Positions 1 through 64,000 of a stretch of DNA of 64,000 nt are shown here, one piece after another (position 1 is the first letter of the stretch; each line of letters starts with the position of its first letter). The translations under genes were made by a program, and so were the position numbers. This stretch comes from Haliotis rubra (lineage: Eukaryota), in NCBI RefSeq assembly GCF_003918875.1, contig NW_025766536.1, positions 744,001 to 808,000 on the forward strand, given 5' to 3'. Below the pieces are notes generated by a model. It was not told the DNA's origin and searched no databases. It saw only the letters and a program-made list of their open reading frames with translations.

Positions 1-1145
1 ATTCTTTCTCCGCTCACCTCCCCTCATTTCCCTCATGCCAGTGATGCAGGTGTGGTTGCCCCCGGCAACAGAGGTGCGACAAACACTCGCACACACGCAC
101 GTACATGATTCTCCCTGGATACTGCAGCTTACGTCACCATCTCCATCGTTTTCTATTACAATCAATAAACGTCAGCCCCCAACAGGCCAGGTCCTTTATG
201 CATGCAGTCTATAAATAGACCATGCTGGCTTCAAGCCTTGCTATGCACATGAGCTAAAAATAGAGGTACATTAAGGCAGTCCATGGAATGCGTGCAGAGA
301 ATATGAGGCAGGCTGTTTTTGTATTTTTTCAAAAGCTGGTTTATATACACACAGAAACAGACTTTCTGTAGTGGGTTTTCAGTTTTTGGTGAGGTCATTG
401 ATATATGCATTTTTTTTTTCCCTTCATCTAACATTCTTCATCTCTTCATCTTGCATTTACTCAACAGATATTTTTTTGGCTTAAATTGACTCAAGTAATA
501 TCAACTGATCGAATTAATTTCTGTCCATGCAGATAAGGGATTATCTCAGCAGATTTTCCCACCCATTTACTGTCATAAAGGGGATGGTTGGGGGGTGGGG
601 ATTTTTTTCTTTGTCCCACATTTTTCTTTTTTCCTTTTTGTGTGTGTGACACACACAGCTTGTCCACAGATACTTGCGTGATTTTGCAGCTTTCAGTATG
701 TTGATATTGCTCATATCAGTTGTTGGGTTACATCTTTCTCCTCGCACATATCAGTTGTTGGGTTACATCTTTCTCCTCGCAGGGATTTAGAGGTAGAATT
801 ATACCCCAGAACCCCATGTGTGTCTTCCAGCATTGCTCCCTCCCAAACTTGTGCTTGTGTTCAGTGGCAGGTTAGATCCCCCGTGCAACATCCTTGTGTA
901 TCTAGTGACATTTTAAGGCAGCATTGGTCCCCATTATCTCACGTTTGTCTCTCTGTCTGAGATTTCAAAGCAGTACTAGTATCAGAACCTCATGTGTGTC
1001 GTCCCTATGAGATTTCAAGGCAGCATTGGTCTCCAGAACTTCATGCTTGTGTTCCATTTGCAATTGAGTGGCAGGCTAGATCCCCCGTGCAACATCCTTG
1101 TGTATCTAGTGACATTTCAAGGCAACATTGGTCCCCATTATCTCA

Positions 1146-1455
1146 CGCTTGTCTCCCTCTCTGAGATTTGAAGCGGTGCTAGTCTCAAGAACATCATGCT
1201 TGTCTCTCTCTCTGAGATTTGAAGCGGTGCTAGTCTCAAGAACATCATGCTTGTCTCCCTCTCTGAGATTTGAAGCGGTGCTAGTCTCAAGAACATCATG
1301 CTTGTCTCCCTCTCTGAGATTTGAAGCAGTGCTAGTCTCAAGAACATCATGCTTGTCTCCCTCTCTGAGATTTGAAGCAGTGCTAGTCTCAAGAACATCA
1401 TGCTTGTCTCCCTTTCTGAGATTTGAAGCAGTGCTAGTCTCAAGAACATCATGTG
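1146..1455. repeat. 51-bp minisatellite, ~6 copies (intronic)
   Basis: gcttgtctccctctctgagatttgaagcggtgctagtctcaagaacatcat in tandem. Confidence 0.95.
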
Positions 1456-1589
1456 TGTGTTCCATTTAGGCTATGTTCCCTGAGGTTCACCTTTCTCTCC
1501 CAGGAGATCGTAACATCACTGAAACAAAGCTTATCCAACAATAAATTTTAGCTCCTTTCATTCCCTCCCTCCATTCCTCCCCACTCACT

Positions 1590-1753
1590 GGGGGCGGTGG
1601 GGTAGCCTAGTGGTTAAAGCGTTCGCCCGTCATGCCGAAGACCCGGTTCAATTCCCCACATGGGTACAGTGTGTGAAGCCCATTTCTGGTGTCCCCTGCT
1701 GTGATATTGCTGAAAGCGGCATAAAACTAAGCTCGCTCACTCACTCACTCACT
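1590..1753 (+). mobile_element. tRNA-derived SINE, family A (~165 bp)
   Basis: A box (tagcctagtggtta), B box (ggttcaattcc), (CTCA)n tail; more than 20 copies in the window. Confidence 0.9.
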
Positions 1754-1961
1754 CTCCGTAGAGATAGTAGCATCACTGAAACGAAGCTGATACAACTCCT
1801 TTCTTCCGTCCATTGCTCCTCACTCACTAGGCAGAACAGATACCATGTAGCTATGTGTAACAGGTTGCTTCTCTTGTTGACAAAGATCCCAAATACCCTG
1901 TGTTTTCAGGGTAGAAGGGGTTAGGGCACCCTGTGTCAGAGATGCATCCCTTTGGCATGTA

Positions 1962-2292
1962 CCTGTGAAGATCTGGGTTAGAATTTGTCTTCAGGAACCC
2001 ATGCTTGTCGTAAGATGCGACTAACGGGATCGGGTGGTCAGGCTCGCTGACTTGGTTGACACGTCATCGTATCCCAATTGCGTAGATTGATGCTCATGAT
2101 GGTGATCACTGGATTGTCTGGTCCAGATTACATGATCAGCTCATTTTCAAACGTCACTGGTCATCGTATCCCAATTGTGTAGATCATGGTCATGCCTGTT
2201 GATCATTGGATTGTCTGGTCCAGACTCGATTATTTACAGATTTTCCGCCATATAGCTGGAATTTTGTGGCGTTAAGTAACGACCAACCAACC
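1962..2292 (+). mobile_element. SINE family C (Meta/MESC-like domain, headless), with internal duplication
   Basis: ccatgcttgtcgtaagaggcgactaacgggatcgggtggtcagg... with tail gctggaat...gcgttaa. The domain name is from recall. Confidence 0.82.
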
Positions 2293-3053
2293 CTTGGGCA
2301 TGTAGGAAAGTATTGCGAGATTGAATTCCGGTTCACCCCAATTCTGTCATTGGTTTGTCAGCACTGAAGCCATGCTCAAGTGAACTGAGTGAGTTAAGTT
2401 GGACACTGCTTTTAGCAATATTCCAGCAACATCACGGCAGGGGACACCAGAAATAGGATTCCCCATGCTCCTGAGTTTCACCAAGGTGGTGAACATCGAA
2501 AACCTGCATCTTTTCAGGGTTTTCTCACAGTGATTTACACGGATGAGAATTTTTGGACTTTCATAAGGCCAAAGGTCATTTTGTGAATCGTCTAAATTCG
2601 ATAGCTGCTATCCCTCAGGCTAGTTTTCAGAGTTTTTCTCAAAACTTCATTCTCATCCCTGGATTTAACTGTTCAGATCGGCATGAAACCCAACTCACTC
2701 ACTCACTCACTTTGATGTTAAACGAAAGGCATTCTGAGGGCAAGTGAAAGGGCTTTCCTTTCATGCACCGTATATGATAGGCGATAAGCTGAATTTTGTC
2801 GAAAGCATTCTGTAGAAAGGGATTGGCTTATCTGCAGGTTACATTTTTATCAGACTTTTTCTTCTGGCTGTTAGAAAACCATTCATAACAACCATTGAGG
2901 TGGTAAAAATTTCAGGTTAATTCGTATTCTTGTAGGAACTAGAAGATGTGTTTGCTGTGTCACTGTAGTGACAAGGATAGTGTTCAGGCTATCGACCTCT
3001 TGTTGGCAGCTGTAAATAATGTTTGTCTTTCATCTGCATCATAATTGCTCATA

Positions 3054-3220
3054 GGCTGGTAGGGTAGCCTGGTGGTAAAAGCATTCGCTCGTCATGACAA
3101 AGTCCCGGGTTCGATTCCCTATATGGTTACAACATGTGAAGCCCATTTCTGGTGTCCCCCGTCATGATATTGCTGGAATATTGCTAAAAGCGGCATAAAA
3201 CCATACTCACTCACTCACTC
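3054..3220 (+). mobile_element. SINE family A
   Basis: A/B boxes and (CTCA)n tail. Confidence 0.9.
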
Positions 3221-3614
3221 TAACAGCAAATACTATAGTAAAGTCTGAAGTTATGGAATATCGTTGTGACAGACATGTGATTATGTTACTGTTGTAACGG
3301 ACATGTGAATATCGTTGTGACAGACGTGAATATAATACTGTTGTGACAGACATGTATAAGTTATCACGCAAGTGTGTTTTTGGATGGTTAATATCCTGCA
3401 TTAGGAATAAACATTGTATTTAGCGAGCCTTCTTGGATCAAAGGACTGACAGTACCGTAATCATGGCCGTCAATCCGGACACAACGCCATGTTTGTTTAC
3501 ACTGTGAAAGTAAAATTTGCATATGACCTTTCTAATTTGTGAATATCGTAACAGATGTGAATGCATTACTTTTGTGACAGACATGTGAATACAGTTGACA
3601 GTCATGGCCTTGTG

Positions 3615-3900
3615 GACAGTTATGTGAATACAGTTGTCATGTGAATAGTGACAGTTATGTGAATACAGTTGTCATGTGAATAGTGACAGTTATGTGAATA
3701 CAGTTGTCATGTGAATAGTGACCGTTATGTGAATACAGTTGTCATGTGAATAGTGACAGTTATGTGAATACAGTTGTCATGTTAATAGTGAGTTATGTGA
3801 ATAGTGACAGTTATGTGAATACAGTTGTCATGTGAATAGTGACAGTTATGTTAATACAGTTGTCATGTGAATAGTGACAGTTATGTGAATACAGTTGACT
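3615..3900. repeat. 35-bp minisatellite
   Basis: gtgacagttatgtgaatacagttgtcatgtgaata in tandem. Confidence 0.93.
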
Positions 3901-4321
3901 GATGTGTAAATACAGTTTCCTACAGTGTCTGCAATCACAACACTAATACTTAAATCTCCCCTCCCTACCCTACCCATCAGGCCACGCCCACCTGCCACGC
4001 CCACTACAAACAGTGTTGTGTGATTCTGGTTGGCATGTCCTCTACAAACATCTTCCTCTGGCTCTTCCTGTTTATGTCAAAATTGAATAATGTTTGGTTC
4101 GAGGCTGAACAGCTAACACAACCAATATGAAATTCTGAATTTTTCTAAAACACCTTTGGTCAATTGATGCATTTTTTAAGAACATCTGGTATTTGCTTTT
4201 GAGAAAATGAAAGGATAAATGTTTACAACTGAAATTTGGCTGATGATTTTCACACCACATGGTTTTCTAAGGCTAGCTAGTATACGGTTTGAAGAATGGG
4301 AGGGTGGTCCCCTACACCACT

Positions 4322-5107
4322 AAAATAGGGTACTTGTTGGTCCCTGCCTGGCTCTCGGCATTAATGGGTACAACAAGGGGCAAGACTACAGAATACCGGA
4401 TACCTTCCGCCATCTTGGAAAGCTTATTTTAGAACTGCGCACAAAATGTGCGCAACGGAGTTCCTTAGTAACGGCGTTTTGTTTATGTTGCATACTCGAC
4501 ATTACGAGCATCAGGGTTTAGGGTTAGGGTTTAGGGTTTAGGGTTAGATTAGACATTAGATATGATGCTTACCTTCACAGAACGAAATCGTCAGCACTGT
4601 CGTTAGCATCGGGTTGTAGGGAAGCGAAGCTCCAACTCCCAGAATTCCGTAGGTCCGTTTTTTTCAAAGGCGCATATATTTTTTATTTGTGATAACTTAC
4701 CTTTCATTTTAAAAATCGTTGGTTAGTTTTACTAACCGGAAGTCTTCTCAATCAATCCGATTTCAATGGTTATTTTTCATTTTAATGCTCGCTTATTGTT
4801 TCGAATAATATAGCTCGTGCTTCCCTATAATAGGAAGTGCGCGTGCTAACAAAGAATATGGTTGGTAGGTATCCGGTATTCTGTAGGTGTACCCAACAAG
4901 GACTGGTCGGCTTGGAGTCAGTATAATGTGTCTGAGTGGGGTATTCATGCTTAACTGCGGCATGGTATCTCAGTGAGCTAGCACTATAAAACCAGCTTCA
5001 GTCTGGGCTAGTACAAGCAGCCGCACATACACAAACACACGCATGCACGTCGTCATATGAGCGAAATATTCTCAAGCACGACGTTAAACCCAATTTCACC
5101 TCACCTC
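4322..5107 (+). mobile_element. SINE family B (V-domain-like), 5'-truncated, interrupted by a MITE at 4378-4894
   Basis: Matches 14630-14975 on both sides of the insertion. Confidence 0.88.
4378..4894. mobile_element. Non-autonomous DNA transposon (GGG...CCC ends, 6-bp TSD AACAAG, internal TTAGGG-like repeats)
   Basis: TIR core ctacagaataccggatacc / ggtatccggtattctgtag; TSD at 4372-4377 and 4895-4900. Confidence 0.9.
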
Positions 5108-5914
5108 TTCCCAGCCCAAGGGACACAACTCTGCACATAATATTTCAGTGCCTTAAACACTAGGGCTCCCCCACTAACATTGTAGAACATGTCAATTTAC
5201 GGTTTATGTATTGTTGTTATTTTTATATATATTTTTTGGCGTTTTGGGTATTTTAATAAATTTATACATTTGTGCTCTCATAGAAAGTAATATTAAGCAG
5301 TAAGGCATTTGTTTTTGTTTTTGCTCAAGTTCCCAAATTTACAAGGTGTTTGAGAAAGACATGTGGTGTATGAAGCGTGTTGGCTGTAGGCTAGGAACCT
5401 AGCGGTTATCAAGCTCATTTTAGAGCTTGTGTGTTTTAATCGGTTATTTGAGAAAATTCAAATTTAATTCAAATTCCAGCCTGTTTTCATCGCAGGATTA
5501 GAATTATAGTTTCTGCATGTGCTTCTCTTTCAGCTGAAACGGTTATTTAAAATTAATTTGAAGACTGGTGTCACAAATGCAGCTTTAATATCTGATCAAG
5601 TCCAAGAAGAATATGTTCAATACAATGAGTCGTTTCCTTCAGTGAGTGACCAGTGTTTCTGCTGACTGTATCAAAACATGCCTCATGTTATTTGTAAATA
5701 GAACTTTTACCTTTAGTCAGCAATTTTTTAGGAGCTGTTTTGTAACCGGTGAAAATTTATATTCCAATAATTCATGCAGGACAAATCAATAAATTCATTA
5801 AATACAACTCTAATCAATAGTACAACACAAAACATTGACTTCAACACAAAATGTAGTAAATAATCAATAATAACAATTTATTAAATGCAATATTCATCAA
5901 CACATATCAAGATC

Positions 5915-6198
5915 AGTATAGATCATTAGAACACTAATCAATAAGAACAGTACAGATCCTTAGAACACCAATCAATAAGAACAGTACAGATCCTTAGAAC
6001 ACCAATCAATAAGAACAGTACAGATCATTAGAACACCAATCAATAAGAACAGTACAGATCCTTAGAACGCCAATCAATAAGAACAGTACAGATCATTAGA
6101 ACACCAGTCAATAAGAACAGTACAGATCATTAGAACACCAATCAATAAGAACAGTACAGATCATTAGAACACCAATCAGTAAGAACAGTACAGATCAT
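5915..6198. repeat. 34-bp minisatellite, ~8 copies
   Basis: agaacaccaatcaataagaacagtacagatcatt in tandem. Confidence 0.95.
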
Positions 6199-6259
6199 TT
6201 TAGCGCTAAGTGCTACATCTTATTTAATCCTTTCTTGTGAAATATAATAATCAGATTGA

Positions 6260-6506
6260 CCCGTGAAGGTCCCGGTTAAAATATGGATCGTCAGTAACCC
6301 ATGCTTGTTGTAAGAGGCGACTAATGGGATCGGGTGGTCACACTTGCTGGCATGGTTGACACATGTCATCGGTTCCGAATTGCACAGATCGATGCTCATG
6401 CTGTTGATCACTGGATTGTCTGGTCCAGACTCGATTATTTACAGACTGCTGCCATATAGCTGGAATATTGCTGAGTGCGGCGTAAAACTAAACTCACTCA
6501 CTCACT
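6260..6506 (+). mobile_element. SINE family C
   Basis: Same body; TSD taataatcagattga. Confidence 0.88.
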
Positions 6507-7757
6507 AATAATCAGATTGATAATCAGAGCTCAGTAATTGATCAATAATCGAATAATTGTTATCGTAAATCCCAACACAACATTTGTGTGAGCAATAACA
6601 TGACACACTCATAGCATTAACCACTAGGCTACACAACCGCACATAACAATACAAAATATACTTTTTAAAGTTTAATTTAATGTTTCATTTTTAATAATTG
6701 TCGATTAATCTCCCAAGTCCATCAATAATCGCTGTTTCAATCAGTCACTCCAGCACTACTAAGAGAGGGTATTGAGCCGCGTTTGTGACGCCCTGTTCAG
6801 ATTTGTTGTTTGTCACCCGAACTGTCTGCAGTTGCATTTCTTTCTGTTGATCATTTCATCAAACACGTCCAGTATTCCGTTCTCATCATTTCTATGTATT
6901 CATTTAAGTTGTAGTTTTTTCTGTAACACATTTCATTCTGATGTCTTATTACGTTAATTCCTTCGTAGAACCTTTAAACCAAATTCTCTGACAATTATAA
7001 CAAAATGATAATTTATTCTAACAAATTTTACGACCTTGACTTTTGAATATTGTTTGGTTTATCTGGCCTGGTGAAAACTATTGAAAATATTCTTTCAGGA
7101 AAATAGAAGAAAATGACAAAGTAATGGCAATCATGATCTGATATTGTTATGGTGAGTTGATAGCAAGTTAGAGAATTTTAAGTCACTCCTTCTCCTTCCT
7201 GCTTCATGCTTATGTTCTGTTGCCGCCTCAGTCTTCTCTTTACCTTCATACAAGTTCCTGATAAATAGACCATAAATTGATATAGTCATCGAAATCATTT
7301 TCAAAATCTACACAACACTTTCATTTGACCCTATATTTGAGTGTTGTCCGTTTTGATATGTTCCGTCTAAGTTACGTGAACCGTTTATAACAAATTGTAA
7401 CAAATTTGACAAATTAATAAATTCTGTGCCCTTTTGGGTGAATTCTGGATAATGACCAGAAAGTAATATTAATGTTTGAAGCGAGATAACCCATATTCTG
7501 ACATGTAATTTTGATTGAAAAATTGAAATCCAAAATGTGGTCTAATTTTTATGTGATTTATTTGGATTCATATTTGTTAATGTGAGTATTTTGGGGCCTA
7601 AATTATCATTTTCCAAAACATGTTTTGGTTAATATCATACGTAGGCTCCTGTGTTTAGAAATGAAACTGTTTATCAGGAACTATTCTCATTGTTGTGCCG
7701 TTCAGTTTGTTGTGTGTTCAGCATCATTATCTAAAACATATTGTGTCTCCTTTCCAG

Positions 7758-8611
7758 TGAGTTTGAGCCAGTCAAGTGGTCGGGCGCGGTCTGACCCCAC
7801 CCACCAACACCACCCACATCTACACATGCAGTCATCCCACTCAGCAGCTCACCACCAGGGGGCGCACACAGGAGGGGGAGGAGGAGGAGGCGGCGGCTAC
7901 ACCACTATGGATTGTGAGAGTCCTCACCACCGCCCAACCGTCGTCACGACAACCGCGCACCACGCTGCACACCATCACCCACTTGCACAGCAGCCAAGCT
8001 GGACCAGTGCGGAGGTATCCCAACTCCACGGTCGCCATAGCAATGGGTCGCATTCACATTCCCACTCGCATCAACGGCATCATCACCATTCACCCTCATC
8101 GTCGACATCAACCACGTCATTACATCAGTCTGGCCACTCAATCCTCAGTGGGACGACCGGAACGTCCCAGCAGAACCTAATGCTCGGAACACTCTACTCT
8201 GACCCGGAAAGAAGTAGCTTCAGTGCCCGCACGAATTTCGCCCCCAGCGGCGTGCCCCCACCGGAATTGTCTTCCGCTACAAACATGGCCGGTTCAGGTG
8301 AACTCGGCAATGTACATGCACTTCATCATCATCCGAGCGGGAACAGCCTAGAAGCCACCCAGCTGGGCTCAGTGAACATGCAGCTGGCCGGGTACCCATC
8401 ATCCCCTGGACAATATGGACAGTTCGGTCAACAAGCAGGATGGCCTCCCTCGGCCTTCCCATACGCTTTAACATCCACAGCTGCTCCGACATCTTTGACC
8501 AGTCATGACCCCACAGGCCAACACAACCGGACTGGAGGTGCAGGGGAGAGGGGAGAAGAGTCCCCTATGGTTGGGGTGTGCGTTCAACAGAGCCCTGTGG
8601 CTAGCCATTAA
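7758..8611 (+). CDS. DYRK1A: Terminal coding exon of dual-specificity tyrosine-phosphorylation-regulated kinase 1A / minibrain orthologue (His-rich C-terminal tail)
   Basis: Translation contains SGRARSDPTHQH...MDCE and ends EESPMVGVCVQQSPVASH*, matching my recollection of vertebrate DYRK1A (SGRARSDPTHQH...AMDCE; EESPMTGVCVQQSPVASS*). Polypyrimidine tract plus CAG acceptor (tctcctttccag) ends at 7757, phase 1. Kinase-domain exons lie upstream of the window. Confidence 0.93.
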
Positions 8612-8959
8612 CGTCGGGCTAGGAACTAGGTGTGTTTGTATAGTGTGCCATCTGTAGGGGTGGGGTTCATTCCTCTCTGAGATCGTGGCTCAGAGCGGGC
8701 TCCACATATGGTGGTGCAGGGATGGAGAATCTTGCTGTTGCAAAAACTCCCACATTGAGTGACAGGGCTCCCTTATGTCTTGGATTATATACAGAGTGCC
8801 GTGGACTGACGCGATAAACCAAGGCTGTGGACTGATGCAGTGAACGAGTGCTGCGTAGGTCTTGATGGCAACACAGGAAATTCTGGAACAGTGCTTTCCT
8901 GGCTCTGGTAACAAGGGGGTAAACGCTCTCCCTGACAAGCTTATGCCTCTTGAACTGGA

Positions 8960-9815
8960 TGTCCGACCAAGGACTCTCCACCAGACAGATCAGGCTTGGC
9001 TAGGTATCCGACCACGGACTGCAACAGACAGATCAGGCTTGACTGGATATCCGACCACGAACTCTCCAACAGACAGATCAGGCTTGACTGTATATCCAAC
9101 CATGGACTCAAACAGAAAGATCAGGCTTGACTGTACGTCCGACTACGGACTCCCAACAGACAGATCAGGCTTGACTGTATATCCGACCACGGACTCCTAC
9201 AGACAGTTCAGGCTTGACTGTATGTCCGACCACGGACTCTCCAACAGAAAGATCAGGCTTGACTGTATGTCCGACCACGGACTCTCCAACAGAAAGATCA
9301 GGCTTGACTGTATGTCCGACCATGGACTCCAACAGACAGATCAGGCTTGACTGTACGTCCGACTACGGACTCCCAACAGACAGTTCAGGCTTGACTGTAT
9401 GTCCAACCATGGACACCAACAGATAGATCAGGCTTGACTGTACGTCCAACTGCGGACTCCAACAGACAGATCAGGCTTGACTATATATCCGACCATTGAC
9501 TCTCCAACAGACAGTTCAGGCTTGACTATATATCCGACCACGGACTCCTACAGACAGTTCAGGCTTGACTGTATGTCCGACCATGGACTCCAACAGACAG
9601 ATCAGGCTTGACTGTACGTCCGACTACGGACTCCAACAGACAGATCAGGCTTGACTGTATATCCGACTACGGACTCCTACAGAAAGATCAGGCTTGACTA
9701 GATATCTGACCACAGACAGATCAGGCTTGACTGTGTCCAACCACGGACTCTCCAACAGACAGATCAGGCTTGATTGGATATCCGACCATGGACTCCAGCA
9801 GACAGATCAGGCTTG
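8960..9815. repeat. 43-45-bp minisatellite in probable DYRK1A 3' UTR, ~19 copies
   Basis: acagacagatcaggcttgactgtatgtccgaccacggactc(tc)ca in tandem. Confidence 0.95.
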
Positions 9816-12344
9816 TGCTAGCCTTGAACAAGAAAGAGATCCTATGACAGTGTTAGAAACCCCTTACATTACCAACGTGCACCAAGACGGGCAATACTGA
9901 CATTTAGTGTGCCCATATGCAACAAACGTGTCAGCCAAAATTTTGTAGAATTGTTTCCGCAGATCGGCATCAGGCTTTCCAAGTGTGGTGTTATCCAGTG
10001 GTGAATCCCTCTCGGCAAGACATTCGCCACGATCGGAGAAAGGCTATGAATGAAAACAAACGTTTTCCCGACATACAGAAACGTGTCGGACCAATGCCAA
10101 ATCAACTGATTCATTTATAAACTGGACACACTTTCATTGTATATAATCTTGTGTGGGCAGGATAATGACTGCTAAAGCACTTCCCACATACTTACCCTTC
10201 AGATTGCGACTACTCCCGAACAGCGTAAATAAGCTAGTCACCACTGGGTTCGGTTCCTCCAATATAATTGTATATAGTGTATATAAAACCGGGGCAACCT
10301 ATCTTCCACGGAAGACAAAGGCCCTCGACAGCAAGTGTGGGTTTGAAGAATGACGGTCTTGGATGCCCGATCTTGAAAGACCGGCATTCGACTGCTTGTA
10401 TATAATGCTTGATACAAACAGAATGTGTAAATTGGTCCTGAAGTATGCTATAATGTGACTATTTATTATTTAAGATTGAAAGGTTGGGCCCAAGTAGGTG
10501 CCAGGCAAACAATATATTGCGGTAGGCGGACATCGCTGTGATGATCTGCGCTCCGTGAAACCGTCAGTTCCAAGCTTGAGGTGAAATCTCTAATTTCTCC
10601 TGCTGTTTCTGTTGTCAAGGATTTGTCTTGGCTTGCCACGATTATGTTTTTCCGAAAATTTTGTAAATATTCCAATTTGTGTTTTTGAAATCCCCAAATC
10701 AGATTTGTTCCTTGCCTTTTTTTTAGAATAAATCTTAAAATTCACCTTGACATTTAATTTCTGTAAATGTAAAGAATGTGATGCGTCGCAGAAGTCTGAG
10801 TTAATACTTTTGTTCCATTGTACTTCAAGGCATCGAAACTGATGTATTCTTGCACAACCAACATCATACTTCAACTGAGCATAAGCTTTTCATAGCATTC
10901 ACTAAATGAGAAAATAAATCAACAAATAATTGCTTCTTGCAATATCAGTTGTCTGTCTTAAGTCTCATGGTAGGAATCATCGTTTGTTCAAGCTTGGAGC
11001 TGAAGGTTTCCGTGATGCGGAGGTTAATGATGTCTGCCTACTACTTGTACATAGTCTCCCAATGTCGTAGCTAGGAACGTAGCCTCATACACAGCCACTC
11101 TGCAGCAGGTCAAGGTCATGCAACATCGTTGACAGACAAACATGACCATCAGCACGCATATCTGCATAAACATTGTCGCGTTACGCCAAGACCAGGGGCG
11201 GACGCCATCACAAGCTTGGACAGGATGCATACATCCATACATGTTACTCCATCCATTTTTTTAACTGTTAACTGGATACTTTCTTTATATTTGTGAAGAT
11301 GAAAATTAAATCATGTTCAAGGGAAATGAAAAAGCAAATTTCAAAATTAAGACCATCCCTTATGCTGATCAAGAAGCACCACCTAAGAGAGGTAACTCTC
11401 CATGTAGAGTTGTTTCCCCTTGTTGGCTGCCCTTTCTGTTAATGGGCATGTCAATTTAATAATGGCTCTATATACCGGTACCTTGCTCTGTCAATAGTCA
11501 CTGATGGTTCAGTGAAAAAGTGCTTGAAAGAGTTTTTTAACTTGTTGAAGAAGTGTGCTTTAAATTAATTACAGGGTGTGTTAACCCTCAAGGTCAGACC
11601 TTTGCATCAAGAAGAAACAGCATCAACTGAGTATCAGGATGGCGGTAGCCATAACATTATCATAACTTAAGTAGAACTTCAAGATGATTTCAAGAGTCCT
11701 AAAAATGCATTGCTATCAAGATGACCCATGTCTGTACTCGGTCCGAGACTTGTATGGATTGTACCACACCCGGCACATGTCATGTGACCTAGTTGCTGCT
11801 ACTTGTAGCTTGACCTTCGCCCCCAATCTGTCCTTGACCTGTGACCCCAATCTGTCCTTGACCTATGACCCCAATCTGTCCTTTCTCACACCAATTGGGT
11901 GGGCGACTTTAAAATTTGATGACAGAATTTTTTCTCTGAAATGGGGCTTGGCTAGGGTGACCAATTCCGTTGTATCAAGAGGACTATCCTAAGGCATATA
12001 TTCTGATGAAATAGAAGCATGACCATTTGTGATAAGTTTTTCTCGCATGCCTTGGTGGTTAGGTCTGCCAGATAATGAACATGCTCTCTTACATTTGGAC
12101 AAATATAACTTGTTTTATGTTCATTTTTAACAAAAACATACAATAAAGCGTTCAAGAATTATTTAATTACTTAATTTTGGGTGTAATTTTTATTCTTTTG
12201 TCATTATTCAAATATGATCAATCTACCATTTTGGAACCATGGTTTAGGTTTTAGTCCCAATGATGCAATTCTTTTTATTCTCAGTGTATGTGCTAGACTC
12301 CGATCTATGGCATATTTCTTTCCTTGGCACTTCTTCCCATAGCA

Positions 12345-12437
12345 GTACAATGTGTGAAGCCCATTTCTGGTGTTCCCCAGCCGTGATATTGCTGGAATAT
12401 TGCTAAAAGCGGCGTAAAACTAAACTCACTCACTCAC
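12345..12437 (+). mobile_element. SINE family A, 5'-truncated
   Basis: 3' half plus tail; flanked by duplicated cttcccatagc. Confidence 0.85.
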
Positions 12438-14458
12438 ACACTCTTCCCATAGCCACAACAGTAAGAATGCCGACATGTTCAATGTTTCCTGTTTCCATCA
12501 TAATCGTTAACCTGAGACTTAAGAAGAAAATATCGGGCAAGTGGCTTATCCATGGATAAGACACACCATAGATTGGAGTCTTACATATACAAAGGGCATT
12601 ATCTGTGTCTCCAGTTTCCTGGGTTTCGCAATGATTGTTTTGCCTTTGTTATCTTAAAATCCCCAGAAGACTGTATTTGCAGAGTCCGAGGTGAAGCAAG
12701 AATTCAAGGTGTTTCCTAGAGTGTGACTTATCCAAGAATATTTACTCCACTTTGTTTCAGTTACATTTTATTTCTGATATAACTGTCATGATAGGAAGGG
12801 CACATCCTGGCTTTAAATGACACGTGGGGTTAGGTTTATATACAAAATGGGGCACGTCAGTACAGTAAATGTCCTCATGTTCTGGTCTCCTTTGGGGCTC
12901 GTGTACAATTTTAAACCAGTTTCATTAAAGTATACTTATTTCCATGAATACAAAATTGAATTCCACAATTCTGTCAATTTATATTTTGCTTGCCTTAGCC
13001 CTTTTTACAAAGGTGAAGATTTTAGATTTTTAAATGGCAATGCAATTTTGAAATTGTTAAAATAACTTCAAATATCAGTTTTTAAGATTATAGTATTTCA
13101 TATCCAAATATCCCTTTTGCAGTGAATTTTTTTAATTCATTTGATTAATCAGTAAATTTTTATATATATACTTTAAAGGATTCCGTTACTTCAGAGATAT
13201 TTAAAATGTTCTCAAGCATTACTGGTTTGTGATTGGGACTTCCTGTATTGCATTTTGATGAGTAATCAAGGCCACTCAAGATACCCCAGCTTGTTATTGG
13301 ACCAGAGTAGTGAAGCTCACTCATACATACAGGATGCTCTACCACAGACTGTTGAAAACAGACACCAGTAACTCCTGGCTCCACTCAAGAAGCCAGAACA
13401 ACAGATTTAAGGATAAAATGAGTGCTCATGAAGAATTTTGTTTAAAATGTGACCCTGACTATATTTTCATTAGCAGAATGGTATTGTAATTAATATATGG
13501 AGAAAAAAACACCTGAAGGAAACTGGCATTATATTTTCAGAAAGTCAATAATCAGATTTCAGTGTATGTACTTGAGGTAGAATACACCTAGCCATGGTAT
13601 ATGACTCGTATCGTTCATATGGATGTTGAGGCAAGCTATTTGAACATGAATTGTCTTAGCTTAATATTGATCTACCACTTTAAGTCGAGGGGGGGGGCAT
13701 ATTTAATGAGGTTTGGAAGCTTAGTTTCTGTTCCATTGGGAAAGTAATGTTTTGTTAATTAATTCTCAATAAATTACCTGTGATGCAAAAAACTATTTTA
13801 CAGATTAAAGTGATGATGGCCATTCACTGGCATCACATCACGATTGTCTTTGAAATTGGAAAAATATCTTTTTGGTATCGAAATGATATATCAGGATCAT
13901 ATTTCCATGAATCTTGATTAATGTGGAAAGAATTTGCTATAGTTCCGGACTAACTGTTCTTAATTTAGTGGGGGGAAATGTTTTCAGTCAAGTTGACCGA
14001 GGAATTGAAATTGTGATTTAGAAATATATATCGGTAGGGAGAATATGAACTAAAGGTATCCTATTTCTGGTTGTTTATATTTTGGTTTTAATCATTTTAC
14101 CATAGACATTGTTTGAATTTTTATCTTGTTCAACACTTTTAGACACGGGTGTTTCTGAATGATTAGCTTTCTTTTATTATGTTTATATCGTAACTTTTAA
14201 CTCACTGTACATTTTAATAGCCATCATTTTAAGATATAAATTATATATTTACTGAGTTCATTGCCTTACGCCAGGCCCCGCCATCTTATCCGAAGCATCT
14301 GTCTGCGAGGTTATCTCCCTTTGACCATGGGTTACCTCCCTTAGACCATGGTTTCCTATCCTGAGTCTGTAGTGTCACCTGTCTGGCAGTAAACAAGCTA
14401 CATCGCTTGCAGTTCGTCTCTGTTGTTGTTTTTCTAGTCTGTTTGTTTATCTGTTTAC

Positions 14459-14620
14459 GGGGGTAGCCTAGTGGTTAAAGCGTTCGATCGTCACGCCGAA
14501 GACCCAAGTTCGATTCCCCACATGGGTACAATGTGTGAAGCCCATTTCTGGTATTTTCCCCCCCCCCAGTGATATTGCGGGAATATTGTTGAAAGCGGCG
14601 TAAAACCCAACTGAACTCAC
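14459..14620 (+). mobile_element. SINE family A
   Basis: A/B boxes; tatctgttt duplicated on both sides; abuts a family-B SINE. Confidence 0.9.
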
Positions 14621-14629
14621 TATCTGTTT

Positions 14630-14975
14630 GACCGCCTCCGTGGTGTAGTGGTTAGAGCGTCCGCCCGGAGAGCGGAAGGTCGCGGGTTCGATCCCCGACC
14701 GCGTCATACCAAAAGACATTAAAATATGGTACTTGTTGGTCCCTGCCTGGCGCTCGGCATTAATGGGTACAAGGACTGGTCGGCTCGGAGTCAGTATACT
14801 GTCTCTGAGTGGGGTATTCATGCTTCACTGCGGTATGGTATCTCAGTGGGCTAGCACTATAAAACCAGCTTAAGTCTGGGCTAGTACAAGCAGCTGCACA
14901 TACACACGCATGCACGTCGTCATATGAGCGTAATATTCTCAAGCACGACGTAAAACCCACTTTCACCTCACCTCT
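14630..14975 (+). mobile_element. tRNA-derived SINE family B (~350 bp, V-SINE-like central domain)
   Basis: A box tggtgtagtggtta, B box ggttcgatccc, central cgcgtcataccaaaagac...tggtac...cctggcgctcggcattaa, (CACCT)n tail. The V-domain label is from recall. Confidence 0.88.
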
Positions 14976-15192
14976 GATCCAGACTTGAGTATTCACAGAA
15001 CGCTGTCAAATATCTGGAATATTGCCGAGTGCAGCGTTAAACTTTAACAGACTGCCAGAGGTCATCACCAAACACAACGGGGTGAGGTAAATCGAGTTCT
15101 ACTGGACAAGGCACAGGATCATAATCGGGACAAAGCTTGGATCGAACCAACGATCACAACCTTGATGCCATGGCTTTGAGACATACGTTATT

Positions 15193-15452
15193 TGGGGTAG
15201 AATAGGTCTTCAGCAACCCATGCTTGCCACAAAAGGCGACTATAGCTATGCTTGTCGTAAGAGGCAACTAACGGGATCGGGTGGTCAGACTCGATGACTT
15301 GGTTGACACATGTCATCGGTTCCCAATTGCGCAGATTGATGCCCATGCTGTTGATCACTGGATTGTCTGGTCCAGACACGATTATTTACAGACAACCGCC
15401 ATATAGCTGGAATATTGCTGAGTGCGGCGTAAAACTAAACTCACTCACTCAT
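15193..15452 (+). mobile_element. SINE family C (further copies at ~15615-15745 -, 17612-17845 +, 20335-20537 -, 24680-24875 +, 27455-27663 -, 35491-35690 +, 37775-38015 -, 39201-39371 +)
   Basis: Same body; TSD catacgttattt. Confidence 0.88.
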
Positions 15453-15874
15453 ACGTTATTTGTGTTTTGTTCAACGCCTACACATCAGTATGGCAGCAGT
15501 CTGTAAATAATCCATACAATCTAGTGATCACATATACCCTCCACTCCGATGTTGAAATGTCCGGTATCTAGTTACCGTTAGAGGGGCGCGATGAGCGTTG
15601 TCTTCCACGATATCCAATGATCAACAGCATGCGCATCGATCTACGCAACTGGGATAGATGACACGTGTCAACCAAGTCATCGAGCCTCACCACCATCCCG
15701 TGAGTCGTCTCTTACGACAAGCATGGGTTGCTGAAGATCAATTCGAAGACACGCAAGCGTGCAGTTGCGCTCATAGGTGTATTAGGCCGTAATCAATCCG
15801 AGTCGACCATCTTTTTCTTATTCCCTCACCCGGTCGGTAGTCTCTCGTTCCATCGCTCGTATTACTTAAAATAA

Positions 15875-16038
15875 TGAGTGAGTATGGTTTTACGCCGCTT
15901 TTAGCAATATTCCAGCAACATCCCGGCGGGGGGACACTAGAAATGGGCTTCACACATTGTACCTATGTGGAGAATCAAACCCGGGCCTTCGGCGTGACGA
16001 GCGAACGCTTTAACCACAAGGCTATCCCACCGGCCCCA
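15875..16038 (-). mobile_element. SINE family A
   Basis: Reverse-complement copy. Confidence 0.88.
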
Positions 16039-16142
16039 CTCAAACTAATCCACCGTCGGCGGTAAATGAGTATAATAATGAAGTACATACAAAATGTACA
16101 ACAAGATGACTAAATGATGCAAGTGTTTACAAACAATCTTAA

Positions 16143-16448
16143 TGAGGTGAGGTGAAATTGGGTTTAACGTCGTGCTTGAGAATATTTCGCTCATATGACG
16201 ACGTGCATGCGTGTGTATGTGTATGTGCGGCTGCTCGTACTAGCCCAGACTGAAGCTGGTTTTATAGTGCCAACCCACTGAGATACCATGCCGCAGTGAA
16301 GCATGAATACCCCACTCAGACACATTATACTGACTCTGAGCCGACCAGTCCTTGTTGCACCCATTAATGCCGAGCGCCAGGCAGGGACCAACAAGTACCA
16401 TATTTTAAAGTCTTTTGGTATGACGCGGTCGGGATCGAACCCGCGACC
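16143..16448 (-). mobile_element. SINE family B
   Basis: Reverse-complement copy, head truncated. Confidence 0.88.
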
Positions 16449-16455
16449 AAATTAG

Positions 16456-16598
16456 AAACGAATGAGGGAACACATGAAAGTACAAGTGTTCCTTTATTTA
16501 TTTCCAGTATTTCACTCACAGTGCAATACATACCTTGTGAAAAAAACTGAAAAAGAATAAAGGAACACTTGTACTTTCATGTGTTCCCTTATTTGTTG
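16456..16598. mobile_element. Palindromic MITE (~140 bp)
   Basis: agggaacacatgaaagtacaagtgttcctttatt ... aataaaggaacacttgtactttcatgtgttccct. Confidence 0.8.
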
Positions 16599-16697
16599 CC
16601 ATGAGTATATACGTGGTAGTGAGTCAACGCCCGCCAGGAGAGCGGAAGGTCGATAGTTTCATCTCCAGTCACGTTAGGGTTGTGGGGTAGTCCACTC

Positions 16698-17539
16698 TAG
16701 GGCTGGCCAAAAAGATCGATAATCGGAATCGTTGATCTGAATTTTATTGATAATTATCGATATGAAAATAGTGTCATCGATAAAAAAAAAACTTTTGTAA
16801 TAGAATAACGTATATAACTTGACACACACAATACACAAAGTTAGGCTTGTATTCTTGGGCTGCTTCTACAATACGTTTAGGACGCTGTTTTACTAATAAC
16901 CCATGCATAAACAAAGATACTTCTCCGATATTTATCGATAATCGATCGATATTTATGTAACGATTATCGATCTGATTACACAATGCCATTTAGAAAGTGA
17001 TCAAATGTAACATATGTTATATTTGGGATTACACTTTCTTTGTAAAGTACAGATTCTAGTACTTTTGTTGGGTTGAGTTGATTCGAACCTACACCCTCAG
17101 AGTCAGGCACCTAATCGCCAGCACACAAAGTCAGCCGCCTAAAAAATAGCTTACGGCCGTGGGAGCCGTGCCAATTTACATTTAACAGAGGGGTACACAA
17201 ACTTCGCAGTCCAGACTACCAGTTGTCCGACTTTCATTTTTTCGAGGGGCGGTGGGGTAATCTAGTGGTTAAAGCGTTGGCTCGTCACGCCGAAGACCCA
17301 GGTTCGAATCCTCACATGAGTACAATGTGTGAAGCCCATTTCTGGTGTCCCCCGCCGTGATATTGCTGGAATATTGCTAAAAGCGGCGTAAAAACCAAAC
17401 CCAGTCAGTCAGTCATTTTTTCGAATCCCGGATGGGACTCAACCAAACAAAAGTACTAGCATCTGTACTTTACAAAGAAAGTGTAATCCCAAATATAACA
17501 TATGTTAGATTATCAATCTGTATATCGATAGCCAGCCCT
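16698..17539. mobile_element. Nested elements: hAT-like MITE (tagggctgg...ccagcccta) containing a ~505-bp TIR element (17004-17509) that contains a SINE
   Basis: Outer short TIRs with ATCGAT-rich subterminal repeats; inner ~70-bp TIRs taacatatgttatatttgggattacactttctttgtaaagtacag. Confidence 0.75.
17246..17415 (+). mobile_element. SINE family A
   Basis: Full length; TSD tcattttttcga. Confidence 0.92.
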
Positions 17540-18408
17540 AACAGACACACAGAGTACGTTTTCACTTACAGCTGTACTTGTTAACATCTAAAGACAGAGT
17601 TAGTTTATATCGGTGAAGATCCGGGTTAGAATTTCAACATATGCTTGTCAATCAATCAATCACAAATACTTCATGTGGTCAGAGTCGCTGACTTGGTTGA
17701 CACATGTCATTGTATCCCAATAGCGTAGAAAGATGCTCGTGATGTTGATCACTAGATTGTCTGGTCTGGACTTGATTATTTACACACCGCCGTCGTATAG
17801 CTGGAATATTGCTGAGTGCAGCAATTAACCAATCAATCAATTAATCACTAATATTTTATATATTTTGGATATGTTTTTAACTCCCATGCCAGGAGTGGAC
17901 ACTCAACACTTAAAGACACAAGTCGACATAATGTTTCACCTTTTATGTGTATCACTTCTAAATGCCGTTCAAAGACTTTAAAATGCTTTGAATACAGGTT
18001 CTTCTAAAGAGAGTGAGTATTGTATTATCAAGGTAGAATAACTAAAAGGTCTTCAGAAAAACAATCCTTCCCATTCCGACAGTCGGAAACTAAAATACTT
18101 TGAATATAGGTTCTATAAAAGAAAGATCGAGTATTGTATTATCAAGATTACAATACCTAAGGCGTCGTAAAGCAAAAAAACCCAATCACTTTGTAAATAT
18201 GTTCCATGTTGGGACTCCAAGTCAGTTTAGACCCAAACATATTTATACTATTCAATGTTACCTGGCAGCGTGTTGGCAATATTTCTAAAGAAAAGGTGAC
18301 TATTGTGGCAAAATAATGATCGTCGATCCACCTGGCGCTTGTGATTGGTTCGTGACCAAGACTCCCTCCCTCAAATGCTGTGGTAATCTGTATCCTCCCA
18401 GCGTTAAG

Positions 18409-18766
18409 GCGACCGCCTCCGTGGTGTAGTGGTTAGAGCGTCCGCCTTGAGAGCGGAAGGTCGCGGGTTCGATCCCCGGCCGCGTCATACCAAAAGACGT
18501 TAAAATATGGTACTTGTTGGTGTCTGCCTGGTGCTCGGCATTAATGGGTACAACAAGGACTGGTCGGCTCGGAGTCAGTATAATGTGTCTGAGTGGGGTA
18601 TTCATGCTTCACTGCGGCATGGTATCTCAGTGGGCTAGCACTATAAAACCAGCTTCAGTCTGGGCTAGTACAAGCAGCCGCACATACACATACTCACGCA
18701 TGCACGTCGTCATATGAGCGAAATATTCTCAAGCACGACGTTAAACCCAATTTCACCTCACCTCAC
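18409..18766 (+). mobile_element. SINE family B inserted just 3' of sulfotransferase copy 1
   Basis: Full length; 15-bp TSD cctcccagcgttaag; empty site at ~36243-36257. Confidence 0.93.
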
Positions 18767-18851
18767 CTCCCAGCGTTAAGATCAACTTGTGATTGTTTTC
18801 GAAGCTCTATAAAGGGCGCTATTGGTGCAGGAAATATGTTTTGTACTAAGT

Positions 18852-20160
18852 CTAATAGACAGCAGGTTGTAGACGCCCAGGCAGGTCTATCTTCTCGCCA
18901 AATCTCGGGAAGCCATATCGTTCGAGAACGATATTACCGTCGGACAACTCTCGCGGTGTCAGGGGGGAAACGTGTTCCTGTTGACTTCCGGCTGATTGAC
19001 GAGCCTCGTTGTGAGTCGACTTCAAATGCAGCCAAAGCTTTCGAGACATGTTTCTCTGGTATGTTTAATTTCTGGAACAAGGCTCTAACCATTCCTTCCT
19101 TCTCCTTAACAAGCTCTTCGTACTTAACGGCAAATATCGGGATCCCACTCTTCCTAAACTCCGTGTATCTCGCCATGAGGGCTGACGTCATTATCATCGT
19201 GTGTCCTACCATACACAATTTTACCGCCATATCCTCAAGGTCATGGTCATAGCGATCCACCCGTGAAAATATTTTGTACAGACTCTGTCGAAGTCCTGGA
19301 AAGAACCTCGCGAGTAAATCAGAATCTATCATCACCTTTGCTAACTTTGTGAGAAATTCCGACTGAGTTAACCCCTTGGCAGAGACGGCGTATGGCAAAC
19401 TATCTCTGTATAGAAACAGGTGCTTGATTTCAGGAAACATCTCACATATGACCTTGACCTCTGCGAATGTGAATGAAGCGACCTTCATAATAATTCTTTG
19501 AGCTCCTGGCAGCGTCTTACACTGCAGCCTGATGACACTCTGCAGCAGCTTGAGAACTTCCTCTTCCGGGCAGGTTTCAAGTTTACTTAACGTTGTGACA
19601 GATATTAGGGCCTCTGGTTCTCCGAGGGTTATTGTTCCGGGGACCTTCTCAAACACCTGGCTGAGAAGAGTAGAGCCACAGCGTCCAGTGCTAGAGAGCC
19701 ATATGACAGGGACCTGAGGGTCTCCCGTCTCGTCCGCCAGACGGTGGAAGGCTTCCACAGGAATGGTGTATACCTTCTCAGCATTGACAGTCTGGGCCCA
19801 CTTCATGAAAGGATGGGTGTCAGAGCTGTAGATGTCTACATTTTTGTCCGTCTTTAAAAATATAGCCTCTGTTGAAGTGATATTATACAGAGATACTGAT
19901 GGGTCCAAGAGGATTCGAGGATGGTCAAACCTTTCGTGTGTAGTCCAGAATTCATTTGTATTTGAAGGCGTCGCATGAGACACTTTCCTTTTCCAAAGCA
20001 CGTGTTGCACATGGACGGAACGTTCATAGCACGTGCTGGTAGCTGCACGTGCAGACTGTACCCCAGTAAGTCTCCAAATAAGGCCGTGGAGAACTTTGTA
20101 TATTGGTGTCAGAATCAGGAATATGATGGAAGCGAGGCTGGACGACATGTCAGAGAACAT
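18852..20160 (-). CDS. Sulfotransferase-like protein, copy 1 (apparent +1 frameshift in a G-run near the C-terminus)
   Basis: 5'-PSB loop WLSSTGRCGSTLL, 3'-PB motif LFLYRD, and AVKYEELV. ATG at 20160 follows an acceptor AG at 20172-20171. Six G at 18962-18967 versus five in the other copies. The conserved tail ...PGRLQPAVY* ends at 18852. Confidence 0.8.
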
Positions 20161-21127
20161 CTTCTGGTTTCTGGGGAGGAAAAAAATATGTGAAGTTTTA
20201 CATTCAGTCTGTACACTAAAAGGCAAAGTTTATATGGAACCCAAACACCCGTCTCTCTTATAATACATACTACAAAAAAGCAGAATTATTGCACGAGTCA
20301 TTTTAAAGTATTTGTTTAATTACAGGTGACTGATTGATTGATTGTTTGTTGTCTAACGCCTCACTCATCAATATTCCAGACAATCCAGTGATCAACAGCA
20401 TGAGCATCTCTCTACGCAAATGAGATACGAGAGCACGTTTCAACCAAGTCACCGAGCCTGACCACTCCATCCCGTTGGTCGCCTTTTATGACAAACATGG
20501 GTTGCTGAAGACCAGTTCTAACCCGGATCTTCACGGGCCACAGTTGAATGAGCAAGTGCTGACGCCAAGTTTGACATATATCAGTATCACGGCGTGCCAG
20601 CTTAGCGGAGGTGCAGTTCTGCTCGACAGACTGCAAGTTTCTTGTGCCAGGTACTTGAAGCGTTCGCTTGTCACGGCGACGACTCGGGTTTAATTCCCAT
20701 ATGGATACAATGTGTGAAGCCCATTTCTATTGTCCCCCCGCCGTGATGTTGTGAAAAGCTAAGAGCTGCATTAATCACTCACTGTATTCTCCTTGAATTA
20801 TGCAGCTCGGAGTGTATGTTTTTCCTTTTTTTTAAACATTATCCCTATTGATGTATTGATGATTTCAAATGTGGAATACAAACTATATAGTATTGCCTGT
20901 TTAAAAATATAGACTGATAATATGGTAATATGAAAGAAGTTAATTATGCGGTTAACCCACAGGTAATAAGTACGTTACCACACTCTTTGACCTCTGTAAA
21001 TGCTCATTATCTATAGAAATAGATCAGAAATAAATTGTAGTGCTTCAGTGTTTTTTTAATTCACCCTCAGAAGATCAATAAATGCAGAAAAAGCGCAAAG
21101 GTGAGGGAAGTAGTCAGCACAATATGT

Positions 21128-21400
21128 AGAGGGTAATGTCCGAGTAAGTCTCCATTGCTTAAAAATAATGGAGCCGAGGCCCCGGAGGGGCCGAGGCACA
21201 TTATTTTTAAGGAATGGAGAGTTACGAGGATATTACCCTACTTAAATTACATTCGAAGTATTGGGAATATTTCTGTCATGAAAATTAAATGTCAAAATGA
21301 CAAAATGAAGGTTTTATTTTGAAACTGGTACACATCGCTCCATTCCTGAAAAGTAATGGAGCGAACAGACAATGGAATGACGTCACAAATGTAATTTAAG
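21128..21400. mobile_element. Hairpin-bearing non-autonomous element (Crypton-like motif ccgagg...ccgagg); short copy at 46739-46814
   Basis: Absent from unit 2 (cacaatatg|aatacctcac at ~28220); internal ~55-bp-arm palindrome. Confidence 0.7.
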
Positions 21401-21571
21401 AATACCTCACTCGAACGTGAACAGAAAAAAATGTAAAAGTTATCATTCGAACCCCCTTCTGCCCAGCCCCTCCTGTGGGAACAAAAGCTCAGAGTGAAGT
21501 CCCTCTTCTCTCGGAGCTCCATTTCAAGTTAAAAAGTTATTTGTTTCTCTCAAATTATGTATTTTCAGACG

Positions 21572-22060
21572 TCGGGCGTGGGCGAGCTGGCTAAGGCGCC
21601 AGGCTCGTGATCCAGCGAGGTTGAGGTGTCGGGATCGCGCCCACCTGTGACCGGGTGTAAAAACCTTGGAGTCAACTTTTGTGTGCAGACTCTTTCAGTG
21701 TTGTCACAACCCCTAGTGTACAGTACACAACGCTGTGCACTTAAAAGAACCCACGAATCCGGTGGTATATGACCAGATGGTGGCCACATGAATACGTGCA
21801 AACACCTAGTTGTGGGTACAGCAACGTGCAGTAAACTTGGACAAAGTACTGTGACTATGTGTCCCAGTCCACCCAGCTGTGAATGGGTACCTCGTTAGGA
21901 TGAGAAAGCCACAACTCAGTGCGCCTACTTCCCAGGGAGTTGAGATTGATAATACCATGTGCCGTTGAGATTGGCATCTAATGTAAAAAAAGTACCAGCG
22001 CCTTGAGCATGCACTAGTTGCCGGGGTATTTGCGCTTTATAAATATCCTATATTAATATT
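21572..22060 (+). mobile_element. Composite SINE family D (tRNA-like head, central domains including a CORE-like gtcccagtccacccagctgtgaatgggtacc, L2-type 3' tail); rearranged duplicate at ~28390-29040
   Basis: Absent from the homologous site in unit 3. Tail agcgccttgagcat...gcgctttataaat resembles the L2 tail at 63290-63345. Confidence 0.72.
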
Positions 22061-22138
22061 AGTTATATAACCGCTATTTCGAGCCCTTTTCCGACTAGTC
22101 GACTCAAAGTTTACTCGAATACATGACAGGTTTTTGTT

Positions 22139-22450
22139 TACTCACCAACTTTGACGAAGCACTCTCATACAAGCTGCAGCTTCCTGATGAATATACAGTG
22201 ATCCAAGTTACTGTTCTTGTATTGCAGGGAAGCCAGGGATTCAGAGGTGACAGGCTCAGATGTGTCCCAGAATAGAGCGACTATTCATGCCTCTCCTTGG
22301 CTCTTTCACAATAACCTTGTGCACAGTAAAGGCCCAGGAAAGAGCGACTATTCATGCCTCTCCTTGGCTCTTTCACAATAACCTTGTGCACAGTACACGC
22401 CCAGTCACCCGTATCCCACCTCTGTCATGACGGCTTGTCAATAACTGACT
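22139..22450 (-). promoter_or_regulatory. Putative non-coding first exon / promoter of sulfotransferase copy 1, with splice donor G|GTGAGTA (intron 22145-20171)
   Basis: Non-repeat block conserved upstream of copies 1, 2 and 3; consensus donor at 22145-22139. TSS not determinable. Confidence 0.5.
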
Positions 22451-22639
22451 GTTGGAGAAAGAGGTAAATCGACCTCGTCGGTAGTATTCCCAACGTATAC
22501 AGTCGCGGAATAAAAAACAGGTGTTGCATGCATGTTTTCACAACAGCCTGCCCTCATGTAAACTGATATTTAGACTCAGAAATAAAGTTATCTTTAAAAT
22601 ATTTTCAAAGCAAATCCAAACGGAATCCAGAACTATACG

Positions 22640-22801
22640 ATGGGTATTGTTTTACGCCACATATTCCAGCAGAATTCCAGCAATATTTACGGCAGGAGAT
22701 ACCAGAAATTAGTTTCACATATTGTACCCATGTGGGGAATAAAACCCCGGTCTTTGGCATAACGAGCGAACACCTTAACCACTAGGCTACCCCACCGCCC
22801 C
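22640..22801 (-). mobile_element. SINE family A (paralogous copies at ~29560-29708 and ~46935-47015)
   Basis: Reverse-complement copy shared by the duplication units. Confidence 0.85.
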
Positions 22802-22943
22802 TTTAATGTCTAGAGCTGAGGCAATCGAGTCTTGCCCAACCAATCCTAAAGGAAATCACAGTTAACATCACCGAAACAGTGGACATCAAATTTAAATGTC
22901 TTCCGGCAGTGACCTATTGTCCACCGGTGATGCGTGAGTGAGT

Positions 22944-24285
22944 GATGACAACGACTACTACATCGTCATAGTGAAACACCGGGGATGACAACGAGTACTA
23001 CATCGTTATAGTGACCCACCGGGGATGACAACGACTACTACATCGTTATAGTGACCCACCGGGGATGACAACGACTACTACATCGTCTTAGTGAACCATC
23101 GGGGATGACAACGACTACTACATCGTCATAGTGAACAACAGGGGATGACAACGACTACTACATCGTCATAGTGAACAACAGAGGATGACAACGACTACTA
23201 CATCGTCATAGTGAACAACAGGGGATGACAACGACTACTACATCGTCATAGTGAACAACAGGGATGACAACGACTACTACATTGTCATAGTGAACCATCG
23301 GGGATGACAACGAGTACTACATCGTTATAGTGACCCACTGGGGATGACAACGACTACTACATCGTCATAGTGAAACACCGGGGATGATAACAACTACTAC
23401 ATTGTCATAGTGGACCACGAATGTTGACAACGACTACTACATTGTCATAGTGAACAACAGGGGATGACAGCTACTACTACATGGTCATAGTGAACAACAA
23501 GGGATGACAACGACTACTACATGGTCATAGTGAACAACAGGGGATGACAACGACTACTACATGGCCATAGTGAAACACCGGGGATGACTACGACTACTAC
23601 ATGACATAGTGAACAAAGGGATGACAACGGCTACTACATCGTCATAGTGAACCACGAATGTTGACAACGACTACTACATCGTCATAGTGGACCACCGGGG
23701 ATGACAACGACTACTACATCGTCATAGTGAACTACCGGGGATGACAGCTACTACTACATCGTCATAGTGAACAACGAATGATGACAACGACTACTACATG
23801 GTCATAGTGAACTACCGGGGATGACAACGACTACTACATCGTCATAGTGAACCACTACAACGACTACTACATGGTGATGACAACGACTACTACTACATCG
23901 TCATAGTGAACTACCGGGGATGACAACGACTACTACATGGTCATAGTGAACCACCGGGGATGACAACGACTACTACATGGTCATAGTGAACTACCGGGGA
24001 TGACAACGACTACTACATGGGGATGACAACGACTACTACATCGTCATAGTGAACAACCGGGGATGACAACGACTACTACATACATCGTCATACTGACAAC
24101 GACTACTACATCGTCATAGTGAACAACAGGGGATGACAACGACTACTACATCGTCATAGTGAACCACCGGGGATGACAACGACTACTACATGGTCATAGT
24201 GAACCACGGGGGATGACAACGACTACTACATTGTCATAGTGAACCACCGGGGATGACAACGACTACTACATCGTCATAGTGAACC
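22944..24285. repeat. 40-bp satellite array A (~33 units)
   Basis: ggatgacaacgactactacatcgtcatagtgaacNNNNgg in tandem. Confidence 0.97.
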
Positions 24286-25445
24286 CCTTGACTCAAAGCA
24301 CTATATGACGGGCGCCACGGTGTGGAAAGATTGATTTCAAACTAAATGGCTTTCAACTCCTCAAACAATGTAAAAATAACAATAAACTTTTTTATAGTGT
24401 CAATTCCAAAATCAACTACAGGAACTTGCGAAAGTAGGTCCACTAGTAGGGACACCAGAAGTAGGCTACACACATTTACCCATGCGGAGAATGGTGATCA
24501 CGGAGGATGGCGCCACGAAACCCGTGCCTTCTGAAAGGCCCCATACGTTGCTGGCTTCCCAGGTCCATATGGTCCACATCGAGAGGAGGTTCAAGCTATA
24601 AGTTATGAGTTTAACAGCCGATGTTTTACAAATGGGTATCTGAAATTTTACTAGCTGTATTTAATACTTTATGATTTCAGTGAAGATCCGGGTTAGAATT
24701 GGTCTTCAGCAACTCATGCTTGTCACATGTCATCGTATCCCAATAGCGTGAGAGATGTTCGTGATGTTGATCACTGGATTGTCTGGTCCAGATTTGATTA
24801 TTTACAGACCGCCGTCGTATAGCTGGAATATTGCTGAATGCGACGTTAAACAACAATCAATCAATCAATCAATTAATCACTAATATTTTATATATTTTGG
24901 ATATGTTTTAACAGCCCGACTCCCATGCCAGGAGTGGACACTCAACACTTAAAGACACAAGTCGACATAATGTTTCACCTTTTATGTGTATCACTTCTAA
25001 ATGCCCTTCAAAGACTTTAAAATGCTTTGAATAAAGGTTCTTCTAAAGAGAGTGAGTATTGTATTATCAAGGTAGAATGGTCTTCAGAAAAACAATCGTT
25101 CCCATTCCGACAGTCGACATTAAAAACTAAAATACTTTGAATATAGGTTCTATAAAAGAAAGATCGAGTATTGTATTATCAAGATATTACAATACCTAAG
25201 GCATCGTAAAGGAAAAACCCAATCACTTTGTAAATATGTTCCATGTTGGGAGTCCAAGTCAGTTTAGAACCAAACATATTTTTACTATTCGATGTTACCT
25301 AACAACGTGTTGGCAATCTTTCTAAAGAAAAGGTGACTATTGTGGCAAAATAATGATCGTCGATCCACCTGGCGCTTGTGATTGGTTCGTGACCAAGACT
25401 CACTCCCTCAAATGCTGTGGTAATCTCCATTCTCCCGGCGTTAAG

Positions 25446-25808
25446 GCGACCGCCTCCGTGGTGTAGTGGTAAGAGCATCCGCCCGGAGAGCGGAAGGTCG
25501 CGGGTTCGATCCCCGGCCGCGTCATTCCAAAAGACGTTAAAATATGGTACTTGTTGGTCCTTGCCTGGCGCTCGGCATTAATGGGTACAACAAGGACTGG
25601 TCGGCTCGGAGTCAGTATAATGTGTCTGAGTGGGGTATTCATGCTTCACTGCGGCATGGTATCTCAGTGGGCTAGCACTATAAAAACAGCTTCAGTCTGG
25701 GCTAGTACACGCAGCCGCACATACACATACTCACGCATGCACGTCGTCATATGTGCGAAATATTCTCAAGCACGACGTTAAAACCCAATTTCACCTCACC
25801 TCACCTCA
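25446..25808 (+). mobile_element. SINE family B (duplicate of the 18409 insertion)
   Basis: Same site and TSD in duplication unit 2. Confidence 0.92.
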
Positions 25809-25894
25809 CCTCCCAGCGTTAAGATCAACTTGTGATTGTTTTCGAAGCTCTATAAAGGGCGCTATTGGTGCAGGAAATATGTTTTGTACTAAGT

Positions 25895-27202
25895 CTAATA
25901 GACAGCAGGTTGTAGACGCCCAGGCAGGTCTATCTTCTCGCCAAATCTCGGGAAGCCATATCGTTCGAGAACGATATTACCGTCGGACAACTCTCGCGGT
26001 GTCAGGGGGAAACGTGTTCCTGTTGACTTCCGGCTGATTGACGAGCCTCGTTGTGAGTCGACTTCAAATGCAGCCAGAGCTTTCGAGACATGTTTCTCTG
26101 GTATGTCTAATTTCTGGAACAAGGCTCTAACCATTCCTTCTTTTTCCTTCACAAGCTCTTCGTACTGAACGGCAAATATCGGGATCCCACTCTCTCGAAA
26201 CTCCGTGTATCTCGCCATGAGGGCTGACGTCATTATCATCGAGTGTCCTATCATACACAATTTTACCGCCATATCCTCAAGGTCATGGTCATAGCGATCC
26301 ACCCGCATAAACATCTTATACAGACTCTGTCGAAGTCCTGGAAAGAACCTCGCGAGTAAATCAGAATCTATCATCACCTTTGCTAACTTTGTGAGAAATT
26401 CCGACTGAGTAAACCCCTTGGCAGAGACGGCGTATGGCAAACTATCTCTGTATAGAAACAGGTGCTTGATTTCAGGAAACATCTCACATATGACCTTGAC
26501 CTCTGCGAATGTGAATGAAGCGACCTTCATAATAATTCTTTGAGCTCCTGGCAGCGTCTTACACTGCAGTCTGATGACACTCTGCAGCAGCTTGAGAACT
26601 TCCTCTTCCGGGGAGGTTTCAAGTTTACTTAACGTTGTGACAGATATTAGGGCCTCTGGTTCCCCGAGGGTTATTGTTCCGGGGACCTTCTCAAACACCT
26701 GGCTGAGAAGAGTAGAGCCACAGCGTCCAGTGCTAGAGAGCCATATGACAGGGACCTGAGGGTCTCCCGTCTCGTCCGCCAGACGATGGAAGGCTTCCAC
26801 AGGAATGGTGTACAATTTCTCAGCATTGGCAGCCTGGGCCCACTTCATGAAAGGATGTGTGTCAGAGCTGTAGATGTCTACATCTTTGTCCGTCTTTAAA
26901 AATATAGCCTCTGTGGAAGTGATATTATACAGAGATACTGATGGGTCCAAGAGGATTCGAGGATGGTCAAATCTTTCGTGTGTAGTCCAGAATTCATTTG
27001 TATTTGAAGGCGTCGCATGAGACACTTTCCTTTTCCAAAGCACGTGTTGCACGTGGACGGCACGTTCATAGCACGTGCTGGTAGCTGCACGTGCAGACTG
27101 TACCCCAGTAATTCTCCAAATAAGGCCCTGGAGAACTTTGTATATTGGTGTCAGAATCAGGAATATAATGGAAGCGAGGCTGGATGACAGGTCAGAGAAC
27201 AT
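25895..27202 (-). CDS. Sulfotransferase-like protein, copy 2 (435 aa)
   Basis: Intact ORF from MFSDLSS; motifs STGRCGSTLL, LFLYRD, AVQYEELV; hydrophobic N-terminal segment. Confidence 0.85.
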   Translation of the reverse strand: MFSDLSSSLASIIFLILTPIYKVLQGLIWRITGVQSARAATSTCYERAVHVQHVLWKRKVSHATPSNTNEFWTTHERFDHPRILLDPSVSLYNITSTEAIFLKTDKDVDIYSSDTHPFMKWAQAANAEKLYTIPVEAFHRLADETGDPQVPVIWLSSTGRCGSTLLSQVFEKVPGTITLGEPEALISVTTLSKLETSPEEEVLKLLQSVIRLQCKTLPGAQRIIMKVASFTFAEVKVICEMFPEIKHLFLYRDSLPYAVSAKGFTQSEFLTKLAKVMIDSDLLARFFPGLRQSLYKMFMRVDRYDHDLEDMAVKLCMIGHSMIMTSALMARYTEFRESGIPIFAVQYEELVKEKEGMVRALFQKLDIPEKHVSKALAAFEVDSQRGSSISRKSTGTRFPLTPRELSDGNIVLERYGFPRFGEKIDLPGRLQPAVY

Positions 27203-27257
27203 CTTCTGGTTTCTGGGGAAGATAAAAATATGTGGAACATCTGTCTCTCTTATAATA

Positions 27258-27384
27258 TACTCATGCCAATAATGGTTGTCACCCCCTTCAATGTTTCTAA
27301 TTGGAGAGGGGGTGTGGGGTGGGGATGTGAGGTGTGTGTTGGGTTGGGGTGGGGAGGGGGTGACAACCATTATTGGCATGAGTA
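27258..27384. mobile_element. Tc1/mariner-type MITE (30-bp TIR, TA TSD)
   Basis: tactcatgccaataatggttgtcaccccct ... agggggtgacaaccattattggcatgagta; empty site in copies 1 and 3. Confidence 0.9.
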
Positions 27385-29851
27385 TACATACTATAAAAAG
27401 CAGAATTATTGCATGAGTCGTTTTTTAAGTATTTGTTTAATTACAGGTGAATGATTGATTGATTAATTGATTGTTGTCTAACGCCTCACTCATCAATATT
27501 CCAGACAATCCAGTGATCAACAGCATGAGCATCTCTCTACGCAATTGAGATAGGAGAGCACGTTTCAACCAAGTCAGCGAGCCTGACCACTTGATCCCGT
27601 TGGTCGCCTTTTATGACAAATATGGGTTGCTGAAGACCAGTTCTAACCCGGATCTTCACGGGTCACAGGTGAATGAGCAAGTGCTGACGCCAAGTTTAAC
27701 AGATTTCAGTATCACGGGGTGGATTTCTGCTCGACAGACTGCAAGTTTCTTGTGCCAGGTGCTTGAAGCGTTCGCTTGTCACGGCGACGACTCGAGTTTA
27801 ATTCCCATATGGATACAATGTGTGAAGCCCATTTCTATTGTCCCCCGCCGTGATGTTGTGAAAAGCTAAGAGCTACATTAATCACTCACTGTATTCTCCT
27901 TGAATTATGCAGCTGAGAGTGTGTGTGTTTCCTTTTTTGAAAACATTATCCCTATTGATGTATTGATGATTTCAAATGTGGAATACAAACTATATAGTAT
28001 TGCCTGTTTGAAAATATAGACTGAAACTATGAAGTTCATTATGCGGTTAACCCACAGGTAATAAGTACGTTACCACACTCTTTGACCTCTGAAAATGCTC
28101 ATTATCTATAGAAATAGATCAGAAATAAATTGTAGTGCTTCAGTGCTTTTTAATTCACCCTCAGAAGATCAATAAATGCAGAAAAAGCGCCAGGGTGAGG
28201 GAAGTAGTAAGCACAATATGAATACCTCACTCGAACATGGACAGAAAAGGTTTTAAAACTTATCATTCGAACTCCCTTCTGCCCAGCCCCTCCTGTGGGA
28301 ACAAAAGCTCAGAGTGAAGTCTACACCTTCCTCGGATTCTAAATCCCTCGTCTCTCGGAGCTCCATTTCAAGTTAAAAGATTCTGAAATCCACCGCGCGT
28401 GGGCGTCTAAGGCACCAGGCTCGGATCCAGCCCATTTCAGCCCACCTGTGACCGGGTGTAAAAACCTTGGAGTTATTTGTTTCTCTCAAATTATGTATTT
28501 TCAGACACCGCGCGTGGGCGAGCTGGCTAAGGCACCAGGCTTGTGATCCAGCGAGGTTGAGGTGTCGGGATCGAATCCCACCCATGTGACCGTTATTTGT
28601 AAAAACCTGTATTTTCAGACACCGCGCGTGTGTGCAGACTCTTTCAGTGTTGTCACAACCCCTAGTGTACAGTTGGAGTCAACTTTGTGTGCAGACTCTT
28701 TCAGTGTTGTCAAACCCCTAGAACCCACGAATCCGGTGGTATATGACCAGATGGTGGCCACATGAATACCGGTACGTGCAAACACCTAGTTGTGGGTACA
28801 GCAACGTGCAGTAAACTTGGACAAAGTACTGTGACTATGTGTCCCAGTCCACCCAGCTGTGAATGGGTACCTCGTTAGGATGAGAAAGCCACAACTCAGT
28901 GCGCCTACTTCCCAGGGAGTTGAGATTGATAATACGATGTGCCGTTGAGATTGACATCTAATGTAAAAAAAGTACCAGCGCCTTGAGCATGCACTAGTTG
29001 CCGGGATATGTGCGCTTTATAAATATCCTATATTAAAATTAATTATATAACCGCCTTTGCAATGGTGCTATTTCGGGCCCTCGTCCGACTGCTCGACTAA
29101 AAGTTTACTCGAATACAGGGTTACTCGAATACATGACACGTTTTTGTTTACTCTGATACAAGCTGCAGCTTCCAGATGAATATACAGTGATCCAAGTTAC
29201 TGTTCTTGTATTGCAGGGAAGCCAGGAGATCAGAGATCACAGGCTCAGATGTGTCCCAGCATAGAGCGACTATTCATGCCTGTCCTGGGCTCTGTCACAA
29301 TAACCTTGTGCACAGTACACGCCCAGTCACCCGTATCCCACCTCTGTCATGACGGCTTGTCAATAACTGACTATTGGAGAAAGAGGTAAATCGACCTCGT
29401 TGGTAGTATTCCCAACGTATACAGTCGCGGAATAAAAAACAGGTGTTGCACGTATGTTTTCACAACAGCCTGCTCTCATGTAAACTGAAATTTAGTCTCA
29501 GAAATAAAGTTATCTTTAAAATATTTTCAAAGCAAATCCAAACGGCATCCAGAACTATACGATGGGTATTGTTTTACGCCGCATATTCCAGCAGAATTCC
29601 AGCAATATTTACGGCAGGAGTTTCTCATATTGTACCCATGTGGGGAATAGAACCCCGGTCTTTGGCGTAACGAGCGAACGCCTTAACCACTAGGCTACCC
29701 CACCGCTCCTTTAATGTCTAGAGCTGAGGCAATCGAGTCTTGCCGAACCAATCCTAAAGGAAATCACAGTTAAAATCACCGAAACAGTGGACATCAAATT
29801 TAAATGTCTTCCGGCAGTGACCTATTGTCCACCGGTGATGAGTGAGTGAGT

Positions 29852-32800
29852 GATGACAACGACTACTACATCGTCATAGTGAAACACCGGGGATGACAAC
29901 GACTACTACATCGTCATAGTGAACCATGGGGAATGACAACGTCTACTACATCGTCATAGTGAACTACCGGGGATGACAACGACTACTACATCGTCACAGT
30001 GAACCATCGGGGATGACAACGACTACTACATCGTCATAGTGAACCACAGGGGATGACAACGACTACTACATTGTCATAGTGAACAACAGGGGATGACAAC
30101 GACTACTACATGCTCATAGTGAACTACCGGGGATGACAACGACTACTACATCGTCAAAGTGAACCATCGGGGATGACAACGACTACTACATCGTCATAGT
30201 GAACCATCGGGGATGACAACGACTACTACATCGTCATAGTGAACCACTGGGAATGACAACGACTACTACATCGTCATAGTGAACAACAGGGGATGACAAC
30301 GACTACTACATCGTCATAGTGAACTACCGGGGATGACAACGACTACTACATCGTCATAGTGGACCACGAATGTTTACAACGACTACTACATCGTCATACT
30401 GAACCACAGGGGATGACAAAGACTATTTCATCGTCATAGTGAACAACAGGGGATGACAACGACTACTACATGGCCATAGTGAACTACCGGGGATGACAAC
30501 GACTACTACATCGTCATAGTGAACAACAGGGGATGACAACGACTACTACATCGTCATAGTGAACCACAGGGGAAGACAACGACTACCACATGGTCATAGT
30601 GAACCACTGGGGATGACAACGACTACTACATCGTCATAGTGAACTACCGGGGATGACAACGACTACTACATCGTCATAGTGGACCACGAATGTTTACAAC
30701 GACTACTACATCGTCATACTGAACCACAGGGGATGACAAAGACTACTTCATCGTCATAGTGAACAACAGGGGATGACAACGACTACTACATCGTTATAGT
30801 GAACCATGGGGAATAACAACGACTACTACATTATCATAGTGAACCACAGGGGATTACAACGACTACTACATGGTCATAGTGAACCACAGGGGATGACAAC
30901 GACTACTACATCGTCATAGTGAACTACCGGGGATGACAACGACTACTACATGCTCATAGTGAACTACCGGGGATGACAACGACTACTACATCGTCAAACT
31001 GAACCATCGGGGATGACAACGACTACTACATGGTCATAGTGAACAACAGGGGATGACAACGACTACTACATGCTCATAGTGAACTACCGGGGATGACAAC
31101 GACTACTACATCGTCAAAGTGAACCATCGGGGATGACAACGACTACTACATCGTCATAGTGAACTACCGGGAATGACAACGACTACTACATGGTCATAGT
31201 GAACTACCGGGGATGACAACGACTACTACATCGTCAAAGTGAACCATCGGGGATGACAACGACTACTACATCGTCATAGTGAACTACCGGGGATGGCAAC
31301 GACTGCTACATGGTCATAGTGAACTACCGAGGATGACAACGTCTACTACATCGTCATAGTGAACCACAGGGGATGACAACGACTACTACATTGTAATAGT
31401 GAACCACCGGGAATGACAACGACTACTACATCCTCATAGTGAACCACTGGGGATGACAACGACTACTACATCGTCATAGTGAACTACCGGGGATGACAAC
31501 GACTACTACATGGTCATAGTGAAACACCGGGGATGACAACGACTACTACATCGTCATAGTGAACCACAGGGGATGACAACGACTACTACATCGTCATAGT
31601 GAACAACAGGGGATGACAACGACTACTACATCGTCATAGTGAACTACCGGGGATGACAACGACTACTACATCGTCATAGTGACCCAACGGAATGACAACG
31701 ACTACTACATGGTCATAGTGAACAACAGGGGACGACAACGACTACTACATCGTCATAGTGAACCACCGGGGATGACAACGACTACTACATGGCCATAGTG
31801 AACTACCGGGGATGACAACGACTACTACATCGTCATACTGAACCACAGGGGATGACAACGACTACTACATCGTCATAGTGAACCACCGGGGATGACAACG
31901 ACTACTACATCGTCATAGTGAACTATCGGTGATGACAACGACTACTACATGGCCATAGTGAAACACCGGGGATGACAACGACTACTCCATGGTCATAGTG
32001 AACCACGAATGTTGACAACGACTACTACATGGTCATAGTGAACCACCGGGAATGAGAACGACTACTACAACGTCATAGTGAACTACCGGGGATGACAACG
32101 ACTACTACATCGTTATAGTGAACTACCGAGGATGACAACGACTACTACATGGCCATAGTGAAACACCGGGGATGACAACGACTACTACATGGTCATAGTG
32201 AAACACGAATGTTGACAACGACTACTACATGGTCATAGTGAACCACAGGGGATGACAACGACTACTACATGGTCATAGTGAACCACCGGGGATGACAACG
32301 ACTACTACAACGTCATAGTGAACTACCGGGAATGACAACGACTACTACATCGTCATAGTGAAACACCGGGGATGACAACGACTACTACATCGTCATAGTG
32401 AACCACGAATGTTGACAACGACTACTACATGGTCATAGTGAACCACGAATGTTGACAACGACTACTACATCGTCATAGTGAACCACAGGGGATGGCAACG
32501 ACTACTACATGGTCATAGTGAACTACCGAGGATGACAACGACTACTACATCGTCATAGTGAACAACAGGGGATGACAACGACTACTACATCGTCATAGTG
32601 AACTACTGGGGATGACAACGACTACTACATCGTCATAGTGAACTACCGGGGATGACAACGACTACTACATGGCCATAGTGAAACACCGGGGATGACAACG
32701 ACTACTACATCGTCATAGTGAACCACGAATGTTGACAACGACTACTACATCGTCATTGTGAACCACAGGGGATGACAACGACTACTACATCGTCATAGTG

Positions 32801-35096
32801 AACCACCGGGGATGACAACGACTACTACAACGTCATAGTGAACTACCGGGGATGACAACGACTACTACATCGTCATAGTGAAACACAGGGGATGACAACG
32901 ACTGCTACATGGTCATAGTGAACCACAGGGGATGACAACGACTACTACATCGTCATAGTGAACCATCGGGGATGACAACGACTGCTACATTGTCATAGTG
33001 AACCACAGGGGATGACAACGACTACTACATTGTCATAGTGAACAACAGCGGATGACAACGGCTACTACATCGTCATAGTGAACCATCGGGGATGACAACG
33101 ACTACTACAACGTCGTAGTGAACTACCGGGGATGACAACGACTACTACATGGCCATAGTGAAACACCGGGGATGACAACGACTACTACATGGTCATAGTG
33201 AACCACGAATGTTGACAACGACTACTACATGGTCATAGTGAACCACAGGGGATGACAACGACTACTACATGGTCATAGTGAACCACCGGGGATGACAACG
33301 ACTACTACAACGTCATAGTGAACTACCGGGGATGACAACGACTACTACATTGTCATAGTGAACAGCAGGGGATGACAACGGCTACTACATGGCCATAGTG
33401 AAACACCGGGATGACAACGACTACTACATGGTCATAGTGAACCACGAATGTTGACAACGACTACTACATGGTCATAGTGAACCACGAATGTTGACAACGA
33501 CTACTACATCGTCATAGTGAACCACAGGGGATGACAACGACTACTACATTGCCATAGTGAAACACCGGGGATGACTACGACTACTACATGGTCATAGTGA
33601 ACCACGAATGTTGACAACGACTACTACATCGTCATAGTGAACCACGAATGTTGACAACGACTACTACGTTGTCATAGTGAACTACCGGGGATGACAACGA
33701 CTACTACATGGCCATAATGTAACACCGGGGATGACAACGACTACTACATGGTCATAGTGAACCATGAATGTTGACAACGACTACTACATGGTCATAGTGA
33801 ACCACGAATGTTGACAACGACTACTACGTCGTCATAGTGAACCACGGGGGATGACAACGACTACTACATTGTCATAGTGAACAACAGGGGATGACAACGG
33901 CTACTACATCGTCATAGTGAACCACGAGATGTTGACAACGACTACTACATCGTCATAGTGAACCTCAGGGGATGACAACGACTACTACATGCTCATAGTG
34001 AACTACCGGGGATGACAACGACTACTACATGGTCATAGTGAACCACGAATGTTGACAACGACTACTACATGGTCATAGTGAACCACGAATGTTGACAACG
34101 ACTACTACATGGTCATAGTGAACCACGAATGTTGACAACGACTACTACATCGTCATAGTGAACAACAGGGGATGACAACGGCTACTACATCGTCATAGTG
34201 AAACACCGGGGATGACAACGACTACTACATCGTCATAGTGAACTACCGGGGATGGCAACGACTACTACATGGTCATAGTGAACTACCGAGGATGACAACG
34301 ACTACTACATCGTCATACTGAACAACAGGGGATGACAACGACTACTACATCGTCATAGTGAACTACTGGGGATGACAACGACTACTACATCGTCATAGTG
34401 AACTACCGGGGATGACAACGACTACTACATGGCCATAGTGAAACACCGGGGATGACAACGACTACTACATCGTCATAGTGGACGACGAATGTTGACAACG
34501 ACTACTACATGGTCATAGTGAACCACAGGGGATGACAACGACTACTACATCGTCATAGTGAACCACCGGGGATGACAACGACTACTACAACGTCATAGTG
34601 AACTACCGGGGATGACAACGACTACTACATCGTCATAGTGAAACACCGGGGATGACAACGACTACTACATCGTCATAGTGAAACACGAATGTTGACAACT
34701 ACTACTACATCGTCATAGTGAACCATCGGGGATGACAACGACTACTACATGGTCATAGTGAACCACAGGGGATGACAACGACTACTACATCGTCATAGTG
34801 AACAACAGGGGATGACAACGACTACTACATGGTCATAGTGAACAACAGGGGATGAACTACTACAGGTGAGCCATGGATGACGACTACTACATCGTCATAG
34901 TGAACAACAGGGGATGACAACGACTAGTACATCGTCACAGGGGGATGACAACGACTACTACATCGTCATAGTGAACCACAGGGGATGACAACGACTACTA
35001 CATGGTCATAGTGAACCACGGGGATGACAACGACTACTACATTGTCATAGTGAACCACCGGGGATGACAACGACTACTACATCGTCATAGTGAACC
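29852..35096. repeat. 40-bp satellite array B (~130 units)
   Basis: Same unit and same flanks as array A. Confidence 0.97.
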
Positions 35097-36329
35097 CCTT
35101 GACTCAAAGCACTATATGACGGGCGCCACGGTGTGGAAAGATTGATTTCAAACTAAATGGCTTTCAACTCCTCAAACAATGTAAAAATAACAATAAACTT
35201 TTTTATAGTGTCAATTCCAAAATCAACTACAGGAACTTGCGAAAGTAGGTCCACCAGTAGGGACACCAGAAGTAGGCTACACACATTGTACCCATGCGGA
35301 GAATGGTGATCACGGGGGATGGCGCCACGAAACCCGTGCCTTCTGAAAGGCCCCTTACGTTGCTGGGTTCCCAGGTCCAAATGGTCCACATCGAGAGGAG
35401 GTTCAAGCTATAAGTTATGAGTTTAACAGCCGATGTTTTACAAATGGGTATCTGAAATTTTACTCGCTGTATTTAATACTTTATGATTTCAGTGAAAATC
35501 CGGGTTAGAATTGGTCTTCAGCAACTCATGCTTGTCACATGTCATCGTATCCCAATAGCGTGAGAGATGCTCGTGATGTTGATCACTGGATTGTCTGGTC
35601 CAGATTTGATTATTTACACACCGCCGTCGAATAGCTGGAATATTGCTGAATGCGACGTTAAACAACAATCAACCAATCAATCAATTAATCACTAATATTT
35701 TATATATTTTGGATATGTTTTAACAGCCCGACTCCCATGCCAGGAGTGGACACTCAACACTTAAAGACACAAGTCGACATAATGTTTCACCTTTTATGTG
35801 TATCACTTCTAAATGCCCTTCAAAGACTTTAAAATGCTTTGAATAAAGGTTCTTCTAAAGAGAGTGAGTATTGTATTATCAAGGTAGAATGGTCTTCAGA
35901 AAAACAATCGTTCCCATTCCGACAGTCGACATTAAAAACTAAAATACTTTGAATATAGGTTCTATAAAAGAAAGATCGAGTATTGTATTATCAAGATATT
36001 ACAATACCTAAGGTGTCGTAAAGGAAAAATACAATCACTTTGTAAATATGTTCCATGTTGGGAGTCCAAGTCAGTTTAGAACCAAACATATTTATACTAT
36101 TCAATGTTACCTGGCAGCGTGTTGGCAATATTTCTAAAGAAAAGGTGACTATTGTGGCAAAATAATCATCGTCGATCCACCTGGGGCTTGTGATTGGTTC
36201 GTGACCAAAACTCACTCCCTCAAATGCTGTGATATTCTCTATCCTCCCAGCGTTAAGATCAACTTGTGAGTGTTTTCGAAAGCTCTATAAAAGGCGCTAT
36301 TGGTGCAGGAAATATCTTTTGTACTAAGT

Positions 36330-37637
36330 CTAATAGACAGCAGGTTGTAGACGCCCAGGTAAGTCTATCTTCTCGCCAAATCTCGGGAAGCCATATCGTT
36401 CGAGAACGATATTACCGTCGGACAACTCTCGCGGTGTCAGGGGGAAACGTGTTCCTGTAGACTTCCGGCTGATTGACGAGCCTCGTTGTGAGTCGACTTC
36501 AAATGCAGCCAAAGCTTTCAAGACATGTTTCTCTGGTACGTTTAATTTCTGGAACAAGGCTCTAACCATTCCTTCCTTCTCCTTAACAAGCTCTTCGTAC
36601 TGAACGGCAAATATCGGGATCCCACTCTTCCTAAACTCTGTGTATCTCGTCATGAGGGCTGACGTCATTATCATCGTGTGTCCTATCATACACAATTTTA
36701 CCGCCATATCCTCAAGGTCATGGTCATAGCGATCCACCCGTGAAAACATCTTGTACAGACTCTGTCGAAGTCCTGGAAAGAACCTCGCGAGTAAATCAGA
36801 ATCTATCACCACCTTTGCTAACTTTGTGAGAAATTCCGACTGAGTTAACCCCTTGGCAGAGACAGCGTATGGCAAACTATCTCTGTATAGAAACAGGTGC
36901 TTGATTTCAGGAAACATCTCACATATGACCTTGACCTCTGCGAATGTGAATGAAGCGACCTTCATAATAATTCTTTGAGCTCCTGGCAGCGTCTTACACT
37001 GCAGTCTGATGACACTCTGCAGCAGCTTGAGAACTTCCTCTTCCGGGCAGGTTTCAAGTTTACTTAACGTTGTGACAGATATTAGAGCCTCTGGTTCTCC
37101 GATGGCTATTGTTCCGGGGACCTTCTCAAATACCTGGCTGAGAAGAGTAGAGCCACAGCGTCCAGTGCTAGAGAGCCATATGACAGGGACCTGAGGGTCT
37201 CCCGTCTCGTCCGCCAGCCGATGGAAGGCTTCCACAGGAATGGTGTATACCTTCTCAGCATTGACAGCCTGGGCCCACTTCATGAAAGGATGGGTGTCAG
37301 AGCTGTAGATGTCTACATCTTTGTCCGTCTTTAAAAATATAGCTTCTGTGGAAGTGATATTATACAGAGATACTGATGGGTCCAAGAGGATTCGAGGATG
37401 GTCAAATCTTTCGTGTGTAGTCCAGAATTCATTTGTATTTGAAGACGTCGCATGAGACACTTTCCTTTTCCAAAGCACGTGTTGCACGTGGACGGCACGT
37501 CCATAGCACGTGCTGGTAGCTGCACATGCAGACTGTACCCCAGTAATTCTCCAAATAAGGCCGTGGAGAACTTTGTATATTGGTGTCAGAATCAGGAATA
37601 TGATGGAAACCAGACTGGACGACAGGTCAGAGAACAT
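36330..37637 (-). CDS. Sulfotransferase-like protein, copy 3 (435 aa)
   Basis: Intact ORF with the same motifs; acceptor AG at 37649-37648. Confidence 0.85.
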   Translation of the reverse strand: MFSDLSSSLVSIIFLILTPIYKVLHGLIWRITGVQSACAATSTCYGRAVHVQHVLWKRKVSHATSSNTNEFWTTHERFDHPRILLDPSVSLYNITSTEAIFLKTDKDVDIYSSDTHPFMKWAQAVNAEKVYTIPVEAFHRLADETGDPQVPVIWLSSTGRCGSTLLSQVFEKVPGTIAIGEPEALISVTTLSKLETCPEEEVLKLLQSVIRLQCKTLPGAQRIIMKVASFTFAEVKVICEMFPEIKHLFLYRDSLPYAVSAKGLTQSEFLTKLAKVVIDSDLLARFFPGLRQSLYKMFSRVDRYDHDLEDMAVKLCMIGHTMIMTSALMTRYTEFRKSGIPIFAVQYEELVKEKEGMVRALFQKLNVPEKHVLKALAAFEVDSQRGSSISRKSTGTRFPLTPRELSDGNIVLERYGFPRFGEKIDLPGRLQPAVY

Positions 37638-37967
37638 CTTCTGGTTTCTGGGGAAGACAAAAATATGTGAAGTTTTACATTCAGTCTGTACACTAAAAGG
37701 CAAGGTTTATATGGAACCCAAACACCTGTCTCTCTTATAATACATACTATAAAAATGTCTAATCACAGGTGAATGATTGATTGTTTACCTCCACACTCAG
37801 CAATATTCAAGCTTTCTGACGGCGGTCTGTAAATAATCGAGTCTGGTCCAGACAATACAGTGATCAACAACATGTGCATCTCTCTACGCTTTTGGGATGC
37901 GATAATGATATCATATATCAACCATATCGGCGAGCCTGCCCAACCGATCCCGTTACTCGCCTCTTAC

Positions 37968-38290
37968 GACAAGCTTGGGTTGCTGAAGACCAGTTCTAAC
38001 CCGGATCTTCACGGGAGACAAGCATGGGTTGCTGCAGACCAGTTCCAACCCGGATCTTCAAGGGGGACAAGCTTGGGCTGCTGAAGACCAGTTCTAACCC
38101 GGATCTTCACGGGTAGAGACAAGCATGGGTTGCTGCAGACCAGTTCTTACCCGGATCTTCACGAGTAGAGACAAGCATGGGCTGCTGCAGACCAGTTCCA
38201 ACCCGGATCTTCACGGGTAGAGACAAGCATGGGTTGCTGCAGACCAGTTCTAACCCGGATCTTCATGGGGAGACAAGCATGGGTTGCTGC
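37968..38290. repeat. ~50-bp minisatellite derived from the end of a family-C SINE
   Basis: agacaagcatgggttgctgcagaccagttctaacccggatcttcacggg about 6-7 times, continuous with the SINE at 37775. Confidence 0.9.
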
Positions 38291-39524
38291 TGAGGTGGTT
38301 TTCTGCTCGAAAGACTGCAAGTATCCTGTACGCTATATCCTGTACGCTATATCCTTTATTCTCAAGGAGATGATGGGGTAGCCTAGTGGTTAAAGCGTTT
38401 GCTCGTCACGCCGAAGACTCGGGTGTAATTCCGCCATGATATTGTGAAAACCAAAAAGCTGCATTACAAGATACTCACTTTATTCTCGTTGAACTATGCA
38501 GCTTAGAGTGTGAGCTTCTGTGAAAACATTCCTAATGCTTATTTCAAATGTGGAAAACAAACTATATAGTCTTACCTGTTTAAAAACATAGACTGTTAAT
38601 ATATAAAAACTGAATTATGCGATTAATCCGCGGGTGCTGAGGAGGGCTAATATGTAGTGTAAATCATGAAATTAATGCGTCACGAATTTTTATTGCGAGT
38701 GCGAGGGTCTAGTCTAAAATGCGTCACGAAATTAATGCGAGCTCAGGAATCTGTGTTGATGATAAAATGTGACACCCTGAATCTTTGGTGTTGTTCTTTT
38801 TCTTTTCACACTTGTTATTTACCAAATAACCTGAATTGAGCTTGTCCAGCAATGAATGGAAGTGAGCTGACGATGTTTTGATTACCATGCCATGTTTGAT
38901 CACGTGATTGCTTGCTACTACATGTTTAAACGTAATCCGACTAGAAAGACACAAGTCATCTACCAAGGTACAACAAACACGTGGCTGGAGAATGTCCGGT
39001 CTGGCTGATGTGCTTGAGTGACTTTAAACAATGACCAGTGATTGTAACCAGTGATAATTACATGTGGCTTGAGATACCTGTAATGAGGAAGTGCCCTGTA
39101 CTTTTTCTGTCTGTTATTACTAGTACTCGGAGTAGCTTCTGAGGATTATAAGAAAATGTACCTGTCACTTTTTCTTTTCATAATGATTAAAACAACCTTA
39201 ACCTGTGAAGATCCGGATTAGAATTGGTCTTCAGCAACACGTGCTTGTCGTAAGAGGCGACTAACGGGATCGGGTGGTCAGGCTCGCTGACATAGTTGAC
39301 ACGTGTCATCATATCCTAATTGGGTTGATAGATGCTCCTGGTGTTGATCACTGGATTGTCTGGTCCAGACTACCACGACGCCCCCGATATCTCGAGCTTG
39401 TTGTCAGTCAGGCAGATATACTTCACTATCAGCGACAGTAACATCACTGACTGAGACGGTAGGATCAGCCAACCAAACGTTTGGTTTGATAAACATCACA
39501 ATGAGTGTCATGTCATGACAGCAT

Positions 39525-41790
39525 GTCCATGATTACTTCAATGTATGACCCATGGTTACTTCAAGGTATCGTCCATGGTTACTTCAAGGTATGATCCATG
39601 GTTACTTCAAGGAATGATCCATGATTACTTCAAGGTACTTCAAGGTATGATCCATGGTTACTTCAAGGCATGATCCATGGTTACTTCAAGGTATGATCCA
39701 TGGTTACTTCAAGGTATGATCCATGGTTACTTCAAGGTATGATCCATGGTTACTTCAAGGTATGATCCATGGTTACTTCAAGGTATGATCCATGGTTACT
39801 TCAAGGTATGATCCATGGTTACTTCAAGGTATCGTCCATGGTTACTTCAAGGTATGATCCATGGTTACTTCAAGGTATGATCCATGGTTACTTCAAGGTA
39901 TGATCCATGGTTACTTCAAATGGTTATGATCCATGGTTACTTCAAGGTATGATCCATGATTACTTCAAGGTATGATCCATGTTACTTCAAGGTATGATCC
40001 ATGATTACTTCAAGGTATGATCCATGGTTACTTCCATGGTTATGATCCATGGTTACTTCAAGGTATGATCCATGGTTACTTCAAGGTATGATCCATGGTT
40101 ACTTCAAAGGTATGATCCATGATTACTTATGATCCATGATTACTTCAAGGTATGATCCATGATTACTTCAAGGTATGATCCATGATTACCCATGATTACT
40201 TCAAGGTATGATCCATGGTTACTTCTGATCCAAGGTATGATCCATGGTTACTTCAAGGTATGATCCATGGTTACTTCAAGGTATGATCCATGGTTACTTC
40301 AAGGTATGATCCATGGTTACTTCAAGGTATGATCCATGGTTACTTCAAGGTATGATCCATGGTTACTTCAAGGTATGATCCATGGTTACTTCAAGGTATG
40401 ATCCATGGTTACTTCAAGGTATGATCCATGGTTACTTCAAGGTATGATCCATGGTTACTTCAAGGTATGATCCATGATCCATGGTTACTTCCAAGGTATG
40501 ATCCATGGTTACTTCAAGGTATGATCCATGGTTACTTCAAGGTATGATCCATGGTTACTTCAAGGTATGATCCATGGTTACTTCAAGGATTACTTCAAGG
40601 AATGATCCATGATTACTTCAAGGAATGATGACCCATGATTACTTCCAAGGTATGATCATGGTTACTTCAAGGTATGATCCATGATTACTTCAAGGTATGA
40701 TCCATGGTTACTTCAAGGTATGATCCATGGTTACTTCAAGGAATGATCCATGGTTACTTCAAGGTATGATCCATGATTACTTCAAGGTATGATCCATGGT
40801 TACTTCAAGGTATGATCCATGATTACTTCAAGGTATGATCCATGGTTACTTCAAGGTATGATCCATGGTTACTTCAAGGTATGATCCATGATTACTTCAA
40901 GGTATGATCCATGGTTGACTTGATTACTTCAAGGTATGATCCATGGTTACTTCAAAGACTTCCAACTTCATGATCCATGATTACTTCAAGGTATGATCCA
41001 TGATTACTTCAAGGTATGATCCATGGTTACTTCAAGGTATGATCCATGGTTACTTCAAGGTATGATCCATGATTACTTCAAGGTATGATCCATGATTACT
41101 TACTTCTTCAAAGGTATGATCCATGATTACTTCAAGGTATGATCCATGGTTACTTCTTATGATCCATGGTTACTTCAAAGGCATGATCCATGATTACTTC
41201 AAGGTATGATCCATGATTACTTCAAGGTATGATCCATGATTACTTCAAGGTATGATCCATATGATCCATGGTATGATCCATGATTACTTCAAGGTATGAT
41301 CCATGGTTACTTCAAGGTATGATCCATGATTACTTCAAGGTATGATCCATGGTTACTTCAAGGTATGATCCATGATTACTTCAAGGTATGATCCATGACT
41401 TCATGGTTACTTTACTTCAAGGTATGATCCATGGTTACTTCAAGGTATGATCCATGGTTACTTCAAGGTATGATCCATGGTTACTTCAAGGTATGACCCA
41501 TGGTTACTTCAAGGTATGATCCATGGTTACTTCAAGGTATGATCCATGGTTACTTCAAGGTATGATCCATGGTTACTTCAAGGCATGATCCATGGTTACT
41601 TCAAGGTATGACCCATGGTTACTTCATGGTTACTTCAAGGTATGATCCATGGTTACTTCAAGGTTATCCAAGGTATGACCCATGGTTACTTCAAGGTATG
41701 ATCCATGGTTACTTCAAGGTATGATCCATGGTTACTTCAAGGTATGATCCATGGTTACTTCAAGGTATGATCCATTGTTACTTCAAGGTG
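39525..41790. repeat. 23-bp satellite (~95-100 units)
   Basis: ggttacttcaaggtatgatccat in tandem. Confidence 0.97.
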
Positions 41791-42455
41791 TGATCATGGT
41801 TGCTCGATGTCCGCACATGACTTCTGTCATATCAACATATCCGAATTTGTAAACTTTATTGTATAAATTATCTAAACAAGCGGTTAACCTGGACAAAGTC
41901 CACACAGTGGCGTACTCGCTGAAAACCAATAAGCAGGTCCATTTGCATGTGAGAAAACTTGAAAAAATAAATCCCATGAAGTGCAAAGATTACCTATTTA
42001 TTTCGCAATATGTTATTTTGGGATTACAAAACTAAAATATTTTCAAGTGAAGTTGTATATATTTTTGCAATATCATTGTCTGGCAACTCTCGAAGTCAGC
42101 TTGGAAATGTACGTTACCACACTCTCTGACCTCTGAAAATGTTCATTATCTATAGAAATAGATCAGAAATAAATTGTAGTGGTTCAGTGGTTTTAATTCA
42201 CTCACAGAAAATCAATAAATGCAGAAAAAGCGCAAGGATCAGGGCAGTAGTCGGCACAATATGAATACCTCACTCGAACTTGGACAGACATTTTTTTAAA
42301 ACTGATCATTCAAACGCCAAGGTTTAAAAACGAAAAAGTCTCAATACTTAAACACTTTTCGTGACCATCCGAGTATGGTGTTTGTTCCTATTTCGGATCA
42401 AATTAGACACTGTGGTAAAACAATGTCTCATATAAATTAATAGTGTAAGTCATAA

Positions 42456-42482
42456 CAGAGACCATCTATTATATGGTCTCTG
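42456..42482. mobile_element. 27-bp micro-MITE with 7-bp TSD GTCATAA
   Basis: cagagaccat-ctattat-atggtctctg; TSD at 42449-42455 and 42483-42489. Confidence 0.75.
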
Positions 42483-42700
42483 GTCATAATAAATGCAACG
42501 TATGTTTCGTAAATGCCAATGCTCTATCGATTTGTGGTCTCTTACATGAGATGAATGGTGTGTACCGTGACTAAAACACTTTTTTGCATTAGTGATAATG
42601 TAGACAGCATAATTTACCTATGGATAGAGGCTGTTCGGTTGAAATTGTCTTTTCATTTACACGAAAATACCTACAGACAAAGGAAAGAACAAGTATGAAA

Positions 42701-43286
42701 AAGTCCGTTTGGCTCAAAAGCGGACCGATGAATTGCAATCTAACTCGAAAACTAATAAACATGAAATACTCAATGAAACGCTGATCATAATCAAAACATC
42801 ATACTCACTCTGTGAGGTTTTTGCAGAATTTTTGTCCTAAAAATAATAAAGTTGTTTAACAAACTATCATGAAATATTGACATAGTTCACTATTTGTTAC
42901 GAGGGAGGAGTGCAGAGAAAGGGACAGCCAGGTGTTCGAGAAGCATGGAGACGGCACAGCACAGGTTAATGAATCAATAATCTTTTGCATGGGCACAGAC
43001 AAAGTTATTTATTCATTAACCTGTGCTGTGCCGTCTCCATCCGTTCTCGAACACCTGGCTGTCCCTTTCTCTACACTCCTCCCTCGTAACAAATAGTGAA
43101 CTGTGTCCATATTTTAAAGATAGTTTGTTAAACAACTTTGTGATTGTTAGGACAAAAAATCTGCAAACACCTCACAGAGTGGGTATGATGTTTTGATTAT
43201 GATCAGCGTTTCATTGAGTATTTCATGTTTATTAGTTTTCGAGTTAGATTGCAATTCATCGGTCCGCTTTTGAGCCAAACGGACTA
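42701..43286. mobile_element. Foldback element with ~280-bp inverted arms; single arm also at 47088-47316
   Basis: (t/a)agtccgtttggctcaaaagcggaccg ... cggtccgcttttgagccaaacggacta. Confidence 0.9.
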
Positions 43287-43511
43287 TTTATAAACAAGTA
43301 TTCTATTTAATAACCCATCAATAAATTGCATCAGATAATGATTCACTTGACAGTCTAACACACACATGGGGGGATACATAAAACAAATAGAAATACAAGA
43401 GACATCGTTCCTAGTTTGTGAGCTCCACAACTTAATCTGTTATAAAACGTACATTTCAAATCAAGTTGCCTTCCCCTGTTACTTTGTTTTCGCCTAGTAA
43501 ATACTACGGTG

Positions 43512-43857
43512 GTGGAATTGGGTTTAACGTTGTGCTTGAGAATATTTCGCTCATATGATGACGTGCATGCGTGTGTATGTGTAAGTGCGGCTGCTTGTAC
43601 TAGCCCAGACTGAAGCTGGTTTTATAGCGCTAGCCCACTGAGATACCATGCCGCAGTGAAGCATGAATACCCCACTCAGACACAGTATACTGACTCCGAG
43701 TCGACCAGTCCTTGTTGTACCCGTTAATGCCGAGCGCCAGGCAGGGACCAACAAGTATCATATTTTAACGTCTTTTGGTATGATGCGGTCGGGGATCGAA
43801 CCCGCGACCTTCCGCACTCCGGGCGGACGCTCTAACCACTACAGCACGGAGGCGGTC
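43512..43857 (-). mobile_element. SINE family B
   Basis: Full length; TSD aaatactacggt. Confidence 0.92.
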
Positions 43858-44280
43858 AAATACTACGGTATCAGTGAGGGGGCAACATAGGCTTTAAACC
43901 AGTTTAAAACGATAAAACAATGAGTACAACAAAGCGTTTTGCCAAATACACGGGGGCTTTAAGGGGGTAACGGACATACCACTTGTAATTTTCAAACTTC
44001 TCTGCAACCAGGTTTAGGTCTCAACGACTCAGTTTGAACGTACGCTGTGACTTGCCACATGGTACTGGTTCATGAACCTTGCACAAAACCTGTGTGCAAC
44101 ACTTTCTTTCGTTAGTGTCGTCCAAACTGGTAACGTACATTTCGGTCACGTAAAAAGCTTTATTTCAGAATGACTATTGTACTTGTGAAGCTAAATGTTT
44201 TGGTACAAGTTGCATAGATCAAAACCTTTATTTACCACACACAACATCATCCAAAATTACTTTATGTTTTTACATATGAC

Positions 44281-44443
44281 GGGGCGGTGGGGTAGCCTAG
44301 TGGTTAAAGCGTTGGCTCGTCACGCCGAGGATCCGGGTTCGATTCCCCACATGGGCACAATGTGTTAAGCCCATTTCTGGTGTCCCCCGCCGTGATATTG
44401 CTGGAATATTGCTAAAAGCGGCGTAAAACTAAACTCAGTCAGT
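44281..44443 (+). mobile_element. SINE family A
   Basis: Full length; TSD tttacatatgac. Confidence 0.92.
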
Positions 44444-44520
44444 TTACATATGACAGTGAGACATCATTTGGACCTGCGCATTGAGTTTCAGTGACTATGG
44501 ACAAAGCAATGCGCAGTAGC

Positions 44521-44948
44521 GCTGAAGGCGTCGTTGTCGGCCCTACTACAGATGTGTACCCCAGGTACGTTTCTGTATACAGAAATGTACCCTAGCCAAA
44601 ATCAGAATACAGAAATGTACCCTTGGACGATTCCATTCTGTATTGTGGAGTTTTCTTCATCGGAACGGTCATACTGTTGTATTAGATGCATTTGATATCG
44701 TTATATAAGAGCGTACACAGTAATGAATATGTCACGGTGCACAAGGTACACCACTCGCAATCAGCTGAACGGGAACAACTAAATTTACATACGGTTTCGG
44801 TTTTTGGTTGCGGAATATGGACTCGTCCGTCGTTTAGGGTACCGGGTACGTTTCTGTAGTTTGTCTTTGTCTAGGGTACATGTCTGTATACAGAAACGCA
44901 CCTGGGGTGCATATCTGTAGTACCTGTGCCGACAACGACCCCTTTAGT
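44521..44948. mobile_element. MITE, same family as 45392-45819, opposite orientation
   Basis: TIR gctgaagg(c/g)gtcgttgtcggc... Confidence 0.85.
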
Positions 44949-45391
44949 CTGTCGTACAGACCCTGAAGCAAATATATCCAAGGAAGCCCACACAAGTCTA
45001 GAAAAAGTGGCAAGTCTAGATTTCCTCAGCTTCTGAAAATGAAGAAAGTCTCAGGGCTCCTTTTCATTATATTTTATTTTTTTTCTACTATGAACTTTTT
45101 TTTCAGTAAAATATGTTCATTTCAGAGACTAGTTGTTAGTCTACGACGCCTTCAACCGCAGTAGCAGTTTGATCCCGTAACCAGTCGAGCAAAACGTCTC
45201 CCAACAGAGCAAAGCCTGACAGTAACTAGCCTAGTAGTCTCGCGGTCACTAAGCGATAAGATCTTCCCTTCTGCCCAGCCCTGACTGTGGGAACAAAACG
45301 GGTTCTGAATCCCTCATCTCTCTCCTTTCCAATTCAAAATAATATTTGTTTCCCTCAAATTATGTATTTTCAGACACAGGGCGTTAGTCTA

Positions 45392-45819
45392 GCTGAAGGG
45401 GTCGTTGTGGGCACAGGTACTACAGATACGTACCCCAGGTACCTTTCTGTGTACAGATATGTACCCTAAACAAAGTCAAAATACAGAAACGTACCCGGTA
45501 CCCTAAAAGGCGGACTAGTCCATATTCCGCAATCCAAAAGCGCAACCGTATATAGTTGTTTCCGTTCAACTGAAACCAAGTGATATTCATATGCATCGTG
45601 AAATATCCGTTACTGTGTATTCTCATTACTTACATAACGCAATCAAATGTATCTAATACAACAGTATGACAGTTCCGGTCAAGAATACGACATAATGGGA
45701 ATGGAATCGTCCTAGGGTACTTTTCTGTATTCTCATTATGGCCAAGGTACGTTTCTGTATACAGAAACGTACCTGGGGTACATATCTGAAGTACCCGTGC
45801 CGACAACGACCCCTTCAGC
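45392..45819. mobile_element. Mutator-like MITE (9-bp TSD GTTAGTCTA)
   Basis: ~75-bp TIRs; TSD at 45383-45391 and 45820-45828. Confidence 0.9.
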
Positions 45820-45915
45820 GTTAGTCTATATAACCGCCATTGCGATGGTGCTATTTCGGCCCCTCGTCCGACTAGTCGGGTCAAAGTTTACTCGAATACA
45901 TGACACGTTTTTGTT

Positions 45916-46200
45916 TACTCACCAAATTTGACGAAGCACTCTGATACAAGCTGCAGCTTCCAGATGAATACACAGTGATCCAGTGTTACTGTTGTATTGC
46001 AGCGGAGCCAAGGTTCAGAGGTCACAAGACCAGCTGTATCCCAGAATAGAGCGACTATTCATGCCTCGCCTGGCCTCTTTCACAATAACCTTGTGCACAG
46101 TAAACGCCCAGTCAGCTGTATCTCAGCTCTGTCAAAGCGGCTAGTGAATAACTGATTGTGTGATAAATAGGTAAACGACGTTGACAGTAGTCCTGGGGAT
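45916..46200 (-). promoter_or_regulatory. Putative non-coding first exon / promoter of sulfotransferase copy 3, with donor G|GTGAGTA (intron 45922-37648)
   Basis: Homologous to 22139-22450; donor at 45922-45916. Confidence 0.5.
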
Positions 46201-46276
46201 ATATACTGTCGTTGAAGTGGTACGTCTCAGACTAGTCTTGCTCGGACTAGCTTAAGACTGTACTGAGTGTACCTAT

Positions 46277-46695
46277 TAGTGGTGGTCCGATTAATTGAAA
46301 TAATCGAAGATTGGTCGCAGTGACTAAACGACCAAGCAATCGATCATGTTTTCTCATAATCGAATACAAACAATTCTGGAACACCTTTTGCATCAACAAT
46401 TTTTTTCACTAGGTTGGTTTTGTCTGTTACATTTCTTAAGCACTACAAGCTCAGTCCAAGTCATGATTAAATTTATCTTAAAGACTCAAAGAGATTAATG
46501 TTCCTAACATACTAGTCATCCTTTAAAGATGTGAAATTTGTGGAAAAACACAACCAAAGAACTACAAAAAATTTCTTTATGTTTTTGTGCAAACAGGGAA
46601 ATTTCATAAATGACGCTAACCAATTATTTTCGATGATTGATCGGTTGTAATGAACCAATCATCGATTATGAGATTTTAACCAATTCCCAGCACTA
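46277..46695. mobile_element. hAT-like MITE (8-bp TSD GTACCTAT)
   Basis: tagtggtgg...ccagcacta ends; TSD at 46269-46276 and 46696-46703. Confidence 0.88.
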
Positions 46696-48422
46696 GTACC
46701 TATCCATGGTTACTTCAAGGGATGATCCACGATATTACGTAGAGGGTAATGTCCGAGTAACTCTCCATTCCTTAAAAATAATGGAGCCGAGGCCCCGTGA
46801 CAAATGTAATTTAATTCAAGGGATTAATATGAACATATATATCCACGGTTACTTTAAGGTATGATCCATAATTACTTCAAGGGATGGCTTCATACATAGT
46901 GCTAAGCTCACCAGACACCAGCAGTTGCGTCATACATTCTACCCATGTGGAGAATAGAACCCGGGTCTTCGGCGTAACGAGCGAACGTCTTAACCACTAG
47001 GCTACCCCACCGTCCCTTTTATGTCTAGGGCTGGGGCAATCGAGTCTTGCAAAACGAACCCGAAGAAGGAATCCGACTTAATCCCATAGTCCGTTTGGCT
47101 CAAAAGCGGACCGATGAATTGCAATCTAACTCGAAAACTAATAAACATATAATACTCAATGAAACGCTGATCATAATCAAAACATCAGACCAACTCTGTG
47201 GTTTGTTTGCAGAATTTATGTCCTAAAATTAAAAAAGTTGTTTAACAAACTATCATTAAAATATTGACACAGTTCACTATTTGTTACGAGGGAGGAATGC
47301 AGAGAAAGGGACAGCCAATATCTGCCACGAAGGGCACGACATATTTGCAATGCTAATGAAGGGACACGTATGTCACAAACTCACCAAAATACAGTCACTT
47401 CCAAAATTAACCGCAGGAACTTCGAGCCAAAATCTCACATACAAAACTATGCTTAGAGTATTGCAAAGGGACCCTTACGCATTTAAAACATGTGCATCCA
47501 CCAATGGTTTACACGGTAGGCACAAAATATTTGCATCCTTGATGCACGGACATGGGTTTCAGTTGGAAGACGTAAATTCCTGTCCATAGGTGCTGACGAA
47601 ACATTGCCATGAACTGATTGTGGTGTGACACGTGCAATGGCGGTCCAGTTTAAGTCTGAGCTTGATCTGACGAAGTGTATCGTGGGGTAGGAAATCTTTC
47701 AGGCCTACAAGCCACGGTTACTGCGGGATACGACCAGGGTGAAATTGTACACAGCAATCTTAGCGTTAAGGTGACCGTAACTCCCATACCTTAACATAGA
47801 CTTAGCGTAGTCTAAGGTCTTTTGTCATGAGCATCAGTCTACGCATTTGGGAAACGATCACATGCACCTACTGGAAAACAAGGATAAGTTGAGCACCGAC
47901 CTGACAATTGACCTGTATTAGCATGTATGATTGCCGCACACTGGCGCTTGCCATTGTGAGCGAAGGGGCCCCAGGTTGTCCGCGATCAAGTGTAGCGCTA
48001 CACCGACCACGTGAGAGTCTTATGAGCAAGGCGTGTGCAGGAATCAATTTCATTGCCATGTACTGCACGTGCACTAGCCTATATCTGTTCTACCTTTCAC
48101 AAACCAAATGGGTTTGCTCATTCCCATGCACCGCCTACTTCTCGTAAACCCGTTCTCTGCGCCGGTCCAACTTATCCTTGTTTGCCAGTACATACCAAGT
48201 AAACGACCCAGACTATGTGACTATCGGGGTCGAGTGGTCAGGCTCGCTGACTTGGTTGATGCATGTAATCGTTTCCAAAATGCGTAGATTGATGCCATGG
48301 AGGTCACTGGGTTGTCTGATCCACACGCCATATACTGAGTGCTGCGCTCAGTGAGCCTTACCTTCACAAAACCTCGTCAGTGAACATGTGACAATCGCCT
48401 GCTCGTAGCGCTGGCTATAGAA

Positions 48423-48596
48423 TGACTGACTGACTGACTGAGTTTGGTTTTACGCCGCTTTTAGCAATATTCCAGCAACATCACGGCTGGGGACACCAGA
48501 AATGGGCTTCACACATTGTCCCCATGTGGGGATTCGAACCCGGGTCTTCGGCGTGACGAGCCAACGCTTTAACCACTAGGCTACCCCACCGCCCCG
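48423..48596 (-). mobile_element. SINE family A
   Basis: Full length; TSD gctatagaatga. Confidence 0.92.
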
Positions 48597-49177
48597 CTAT
48601 AGAATGAAATGACGAAGATGAAATATCCATAAAACCAGATATATCATGAGATCTCATACATCTAGTTTTCATATGTAATTAAGTACACAGCTGCATGCGA
48701 TGAGCTTTGACAGAGAAGCGTATTACCGTTTTCCGTTCTATAAACGACCGTCCATTTTATATACTATACTAACGAACATAGTATACTATGTCAAATTCCT
48801 ATGTTATTTCGAAAATTCATTTTTCACTCAAACATGTTAGTAAATTTTACAAAACAGTTAGTAAATATTTGAAGTATTATAGTTTTTCACTGTATCGTAT
48901 GGTGGCTGATCGGGGCATCGCTATATCGTACATCATAGTATCGCCATGTCTCGTGTTGTCATAGTGCAGTGTTGTGTCGTACTAACTCGTTGTCTCAGAA
49001 TCGCCTGGAAATTTCAGGGATATATGTGGATGGCCCGAATAGGTATCCATAAATATTCGAAGTAACAAGAAAATAATCCAAACAACGGGACGAAATATTG
49101 TTTTCGTTTATGGTACAAGCGTACAAACCGGTGTACACACTGCGTAAGTCCACTTTGCAACTCGAAACAACTACTAT

Positions 49178-49339
49178 GAGTGAGTATGGTTTTACGCCGC
49201 TTTTAGCAATATTACAGCAATATCATGGCGGGGCACACCAGAAACGGTCTTCACACATTGTACCCATGTGGGGAATCGAACCCGGGTCTTCAGCCTGACG
49301 AACGAACGCTTTGACCACAAGGCTACCCCACCGGCCCCG
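49178..49339 (-). mobile_element. SINE family A
   Basis: Reverse-complement copy. Confidence 0.87.
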
Positions 49340-49614
49340 AAGAAACTGGAATTATGGAAATTAATAATGACAAAGTAATCGAAGTAATGAGAAATTAATT
49401 GATATTACAAGAAAATGCTCGAAGCAACGAGAAAATAATTAAAGCATCGAGATGGAATATTGCTAAAAGCAGGGAAAACCAAACTCACTCACTCACTCAT
49501 AACAAAAGTAGTATTAATGACTTTCATTAACTTTAGACCTGTCGCACTTTCAAACTGTATTGAAGTAAAGTAAGTGTTGAAGTGTTTAGCGTGGAGGACC
49601 TGCATTACTTCGAC

Positions 49615-49875
49615 ATCCCAATCCACCCGAAAGACCCAACTCCCAATTCACCCGAAATCCCCAACTCCCAATCCACCCGAAATCTCCAACTCCCAATCCA
49701 CCCCAAATTCCCAACTCCCAATTCACCCGAAATACCCAACTCCCAATCCACCCGAAATACCCAACTCCCAATTCACCCGAAATCCCCAACTCCCAACCCA
49801 CTCGAAATCTCCAACTCCCAATCCACTCGAAATCCCCAACTACGTAATCCACCCGAAATCCGCAACTCCCAATCA
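49615..49875. repeat. 25-bp minisatellite
   Basis: ccccaactcccaatccacccgaaat in tandem. Confidence 0.93.
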
Positions 49876-50068
49876 TCAACCTGAGATGCCGTGACACTGA
49901 AACCCTATTGAGCACCATCTCACTGACTGTGTCATCAGCCAGGAACGAAGTTTTAGAACGGCTCGTACAACATTACAACTTTCCACAGCATGTGTTAAAA
50001 GAGAGACTGGTTTTTGATTCACATGGATAGTAAACATTTACTTTCCGTGAGTACAGACTTGATATTAA

Positions 50069-50965
50069 AGGTCACATGCAACGTAAAACACAACTTTGCA
50101 GATTCTGATACCTTTCGGTATGGACTTACAGTAACAAATGGACAAAAATGCAAATTCAACTTATAAAGTTGAAAAATAACGCGATGAAAAAAACCCCGCG
50201 AAATCAGAGTTCAAACGATTCACTAAATTCACCCCAGCTGGGGTGAAAAGTGGTTTCAACAACTGGCTACGCTGCGCTGATCTGCGCCCATGGGGCATGC
50301 GCAGTGAATAGGTTCGCGCAGCTCTGAGTTAGTTGCGTTATTTAGCGTCGCACGCACAACTAAGGTATTTCGGCGACGGGGTAGTACACTTATTAAGAAA
50401 TGAGGGGGAACAAAAAATAGAACTTTTGAAAGAGTGGTGTTGGAAGCTATGATGTGAGCTATTTTTCTAATGTTTTGTTGTTATTTCACAGTCGCGAGTT
50501 TTTTATATGTTATGACGGGATTACCGATTTAACTGTTTATATAATTTCATTTGACTATTTCACTACACGTTCTTCTTACCGAGTCACTTTCTCAGTTCGA
50601 TATATACTTAACATCAACGTCAATATTTAGCATTGTCAGAATTTCTAATTGAGATATGCCTCTATCACAGACAAAACTCAATGTCTGTTTTATTGACACC
50701 TATGTGCCTGCCTGCCTGTCTGCTAATGACAATATGCAATACACAACTTCGATACACGCCCACCCGCTCTGACTGGGTTCGGTATCCCGGGTGCTTCGTT
50801 TCGAGAGAAGTAAACCCAAGTACAAAATATTGCACTTTTGATTTGCGATTGTACGCCTATAATTGTATTTATTTGTTTTCTCATAATCAGCCATGCATAT
50901 TATATGTCATGTATAAGTGATAATTGTGTTTTAATTTTGTTTGTTTTTTTGGTTGCATGTGACCT
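50069..50965. mobile_element. Kolobok-like non-autonomous DNA transposon (TTAA/TTGA flanks)
   Basis: TIR aggtcacatgcaac / gttgcatgtgacct. Confidence 0.8.
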
Positions 50966-51001
50966 TTGAACTTGACATATATCTTCCCCAGAAACCAGAA
51001 G

Positions 51002-52309
51002 ATGTTCTCTGACCTGTCGTCCAGCCTCGTTTCCATCATATTCCTGATTCTGACACCAATATACAAAGTTCTCCAGGGCCTTATTTGGAGTATTACTGGG
51101 GTACAGTCTGCACGTGCAGCTACCAGCACGTGCTATGAACGTGCGGTCCACGTACAACATGTGGTTTGGAAAAGAAAAACGTCTCACGTAACGGCTTCAA
51201 ATACAAATGAATTTTGGACTACACACGAAAGGTTTGACCATCCTCGAATCCTCTTGGACCCATCAGTATCTCTGTATAATATCACTTCCACAGAGGCGAT
51301 ATTTATTAGGACAGCCATTGATGTAGATATCTACAGCTCAGACTCACATCCTTTCATGAAGTGGGCCCAGGCTGTCAATGCTGAGAAGGTATACACCATT
51401 CCTGTGGAAGCCTTCCATCGGCTGGCGGACGAGACGGGAGACCCTCAGGTCCCTGTCATATGGCTCTCTAACACTGGACGCTGTGGCTCTACTCTTCTCA
51501 GCCAGGTGTTTGAGAAGGTCCCCGGAACAATAGCCATCGGAGAACCAGAGGCCGTAACATCTGTCACAATGTTAAGTAAACTTGAAACCTGCCCGGAAGA
51601 GGAAGTTCTCAAGCTTCTGCAGAGTGTCATCAGGCTGCAGTGTAAGACGCTGCCAGGAGCTCAAAGAATTATTCTAAAGGTCGCTGCCTTCACTTTTGCA
51701 GAGGTCAAGGTCATATGTGAGATGTTTCCTGAAATCAAGCACCTGTTTCTATACAGAGACAGTTTGCCATATGCAGTGTCTTCCAAGGCACTTGCAATGT
51801 CTGAATTAAGAATTAAAATCTTCAAAGGATTTGCCGATTCTGATTTTCTCGCGAAGATCTTTCCTGGAACCCGAAGGCATATGTACAAGATGATTTCACG
51901 CATAGATCGTTATGATCGTGACCTTGACGACATTGCTGCAGACATGACCTTCATAGGACACTGGATGATACTGTGTGCGGGTGTCATGACGAGATACAAG
52001 GAGTTCAGAGAGAGTGGGATCCCGATATTTGCCGTTCAGTACGAAGAGCTTGTGAAGGAAAAAGAAGGAATGGTTAGAGCCTTGTTCCAGAAACTAGACA
52101 TACCAGAGAAACATGTTTCGAAAGCTCTGGCTGCATTTGAAGTAGACTCACAACGAGGCTCGTCGATCAGCCGGAAGTCAACAGGAACACGTTTCCCCCT
52201 GACACCGCGAGAGTTGTCCGACGGTAATATCGTTCTCCAACGATATGGCTTCCCGAGATTTGGCAAGAAAATAGACCTACCTGGGCGTCTACAACCTGCT
52301 GTCTATTAA
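51002..52309 (+). CDS. Sulfotransferase-like protein, copy 4 (435 aa; inverted, divergent central block)
   Basis: Intact ORF; motifs WLSNTGRCGSTLL, LFLYRD, AVQYEELV; acceptor tcttccccag ends at 50991. Confidence 0.87.
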   Translation: MFSDLSSSLVSIIFLILTPIYKVLQGLIWSITGVQSARAATSTCYERAVHVQHVVWKRKTSHVTASNTNEFWTTHERFDHPRILLDPSVSLYNITSTEAIFIRTAIDVDIYSSDSHPFMKWAQAVNAEKVYTIPVEAFHRLADETGDPQVPVIWLSNTGRCGSTLLSQVFEKVPGTIAIGEPEAVTSVTMLSKLETCPEEEVLKLLQSVIRLQCKTLPGAQRIILKVAAFTFAEVKVICEMFPEIKHLFLYRDSLPYAVSSKALAMSELRIKIFKGFADSDFLAKIFPGTRRHMYKMISRIDRYDRDLDDIAADMTFIGHWMILCAGVMTRYKEFRESGIPIFAVQYEELVKEKEGMVRALFQKLDIPEKHVSKALAAFEVDSQRGSSISRKSTGTRFPLTPRELSDGNIVLQRYGFPRFGKKIDLPGRLQPAVY

Positions 52310-52679
52310 ACTTAAAACAAAACTTATTTCCTGCACCAATAGCGCCCTTTATAAACAATTACAAGTTGATCTTAGTGCTAGGAGTATCGAAGAAGTGCAG
52401 TACTACTACTTTCTGAAATATCTATTCTTTTAAAACAAAACTTGCTTTGAAGTTGAATAAAATTCAGAAAACGTACCCAAAGGTCGCTTGTTTCAGCAAA
52501 GCTGTACACATATAAGAGTTAGTGAGTAACTTGAGTTTAACCCCAATGTAAATTACAGTTACATCATGACGTGCCTGTTTAATGAGGGAGAAGCAATCCA
52601 AATGATGGAGGTCTCCGATGACTCACCAAGGTTTCTGAAAATACAGAAGTTTGATAGAAACAAATAAACCGATTTTATT

Positions 52680-52903
52680 TGTATGTTTGTTTGCTGTTTA
52701 ACTCCACACTCTGCAATATTCCAACTAGACGGCAGCAGTCTGTAAATAATCGAGTCTGGACCAGACAATCGGGTGATCAACATCATGAGCATCGATCTAC
52801 GCAATTGGGATACGATGACATGTGTCAACCATGTTAATGATCCTGACCACCCGATCCCATTAGTCGCCTCTGATGAAAAGCATGGGTTGCTAAAGACCAA
52901 TTC
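52680..52903 (-). mobile_element. SINE family C
   Basis: Reverse-complement copy. Confidence 0.85.
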
Positions 52904-53034
52904 TCTGTAAACTGAAAAGTTGAGATGATGGATTCAAAACCCGAAGAATGCTTCACATCATAATCAAGGTTGGCGGAAAGGGGAAATCAAAGCTATGGAG
53001 CTGACACATGAAATCATGGTGAACAGCAATTGGG

Positions 53035-53196
53035 GTGAGTGAGTTTAGTTTTACGCCGCTTTTAGCAATATTACAGCAATATCACGGCGGGGGACACCAG
53101 AAATGGGCTTCACACATTGTACCCATGTGGGGAATCGAACCCGGGTTTTCGGCGTGACGAGCCAACGCTTTAACCACTAGGCTACCCCACCGCCAC
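53035..53196 (-). mobile_element. SINE family A
   Basis: Full-length reverse copy. Confidence 0.9.
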
Positions 53197-53460
53197 GAAC
53201 AACAATTTGAACCCTGATCATAGGCTACAGACATGTCAAAGGGAGACAACTATGTACGTAAATGCTTGAAGTCCATCCCCGGTGTCCTCTGCCGTGATAT
53301 TGCTGGACAGTTGATAATAGCAACGTCAAACCATATTGTCAAACTATAGTTCATGGAATTGATTTTTAGCGCACACGAATTGAACATTTGTGATTTCCTG
53401 ATAAATCATCGACACACAGACAAGAACGAGATAAATCTACTAGTTTATTGATGGGGCAGT

Positions 53461-56400
53461 TTATATAACAACAGTTTCTAAATCAGTTCTACCATCATCA
53501 CTGTCTCCACCTCCTATTTCACACCGTTGTTGTCCATCCATTCCATTCCATTATCCATTCCTTGATCCATCCGTCCATTCCATCATTTCCACCTCCCATT
53601 CCATTCCATTCCATTCCATTCCATCCATCCTTCCATCCATTTCTCTCCATCCATCCACCTTCCTGTCCATCCACCTCCATTGTCCTTCCTTCCTTCCTCC
53701 TTGTCCTTCACTCCATCCACCTCCTTCCCTCCACCATCCATTTCTTCCATCCATCCACCTCCTTCCATCCATCTTCCATTCCTTCCATCCATTGTCCATC
53801 CACCTCCATTATCCATTCCTTCCATTCCATTCCATCCATCCTCTGTTATCCTTCCTTTCCTTCATCCATCCATCTTCCTCTTTCCATTCCATTCCACCTC
53901 CATCCATCCTTCCACCATTCCATTCCCATCCATCCATCCATCCATCCTCCATTCCATATTCCATTCCTTTCTCCATCCTCCATCCTCCATCATTCCTCCA
54001 TCCGTCCATCCATTCCACTCCACCACCATCCTCCATTCCTTCCATCCATCCATGTCCATCCATCCCTCCATTTCCATTACTCCTTCCCTCCATCATCCTC
54101 CATTATCTCCTTCTCCATCCATCCCTCCCATCCTCCATCCTTCCATTATCCTTCCATCCATCCTCCACTTTCCATTTCCATCCACCATGTCCATCCTCCA
54201 TTCCATTGTCACTTTCCTCCATGTCCATCCCATCCACTCCATCTTCCATCCTGTCCATTCCATCCGCCATCCACCACCATCCACCATTCCACTCCACTTT
54301 CCGTTATCCATCCACCTCCATTCCATTCATCCTTCCACTTCCTTCCGTTGTCCATCATCCACCCCTCCACATTCTCCATCCTTCCCTCCATCTTCCTGTC
54401 TTGTCCATCCATCCCTCCACCTCCATTCCTCTCTCCTTCCTCCCTTGTCCATCCATCCATCCTCCTGTCCATGTGTCCACCTCCTCTTCCCTTCCACCAC
54501 CTCCACTCCACCTTCCATTCCATCCATCATTCCATCCATTCCTCCTTCCATCCCTCCATGTCCATCCCACTTCCTTCATCCATCCATTCCCTCCTTCCAT
54601 CCGTCACCTCCTCCACTTCCATCCATCCATTCCTCCACTCCTCCACTTCCATCGTCCATCCATCCTCCTTCCGTCCACTTCCATCCATTGTCCATCCATC
54701 CACTGTCCATCCTCCTCCTTTCCATTCCTTCCATTCCCTCCATGTCCATCCACCTTCCATTCTGTTTCCTCCTTTCCATCCTCCCTCCTTCCATTTCCAT
54801 CCACTCCATCCACTGTCCTCCATTGTCTTCCTCCATCATCCATCCTCCACTCCATTTTGTCCATCCTCCTGTCCATCCACTTCCTTTGTCCTTCCACTCC
54901 ATCCATGGTCCCATCCCTCCACTTCCGTTGTCCATCCATCCATCCTTCCGTCCATCCATTCCACTTCCTCCATCCCTCCATGTCCATCCGTCCTCCACTT
55001 CCATTTCCATCCACCCTCCATTCCACCTCCACTTTCCATTTGTCCTGGTGTCCTTCCTCCATTCCTCCACCTTCCGTTATCCATCCTCCTCCTCCATCCA
55101 CCACCACCTTCCTCCGTTGTCCGTCCTCCTCCATTGTCCCTCCTTCCATTGTCCGTTGTCCTCCACTCCTTGTCCTGTCCATCCACCATCCGTCCACTCC
55201 CTTTCCATTGTCCTTCCTCCATCCCCTGTCCTCCTTCCGTTGTCCTCCGTCCACCTCCTTTCCGTTGTCCATCCATCCACTCCGTTGTCCATCGTCCGTC
55301 CTTCCATTGTCCTTCCCTCCGTTGTCCGTTGTCCTTCCTGTTCCGTTATCCATCCTCTCCATGTCCATCCATCCGTCCTCCACCTCCCTCCACTTCCTCC
55401 ATCCACCTCCTTCCGTCCTCCATTCCATCCTCCGTCCACTTTGTCCTTGTCCACTCCCTCCTCCACTTTCCGTTGTCCGTTGTCCTCGGGGTCCTTCCTC
55501 CATGTTCCTGTCCGCCTCCATCGTCCTCCGTTGTCCATCCACCGTCCATTTCCATCCTTTCTGTTGTCCTTCCACCTCCATCCACCACCATCCTTCCTTT
55601 CCGTTGTCCATCCCTCCTTGTCGTCCCACTTTCCGTCCACCTTTTCCGTTATCCGTCCACTCCATCCTCCACTGTCCATCCATCTTCCATCCTCCATCCT
55701 CCACTTCCGTTATCCTCCTCCATTTCCATTCCGTGGTCTCGTCATCCACCTCCTTCCATCCACCATCCATCTCCTCCAGTCCATCCTCCTTTCCATCCAC
55801 CTTCCACCATGTCCATCCACCTCCACTCCTTTCCGTTGTCCACCTCCACCTCCTCCATCCACTCTCCACTTCCATTCTCCACCACCACCTCCTCCATATC
55901 ATCCTCCACCTCCATTTCCTTGTCCATCCACCACCTCCTCCATCCAGTCCTTCCCCACCTCCTCCACCTCCCTTTCCGACACTGTCCATCCCACCCACCT
56001 CCTCCATAGTAGTCATCGTCTCCACCTCCTCCACTTCCCTTTCTGTTGTCAGCATCACCACCACCTCCTCCATAGTCCATCCCTGTCTCCACCTCCTCCC
56101 ACTTCCCTTTCCATGTCTGCATCATCTCCACCACCTCCTCCATAGTAGTCATCGTCACCACCTCCTCCACTTCCCTTTCCATTGTCAGCATCACCACCAC
56201 ACCTCCTCCATAGTAGTCATCGTCTCCACCTCCTCCACTTCCCTTTCCATTGTCCAGCATCACCACCACCTCCTCCATAGTAGTCATCGTCTCCACCTCC
56301 TCCACTTCCACTGCCCTTTCTGTTGTCAGCATCACCACCACCTCCTCCATAGTTCTCATCGTCACCACCTCCTCCACTCCACTTCCTCCATCCTCCACTA

Positions 56401-58198
56401 TTGTGTCGGCATCACTCACCACCCTCCTCCATAGTAGTCATACCCTTTCTGTTGTCCGTCACCACCTCCTCCACTTCCTGTACCGTTGTCGGCATCACCA
56501 CCACCTCCCTCCATAGTAGTCATCGTCTCCACCTCCTCCACTTCCTTTCCTGTTGTCAGCATCACCACCCTCCTCCTCCATAGTAGTCCATCGTCTCCAC
56601 CTCCTCCACTTCCCTTTCCTGTTGTCAGCATCACCACCACCTCCTCCCCTCCATAGTAGTCATCCACCCACCTCCTCCACTTCCACTTTCCGTCAGCATC
56701 ACCACCACCCTCCTCCATCCACTTCATTTCCTCCATCCACCTCCTCCACTTCCCATTTCCGTCCACCCTCCACTCCTTCCGTCATCACCACCACCACCTC
56801 CATATAGTCCATCGTCCTCCACCTCCTCCACTTCCCTTTCATTGTCAGCATCACCACCACCTCCTCCATAGTAGTCATCGTCTCCACCTCCTCCACTTCC
56901 TTTCCGTTGTTCTGCATCACCACCACCTCCCTCCTCCATAGTAGTCATCGTCACCACCTCCTCCACTTCCCTTTCCTTGTCGGCATCACATCACCTCCAC
57001 CTCCTCCATAGTAGTCATCGTCACCACCTCCCACTTCCCTCCATCCTTCCCTTTCCATTGTCATCATCACCCACCACCTCCTCCATAGTAGTCATCACCA
57101 CCACCTCCTCCTCCACTTCCCTTTTCCGTTTTCATCGTCATCATCACCACCTCCTCCATAGTAGTCATCGTCACCACCTCCTCCACTTCCCTTTCCGTTG
57201 TCATCAGCATCACCACCACCTCCTCCATAGTAGTCATCACCTCCCTCCTCCACCTCCTCCACCTTCCCTTTCTGTTGTCAGCATCACCACCACCTCCTCC
57301 ATAGTAGTCATCGTCACCACCTCCTCCACTTCCCTTTCCGTTGTCAGCATCACCACCACCTCCTCCATAGTAGTCATCGTCTCCACCTCCTCCACTCCCT
57401 TTCCGTTGTCGGCATCACCACCACCTCCTCCATAGTAGTCATCGTCACCACCTCCTCCACTTCCTTTACCGTTGTCAGCATCACCACCACCTCCTCCATA
57501 GTAGTCATCGTCTCCACCTCCTCCACTTCCCTTTCCGTTGTCAGCATCACCACCACCTCCTCCATAGTAGTCATCGTCACCACCTCCTCCACTTCCCTTT
57601 CCATAGTAGTCATCGTCACCACCTCCTCCACTTCCTTCACCGTTGTCTGCATCACCACCACCTCCTCCGTAGTAGTCATCGTCTCCACCTCCTCCACTTC
57701 CCTTTCCGTTGTCAGCATCACCACCACCTCCTCCATAGTAGTCATCGTCACCACCTCCTCCACTTCCCTTTCCGTTGTCAGCATCACCACCACCTCCTCC
57801 ATAGTAGTCATCGTCACCACCTCCTCCACTTCCCTTTCCGTTGTCAGCATCACCACCACCTCCTCCATAGTAGTCATCGTCTCCACCTCCTCCACTTCCC
57901 TTTCCGTTGTCAGCATCACCACCACCTCCTCCGTAGTAGTAGTCATCACCTCCACCTCCTCCACTTCCCTTTCTGTTGTCTGCATCACCTCCACCTCCTC
58001 CATAGTAGTCATCGTCACCACCTCCTCCACTTCCCTTTCCGTTGTCTGCATCACCACCACCTCCTCCATAGTAGTCATAGTCTCCACCTCCTCCACTTCC
58101 CTTTCCGTTGTCAGCATCACCACCACCTCCTCCGTAGTAGTCATCGTCTCCACCTGTTTTATTCTCCTTCTTGTCCTTGGGGGGTGTCTCTTGCTCCT
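53461..58198 (-). CDS. Probable large terminal exon of an acidic Gly/Asp/Tyr-rich repeat protein (22-aa unit DDDYYGGGGGDADNGKGSGGGG); 3' two-thirds frameshifted or scrambled
   Basis: Minus-strand acceptor ...ctaaatttgacatttacag|AG at 58199/58198 leads into unique EEQETPPKDKKENKT, then about 12 clean 66-bp units with largely synonymous variation. At the other end, unique GGGDSDDGRTDLETVVI-TAA (stop 53463-53461) is followed by AATAAA at 53449-53444. Confidence 0.62.
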
Positions 58199-58329
58199 CT
58201 GTAAATGTCAAATTTAGTTTGTTTTTATAGTGTTTCCCTACTGAGATACCATGCGACATTTTAACAAGGACATGATGGTGGAACCGCTGAAGGCCTTGCT
58301 TTATCCCCCTGTTGCTTTGGGGTGGGGGT

Positions 58330-58484
58330 TGGGGGTTTAAGCCTAGTGGTTAAGGCGTTCGCTCGTCATGTCGAAGACTCAGGTTCGATTCCCCACACGG
58401 GTACAATGTGTGAAGCCCATTTCTGGTGTCCCGCTGTGATATGGCTGGAGCATTGCTAAAAGCGGCGTAAAACTAAACTAACTC
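58330..58484 (+). mobile_element. SINE family A
   Basis: A/B boxes and tail. Confidence 0.87.
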
Positions 58485-58526
58485 CGTTTCCAACAAATCA
58501 GCACTGGCCTTGAACCTGTAGATATA

Positions 58527-58964
58527 TACTGAGTCAAAAAAGAAAGTTCACATTCTTTCTTCAGGGCACTATAAAAGAACAAGAGATGGTAAGATGGTTA
58601 AATTGTTATTATTTCATTGCTGAGATCTGTGTGATGTACTCGATACACCGACAGTGCCATAATCAGTTCCATTAGGCTACACCGCCGTTCCAAAACATGG
58701 GTATACAGAATGTCAAGTCACAAGAATAAAAATGCGAAATTTCTCAGTTCAATATCGTGTATGGCCGCCCCGCGCATTCACCACTGCCAAACACCGTCTC
58801 CTCATCGACTGCCTGATGCTTGTGAACACGTGGTTGGGGATTCTGCGCCATTGCTCTTGCAAGGCAGCGCCAAGTTCCTGCAAATTCTGAGGTTGGTTCC
58901 TAAGACCACGAAGCCTTCTCCCAAGTGCTTCCCAAACGTGCTCTATTGGATTAAGGCCAGGGGA
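58527..58964 (-). mobile_element. Tc1-like transposon 3' fragment
   Basis: Minus strand 58964-58749 translates SPGLNPIEHVWEALGRRLR...SMRRRCLAVVNARGGHTRY*, matching the Tc1 SPDLNPIE...GGHTRY C-terminus; probable TIR end near 58527. Confidence 0.9.
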
Positions 58965-59071
58965 CCAGTTGGGTACAACAGTAAATAATATGCACGTTCA
59001 TATATTGGTATGGCTGTTATTAGCCATCCTCAGAACTATATGCTCAAGTTAAATTTTGAGATTGCGTGCGC

Positions 59072-59233
59072 TAGCCTAGAGGTTAAAGCGTTCGCTCGTC
59101 ACGGCAAAGACTCGGGTTCGATTCCCCACATGGGTACAATGTGTGAAGCCCATTTTCTGGTGTCCCCCACCGTGATATTGCTGGAATATTGCTAAAAGCG
59201 GCGTGAAACTTAACTCACACACATACACACACA
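59072..59233 (+). mobile_element. SINE family A
   Basis: A/B boxes and tail. Confidence 0.87.
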
Positions 59234-59253
59234 TTTTGAGATACAAATATCAG

Positions 59254-59772
59254 ATCATCCTCGATAATCTCCAGGATATACGTTACGATCACTCTCCACT
59301 ATACCCTGGATGCATCCATGGCTTGACCCGATAATTATATTACCTTCCTTTGCTGGCTCTGCATTCTCACAGTAGCCAGTCAGCTAAGCCGCCGTTACAT
59401 CCGAGCTTGCCAGTGTCAACAAAGATAGTGGTCGCAGTCGCGAAGGTTTGTTCGCAGTACCACTCAGATTTGTGGAGAAATAATACAGACAACTTGACAG
59501 ATCTGAAACTTTAAAAAAATATATAAAAGAACTCCTTCCACATCTTTCAGAGTACCCTCTGCATCAATTGTGTTGCCAAGTTTAAACGGTTAGATAATTT
59601 AAGAAGGGGAAAGTGAGTTGTGATTGGTACGCTCAACTACCCAGCGTGGACACCTGACTGGATAAAAAGCCAGCCAAGGGAGGTAATAAAATCATCGGGC
59701 CAAGCCGTGGATGCATCCAGGGTATAGTGGAGAGTGATCGTTATGTAAATCCTGGAGATTATCGAGGATGAT
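59254..59772. mobile_element. MITE with ~78-bp TIRs and apparent 5-bp TSD ATCAG
   Basis: atcatcctcgataatctccaggat...gcatccatggcttg / caagccgtggatgcatcc...atcctggagattatcgaggatgat. Confidence 0.87.
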
Positions 59773-60226
59773 ATCAGATATGCTTGTTTGAATGCCTCAC
59801 TCACTCATACCAAGAATGTTTAGAAAGTGTTATCTATTTCTGATCTTCCTGCTGAGAGGTGCCATATTGGAACCAAACTCAGTATTCCAGTCATGTTGAA
59901 TGTCATTGTGGTCGGAAAGCCCAAAGTGATGAAGGTTTTGCATGTTTACCTCAGTGAATGTATGCTTTGGTAACTTATAAAATCTTGATAATGAAATTTG
60001 TAACAAAATTCACAGTACATAATAAAATTGAGCAACCGATACAGATAGTACTTCCCACCAAGTTCTGCTGCATGTGTGGTCAGTGTGTTTATGGGAGCTG
60101 ATCCAAGCTATTATGACAGTCTCTGTTCTTGGTAACCTTTTCCGAAAATCTTACAATCACACGCAGAACACTGCTCAACCTGTATCATCAGCCGTGAACA
60201 CTCTTAATATATTCTCAAATGATTGT

Positions 60227-60393
60227 TGGTGGGGTAGCCTAGTGGTTAAAGCGTTTGCTCGTCACGCCAAAGACCGGGGTTCGATTCCCCACATGGGTAC
60301 AATGTGTGAAGCCCATTTCTGGTGTCCCCGCCATGATATCGCTGGAATATTGCTAAAAGTGGCTTATTACAAAACTCACTCACTCACTCACTC
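60227..60393 (+). mobile_element. SINE family A
   Basis: A/B boxes and (CTCA)n tail. Confidence 0.9.
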
Positions 60394-60746
60394 AAAGGAT
60401 TGTGCTGACTTGTGTAACAACACTTGGAATGGTAAATCTGTCAGTGACAGGACTGGGCTATTCGCATGGATTCAGGTCCTACTTTAGGCAAGGGGATCAA
60501 CAATTTATTGAAGCATTAATTTCATGATTTACGGTAACTGAATTGTTGGAACGATACTGAGTTTGGTTCTACAGCACATGTAATTGGAACACATGCCACC
60601 AGACTCTCCAGTGATGTAATAGATGTTCTTGTCAGACTCTGGTACTGTATTTACCACAATAAGCACCCAAGATGCTGAGAAAAACTGACATAATGCAATG
60701 CTCATTAAGACCCTACACTACTTAAATCTATTTTTAGACATCAGAC

Positions 60747-60896
60747 GGGGTGGTGGGATAGCCAAATGGTTAAAGCGTCCACTCGTCACCGAAGAAACGG
60801 TTTCGATTCTCCACATGGGTACAATGTGTGAAGCCCAGGTTTGGTGTCCCCTGCCGTGATGTTGCTGGAATATTGCCAAAACCATACTCACTCACT
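60747..60896 (+). mobile_element. SINE family A (diverged)
   Basis: A/B boxes and tail. Confidence 0.85.
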
Positions 60897-61772
60897 ACAG
60901 ACATCAAACTTCATTTAAACTTTGCTGACACTAAAACATTTCCAGCACTAGTTTTTGGCAATTGTATACCACTTTTACGTTTCTGCTCTTTGGTAACATC
61001 TGTATTATTACAAAGGAAATATGAGCTGTCAACATTTCCCCTCTCAGGTGCTTCAACAGAATACTTTCACAGTTGGTCGAAGGTGCTAATATGAGCAAGA
61101 TGCTTGTCATGGTGAATATGGTAACCTCAGTTACAGCTTAGAGTTGTATTTGTATGTGCTGTACCTGGTAAATATCAGATGATAATAATGATAGAAAAAT
61201 GTGTGTTTGTCCACAGAGGAAGGGAATTTCTATGGGCATAATTACTTCACAGTATGAGTGTGTATGTTATTTACCTTGTTGATACTTTTCTTATGTTAAA
61301 TGATATAATAGAAATATTCTGTATTTCTGACAAATAAAGACAATCTTGAATTGTTTGAACAATTTGCAAAATGTCATGTTTTTTTATTATAAAAAATAGC
61401 ATGAAAATACACAAACAATTCAGTTTGATTCTGCCAATTCCAACTCAGAAATGTGATTGGCTACATCATGGTGACGATCTAAGGTCACATGACACACTAC
61501 CAGTATGTCACGATTTTCGGGATGCATCACTGGCAAGCTTTGCATGATACAATATACACGACTCATTTGTTTAAGTATCAATTCATATTTTGAAATATCG
61601 ATTATTATTTTAGTGTTGCACCGATATTTTGTCTAAAACATTTTTTTGTTAATACAAACGGGATATTATTAAATGTGAACTTAACACATTCTTTTGTAAT
61701 TTCATTATACAGAACATCAAATGAGACTAAATTTGCTGTGTGTTTGATGGATTCTTGGCTGATATTCGACAC

Positions 61773-62042
61773 CTTAAAATATGGTACTTGTTAGTCCCTG
61801 CCTGGCGCTCGGCATTAATGGGTACAACAAGGACTGGTCGGCTCGGAGTCAGTATAATGTGTCTGAGTGGGGTAATCATGCTTCACTGTGGCATGGTATC
61901 TCAGTGGGCTAGCACTATAAAACCAGCTACAGTCTGGGCTAGTACAAGCAGCCGCACATACACATACACACGCATGCACGTCGTCATATGAGCGAAATAT
62001 TCTCAAGCACGACGATAAACCCAATTTCACCTCACCTCACCT
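61773..62042 (+). mobile_element. SINE family B, 5'-truncated
   Basis: Body and tail match the other copies. Confidence 0.88.
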
Positions 62043-62232
62043 GATACTCGACTCATTTTTCTCTTCTCTAGTAGTCTCTAGGAAAATGTTTGGTGACCTG
62101 TAAGCCATGGTATAAATTTGACATCCAGGCTGATGTGCAAAATGTAGGATCGTATCGGAGGCACCTATATCGTGACATCCCTATTATAATACTACTACTA
62201 CTACTACTACTACTACTAATAATAATATTAAC

Positions 62233-63000
62233 ATGAAATGTCGACTTTGCAATGAATTCACCGAGACTGTCCAACACCTTGTTAGTGGATGCCCTTCCTT
62301 GGCACAAACAGCATATCTTAAACGACATGATGGCATGGCTCGCTGCTTTTACTACCGTCTCCGACATGCCTGTGGCTTTGACTCTGAGGTCCATCCATGG
62401 TACGACCCTGAACATGTCCAGGGCGTCATGGAAAATGATGCTTTCAAACTTCTCTGGAATAGGCCCATATACAGCCTCAGAAGAATTCCTGCCAACAAAC
62501 CTGATCATGTCCTTTTTGATAAAGCCAATGAATTTATTTATAGCATTGAATTTTCTGTCCCTTTTGACAGGAATGTGATTAACAAGATCAAGGAAAAGCA
62601 TGATAAATATGCGGACCTCGCCTTTGAAATGTCTCGCTTACATCCCAAGTACACTGTCGTCAGGCTCCCCATTGTTCTCGGTGCCCTTGGTTTGGTACCT
62701 CCTGATCTCTTGGCGCAGATCAGGAGAGTGCCCGGGTTCTCCACCGGGAGTACAGCTCTTCTGACACTCTGGGTAATGCAGAAGGCTGCAGTGTTGGGGA
62801 GCCTTCATTTTCTCCGGAAAGTTCTTGGTGGGTTCGACTAGGCAGCGTTTCCTGGGAGAAGTCCCATTCGCTGTCTGGGCTGCGTGTAGAGGGGGCAAGG
62901 GCCCTGAGCTGATGATGAGCCTTACCAGCCTGACTGTGCCAGGATCACCCGAACCCTCTCTGCTGCATATTATCTTTAATCTGTAAAACATAATAATAAT
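62233..63000 (+). mobile_element. 5'-truncated R4/Dong-clade non-LTR retrotransposon (CCHC knuckle plus restriction-like endonuclease; ORF 62233-62841) with (TAA)n tail
   Basis: CRLC..ETVQHLVSGC, YLKRHD, NKPD..IEFSVP..KEKHDKY, IVLGALG, MQKAAVLGS; flanked by (CTA)n/(TAA)n. Confidence 0.9.
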
Positions 63001-63002
63001 AA

Positions 63003-63288
63003 ATCAGGAGAGTGCCCGGGTTCTCCACCGGGAGTACAGCTCTTCTGACACTCTGGGTAATGCAGAAGGCTGCAGTGTTGGGGAGCCTTCATATTCTCCG
63101 GAAAGTTCTTGGTGGGTTCGACTAGGCAGCGTTTCCTGGGAGAAGTCCCATTCGCTGTCTGGGCTGCGTGTAGAGGGGGCAAGGGCCCTGAGCTGATGAT
63201 GAGCCTTACCAGCCTGACTGTGCCAGGATCACCCGAACCCTCTCTGCTGCATATTATCTTTAATCTGTAAAACATAATACTAATAATA
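63003..63288 (+). mobile_element. Second, shorter 3' fragment of the same R4/Dong element
   Basis: Near-identical to 62719-63000. Confidence 0.9.
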
Positions 63289-63858
63289 AATGTGAACTTA
63301 TAATGCGCCTTTTCCATGCACAAGGCCTATGCTCAAAGCGCTAACAAAGTGAGTGGATAATATACATATATTCAATGAGGGACTAGTAGCTAGTCAAAAC
63401 GCAGTGAAAACAGATGAGTGTTGAGAAGTCGTTTGAAGGATTTAAAGTCAACTGCTGATTTAATGGTGATAGGGAGAGAGTTCCAGAGTGGAGGGGCAGA
63501 GCAGGCAAAGGATTTCCTTCCAAACGTTTGCAGTTTGAACCGAGGCACAGAGAGTAGGTTCAGATTCTGAGAACGGAGCTGTCTTTCTGGAGTGTATGGG
63601 GTAAGAAGTGCTTTCAAGTATTCTGGGCCATTGCCATTGAGGCATTTGTAGACAAAACACAATATTTTAAAGTCAATTCTTGATTTAACAGGCAGCCAGT
63701 GGAGGTTTTTCATGTCAGGTGTTATGTGGGAGCGCTTTGAAGTTCTGCTTATGATTCGGGAGGCTGTATTTTGGACATTTTGCAATTTTGATACAAGCTT
63801 CTGAGAAATACAAAAAAGGAGGCTATTACAGTAATCAATTCTTGATATAACAAGGTTC
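63289..63858 (-). mobile_element. L2-clade LINE 3' fragment (ORF2 C-terminus, stop at 63390)
   Basis: QNVQNTASRII...SHITP..KNLHWLPVKSRIDFKI...GRKSF..SAPPLWNSLP; 3' UTR tail agcgctttgagcat...gcgcattataa followed by (ATT)n. Confidence 0.92.
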
Positions 63859-64000
63859 CCTACACAATACCTTCAGTGTTGTTATTAACTGATAAATGTC
63901 AGGCAAAATATTTTAGTTGGAGAAGTGTTCAAAACGTTCTATGATGTTCATTTCCTTCATGATCATTAGATACAGACAGACGTGGAGGGTCACAGAAAGC

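What the first reader, a model, noticed from the sequence alone, without database searches (positions are those of the whole stretch)
18852..58198. Candidate enzyme-plus-substrate cluster: four sulfotransferase-like paralogues beside a protein made of repeated DDDYY and G-S-G motifs
Seen: four ~435-aa genes with PAPS-binding motifs and a hydrophobic N-terminal segment. The fourth ends ~1.15 kb from the predicted stop of a convergent gene encoding tandem DDDYYGGGGGDADNGKGSGGGG units. Established: Tyr preceded by acidic residues in Gly-rich, Cys-free context is the classic tyrosine O-sulfation site. Ser-Gly near acidic residues is the glycosaminoglycan attachment motif. The motif order here (GRCGSTLL...GEPE...IMK...LYRD...YEELV) parallels TPST-type enzymes (PRSGTTL...GEE...NK...VRD...YEQLV), though other sulfotransferases share it. 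Bacteria have linked sulfotransferase/peptide pairs (Xanthomonas RaxST-RaxX). Inference: these may be dedicated, non-canonical sulfotransferases that heavily sulfate the neighbouring secreted protein or its glycans, giving a polyanionic matrix for shell, mucus or egg coat. That would be a biosynthetic-cluster-like arrangement unusual in animals. Adjacency could also be chance.
Basis: partly seen in the sequence, partly recalled or inferred. Interest (0 to 1): 0.85.

Follow-up and report, generated by a model that had tools for sequence, protein, structure and literature searches.

The report
Abalone sulfotransferase family beside acidic repeat gene
Four copies of an uncharacterised, tyrosine-sulfotransferase-like enzyme gene in an abalone genome really do sit next to the remains of a Gly/Asp/Tyr-repeat protein gene, but nothing tested shows that the enzymes act on that protein, and in this assembly the repeat gene is broken.

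Summary
The window comes from a Haliotis genome. It holds four intronless paralogues of a roughly 435-aa PF13469 sulfotransferase. Three are intact and one is frameshifted near codon 400. Each has an N-terminal membrane anchor, complete PAPS-binding motifs and dN/dS of 0.13-0.4. TPST1/2 are the nominally best sequence-profile and fold matches in the PDB, but they are statistically tied with heparan-sulfate and other sulfotransferases. A true TPST orthologue lies on another contig.

The DDDYY/GSG repeat is real, unique in the genome and convergent to copy 4, with its stop 1,151 bp away. It is orthologous to exon 2 of an annotated 2,034-aa secreted protein of H. asinina.

In this assembly only 266 codons stay in frame. 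About 24 frame switches follow, the 3' 2.4 kb is degenerate, and the signal-peptide exon is not found in the assembly. Short-read contigs from the source sample contradict the first frame break, so at least that break is an assembly error.

The adjacency is shared with H. asinina. It is absent within 10 kb in H. rufescens, H. cracherodii, Owenia and Lineus. No RNA evidence could be obtained, and the complex prediction gave no answer.

The enzyme-substrate reading stays an untested hypothesis, at about 10%. Other first-stage notes on this window had already flagged the repeat (s1-344940) and the divergent block of copy 4 (s1-345013).

The parts
18855..20160 (-). Sulfotransferase copy 1 (type A). 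The frame is lost near codon 400 and the last 38 codons lie in another frame at 18855-18968.
   Evidence: annotated product 408 aa
25895..27202 (-). Sulfotransferase copy 2 (type A), intact, 435 aa, single exon
36330..37637 (-). Sulfotransferase copy 3 (type A), intact, 435 aa, single exon
51002..52309 (+). Sulfotransferase copy 4 (type B), intact, 435 aa. It has a membrane helix at 2-32, a beta-rich N-domain at 49-134 and the sulfotransferase core at 146-430. The divergent block at aa 258-335 corresponds to about 51773-52006.
57399..58199 (-). In-frame part of the G/D/Y repeat exon. A candidate splice acceptor (tttacag) lies just upstream at 58200-58206. A short unique leader is followed by about 12 units of 22 codons.
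55930..57398 (-). G/D/Y units that need about 23 further frame switches. The break at 57396 is contradicted by short-read contigs of the source sample.
53461..55929 (-). Degenerate TCCA-rich (G/W/M/D/E-reading) 3' part of the array. It ends in a short G/D-frame tail and a TAA orthologous in position to the H. asinina stop.
53198..53438 (-). 3' flank orthologous to the sequence just downstream of the H. asinina stop codon (72% identity)
58388..58484 (+). tRNA-derived SINE, in the same relative position and orientation as the SINE in the H. asinina intron (L003:19418-19516). It marks the orthologous intron remnant.

Best explanation
The window holds a lineage-expanded tandem family of intronless, type II membrane-anchored, PAPS-dependent sulfotransferases. 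The membrane anchor suggests a Golgi location. The enzymes belong to an uncharacterised, widely distributed branch of Pfam PF13469 that is distantly related to TPST.

The genes are functional, as shown by purifying selection. They come in two old variants, A (copies 1-3) and B (copy 4). The variants differ sharply only in residues 258-335 and are homogenised elsewhere. I infer that this block is the acceptor-binding insert, so the two variants probably take two related but distinct acceptors. The acceptor may be protein tyrosine, glycan or a small molecule and cannot be read from sequence.

The neighbouring array is the orthologue of exon 2 of a fast-evolving secreted protein annotated in H. 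asinina. That protein has a signal peptide, a PAN-like Cys domain and about 1,830 residues of G/D/Y repeats. In this assembly the array is a torso: its first exon was not found and it has many frame breaks, of which at least one is an assembly error. Either the gene is decaying in this species or it is badly assembled.

The enzyme-repeat adjacency is synteny inherited within one Haliotis clade. No functional coupling has been shown.
For: Enzymes.
- Four copies lie in the window and one 35%-identical paralogue lies elsewhere.
- PF13469 scores over its cut-off.
- G159, R160, C161, G162, T164, P182 and K226 are invariant, and E181, Y251, R252 and S260 nearly invariant, across animal and bacterial homologues.
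- The AF2 model has pLDDT 91.7.
- Every top fold hit is a sulfotransferase: TPST1 Z 14.1, NDST1 13.0, SULT1B1 12.7.
- dN/dS against H. asinina, H. rufescens and H. cracherodii orthologues and between paralogues is 0.13-0.4.
- Similar roughly 430-aa PF13469 clusters occur in nematodes, amphioxus, diatoms and bacteria.
- The Owenia and Lineus homologues are also single-exon.

Two variants.
- The block is 50-54% identical between A and B, against 91-93% for the rest within the species.
- Block identity to the matching type in H. asinina is 77-79%.

Repeat.
- It is unique in the genome.
- Its flank, repeats, acceptor and stop are orthologous to the H. asinina gene.
- H. asinina exon 2 is an uninterrupted 1,832-codon frame with 43% Gly, 14% Asp and 13% Tyr.
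- Codon position 2 varies least among its units: 0.29 against 1.1 and 1.39.
- Exon 1 carries a signal peptide and a canonical GTGAGT donor.

Synteny.
- The order A ... B, then a convergent repeat gene, is the same in both species.
Against: - No expression evidence exists for either gene class.
- That the acceptor-binding insert is at residues 258-335 is inferred from the general sulfotransferase fold, not shown.
- The H. asinina gene is a computational model. A second frame of its array is equally open (1,850 codons), and its synonymous/non-synonymous counts are only slightly worse (36/73 against 39/63).
- Whether the breaks in the window are real cannot be settled. One of about 24 was checked and it was an assembly error.
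- The Tyr context is striking enough that a substrate role cannot be excluded.
Confidence: 0.6

Rival explanations
1. The clustered sulfotransferases, especially type B next to the repeat gene, are dedicated enzymes that sulfate the Tyr residues or Ser-linked glycans of the neighbouring secreted G/D/Y protein. The product would be a polyanionic matrix.
For: - TPST1 is the best PDB hit by profile (E 1e-5), with R/E/K/3'-PB positions aligned. It is also nominally first by fold.
- Topology is type II.
- In the window, 20 of 26 Tyr fit the strict acidic, Cys-free consensus. Across both species 269 of 270 Tyr have an acidic residue within two positions.
- The H. asinina orthologue has a signal peptide.
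- A type B enzyme is the immediate convergent neighbour of the repeat gene in both species.
Against: - The fold ranking is tied with carbohydrate and small-molecule sulfotransferases.
- Identity to TPST is 14-16%, and phmmer gives E 0.37.
- A canonical TPST is present elsewhere and could do the job.
- H. rufescens and H. cracherodii carry the enzyme with no repeat gene within 10 kb. A relative in the same 90% enzyme cluster does have the exon-1 orthologue.
- Owenia and Lineus homologues have unrelated neighbours.
- In this genome the candidate substrate lacks a signal-peptide exon and an intact frame, while the enzymes remain under purifying selection.
- In H. asinina only 21 of 244 Tyr meet the strict consensus.
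Confidence: 0.1
2. The G/D/Y array is an ordinary non-coding minisatellite in both species. The H. asinina 2,034-aa model would then be an annotation artefact that joins a real PAN-like exon to an open frame created by composition.
For: - The window has several other large tandem arrays: 8949-9815, 22940-24285, 29850-35096 and 39521-41801.
- Several frames, on both strands, are open over the arrays in both species.
- The array in the window is full of indels and grades into a TCCA-like microsatellite.
- The putative RNA runs show nothing on it.
- A protein search with the repeat found nothing.
Against: - Periods are multiples of three in both species (66, 84 and 24 bp), and 5.5 kb runs without a frame-breaking indel in H. 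asinina.
- Different repeat types in the H. asinina N-terminal 230 residues keep the same D/E/Y/G character in one frame.
- Codon position 2 is the least variable.
- The splice acceptor, the stop position and the exon-1 donor are conserved.
- An exon-1 orthologue is conserved in a third species.
Confidence: 0.15
3. The repeat gene is intact and expressed in this animal as well. All the breaks and the missing first exon would then be faults of a long-read hybrid assembly in a tandem repeat.
For: - The only break that the short-read contigs resolved (57396) is an assembly deletion.
- Breaks occur about once per 95 bp in the repeat, while three neighbouring 1.3-kb enzyme ORFs are clean.
- A contig of a sister species joins the 3' flank to G/D/Y units after about 63 bases, as in H. 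asinina, rather than to a TCCA tract (table 8, record 31).
Against: - No other indel rows were reported for the source sample between 55.9 and 57.4 kb, though coverage there is partial.
- Short-read contigs do lie on much of the TCCA tract at 90% or better (table 2).
- The exon-1 orthologue was not found in any of the 2,855 contigs with two different queries, nor within 16 kb upstream. There are no N gaps in the window.
Confidence: 0.25

Closest known systems
Protein-tyrosine sulfotransferases TPST1/TPST2 (human; PDB 5wri, 3ap1-3)
   Same: Both have a type II membrane anchor and a PAPS-binding P-loop fold. The motif order Arg-loop, Glu 21 residues later, Lys, RD..S and YE.LV aligns in a profile comparison. 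TPST is the best PDB match by profile (E 1e-5) and nominally by fold (Z 14.1, Foldseek E 3.7e-6).
   Different: Identity is only 14-16%. The abalone proteins have an extra roughly 90-residue beta-rich domain before the core, which is shared with their bacterial homologues. They are not the orthologue, because a true TPST (E 6e-106 to TPST2) lies on contig C1946. The acceptor is unknown.
Mycobacterial Stf1/Stf9 and other bacterial PF13469 sulfotransferases
   Same: They have about the same length, roughly 370-390 aa once the membrane anchor of the abalone proteins is set aside. The structural alignments to Stf1 and Stf9 start at model residues 33 and 99, within or before the N-terminal domain. 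Stf1 is the second-best profile hit (E 6.6e-4). Bacterial homologues at 21-25% identity align end to end.
   Different: The bacterial enzymes are soluble and act on glycolipids or are uncharacterised. The abalone genes carry an N-terminal membrane helix.
Xanthomonas RaxST-RaxX (linked sulfotransferase and sulfated peptide)
   Same: The idea is the same: a PF13469-type enzyme gene next to the gene of a Tyr-bearing secreted substrate.
   Different: RaxST-RaxX coupling is shown genetically and biochemically (my knowledge of the literature, not tested here). Here the adjacency is shared by only two congeners, is absent in four other genomes, and has no functional evidence.
Gly/Tyr- or Asp-rich low-complexity molluscan secreted proteins (shematrin-, prisilkin- or aspein-like shell matrix proteins)
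   Same: The composition is similar: 43% Gly, 13% Tyr, 14% Asp. The protein also has a signal peptide in H. asinina, rapid repeat turnover and a single giant repeat exon.
   Different: No sequence match was found. The motif is absent from the searchable literature, and nothing matching it turned up in term searches of the H. asinina and H. laevigata shell proteome papers. The tissue of expression is unknown.

Membership tests
PAPS-dependent sulfotransferase, Pfam PF13469 (Sulfotransfer_3) | Profile HMM score above the curated cut-off | tested here: met
   37.5 and 40.9 bits against a cut-off of 27
PAPS-dependent sulfotransferase, Pfam PF13469 (Sulfotransfer_3) | 5'-phosphosulfate-binding loop and 3'-phosphate-binding motif | tested here: met
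   GRCGST is invariant, and YR(D/N)x7S nearly invariant, in 26 homologues
PAPS-dependent sulfotransferase, Pfam PF13469 (Sulfotransfer_3) | Sulfotransferase P-loop fold | tested here: met
   The model has pLDDT 91.7. In the VIA search the top 22 rows are all sulfotransferases (Z 9.7-14.1). In Foldseek all 35 matches with E up to 0.001 are sulfotransferases or the sulfotransferase-fold retinol dehydratase
Protein-tyrosine sulfotransferase (TPST) | Orthology-level sequence similarity to TPST1/2 | tested here: not met
   phmmer E 0.37, 14-16% identity. The genome's real TPST is on C1946 (E 6e-106)
Protein-tyrosine sulfotransferase (TPST) | Catalytic Arg, Glu and Lys positions (as I recall them for TPST2: R78, E99, K158) plus the 3'-PB Ser | tested here: met
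   The profile alignment puts R160, E181, K226 and R252/S260 on the GRSG, GEE, NK and RD..S positions of TPST1. The equivalent of the C-terminal catalytic Ser was not resolved
Protein-tyrosine sulfotransferase (TPST) | Fold closer to TPST than to other sulfotransferase classes | tested here: inconclusive
   TPST1 scores Z 14.1 against NDST1 13.0, SULT1B1 12.7 and 3-OST5 12.5. Rows within 1 Z unit count as tied
Protein-tyrosine sulfotransferase (TPST) | Transfers sulfate to peptidyl tyrosine | not testable with these tools
   Needs an enzyme assay. The complex prediction gave no answer
Linked enzyme-substrate gene pair (RaxST-RaxX type) | Adjacency conserved wherever the enzyme occurs | tested here: not met
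   Present in H. asinina. Absent within 10 kb in H. rufescens, H. cracherodii, Owenia and Lineus
Linked enzyme-substrate gene pair (RaxST-RaxX type) | Neighbour is a secreted protein with sulfatable sites | tested here: inconclusive
   The H. asinina orthologue has a signal peptide. Tyr contexts fit the consensus in 20 of 26 cases here but 21 of 244 there. In this genome no signal-peptide exon and no intact frame were found
Linked enzyme-substrate gene pair (RaxST-RaxX type) | Co-expression | not testable with these tools
   No run on record as RNA holds either stretch. Two runs guessed to be RNA, from a relative, show no contig on the array

The most novel reading that the evidence does not exclude
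A TPST-related but non-orthologous family of membrane-anchored sulfotransferases has been recruited in one abalone clade. In this reading the type B variant is a dedicated modifier of the adjacent giant G/D/Y-repeat secreted protein and puts hundreds of sulfo-tyrosines, or sulfated O-glycans, on it. That would be an animal example of a physically linked enzyme-substrate pair making a polyanionic extracellular material.
Probability: 0.1. Interest if true: 0.75.

Novelty: new member of a known kind. Interest (0 to 1): 0.35.

Why it matters
If the enzymes were shown to act on the neighbouring protein, this would be a rare animal case of a linked modifier-substrate gene pair. It would also give a route to a heavily sulfated structural material.

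As it stands, the finding has three more modest uses.
- It flags a widespread, conserved and completely uncharacterised branch of TPST-like sulfotransferases, found in molluscs, annelids, nemerteans and apparently nematodes, amphioxus and diatoms. The two maintained pocket variants in abalone make a convenient entry point for acceptor discovery.
- It gives a concrete, Tyr-rich acidic candidate substrate to test.
- It shows that tandem-repeat genes in this assembly carry indel errors that can hide or fake ORFs.

Tried and rejected
- Complex prediction of the enzyme lumenal part (residues 45-435) with a 44-residue repeat peptide gave no answer (score 0.02). This is not evidence either way.
- A protein search with H. 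asinina exon 2 returned nothing, probably because of the low complexity.
- A literature search for the repeat motifs found 0 papers. Term searches of the H. asinina and H. laevigata shell-proteome papers turned up neither a matching Gly/Asp/Tyr protein nor a sulfotransferase.
- The search for RNA runs found no run on record as RNA. Two small runs guessed to be RNA, from a relative, gave only SINE matches in the laid stretch. Their share of the enzyme stretch may also be SINE-derived.
- Exact-protein look-ups of window copies 3 and 4 in public assemblies found nothing on record.
- Searches for the exon-1 orthologue by protein (two queries) and by DNA, in the window, 10 kb beyond it and the whole genome, found only 26-35% paralogues and SINEs.
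- I considered and rejected horizontal transfer of the enzyme family into Spiralia. The feature search suggests related eukaryotic clusters in several phyla.
- I considered and rejected a dispersed satellite. The G/D/Y repeat occurs at this one locus only.
Full report
**What is in the sequence**

The window has four paralogous single-exon ORFs: 18934-20160(-), 25895-27202(-), 36330-37637(-) and 51002-52309(+). Three encode 435 residues. Copy 1 loses its frame near codon 400, and its last 38 codons lie in another frame at 18855-18968. It is on record as a 408-aa product.

The window is C1646:744001-808000 of a 1.378-Gb, 2,855-contig genome. The closest homologues are 'uncharacterized proteins' of Haliotis asinina, H. 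cracherodii and H. rufescens. From memory the assembly size fits H. rubra, but I did not test this. A whole-genome search finds only these four copies plus one 35%-identical paralogue on C913.

**The enzymes**

- Pfam PF13469 (Sulfotransfer_3) is matched above its cut-off, at 37.5-40.9 bits against 27.
- In an alignment of 26 animal and bacterial homologues, the invariant or nearly invariant columns are the 5'-phosphosulfate loop GRCGST, E181-P182, K226, Y251-R252...S260 and a C-terminal DSQ motif.
- An AlphaFold model built on this alignment is confident (pLDDT 91.7). It shows an N-terminal helix (2-32), a beta-rich domain (49-134) and the sulfotransferase core (146-430).
- The helix is hydrophobic, with a Kyte-Doolittle 19-residue maximum of 1.93. 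This fits a type II signal anchor. That inference was not tested with a dedicated predictor.
- dN/dS against orthologues and between paralogues is 0.13-0.4, so these are working genes.

**How TPST-like are they?**

A single-sequence search of the PDB gives TPST1 at only E 0.37. The family profile gives TPST1 at E 1e-5, Mycobacterium Stf1 at 6.6e-4 and TPST2 at 1e-3. The printed alignment places R160, E181, K226 and R252/S260 on the corresponding TPST1 motif residues.

By fold, TPST1 is first in Foldseek (E 3.7e-6, TM 0.57 on the target), and heparan-sulfate 3-O-sulfotransferase follows at 3.2e-5. In the Foldseek-independent search TPST1 scores Z 14.1, tick TPST 13.8, TPST2 13.4, NDST1 13.0 and SULT1B1 12.7.

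The genome also has a genuine TPST on C1946, with 192 bits to PF13469 and E 6e-106 to human TPST2. The window genes are therefore a separate, TPST-related branch and not TPSTs. Their acceptor cannot be read from these data.

A language-model feature search points to similar roughly 430-aa PF13469 clusters in nematodes, amphioxus, diatoms and bacteria. That result is a lead only. The Owenia and Lineus homologues are likewise single-exon.

**Two variants**

Copies 1-3 (type A) and copy 4 (type B) are 91-93% identical outside residues 258-335 but only 50-54% identical inside that block. Each block is 77-79% identical to a matching H. asinina type.

The rest of the gene is more similar within a species than between orthologues, which points to gene conversion. 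The block has stayed distinct since before the species split. I infer that this is the acceptor-side insert and that the two types have different acceptors.

**The repeat**

Tandem Repeats Finder reports a 66-bp unit with 93% matches and 1% indels at 57600-58155. Identity falls to 73-85% with 10-14% indels down to 55.9 kb. Below that lies a TCCA-rich tract with 63% matches, reaching 53.5 kb.

On the minus strand the clean part reads as a short unique leader followed by about 12 copies of GGDDDYYGGGGGDADNGKGSGG. A frame-tracking pass needs 48 frame switches between 58199 and 53461, about 24 of them within the recognisable G/D/Y part, and several stops remain. Long ORFs on both strands here follow from the composition.

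The repeat is not a dispersed satellite. A six-frame search of the genome finds it only at this locus.

**Orthology with a gene model**

In H. asinina three tandem type-B-like enzyme genes are followed, 2.2 kb downstream and convergently, by an annotated 2,034-aa gene.

- Its exon 1 encodes a signal peptide and a Cys-containing PAN-like domain (Pfam PAN_4, E 0.0024, below threshold) and ends at a GTGAGT donor.
- Its exon 2 is one uninterrupted 1,832-codon frame with 43% Gly, 14% Asp and 13% Tyr.
- The array is built on 84- and 24-bp periods with 1% indels in the main 84-bp array.

The window aligns to the 3' flank of this gene (53198-53438, 72%), to its repeats (55844-58154, 66-68%) and to a SINE in its intron. 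The acceptor context (t(t)ttacag followed by a(a)ggagc) and the stop position also correspond. The whole-locus order is the same in both species: type A, then type B on the opposite strand, then the convergent repeat gene.

**Is the repeat coding?**

Evidence in favour:
- Periods are multiples of three in both species.
- There is no frame-breaking indel over 5.5 kb in H. asinina.
- Several different repeat types in the N-terminal 230 residues keep one D/E/Y/G-rich frame.
- Codon position 2 varies least among units: 0.29 against 1.1 and 1.39.
- Exon 1 has a 60%-identical orthologue in a third abalone data set.

Evidence against:
- A second frame is equally open.
- The synonymous/non-synonymous contrast between frames is weak (39/63 against 36/73).
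- I found no transcript or peptide evidence.

**State of the gene in this genome**

The exon-1 orthologue was not found in the window, in the next 10 kb, or in any contig. The best matches are 26-35% paralogues on C2611, C2190 and C2838. The window has no N gaps. SINEs and a Tc1/mariner remnant lie directly upstream of the array.

Short-read contigs from the source sample insert one base after 57396 in both contigs that cover it. This is exactly the first frame break. A 593-base contig of a sister species joins the 3' flank to G/D/Y units after about 63 bases (table 8), as in H. asinina.

Part of the damage is therefore assembly error.

**The enzyme-substrate hypothesis**

Points in favour:
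- The enzymes are TPST-like, and their membrane anchor would place them in the lumen.
- The H. asinina neighbour is predicted to be secreted.
- Nearly every Tyr in both species (269 of 270) has an acidic residue within two positions, none has more than one basic residue within five, and none has a Cys within seven.
- 20 of 26 Tyr in the window also have at least three acidic residues within five positions, though only 21 of 244 do in H. asinina.
- Type B is the immediate neighbour of the repeat gene in both species.

Points against:
- H. rufescens and H. cracherodii have a single enzyme gene. By its 3' flank it is positionally orthologous to window copy 1 (L024:15978-21307 aligns to window 14452-9799). 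Neither species has a G/D/Y sequence or an exon 1 within 10 kb on either side.
- A run whose enzyme copy falls in the same 90% cluster as those two species does carry the exon-1 orthologue. The repeat gene may therefore exist unlinked in that clade, but I could not show this directly.
- The Owenia and Lineus enzymes have unrelated neighbours (Ski2-type helicase and legumain, or none called) and only AT-rich non-coding repeats nearby.
- A canonical TPST is available elsewhere in the genome.
- In this genome the enzymes are conserved while the candidate substrate looks damaged.

No RNA evidence could be obtained. The complex prediction gave no answer. I put the coupling at about 10%.

**Verdict**

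The enzyme family and the repeat are real, and the repeat is orthologous to a plausible secreted-protein gene. The 'cluster' is best read as inherited synteny within one abalone clade.

The family is a new, uncharacterised member group of a known enzyme kind. The enzyme-substrate idea is a reasonable experiment, not a finding.

Noticed in passing
window 51773-52006 (aa 258-335 of copy 4) against copies 1-3: There are two enzyme types. The block is 50-54% identical between types, while the rest is 91-93% identical within the species. Each type has a counterpart in H. asinina at 77-79% block identity. This suggests gene conversion outside the block and maintained acceptor-site variants.
   Followed up: yes
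window 18855-18968 / 18934-20160: Copy 1 has a frameshift near codon 400. It could be a real pseudogenising change or an assembly indel like the one at 57396.
   Followed up: partly
window 22940-24285 and 29850-35096; also 39521-41801 and 8949-9815: Large tandem arrays lie between the enzyme copies. Self-alignment offsets suggest periods of about 40 bp, about 23 bp and about 44 bp. The 30-34 kb region is strongly A-rich on the plus strand (AT skew about 0.28).
   Followed up: no
window 53035-53194, 58340-58484, 59072-59222, 60232-60388, 48431-48600, 49177-49340: Copies of a tRNA-derived SINE present at enormous copy number in the genome. Summed contig depth over it in the laid reads is above 10^7. 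The same element sits in the H. asinina intron.
   Followed up: partly
window 58750-58990 (-): The C-terminal remnant of a Tc1/mariner-type transposase lies between SINEs, directly upstream of the repeat array. I recognised it by eye from the translation and did not test it.
   Followed up: no
window 62233-62841 (+): A 202-aa ORF with a weak zf-RVT match (E 0.036), probably a retroelement remnant.
   Followed up: no
G000:C1946:340016-340846 (L023:117-947): The genome's canonical TPST orthologue. One 277-aa open frame covers most of the catalytic domain (E 6e-106 to human TPST2). At least 17 other PF13469-like hits lie on other contigs.
   Followed up: partly
G000:C2611:1815763-1850959 (L004-L006) and C2190:1858946-1859398 (L007): Three tandem paralogues and one dispersed paralogue of the signal-peptide plus PAN/MANEC-like exon that heads the H. 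asinina repeat gene (26-35% identity). These may be a small family of secreted proteins with this N-terminal module.
   Followed up: no
Read-laying table 8, record 31 (run X4, sister species), on window 53170-53533 and 57716-57889: A 593-base contig runs from the 3' flank into G/D/Y-type units after about 63 bases. The TCCA-rich 2.4 kb of the window may therefore be species-specific or misassembled.
   Followed up: no
L002:2376-6629 (H. cracherodii): A Polinton/Maverick-type DNA polymerase B gene and a BIR-domain gene lie just upstream of the single enzyme gene in H. cracherodii.
   Followed up: no
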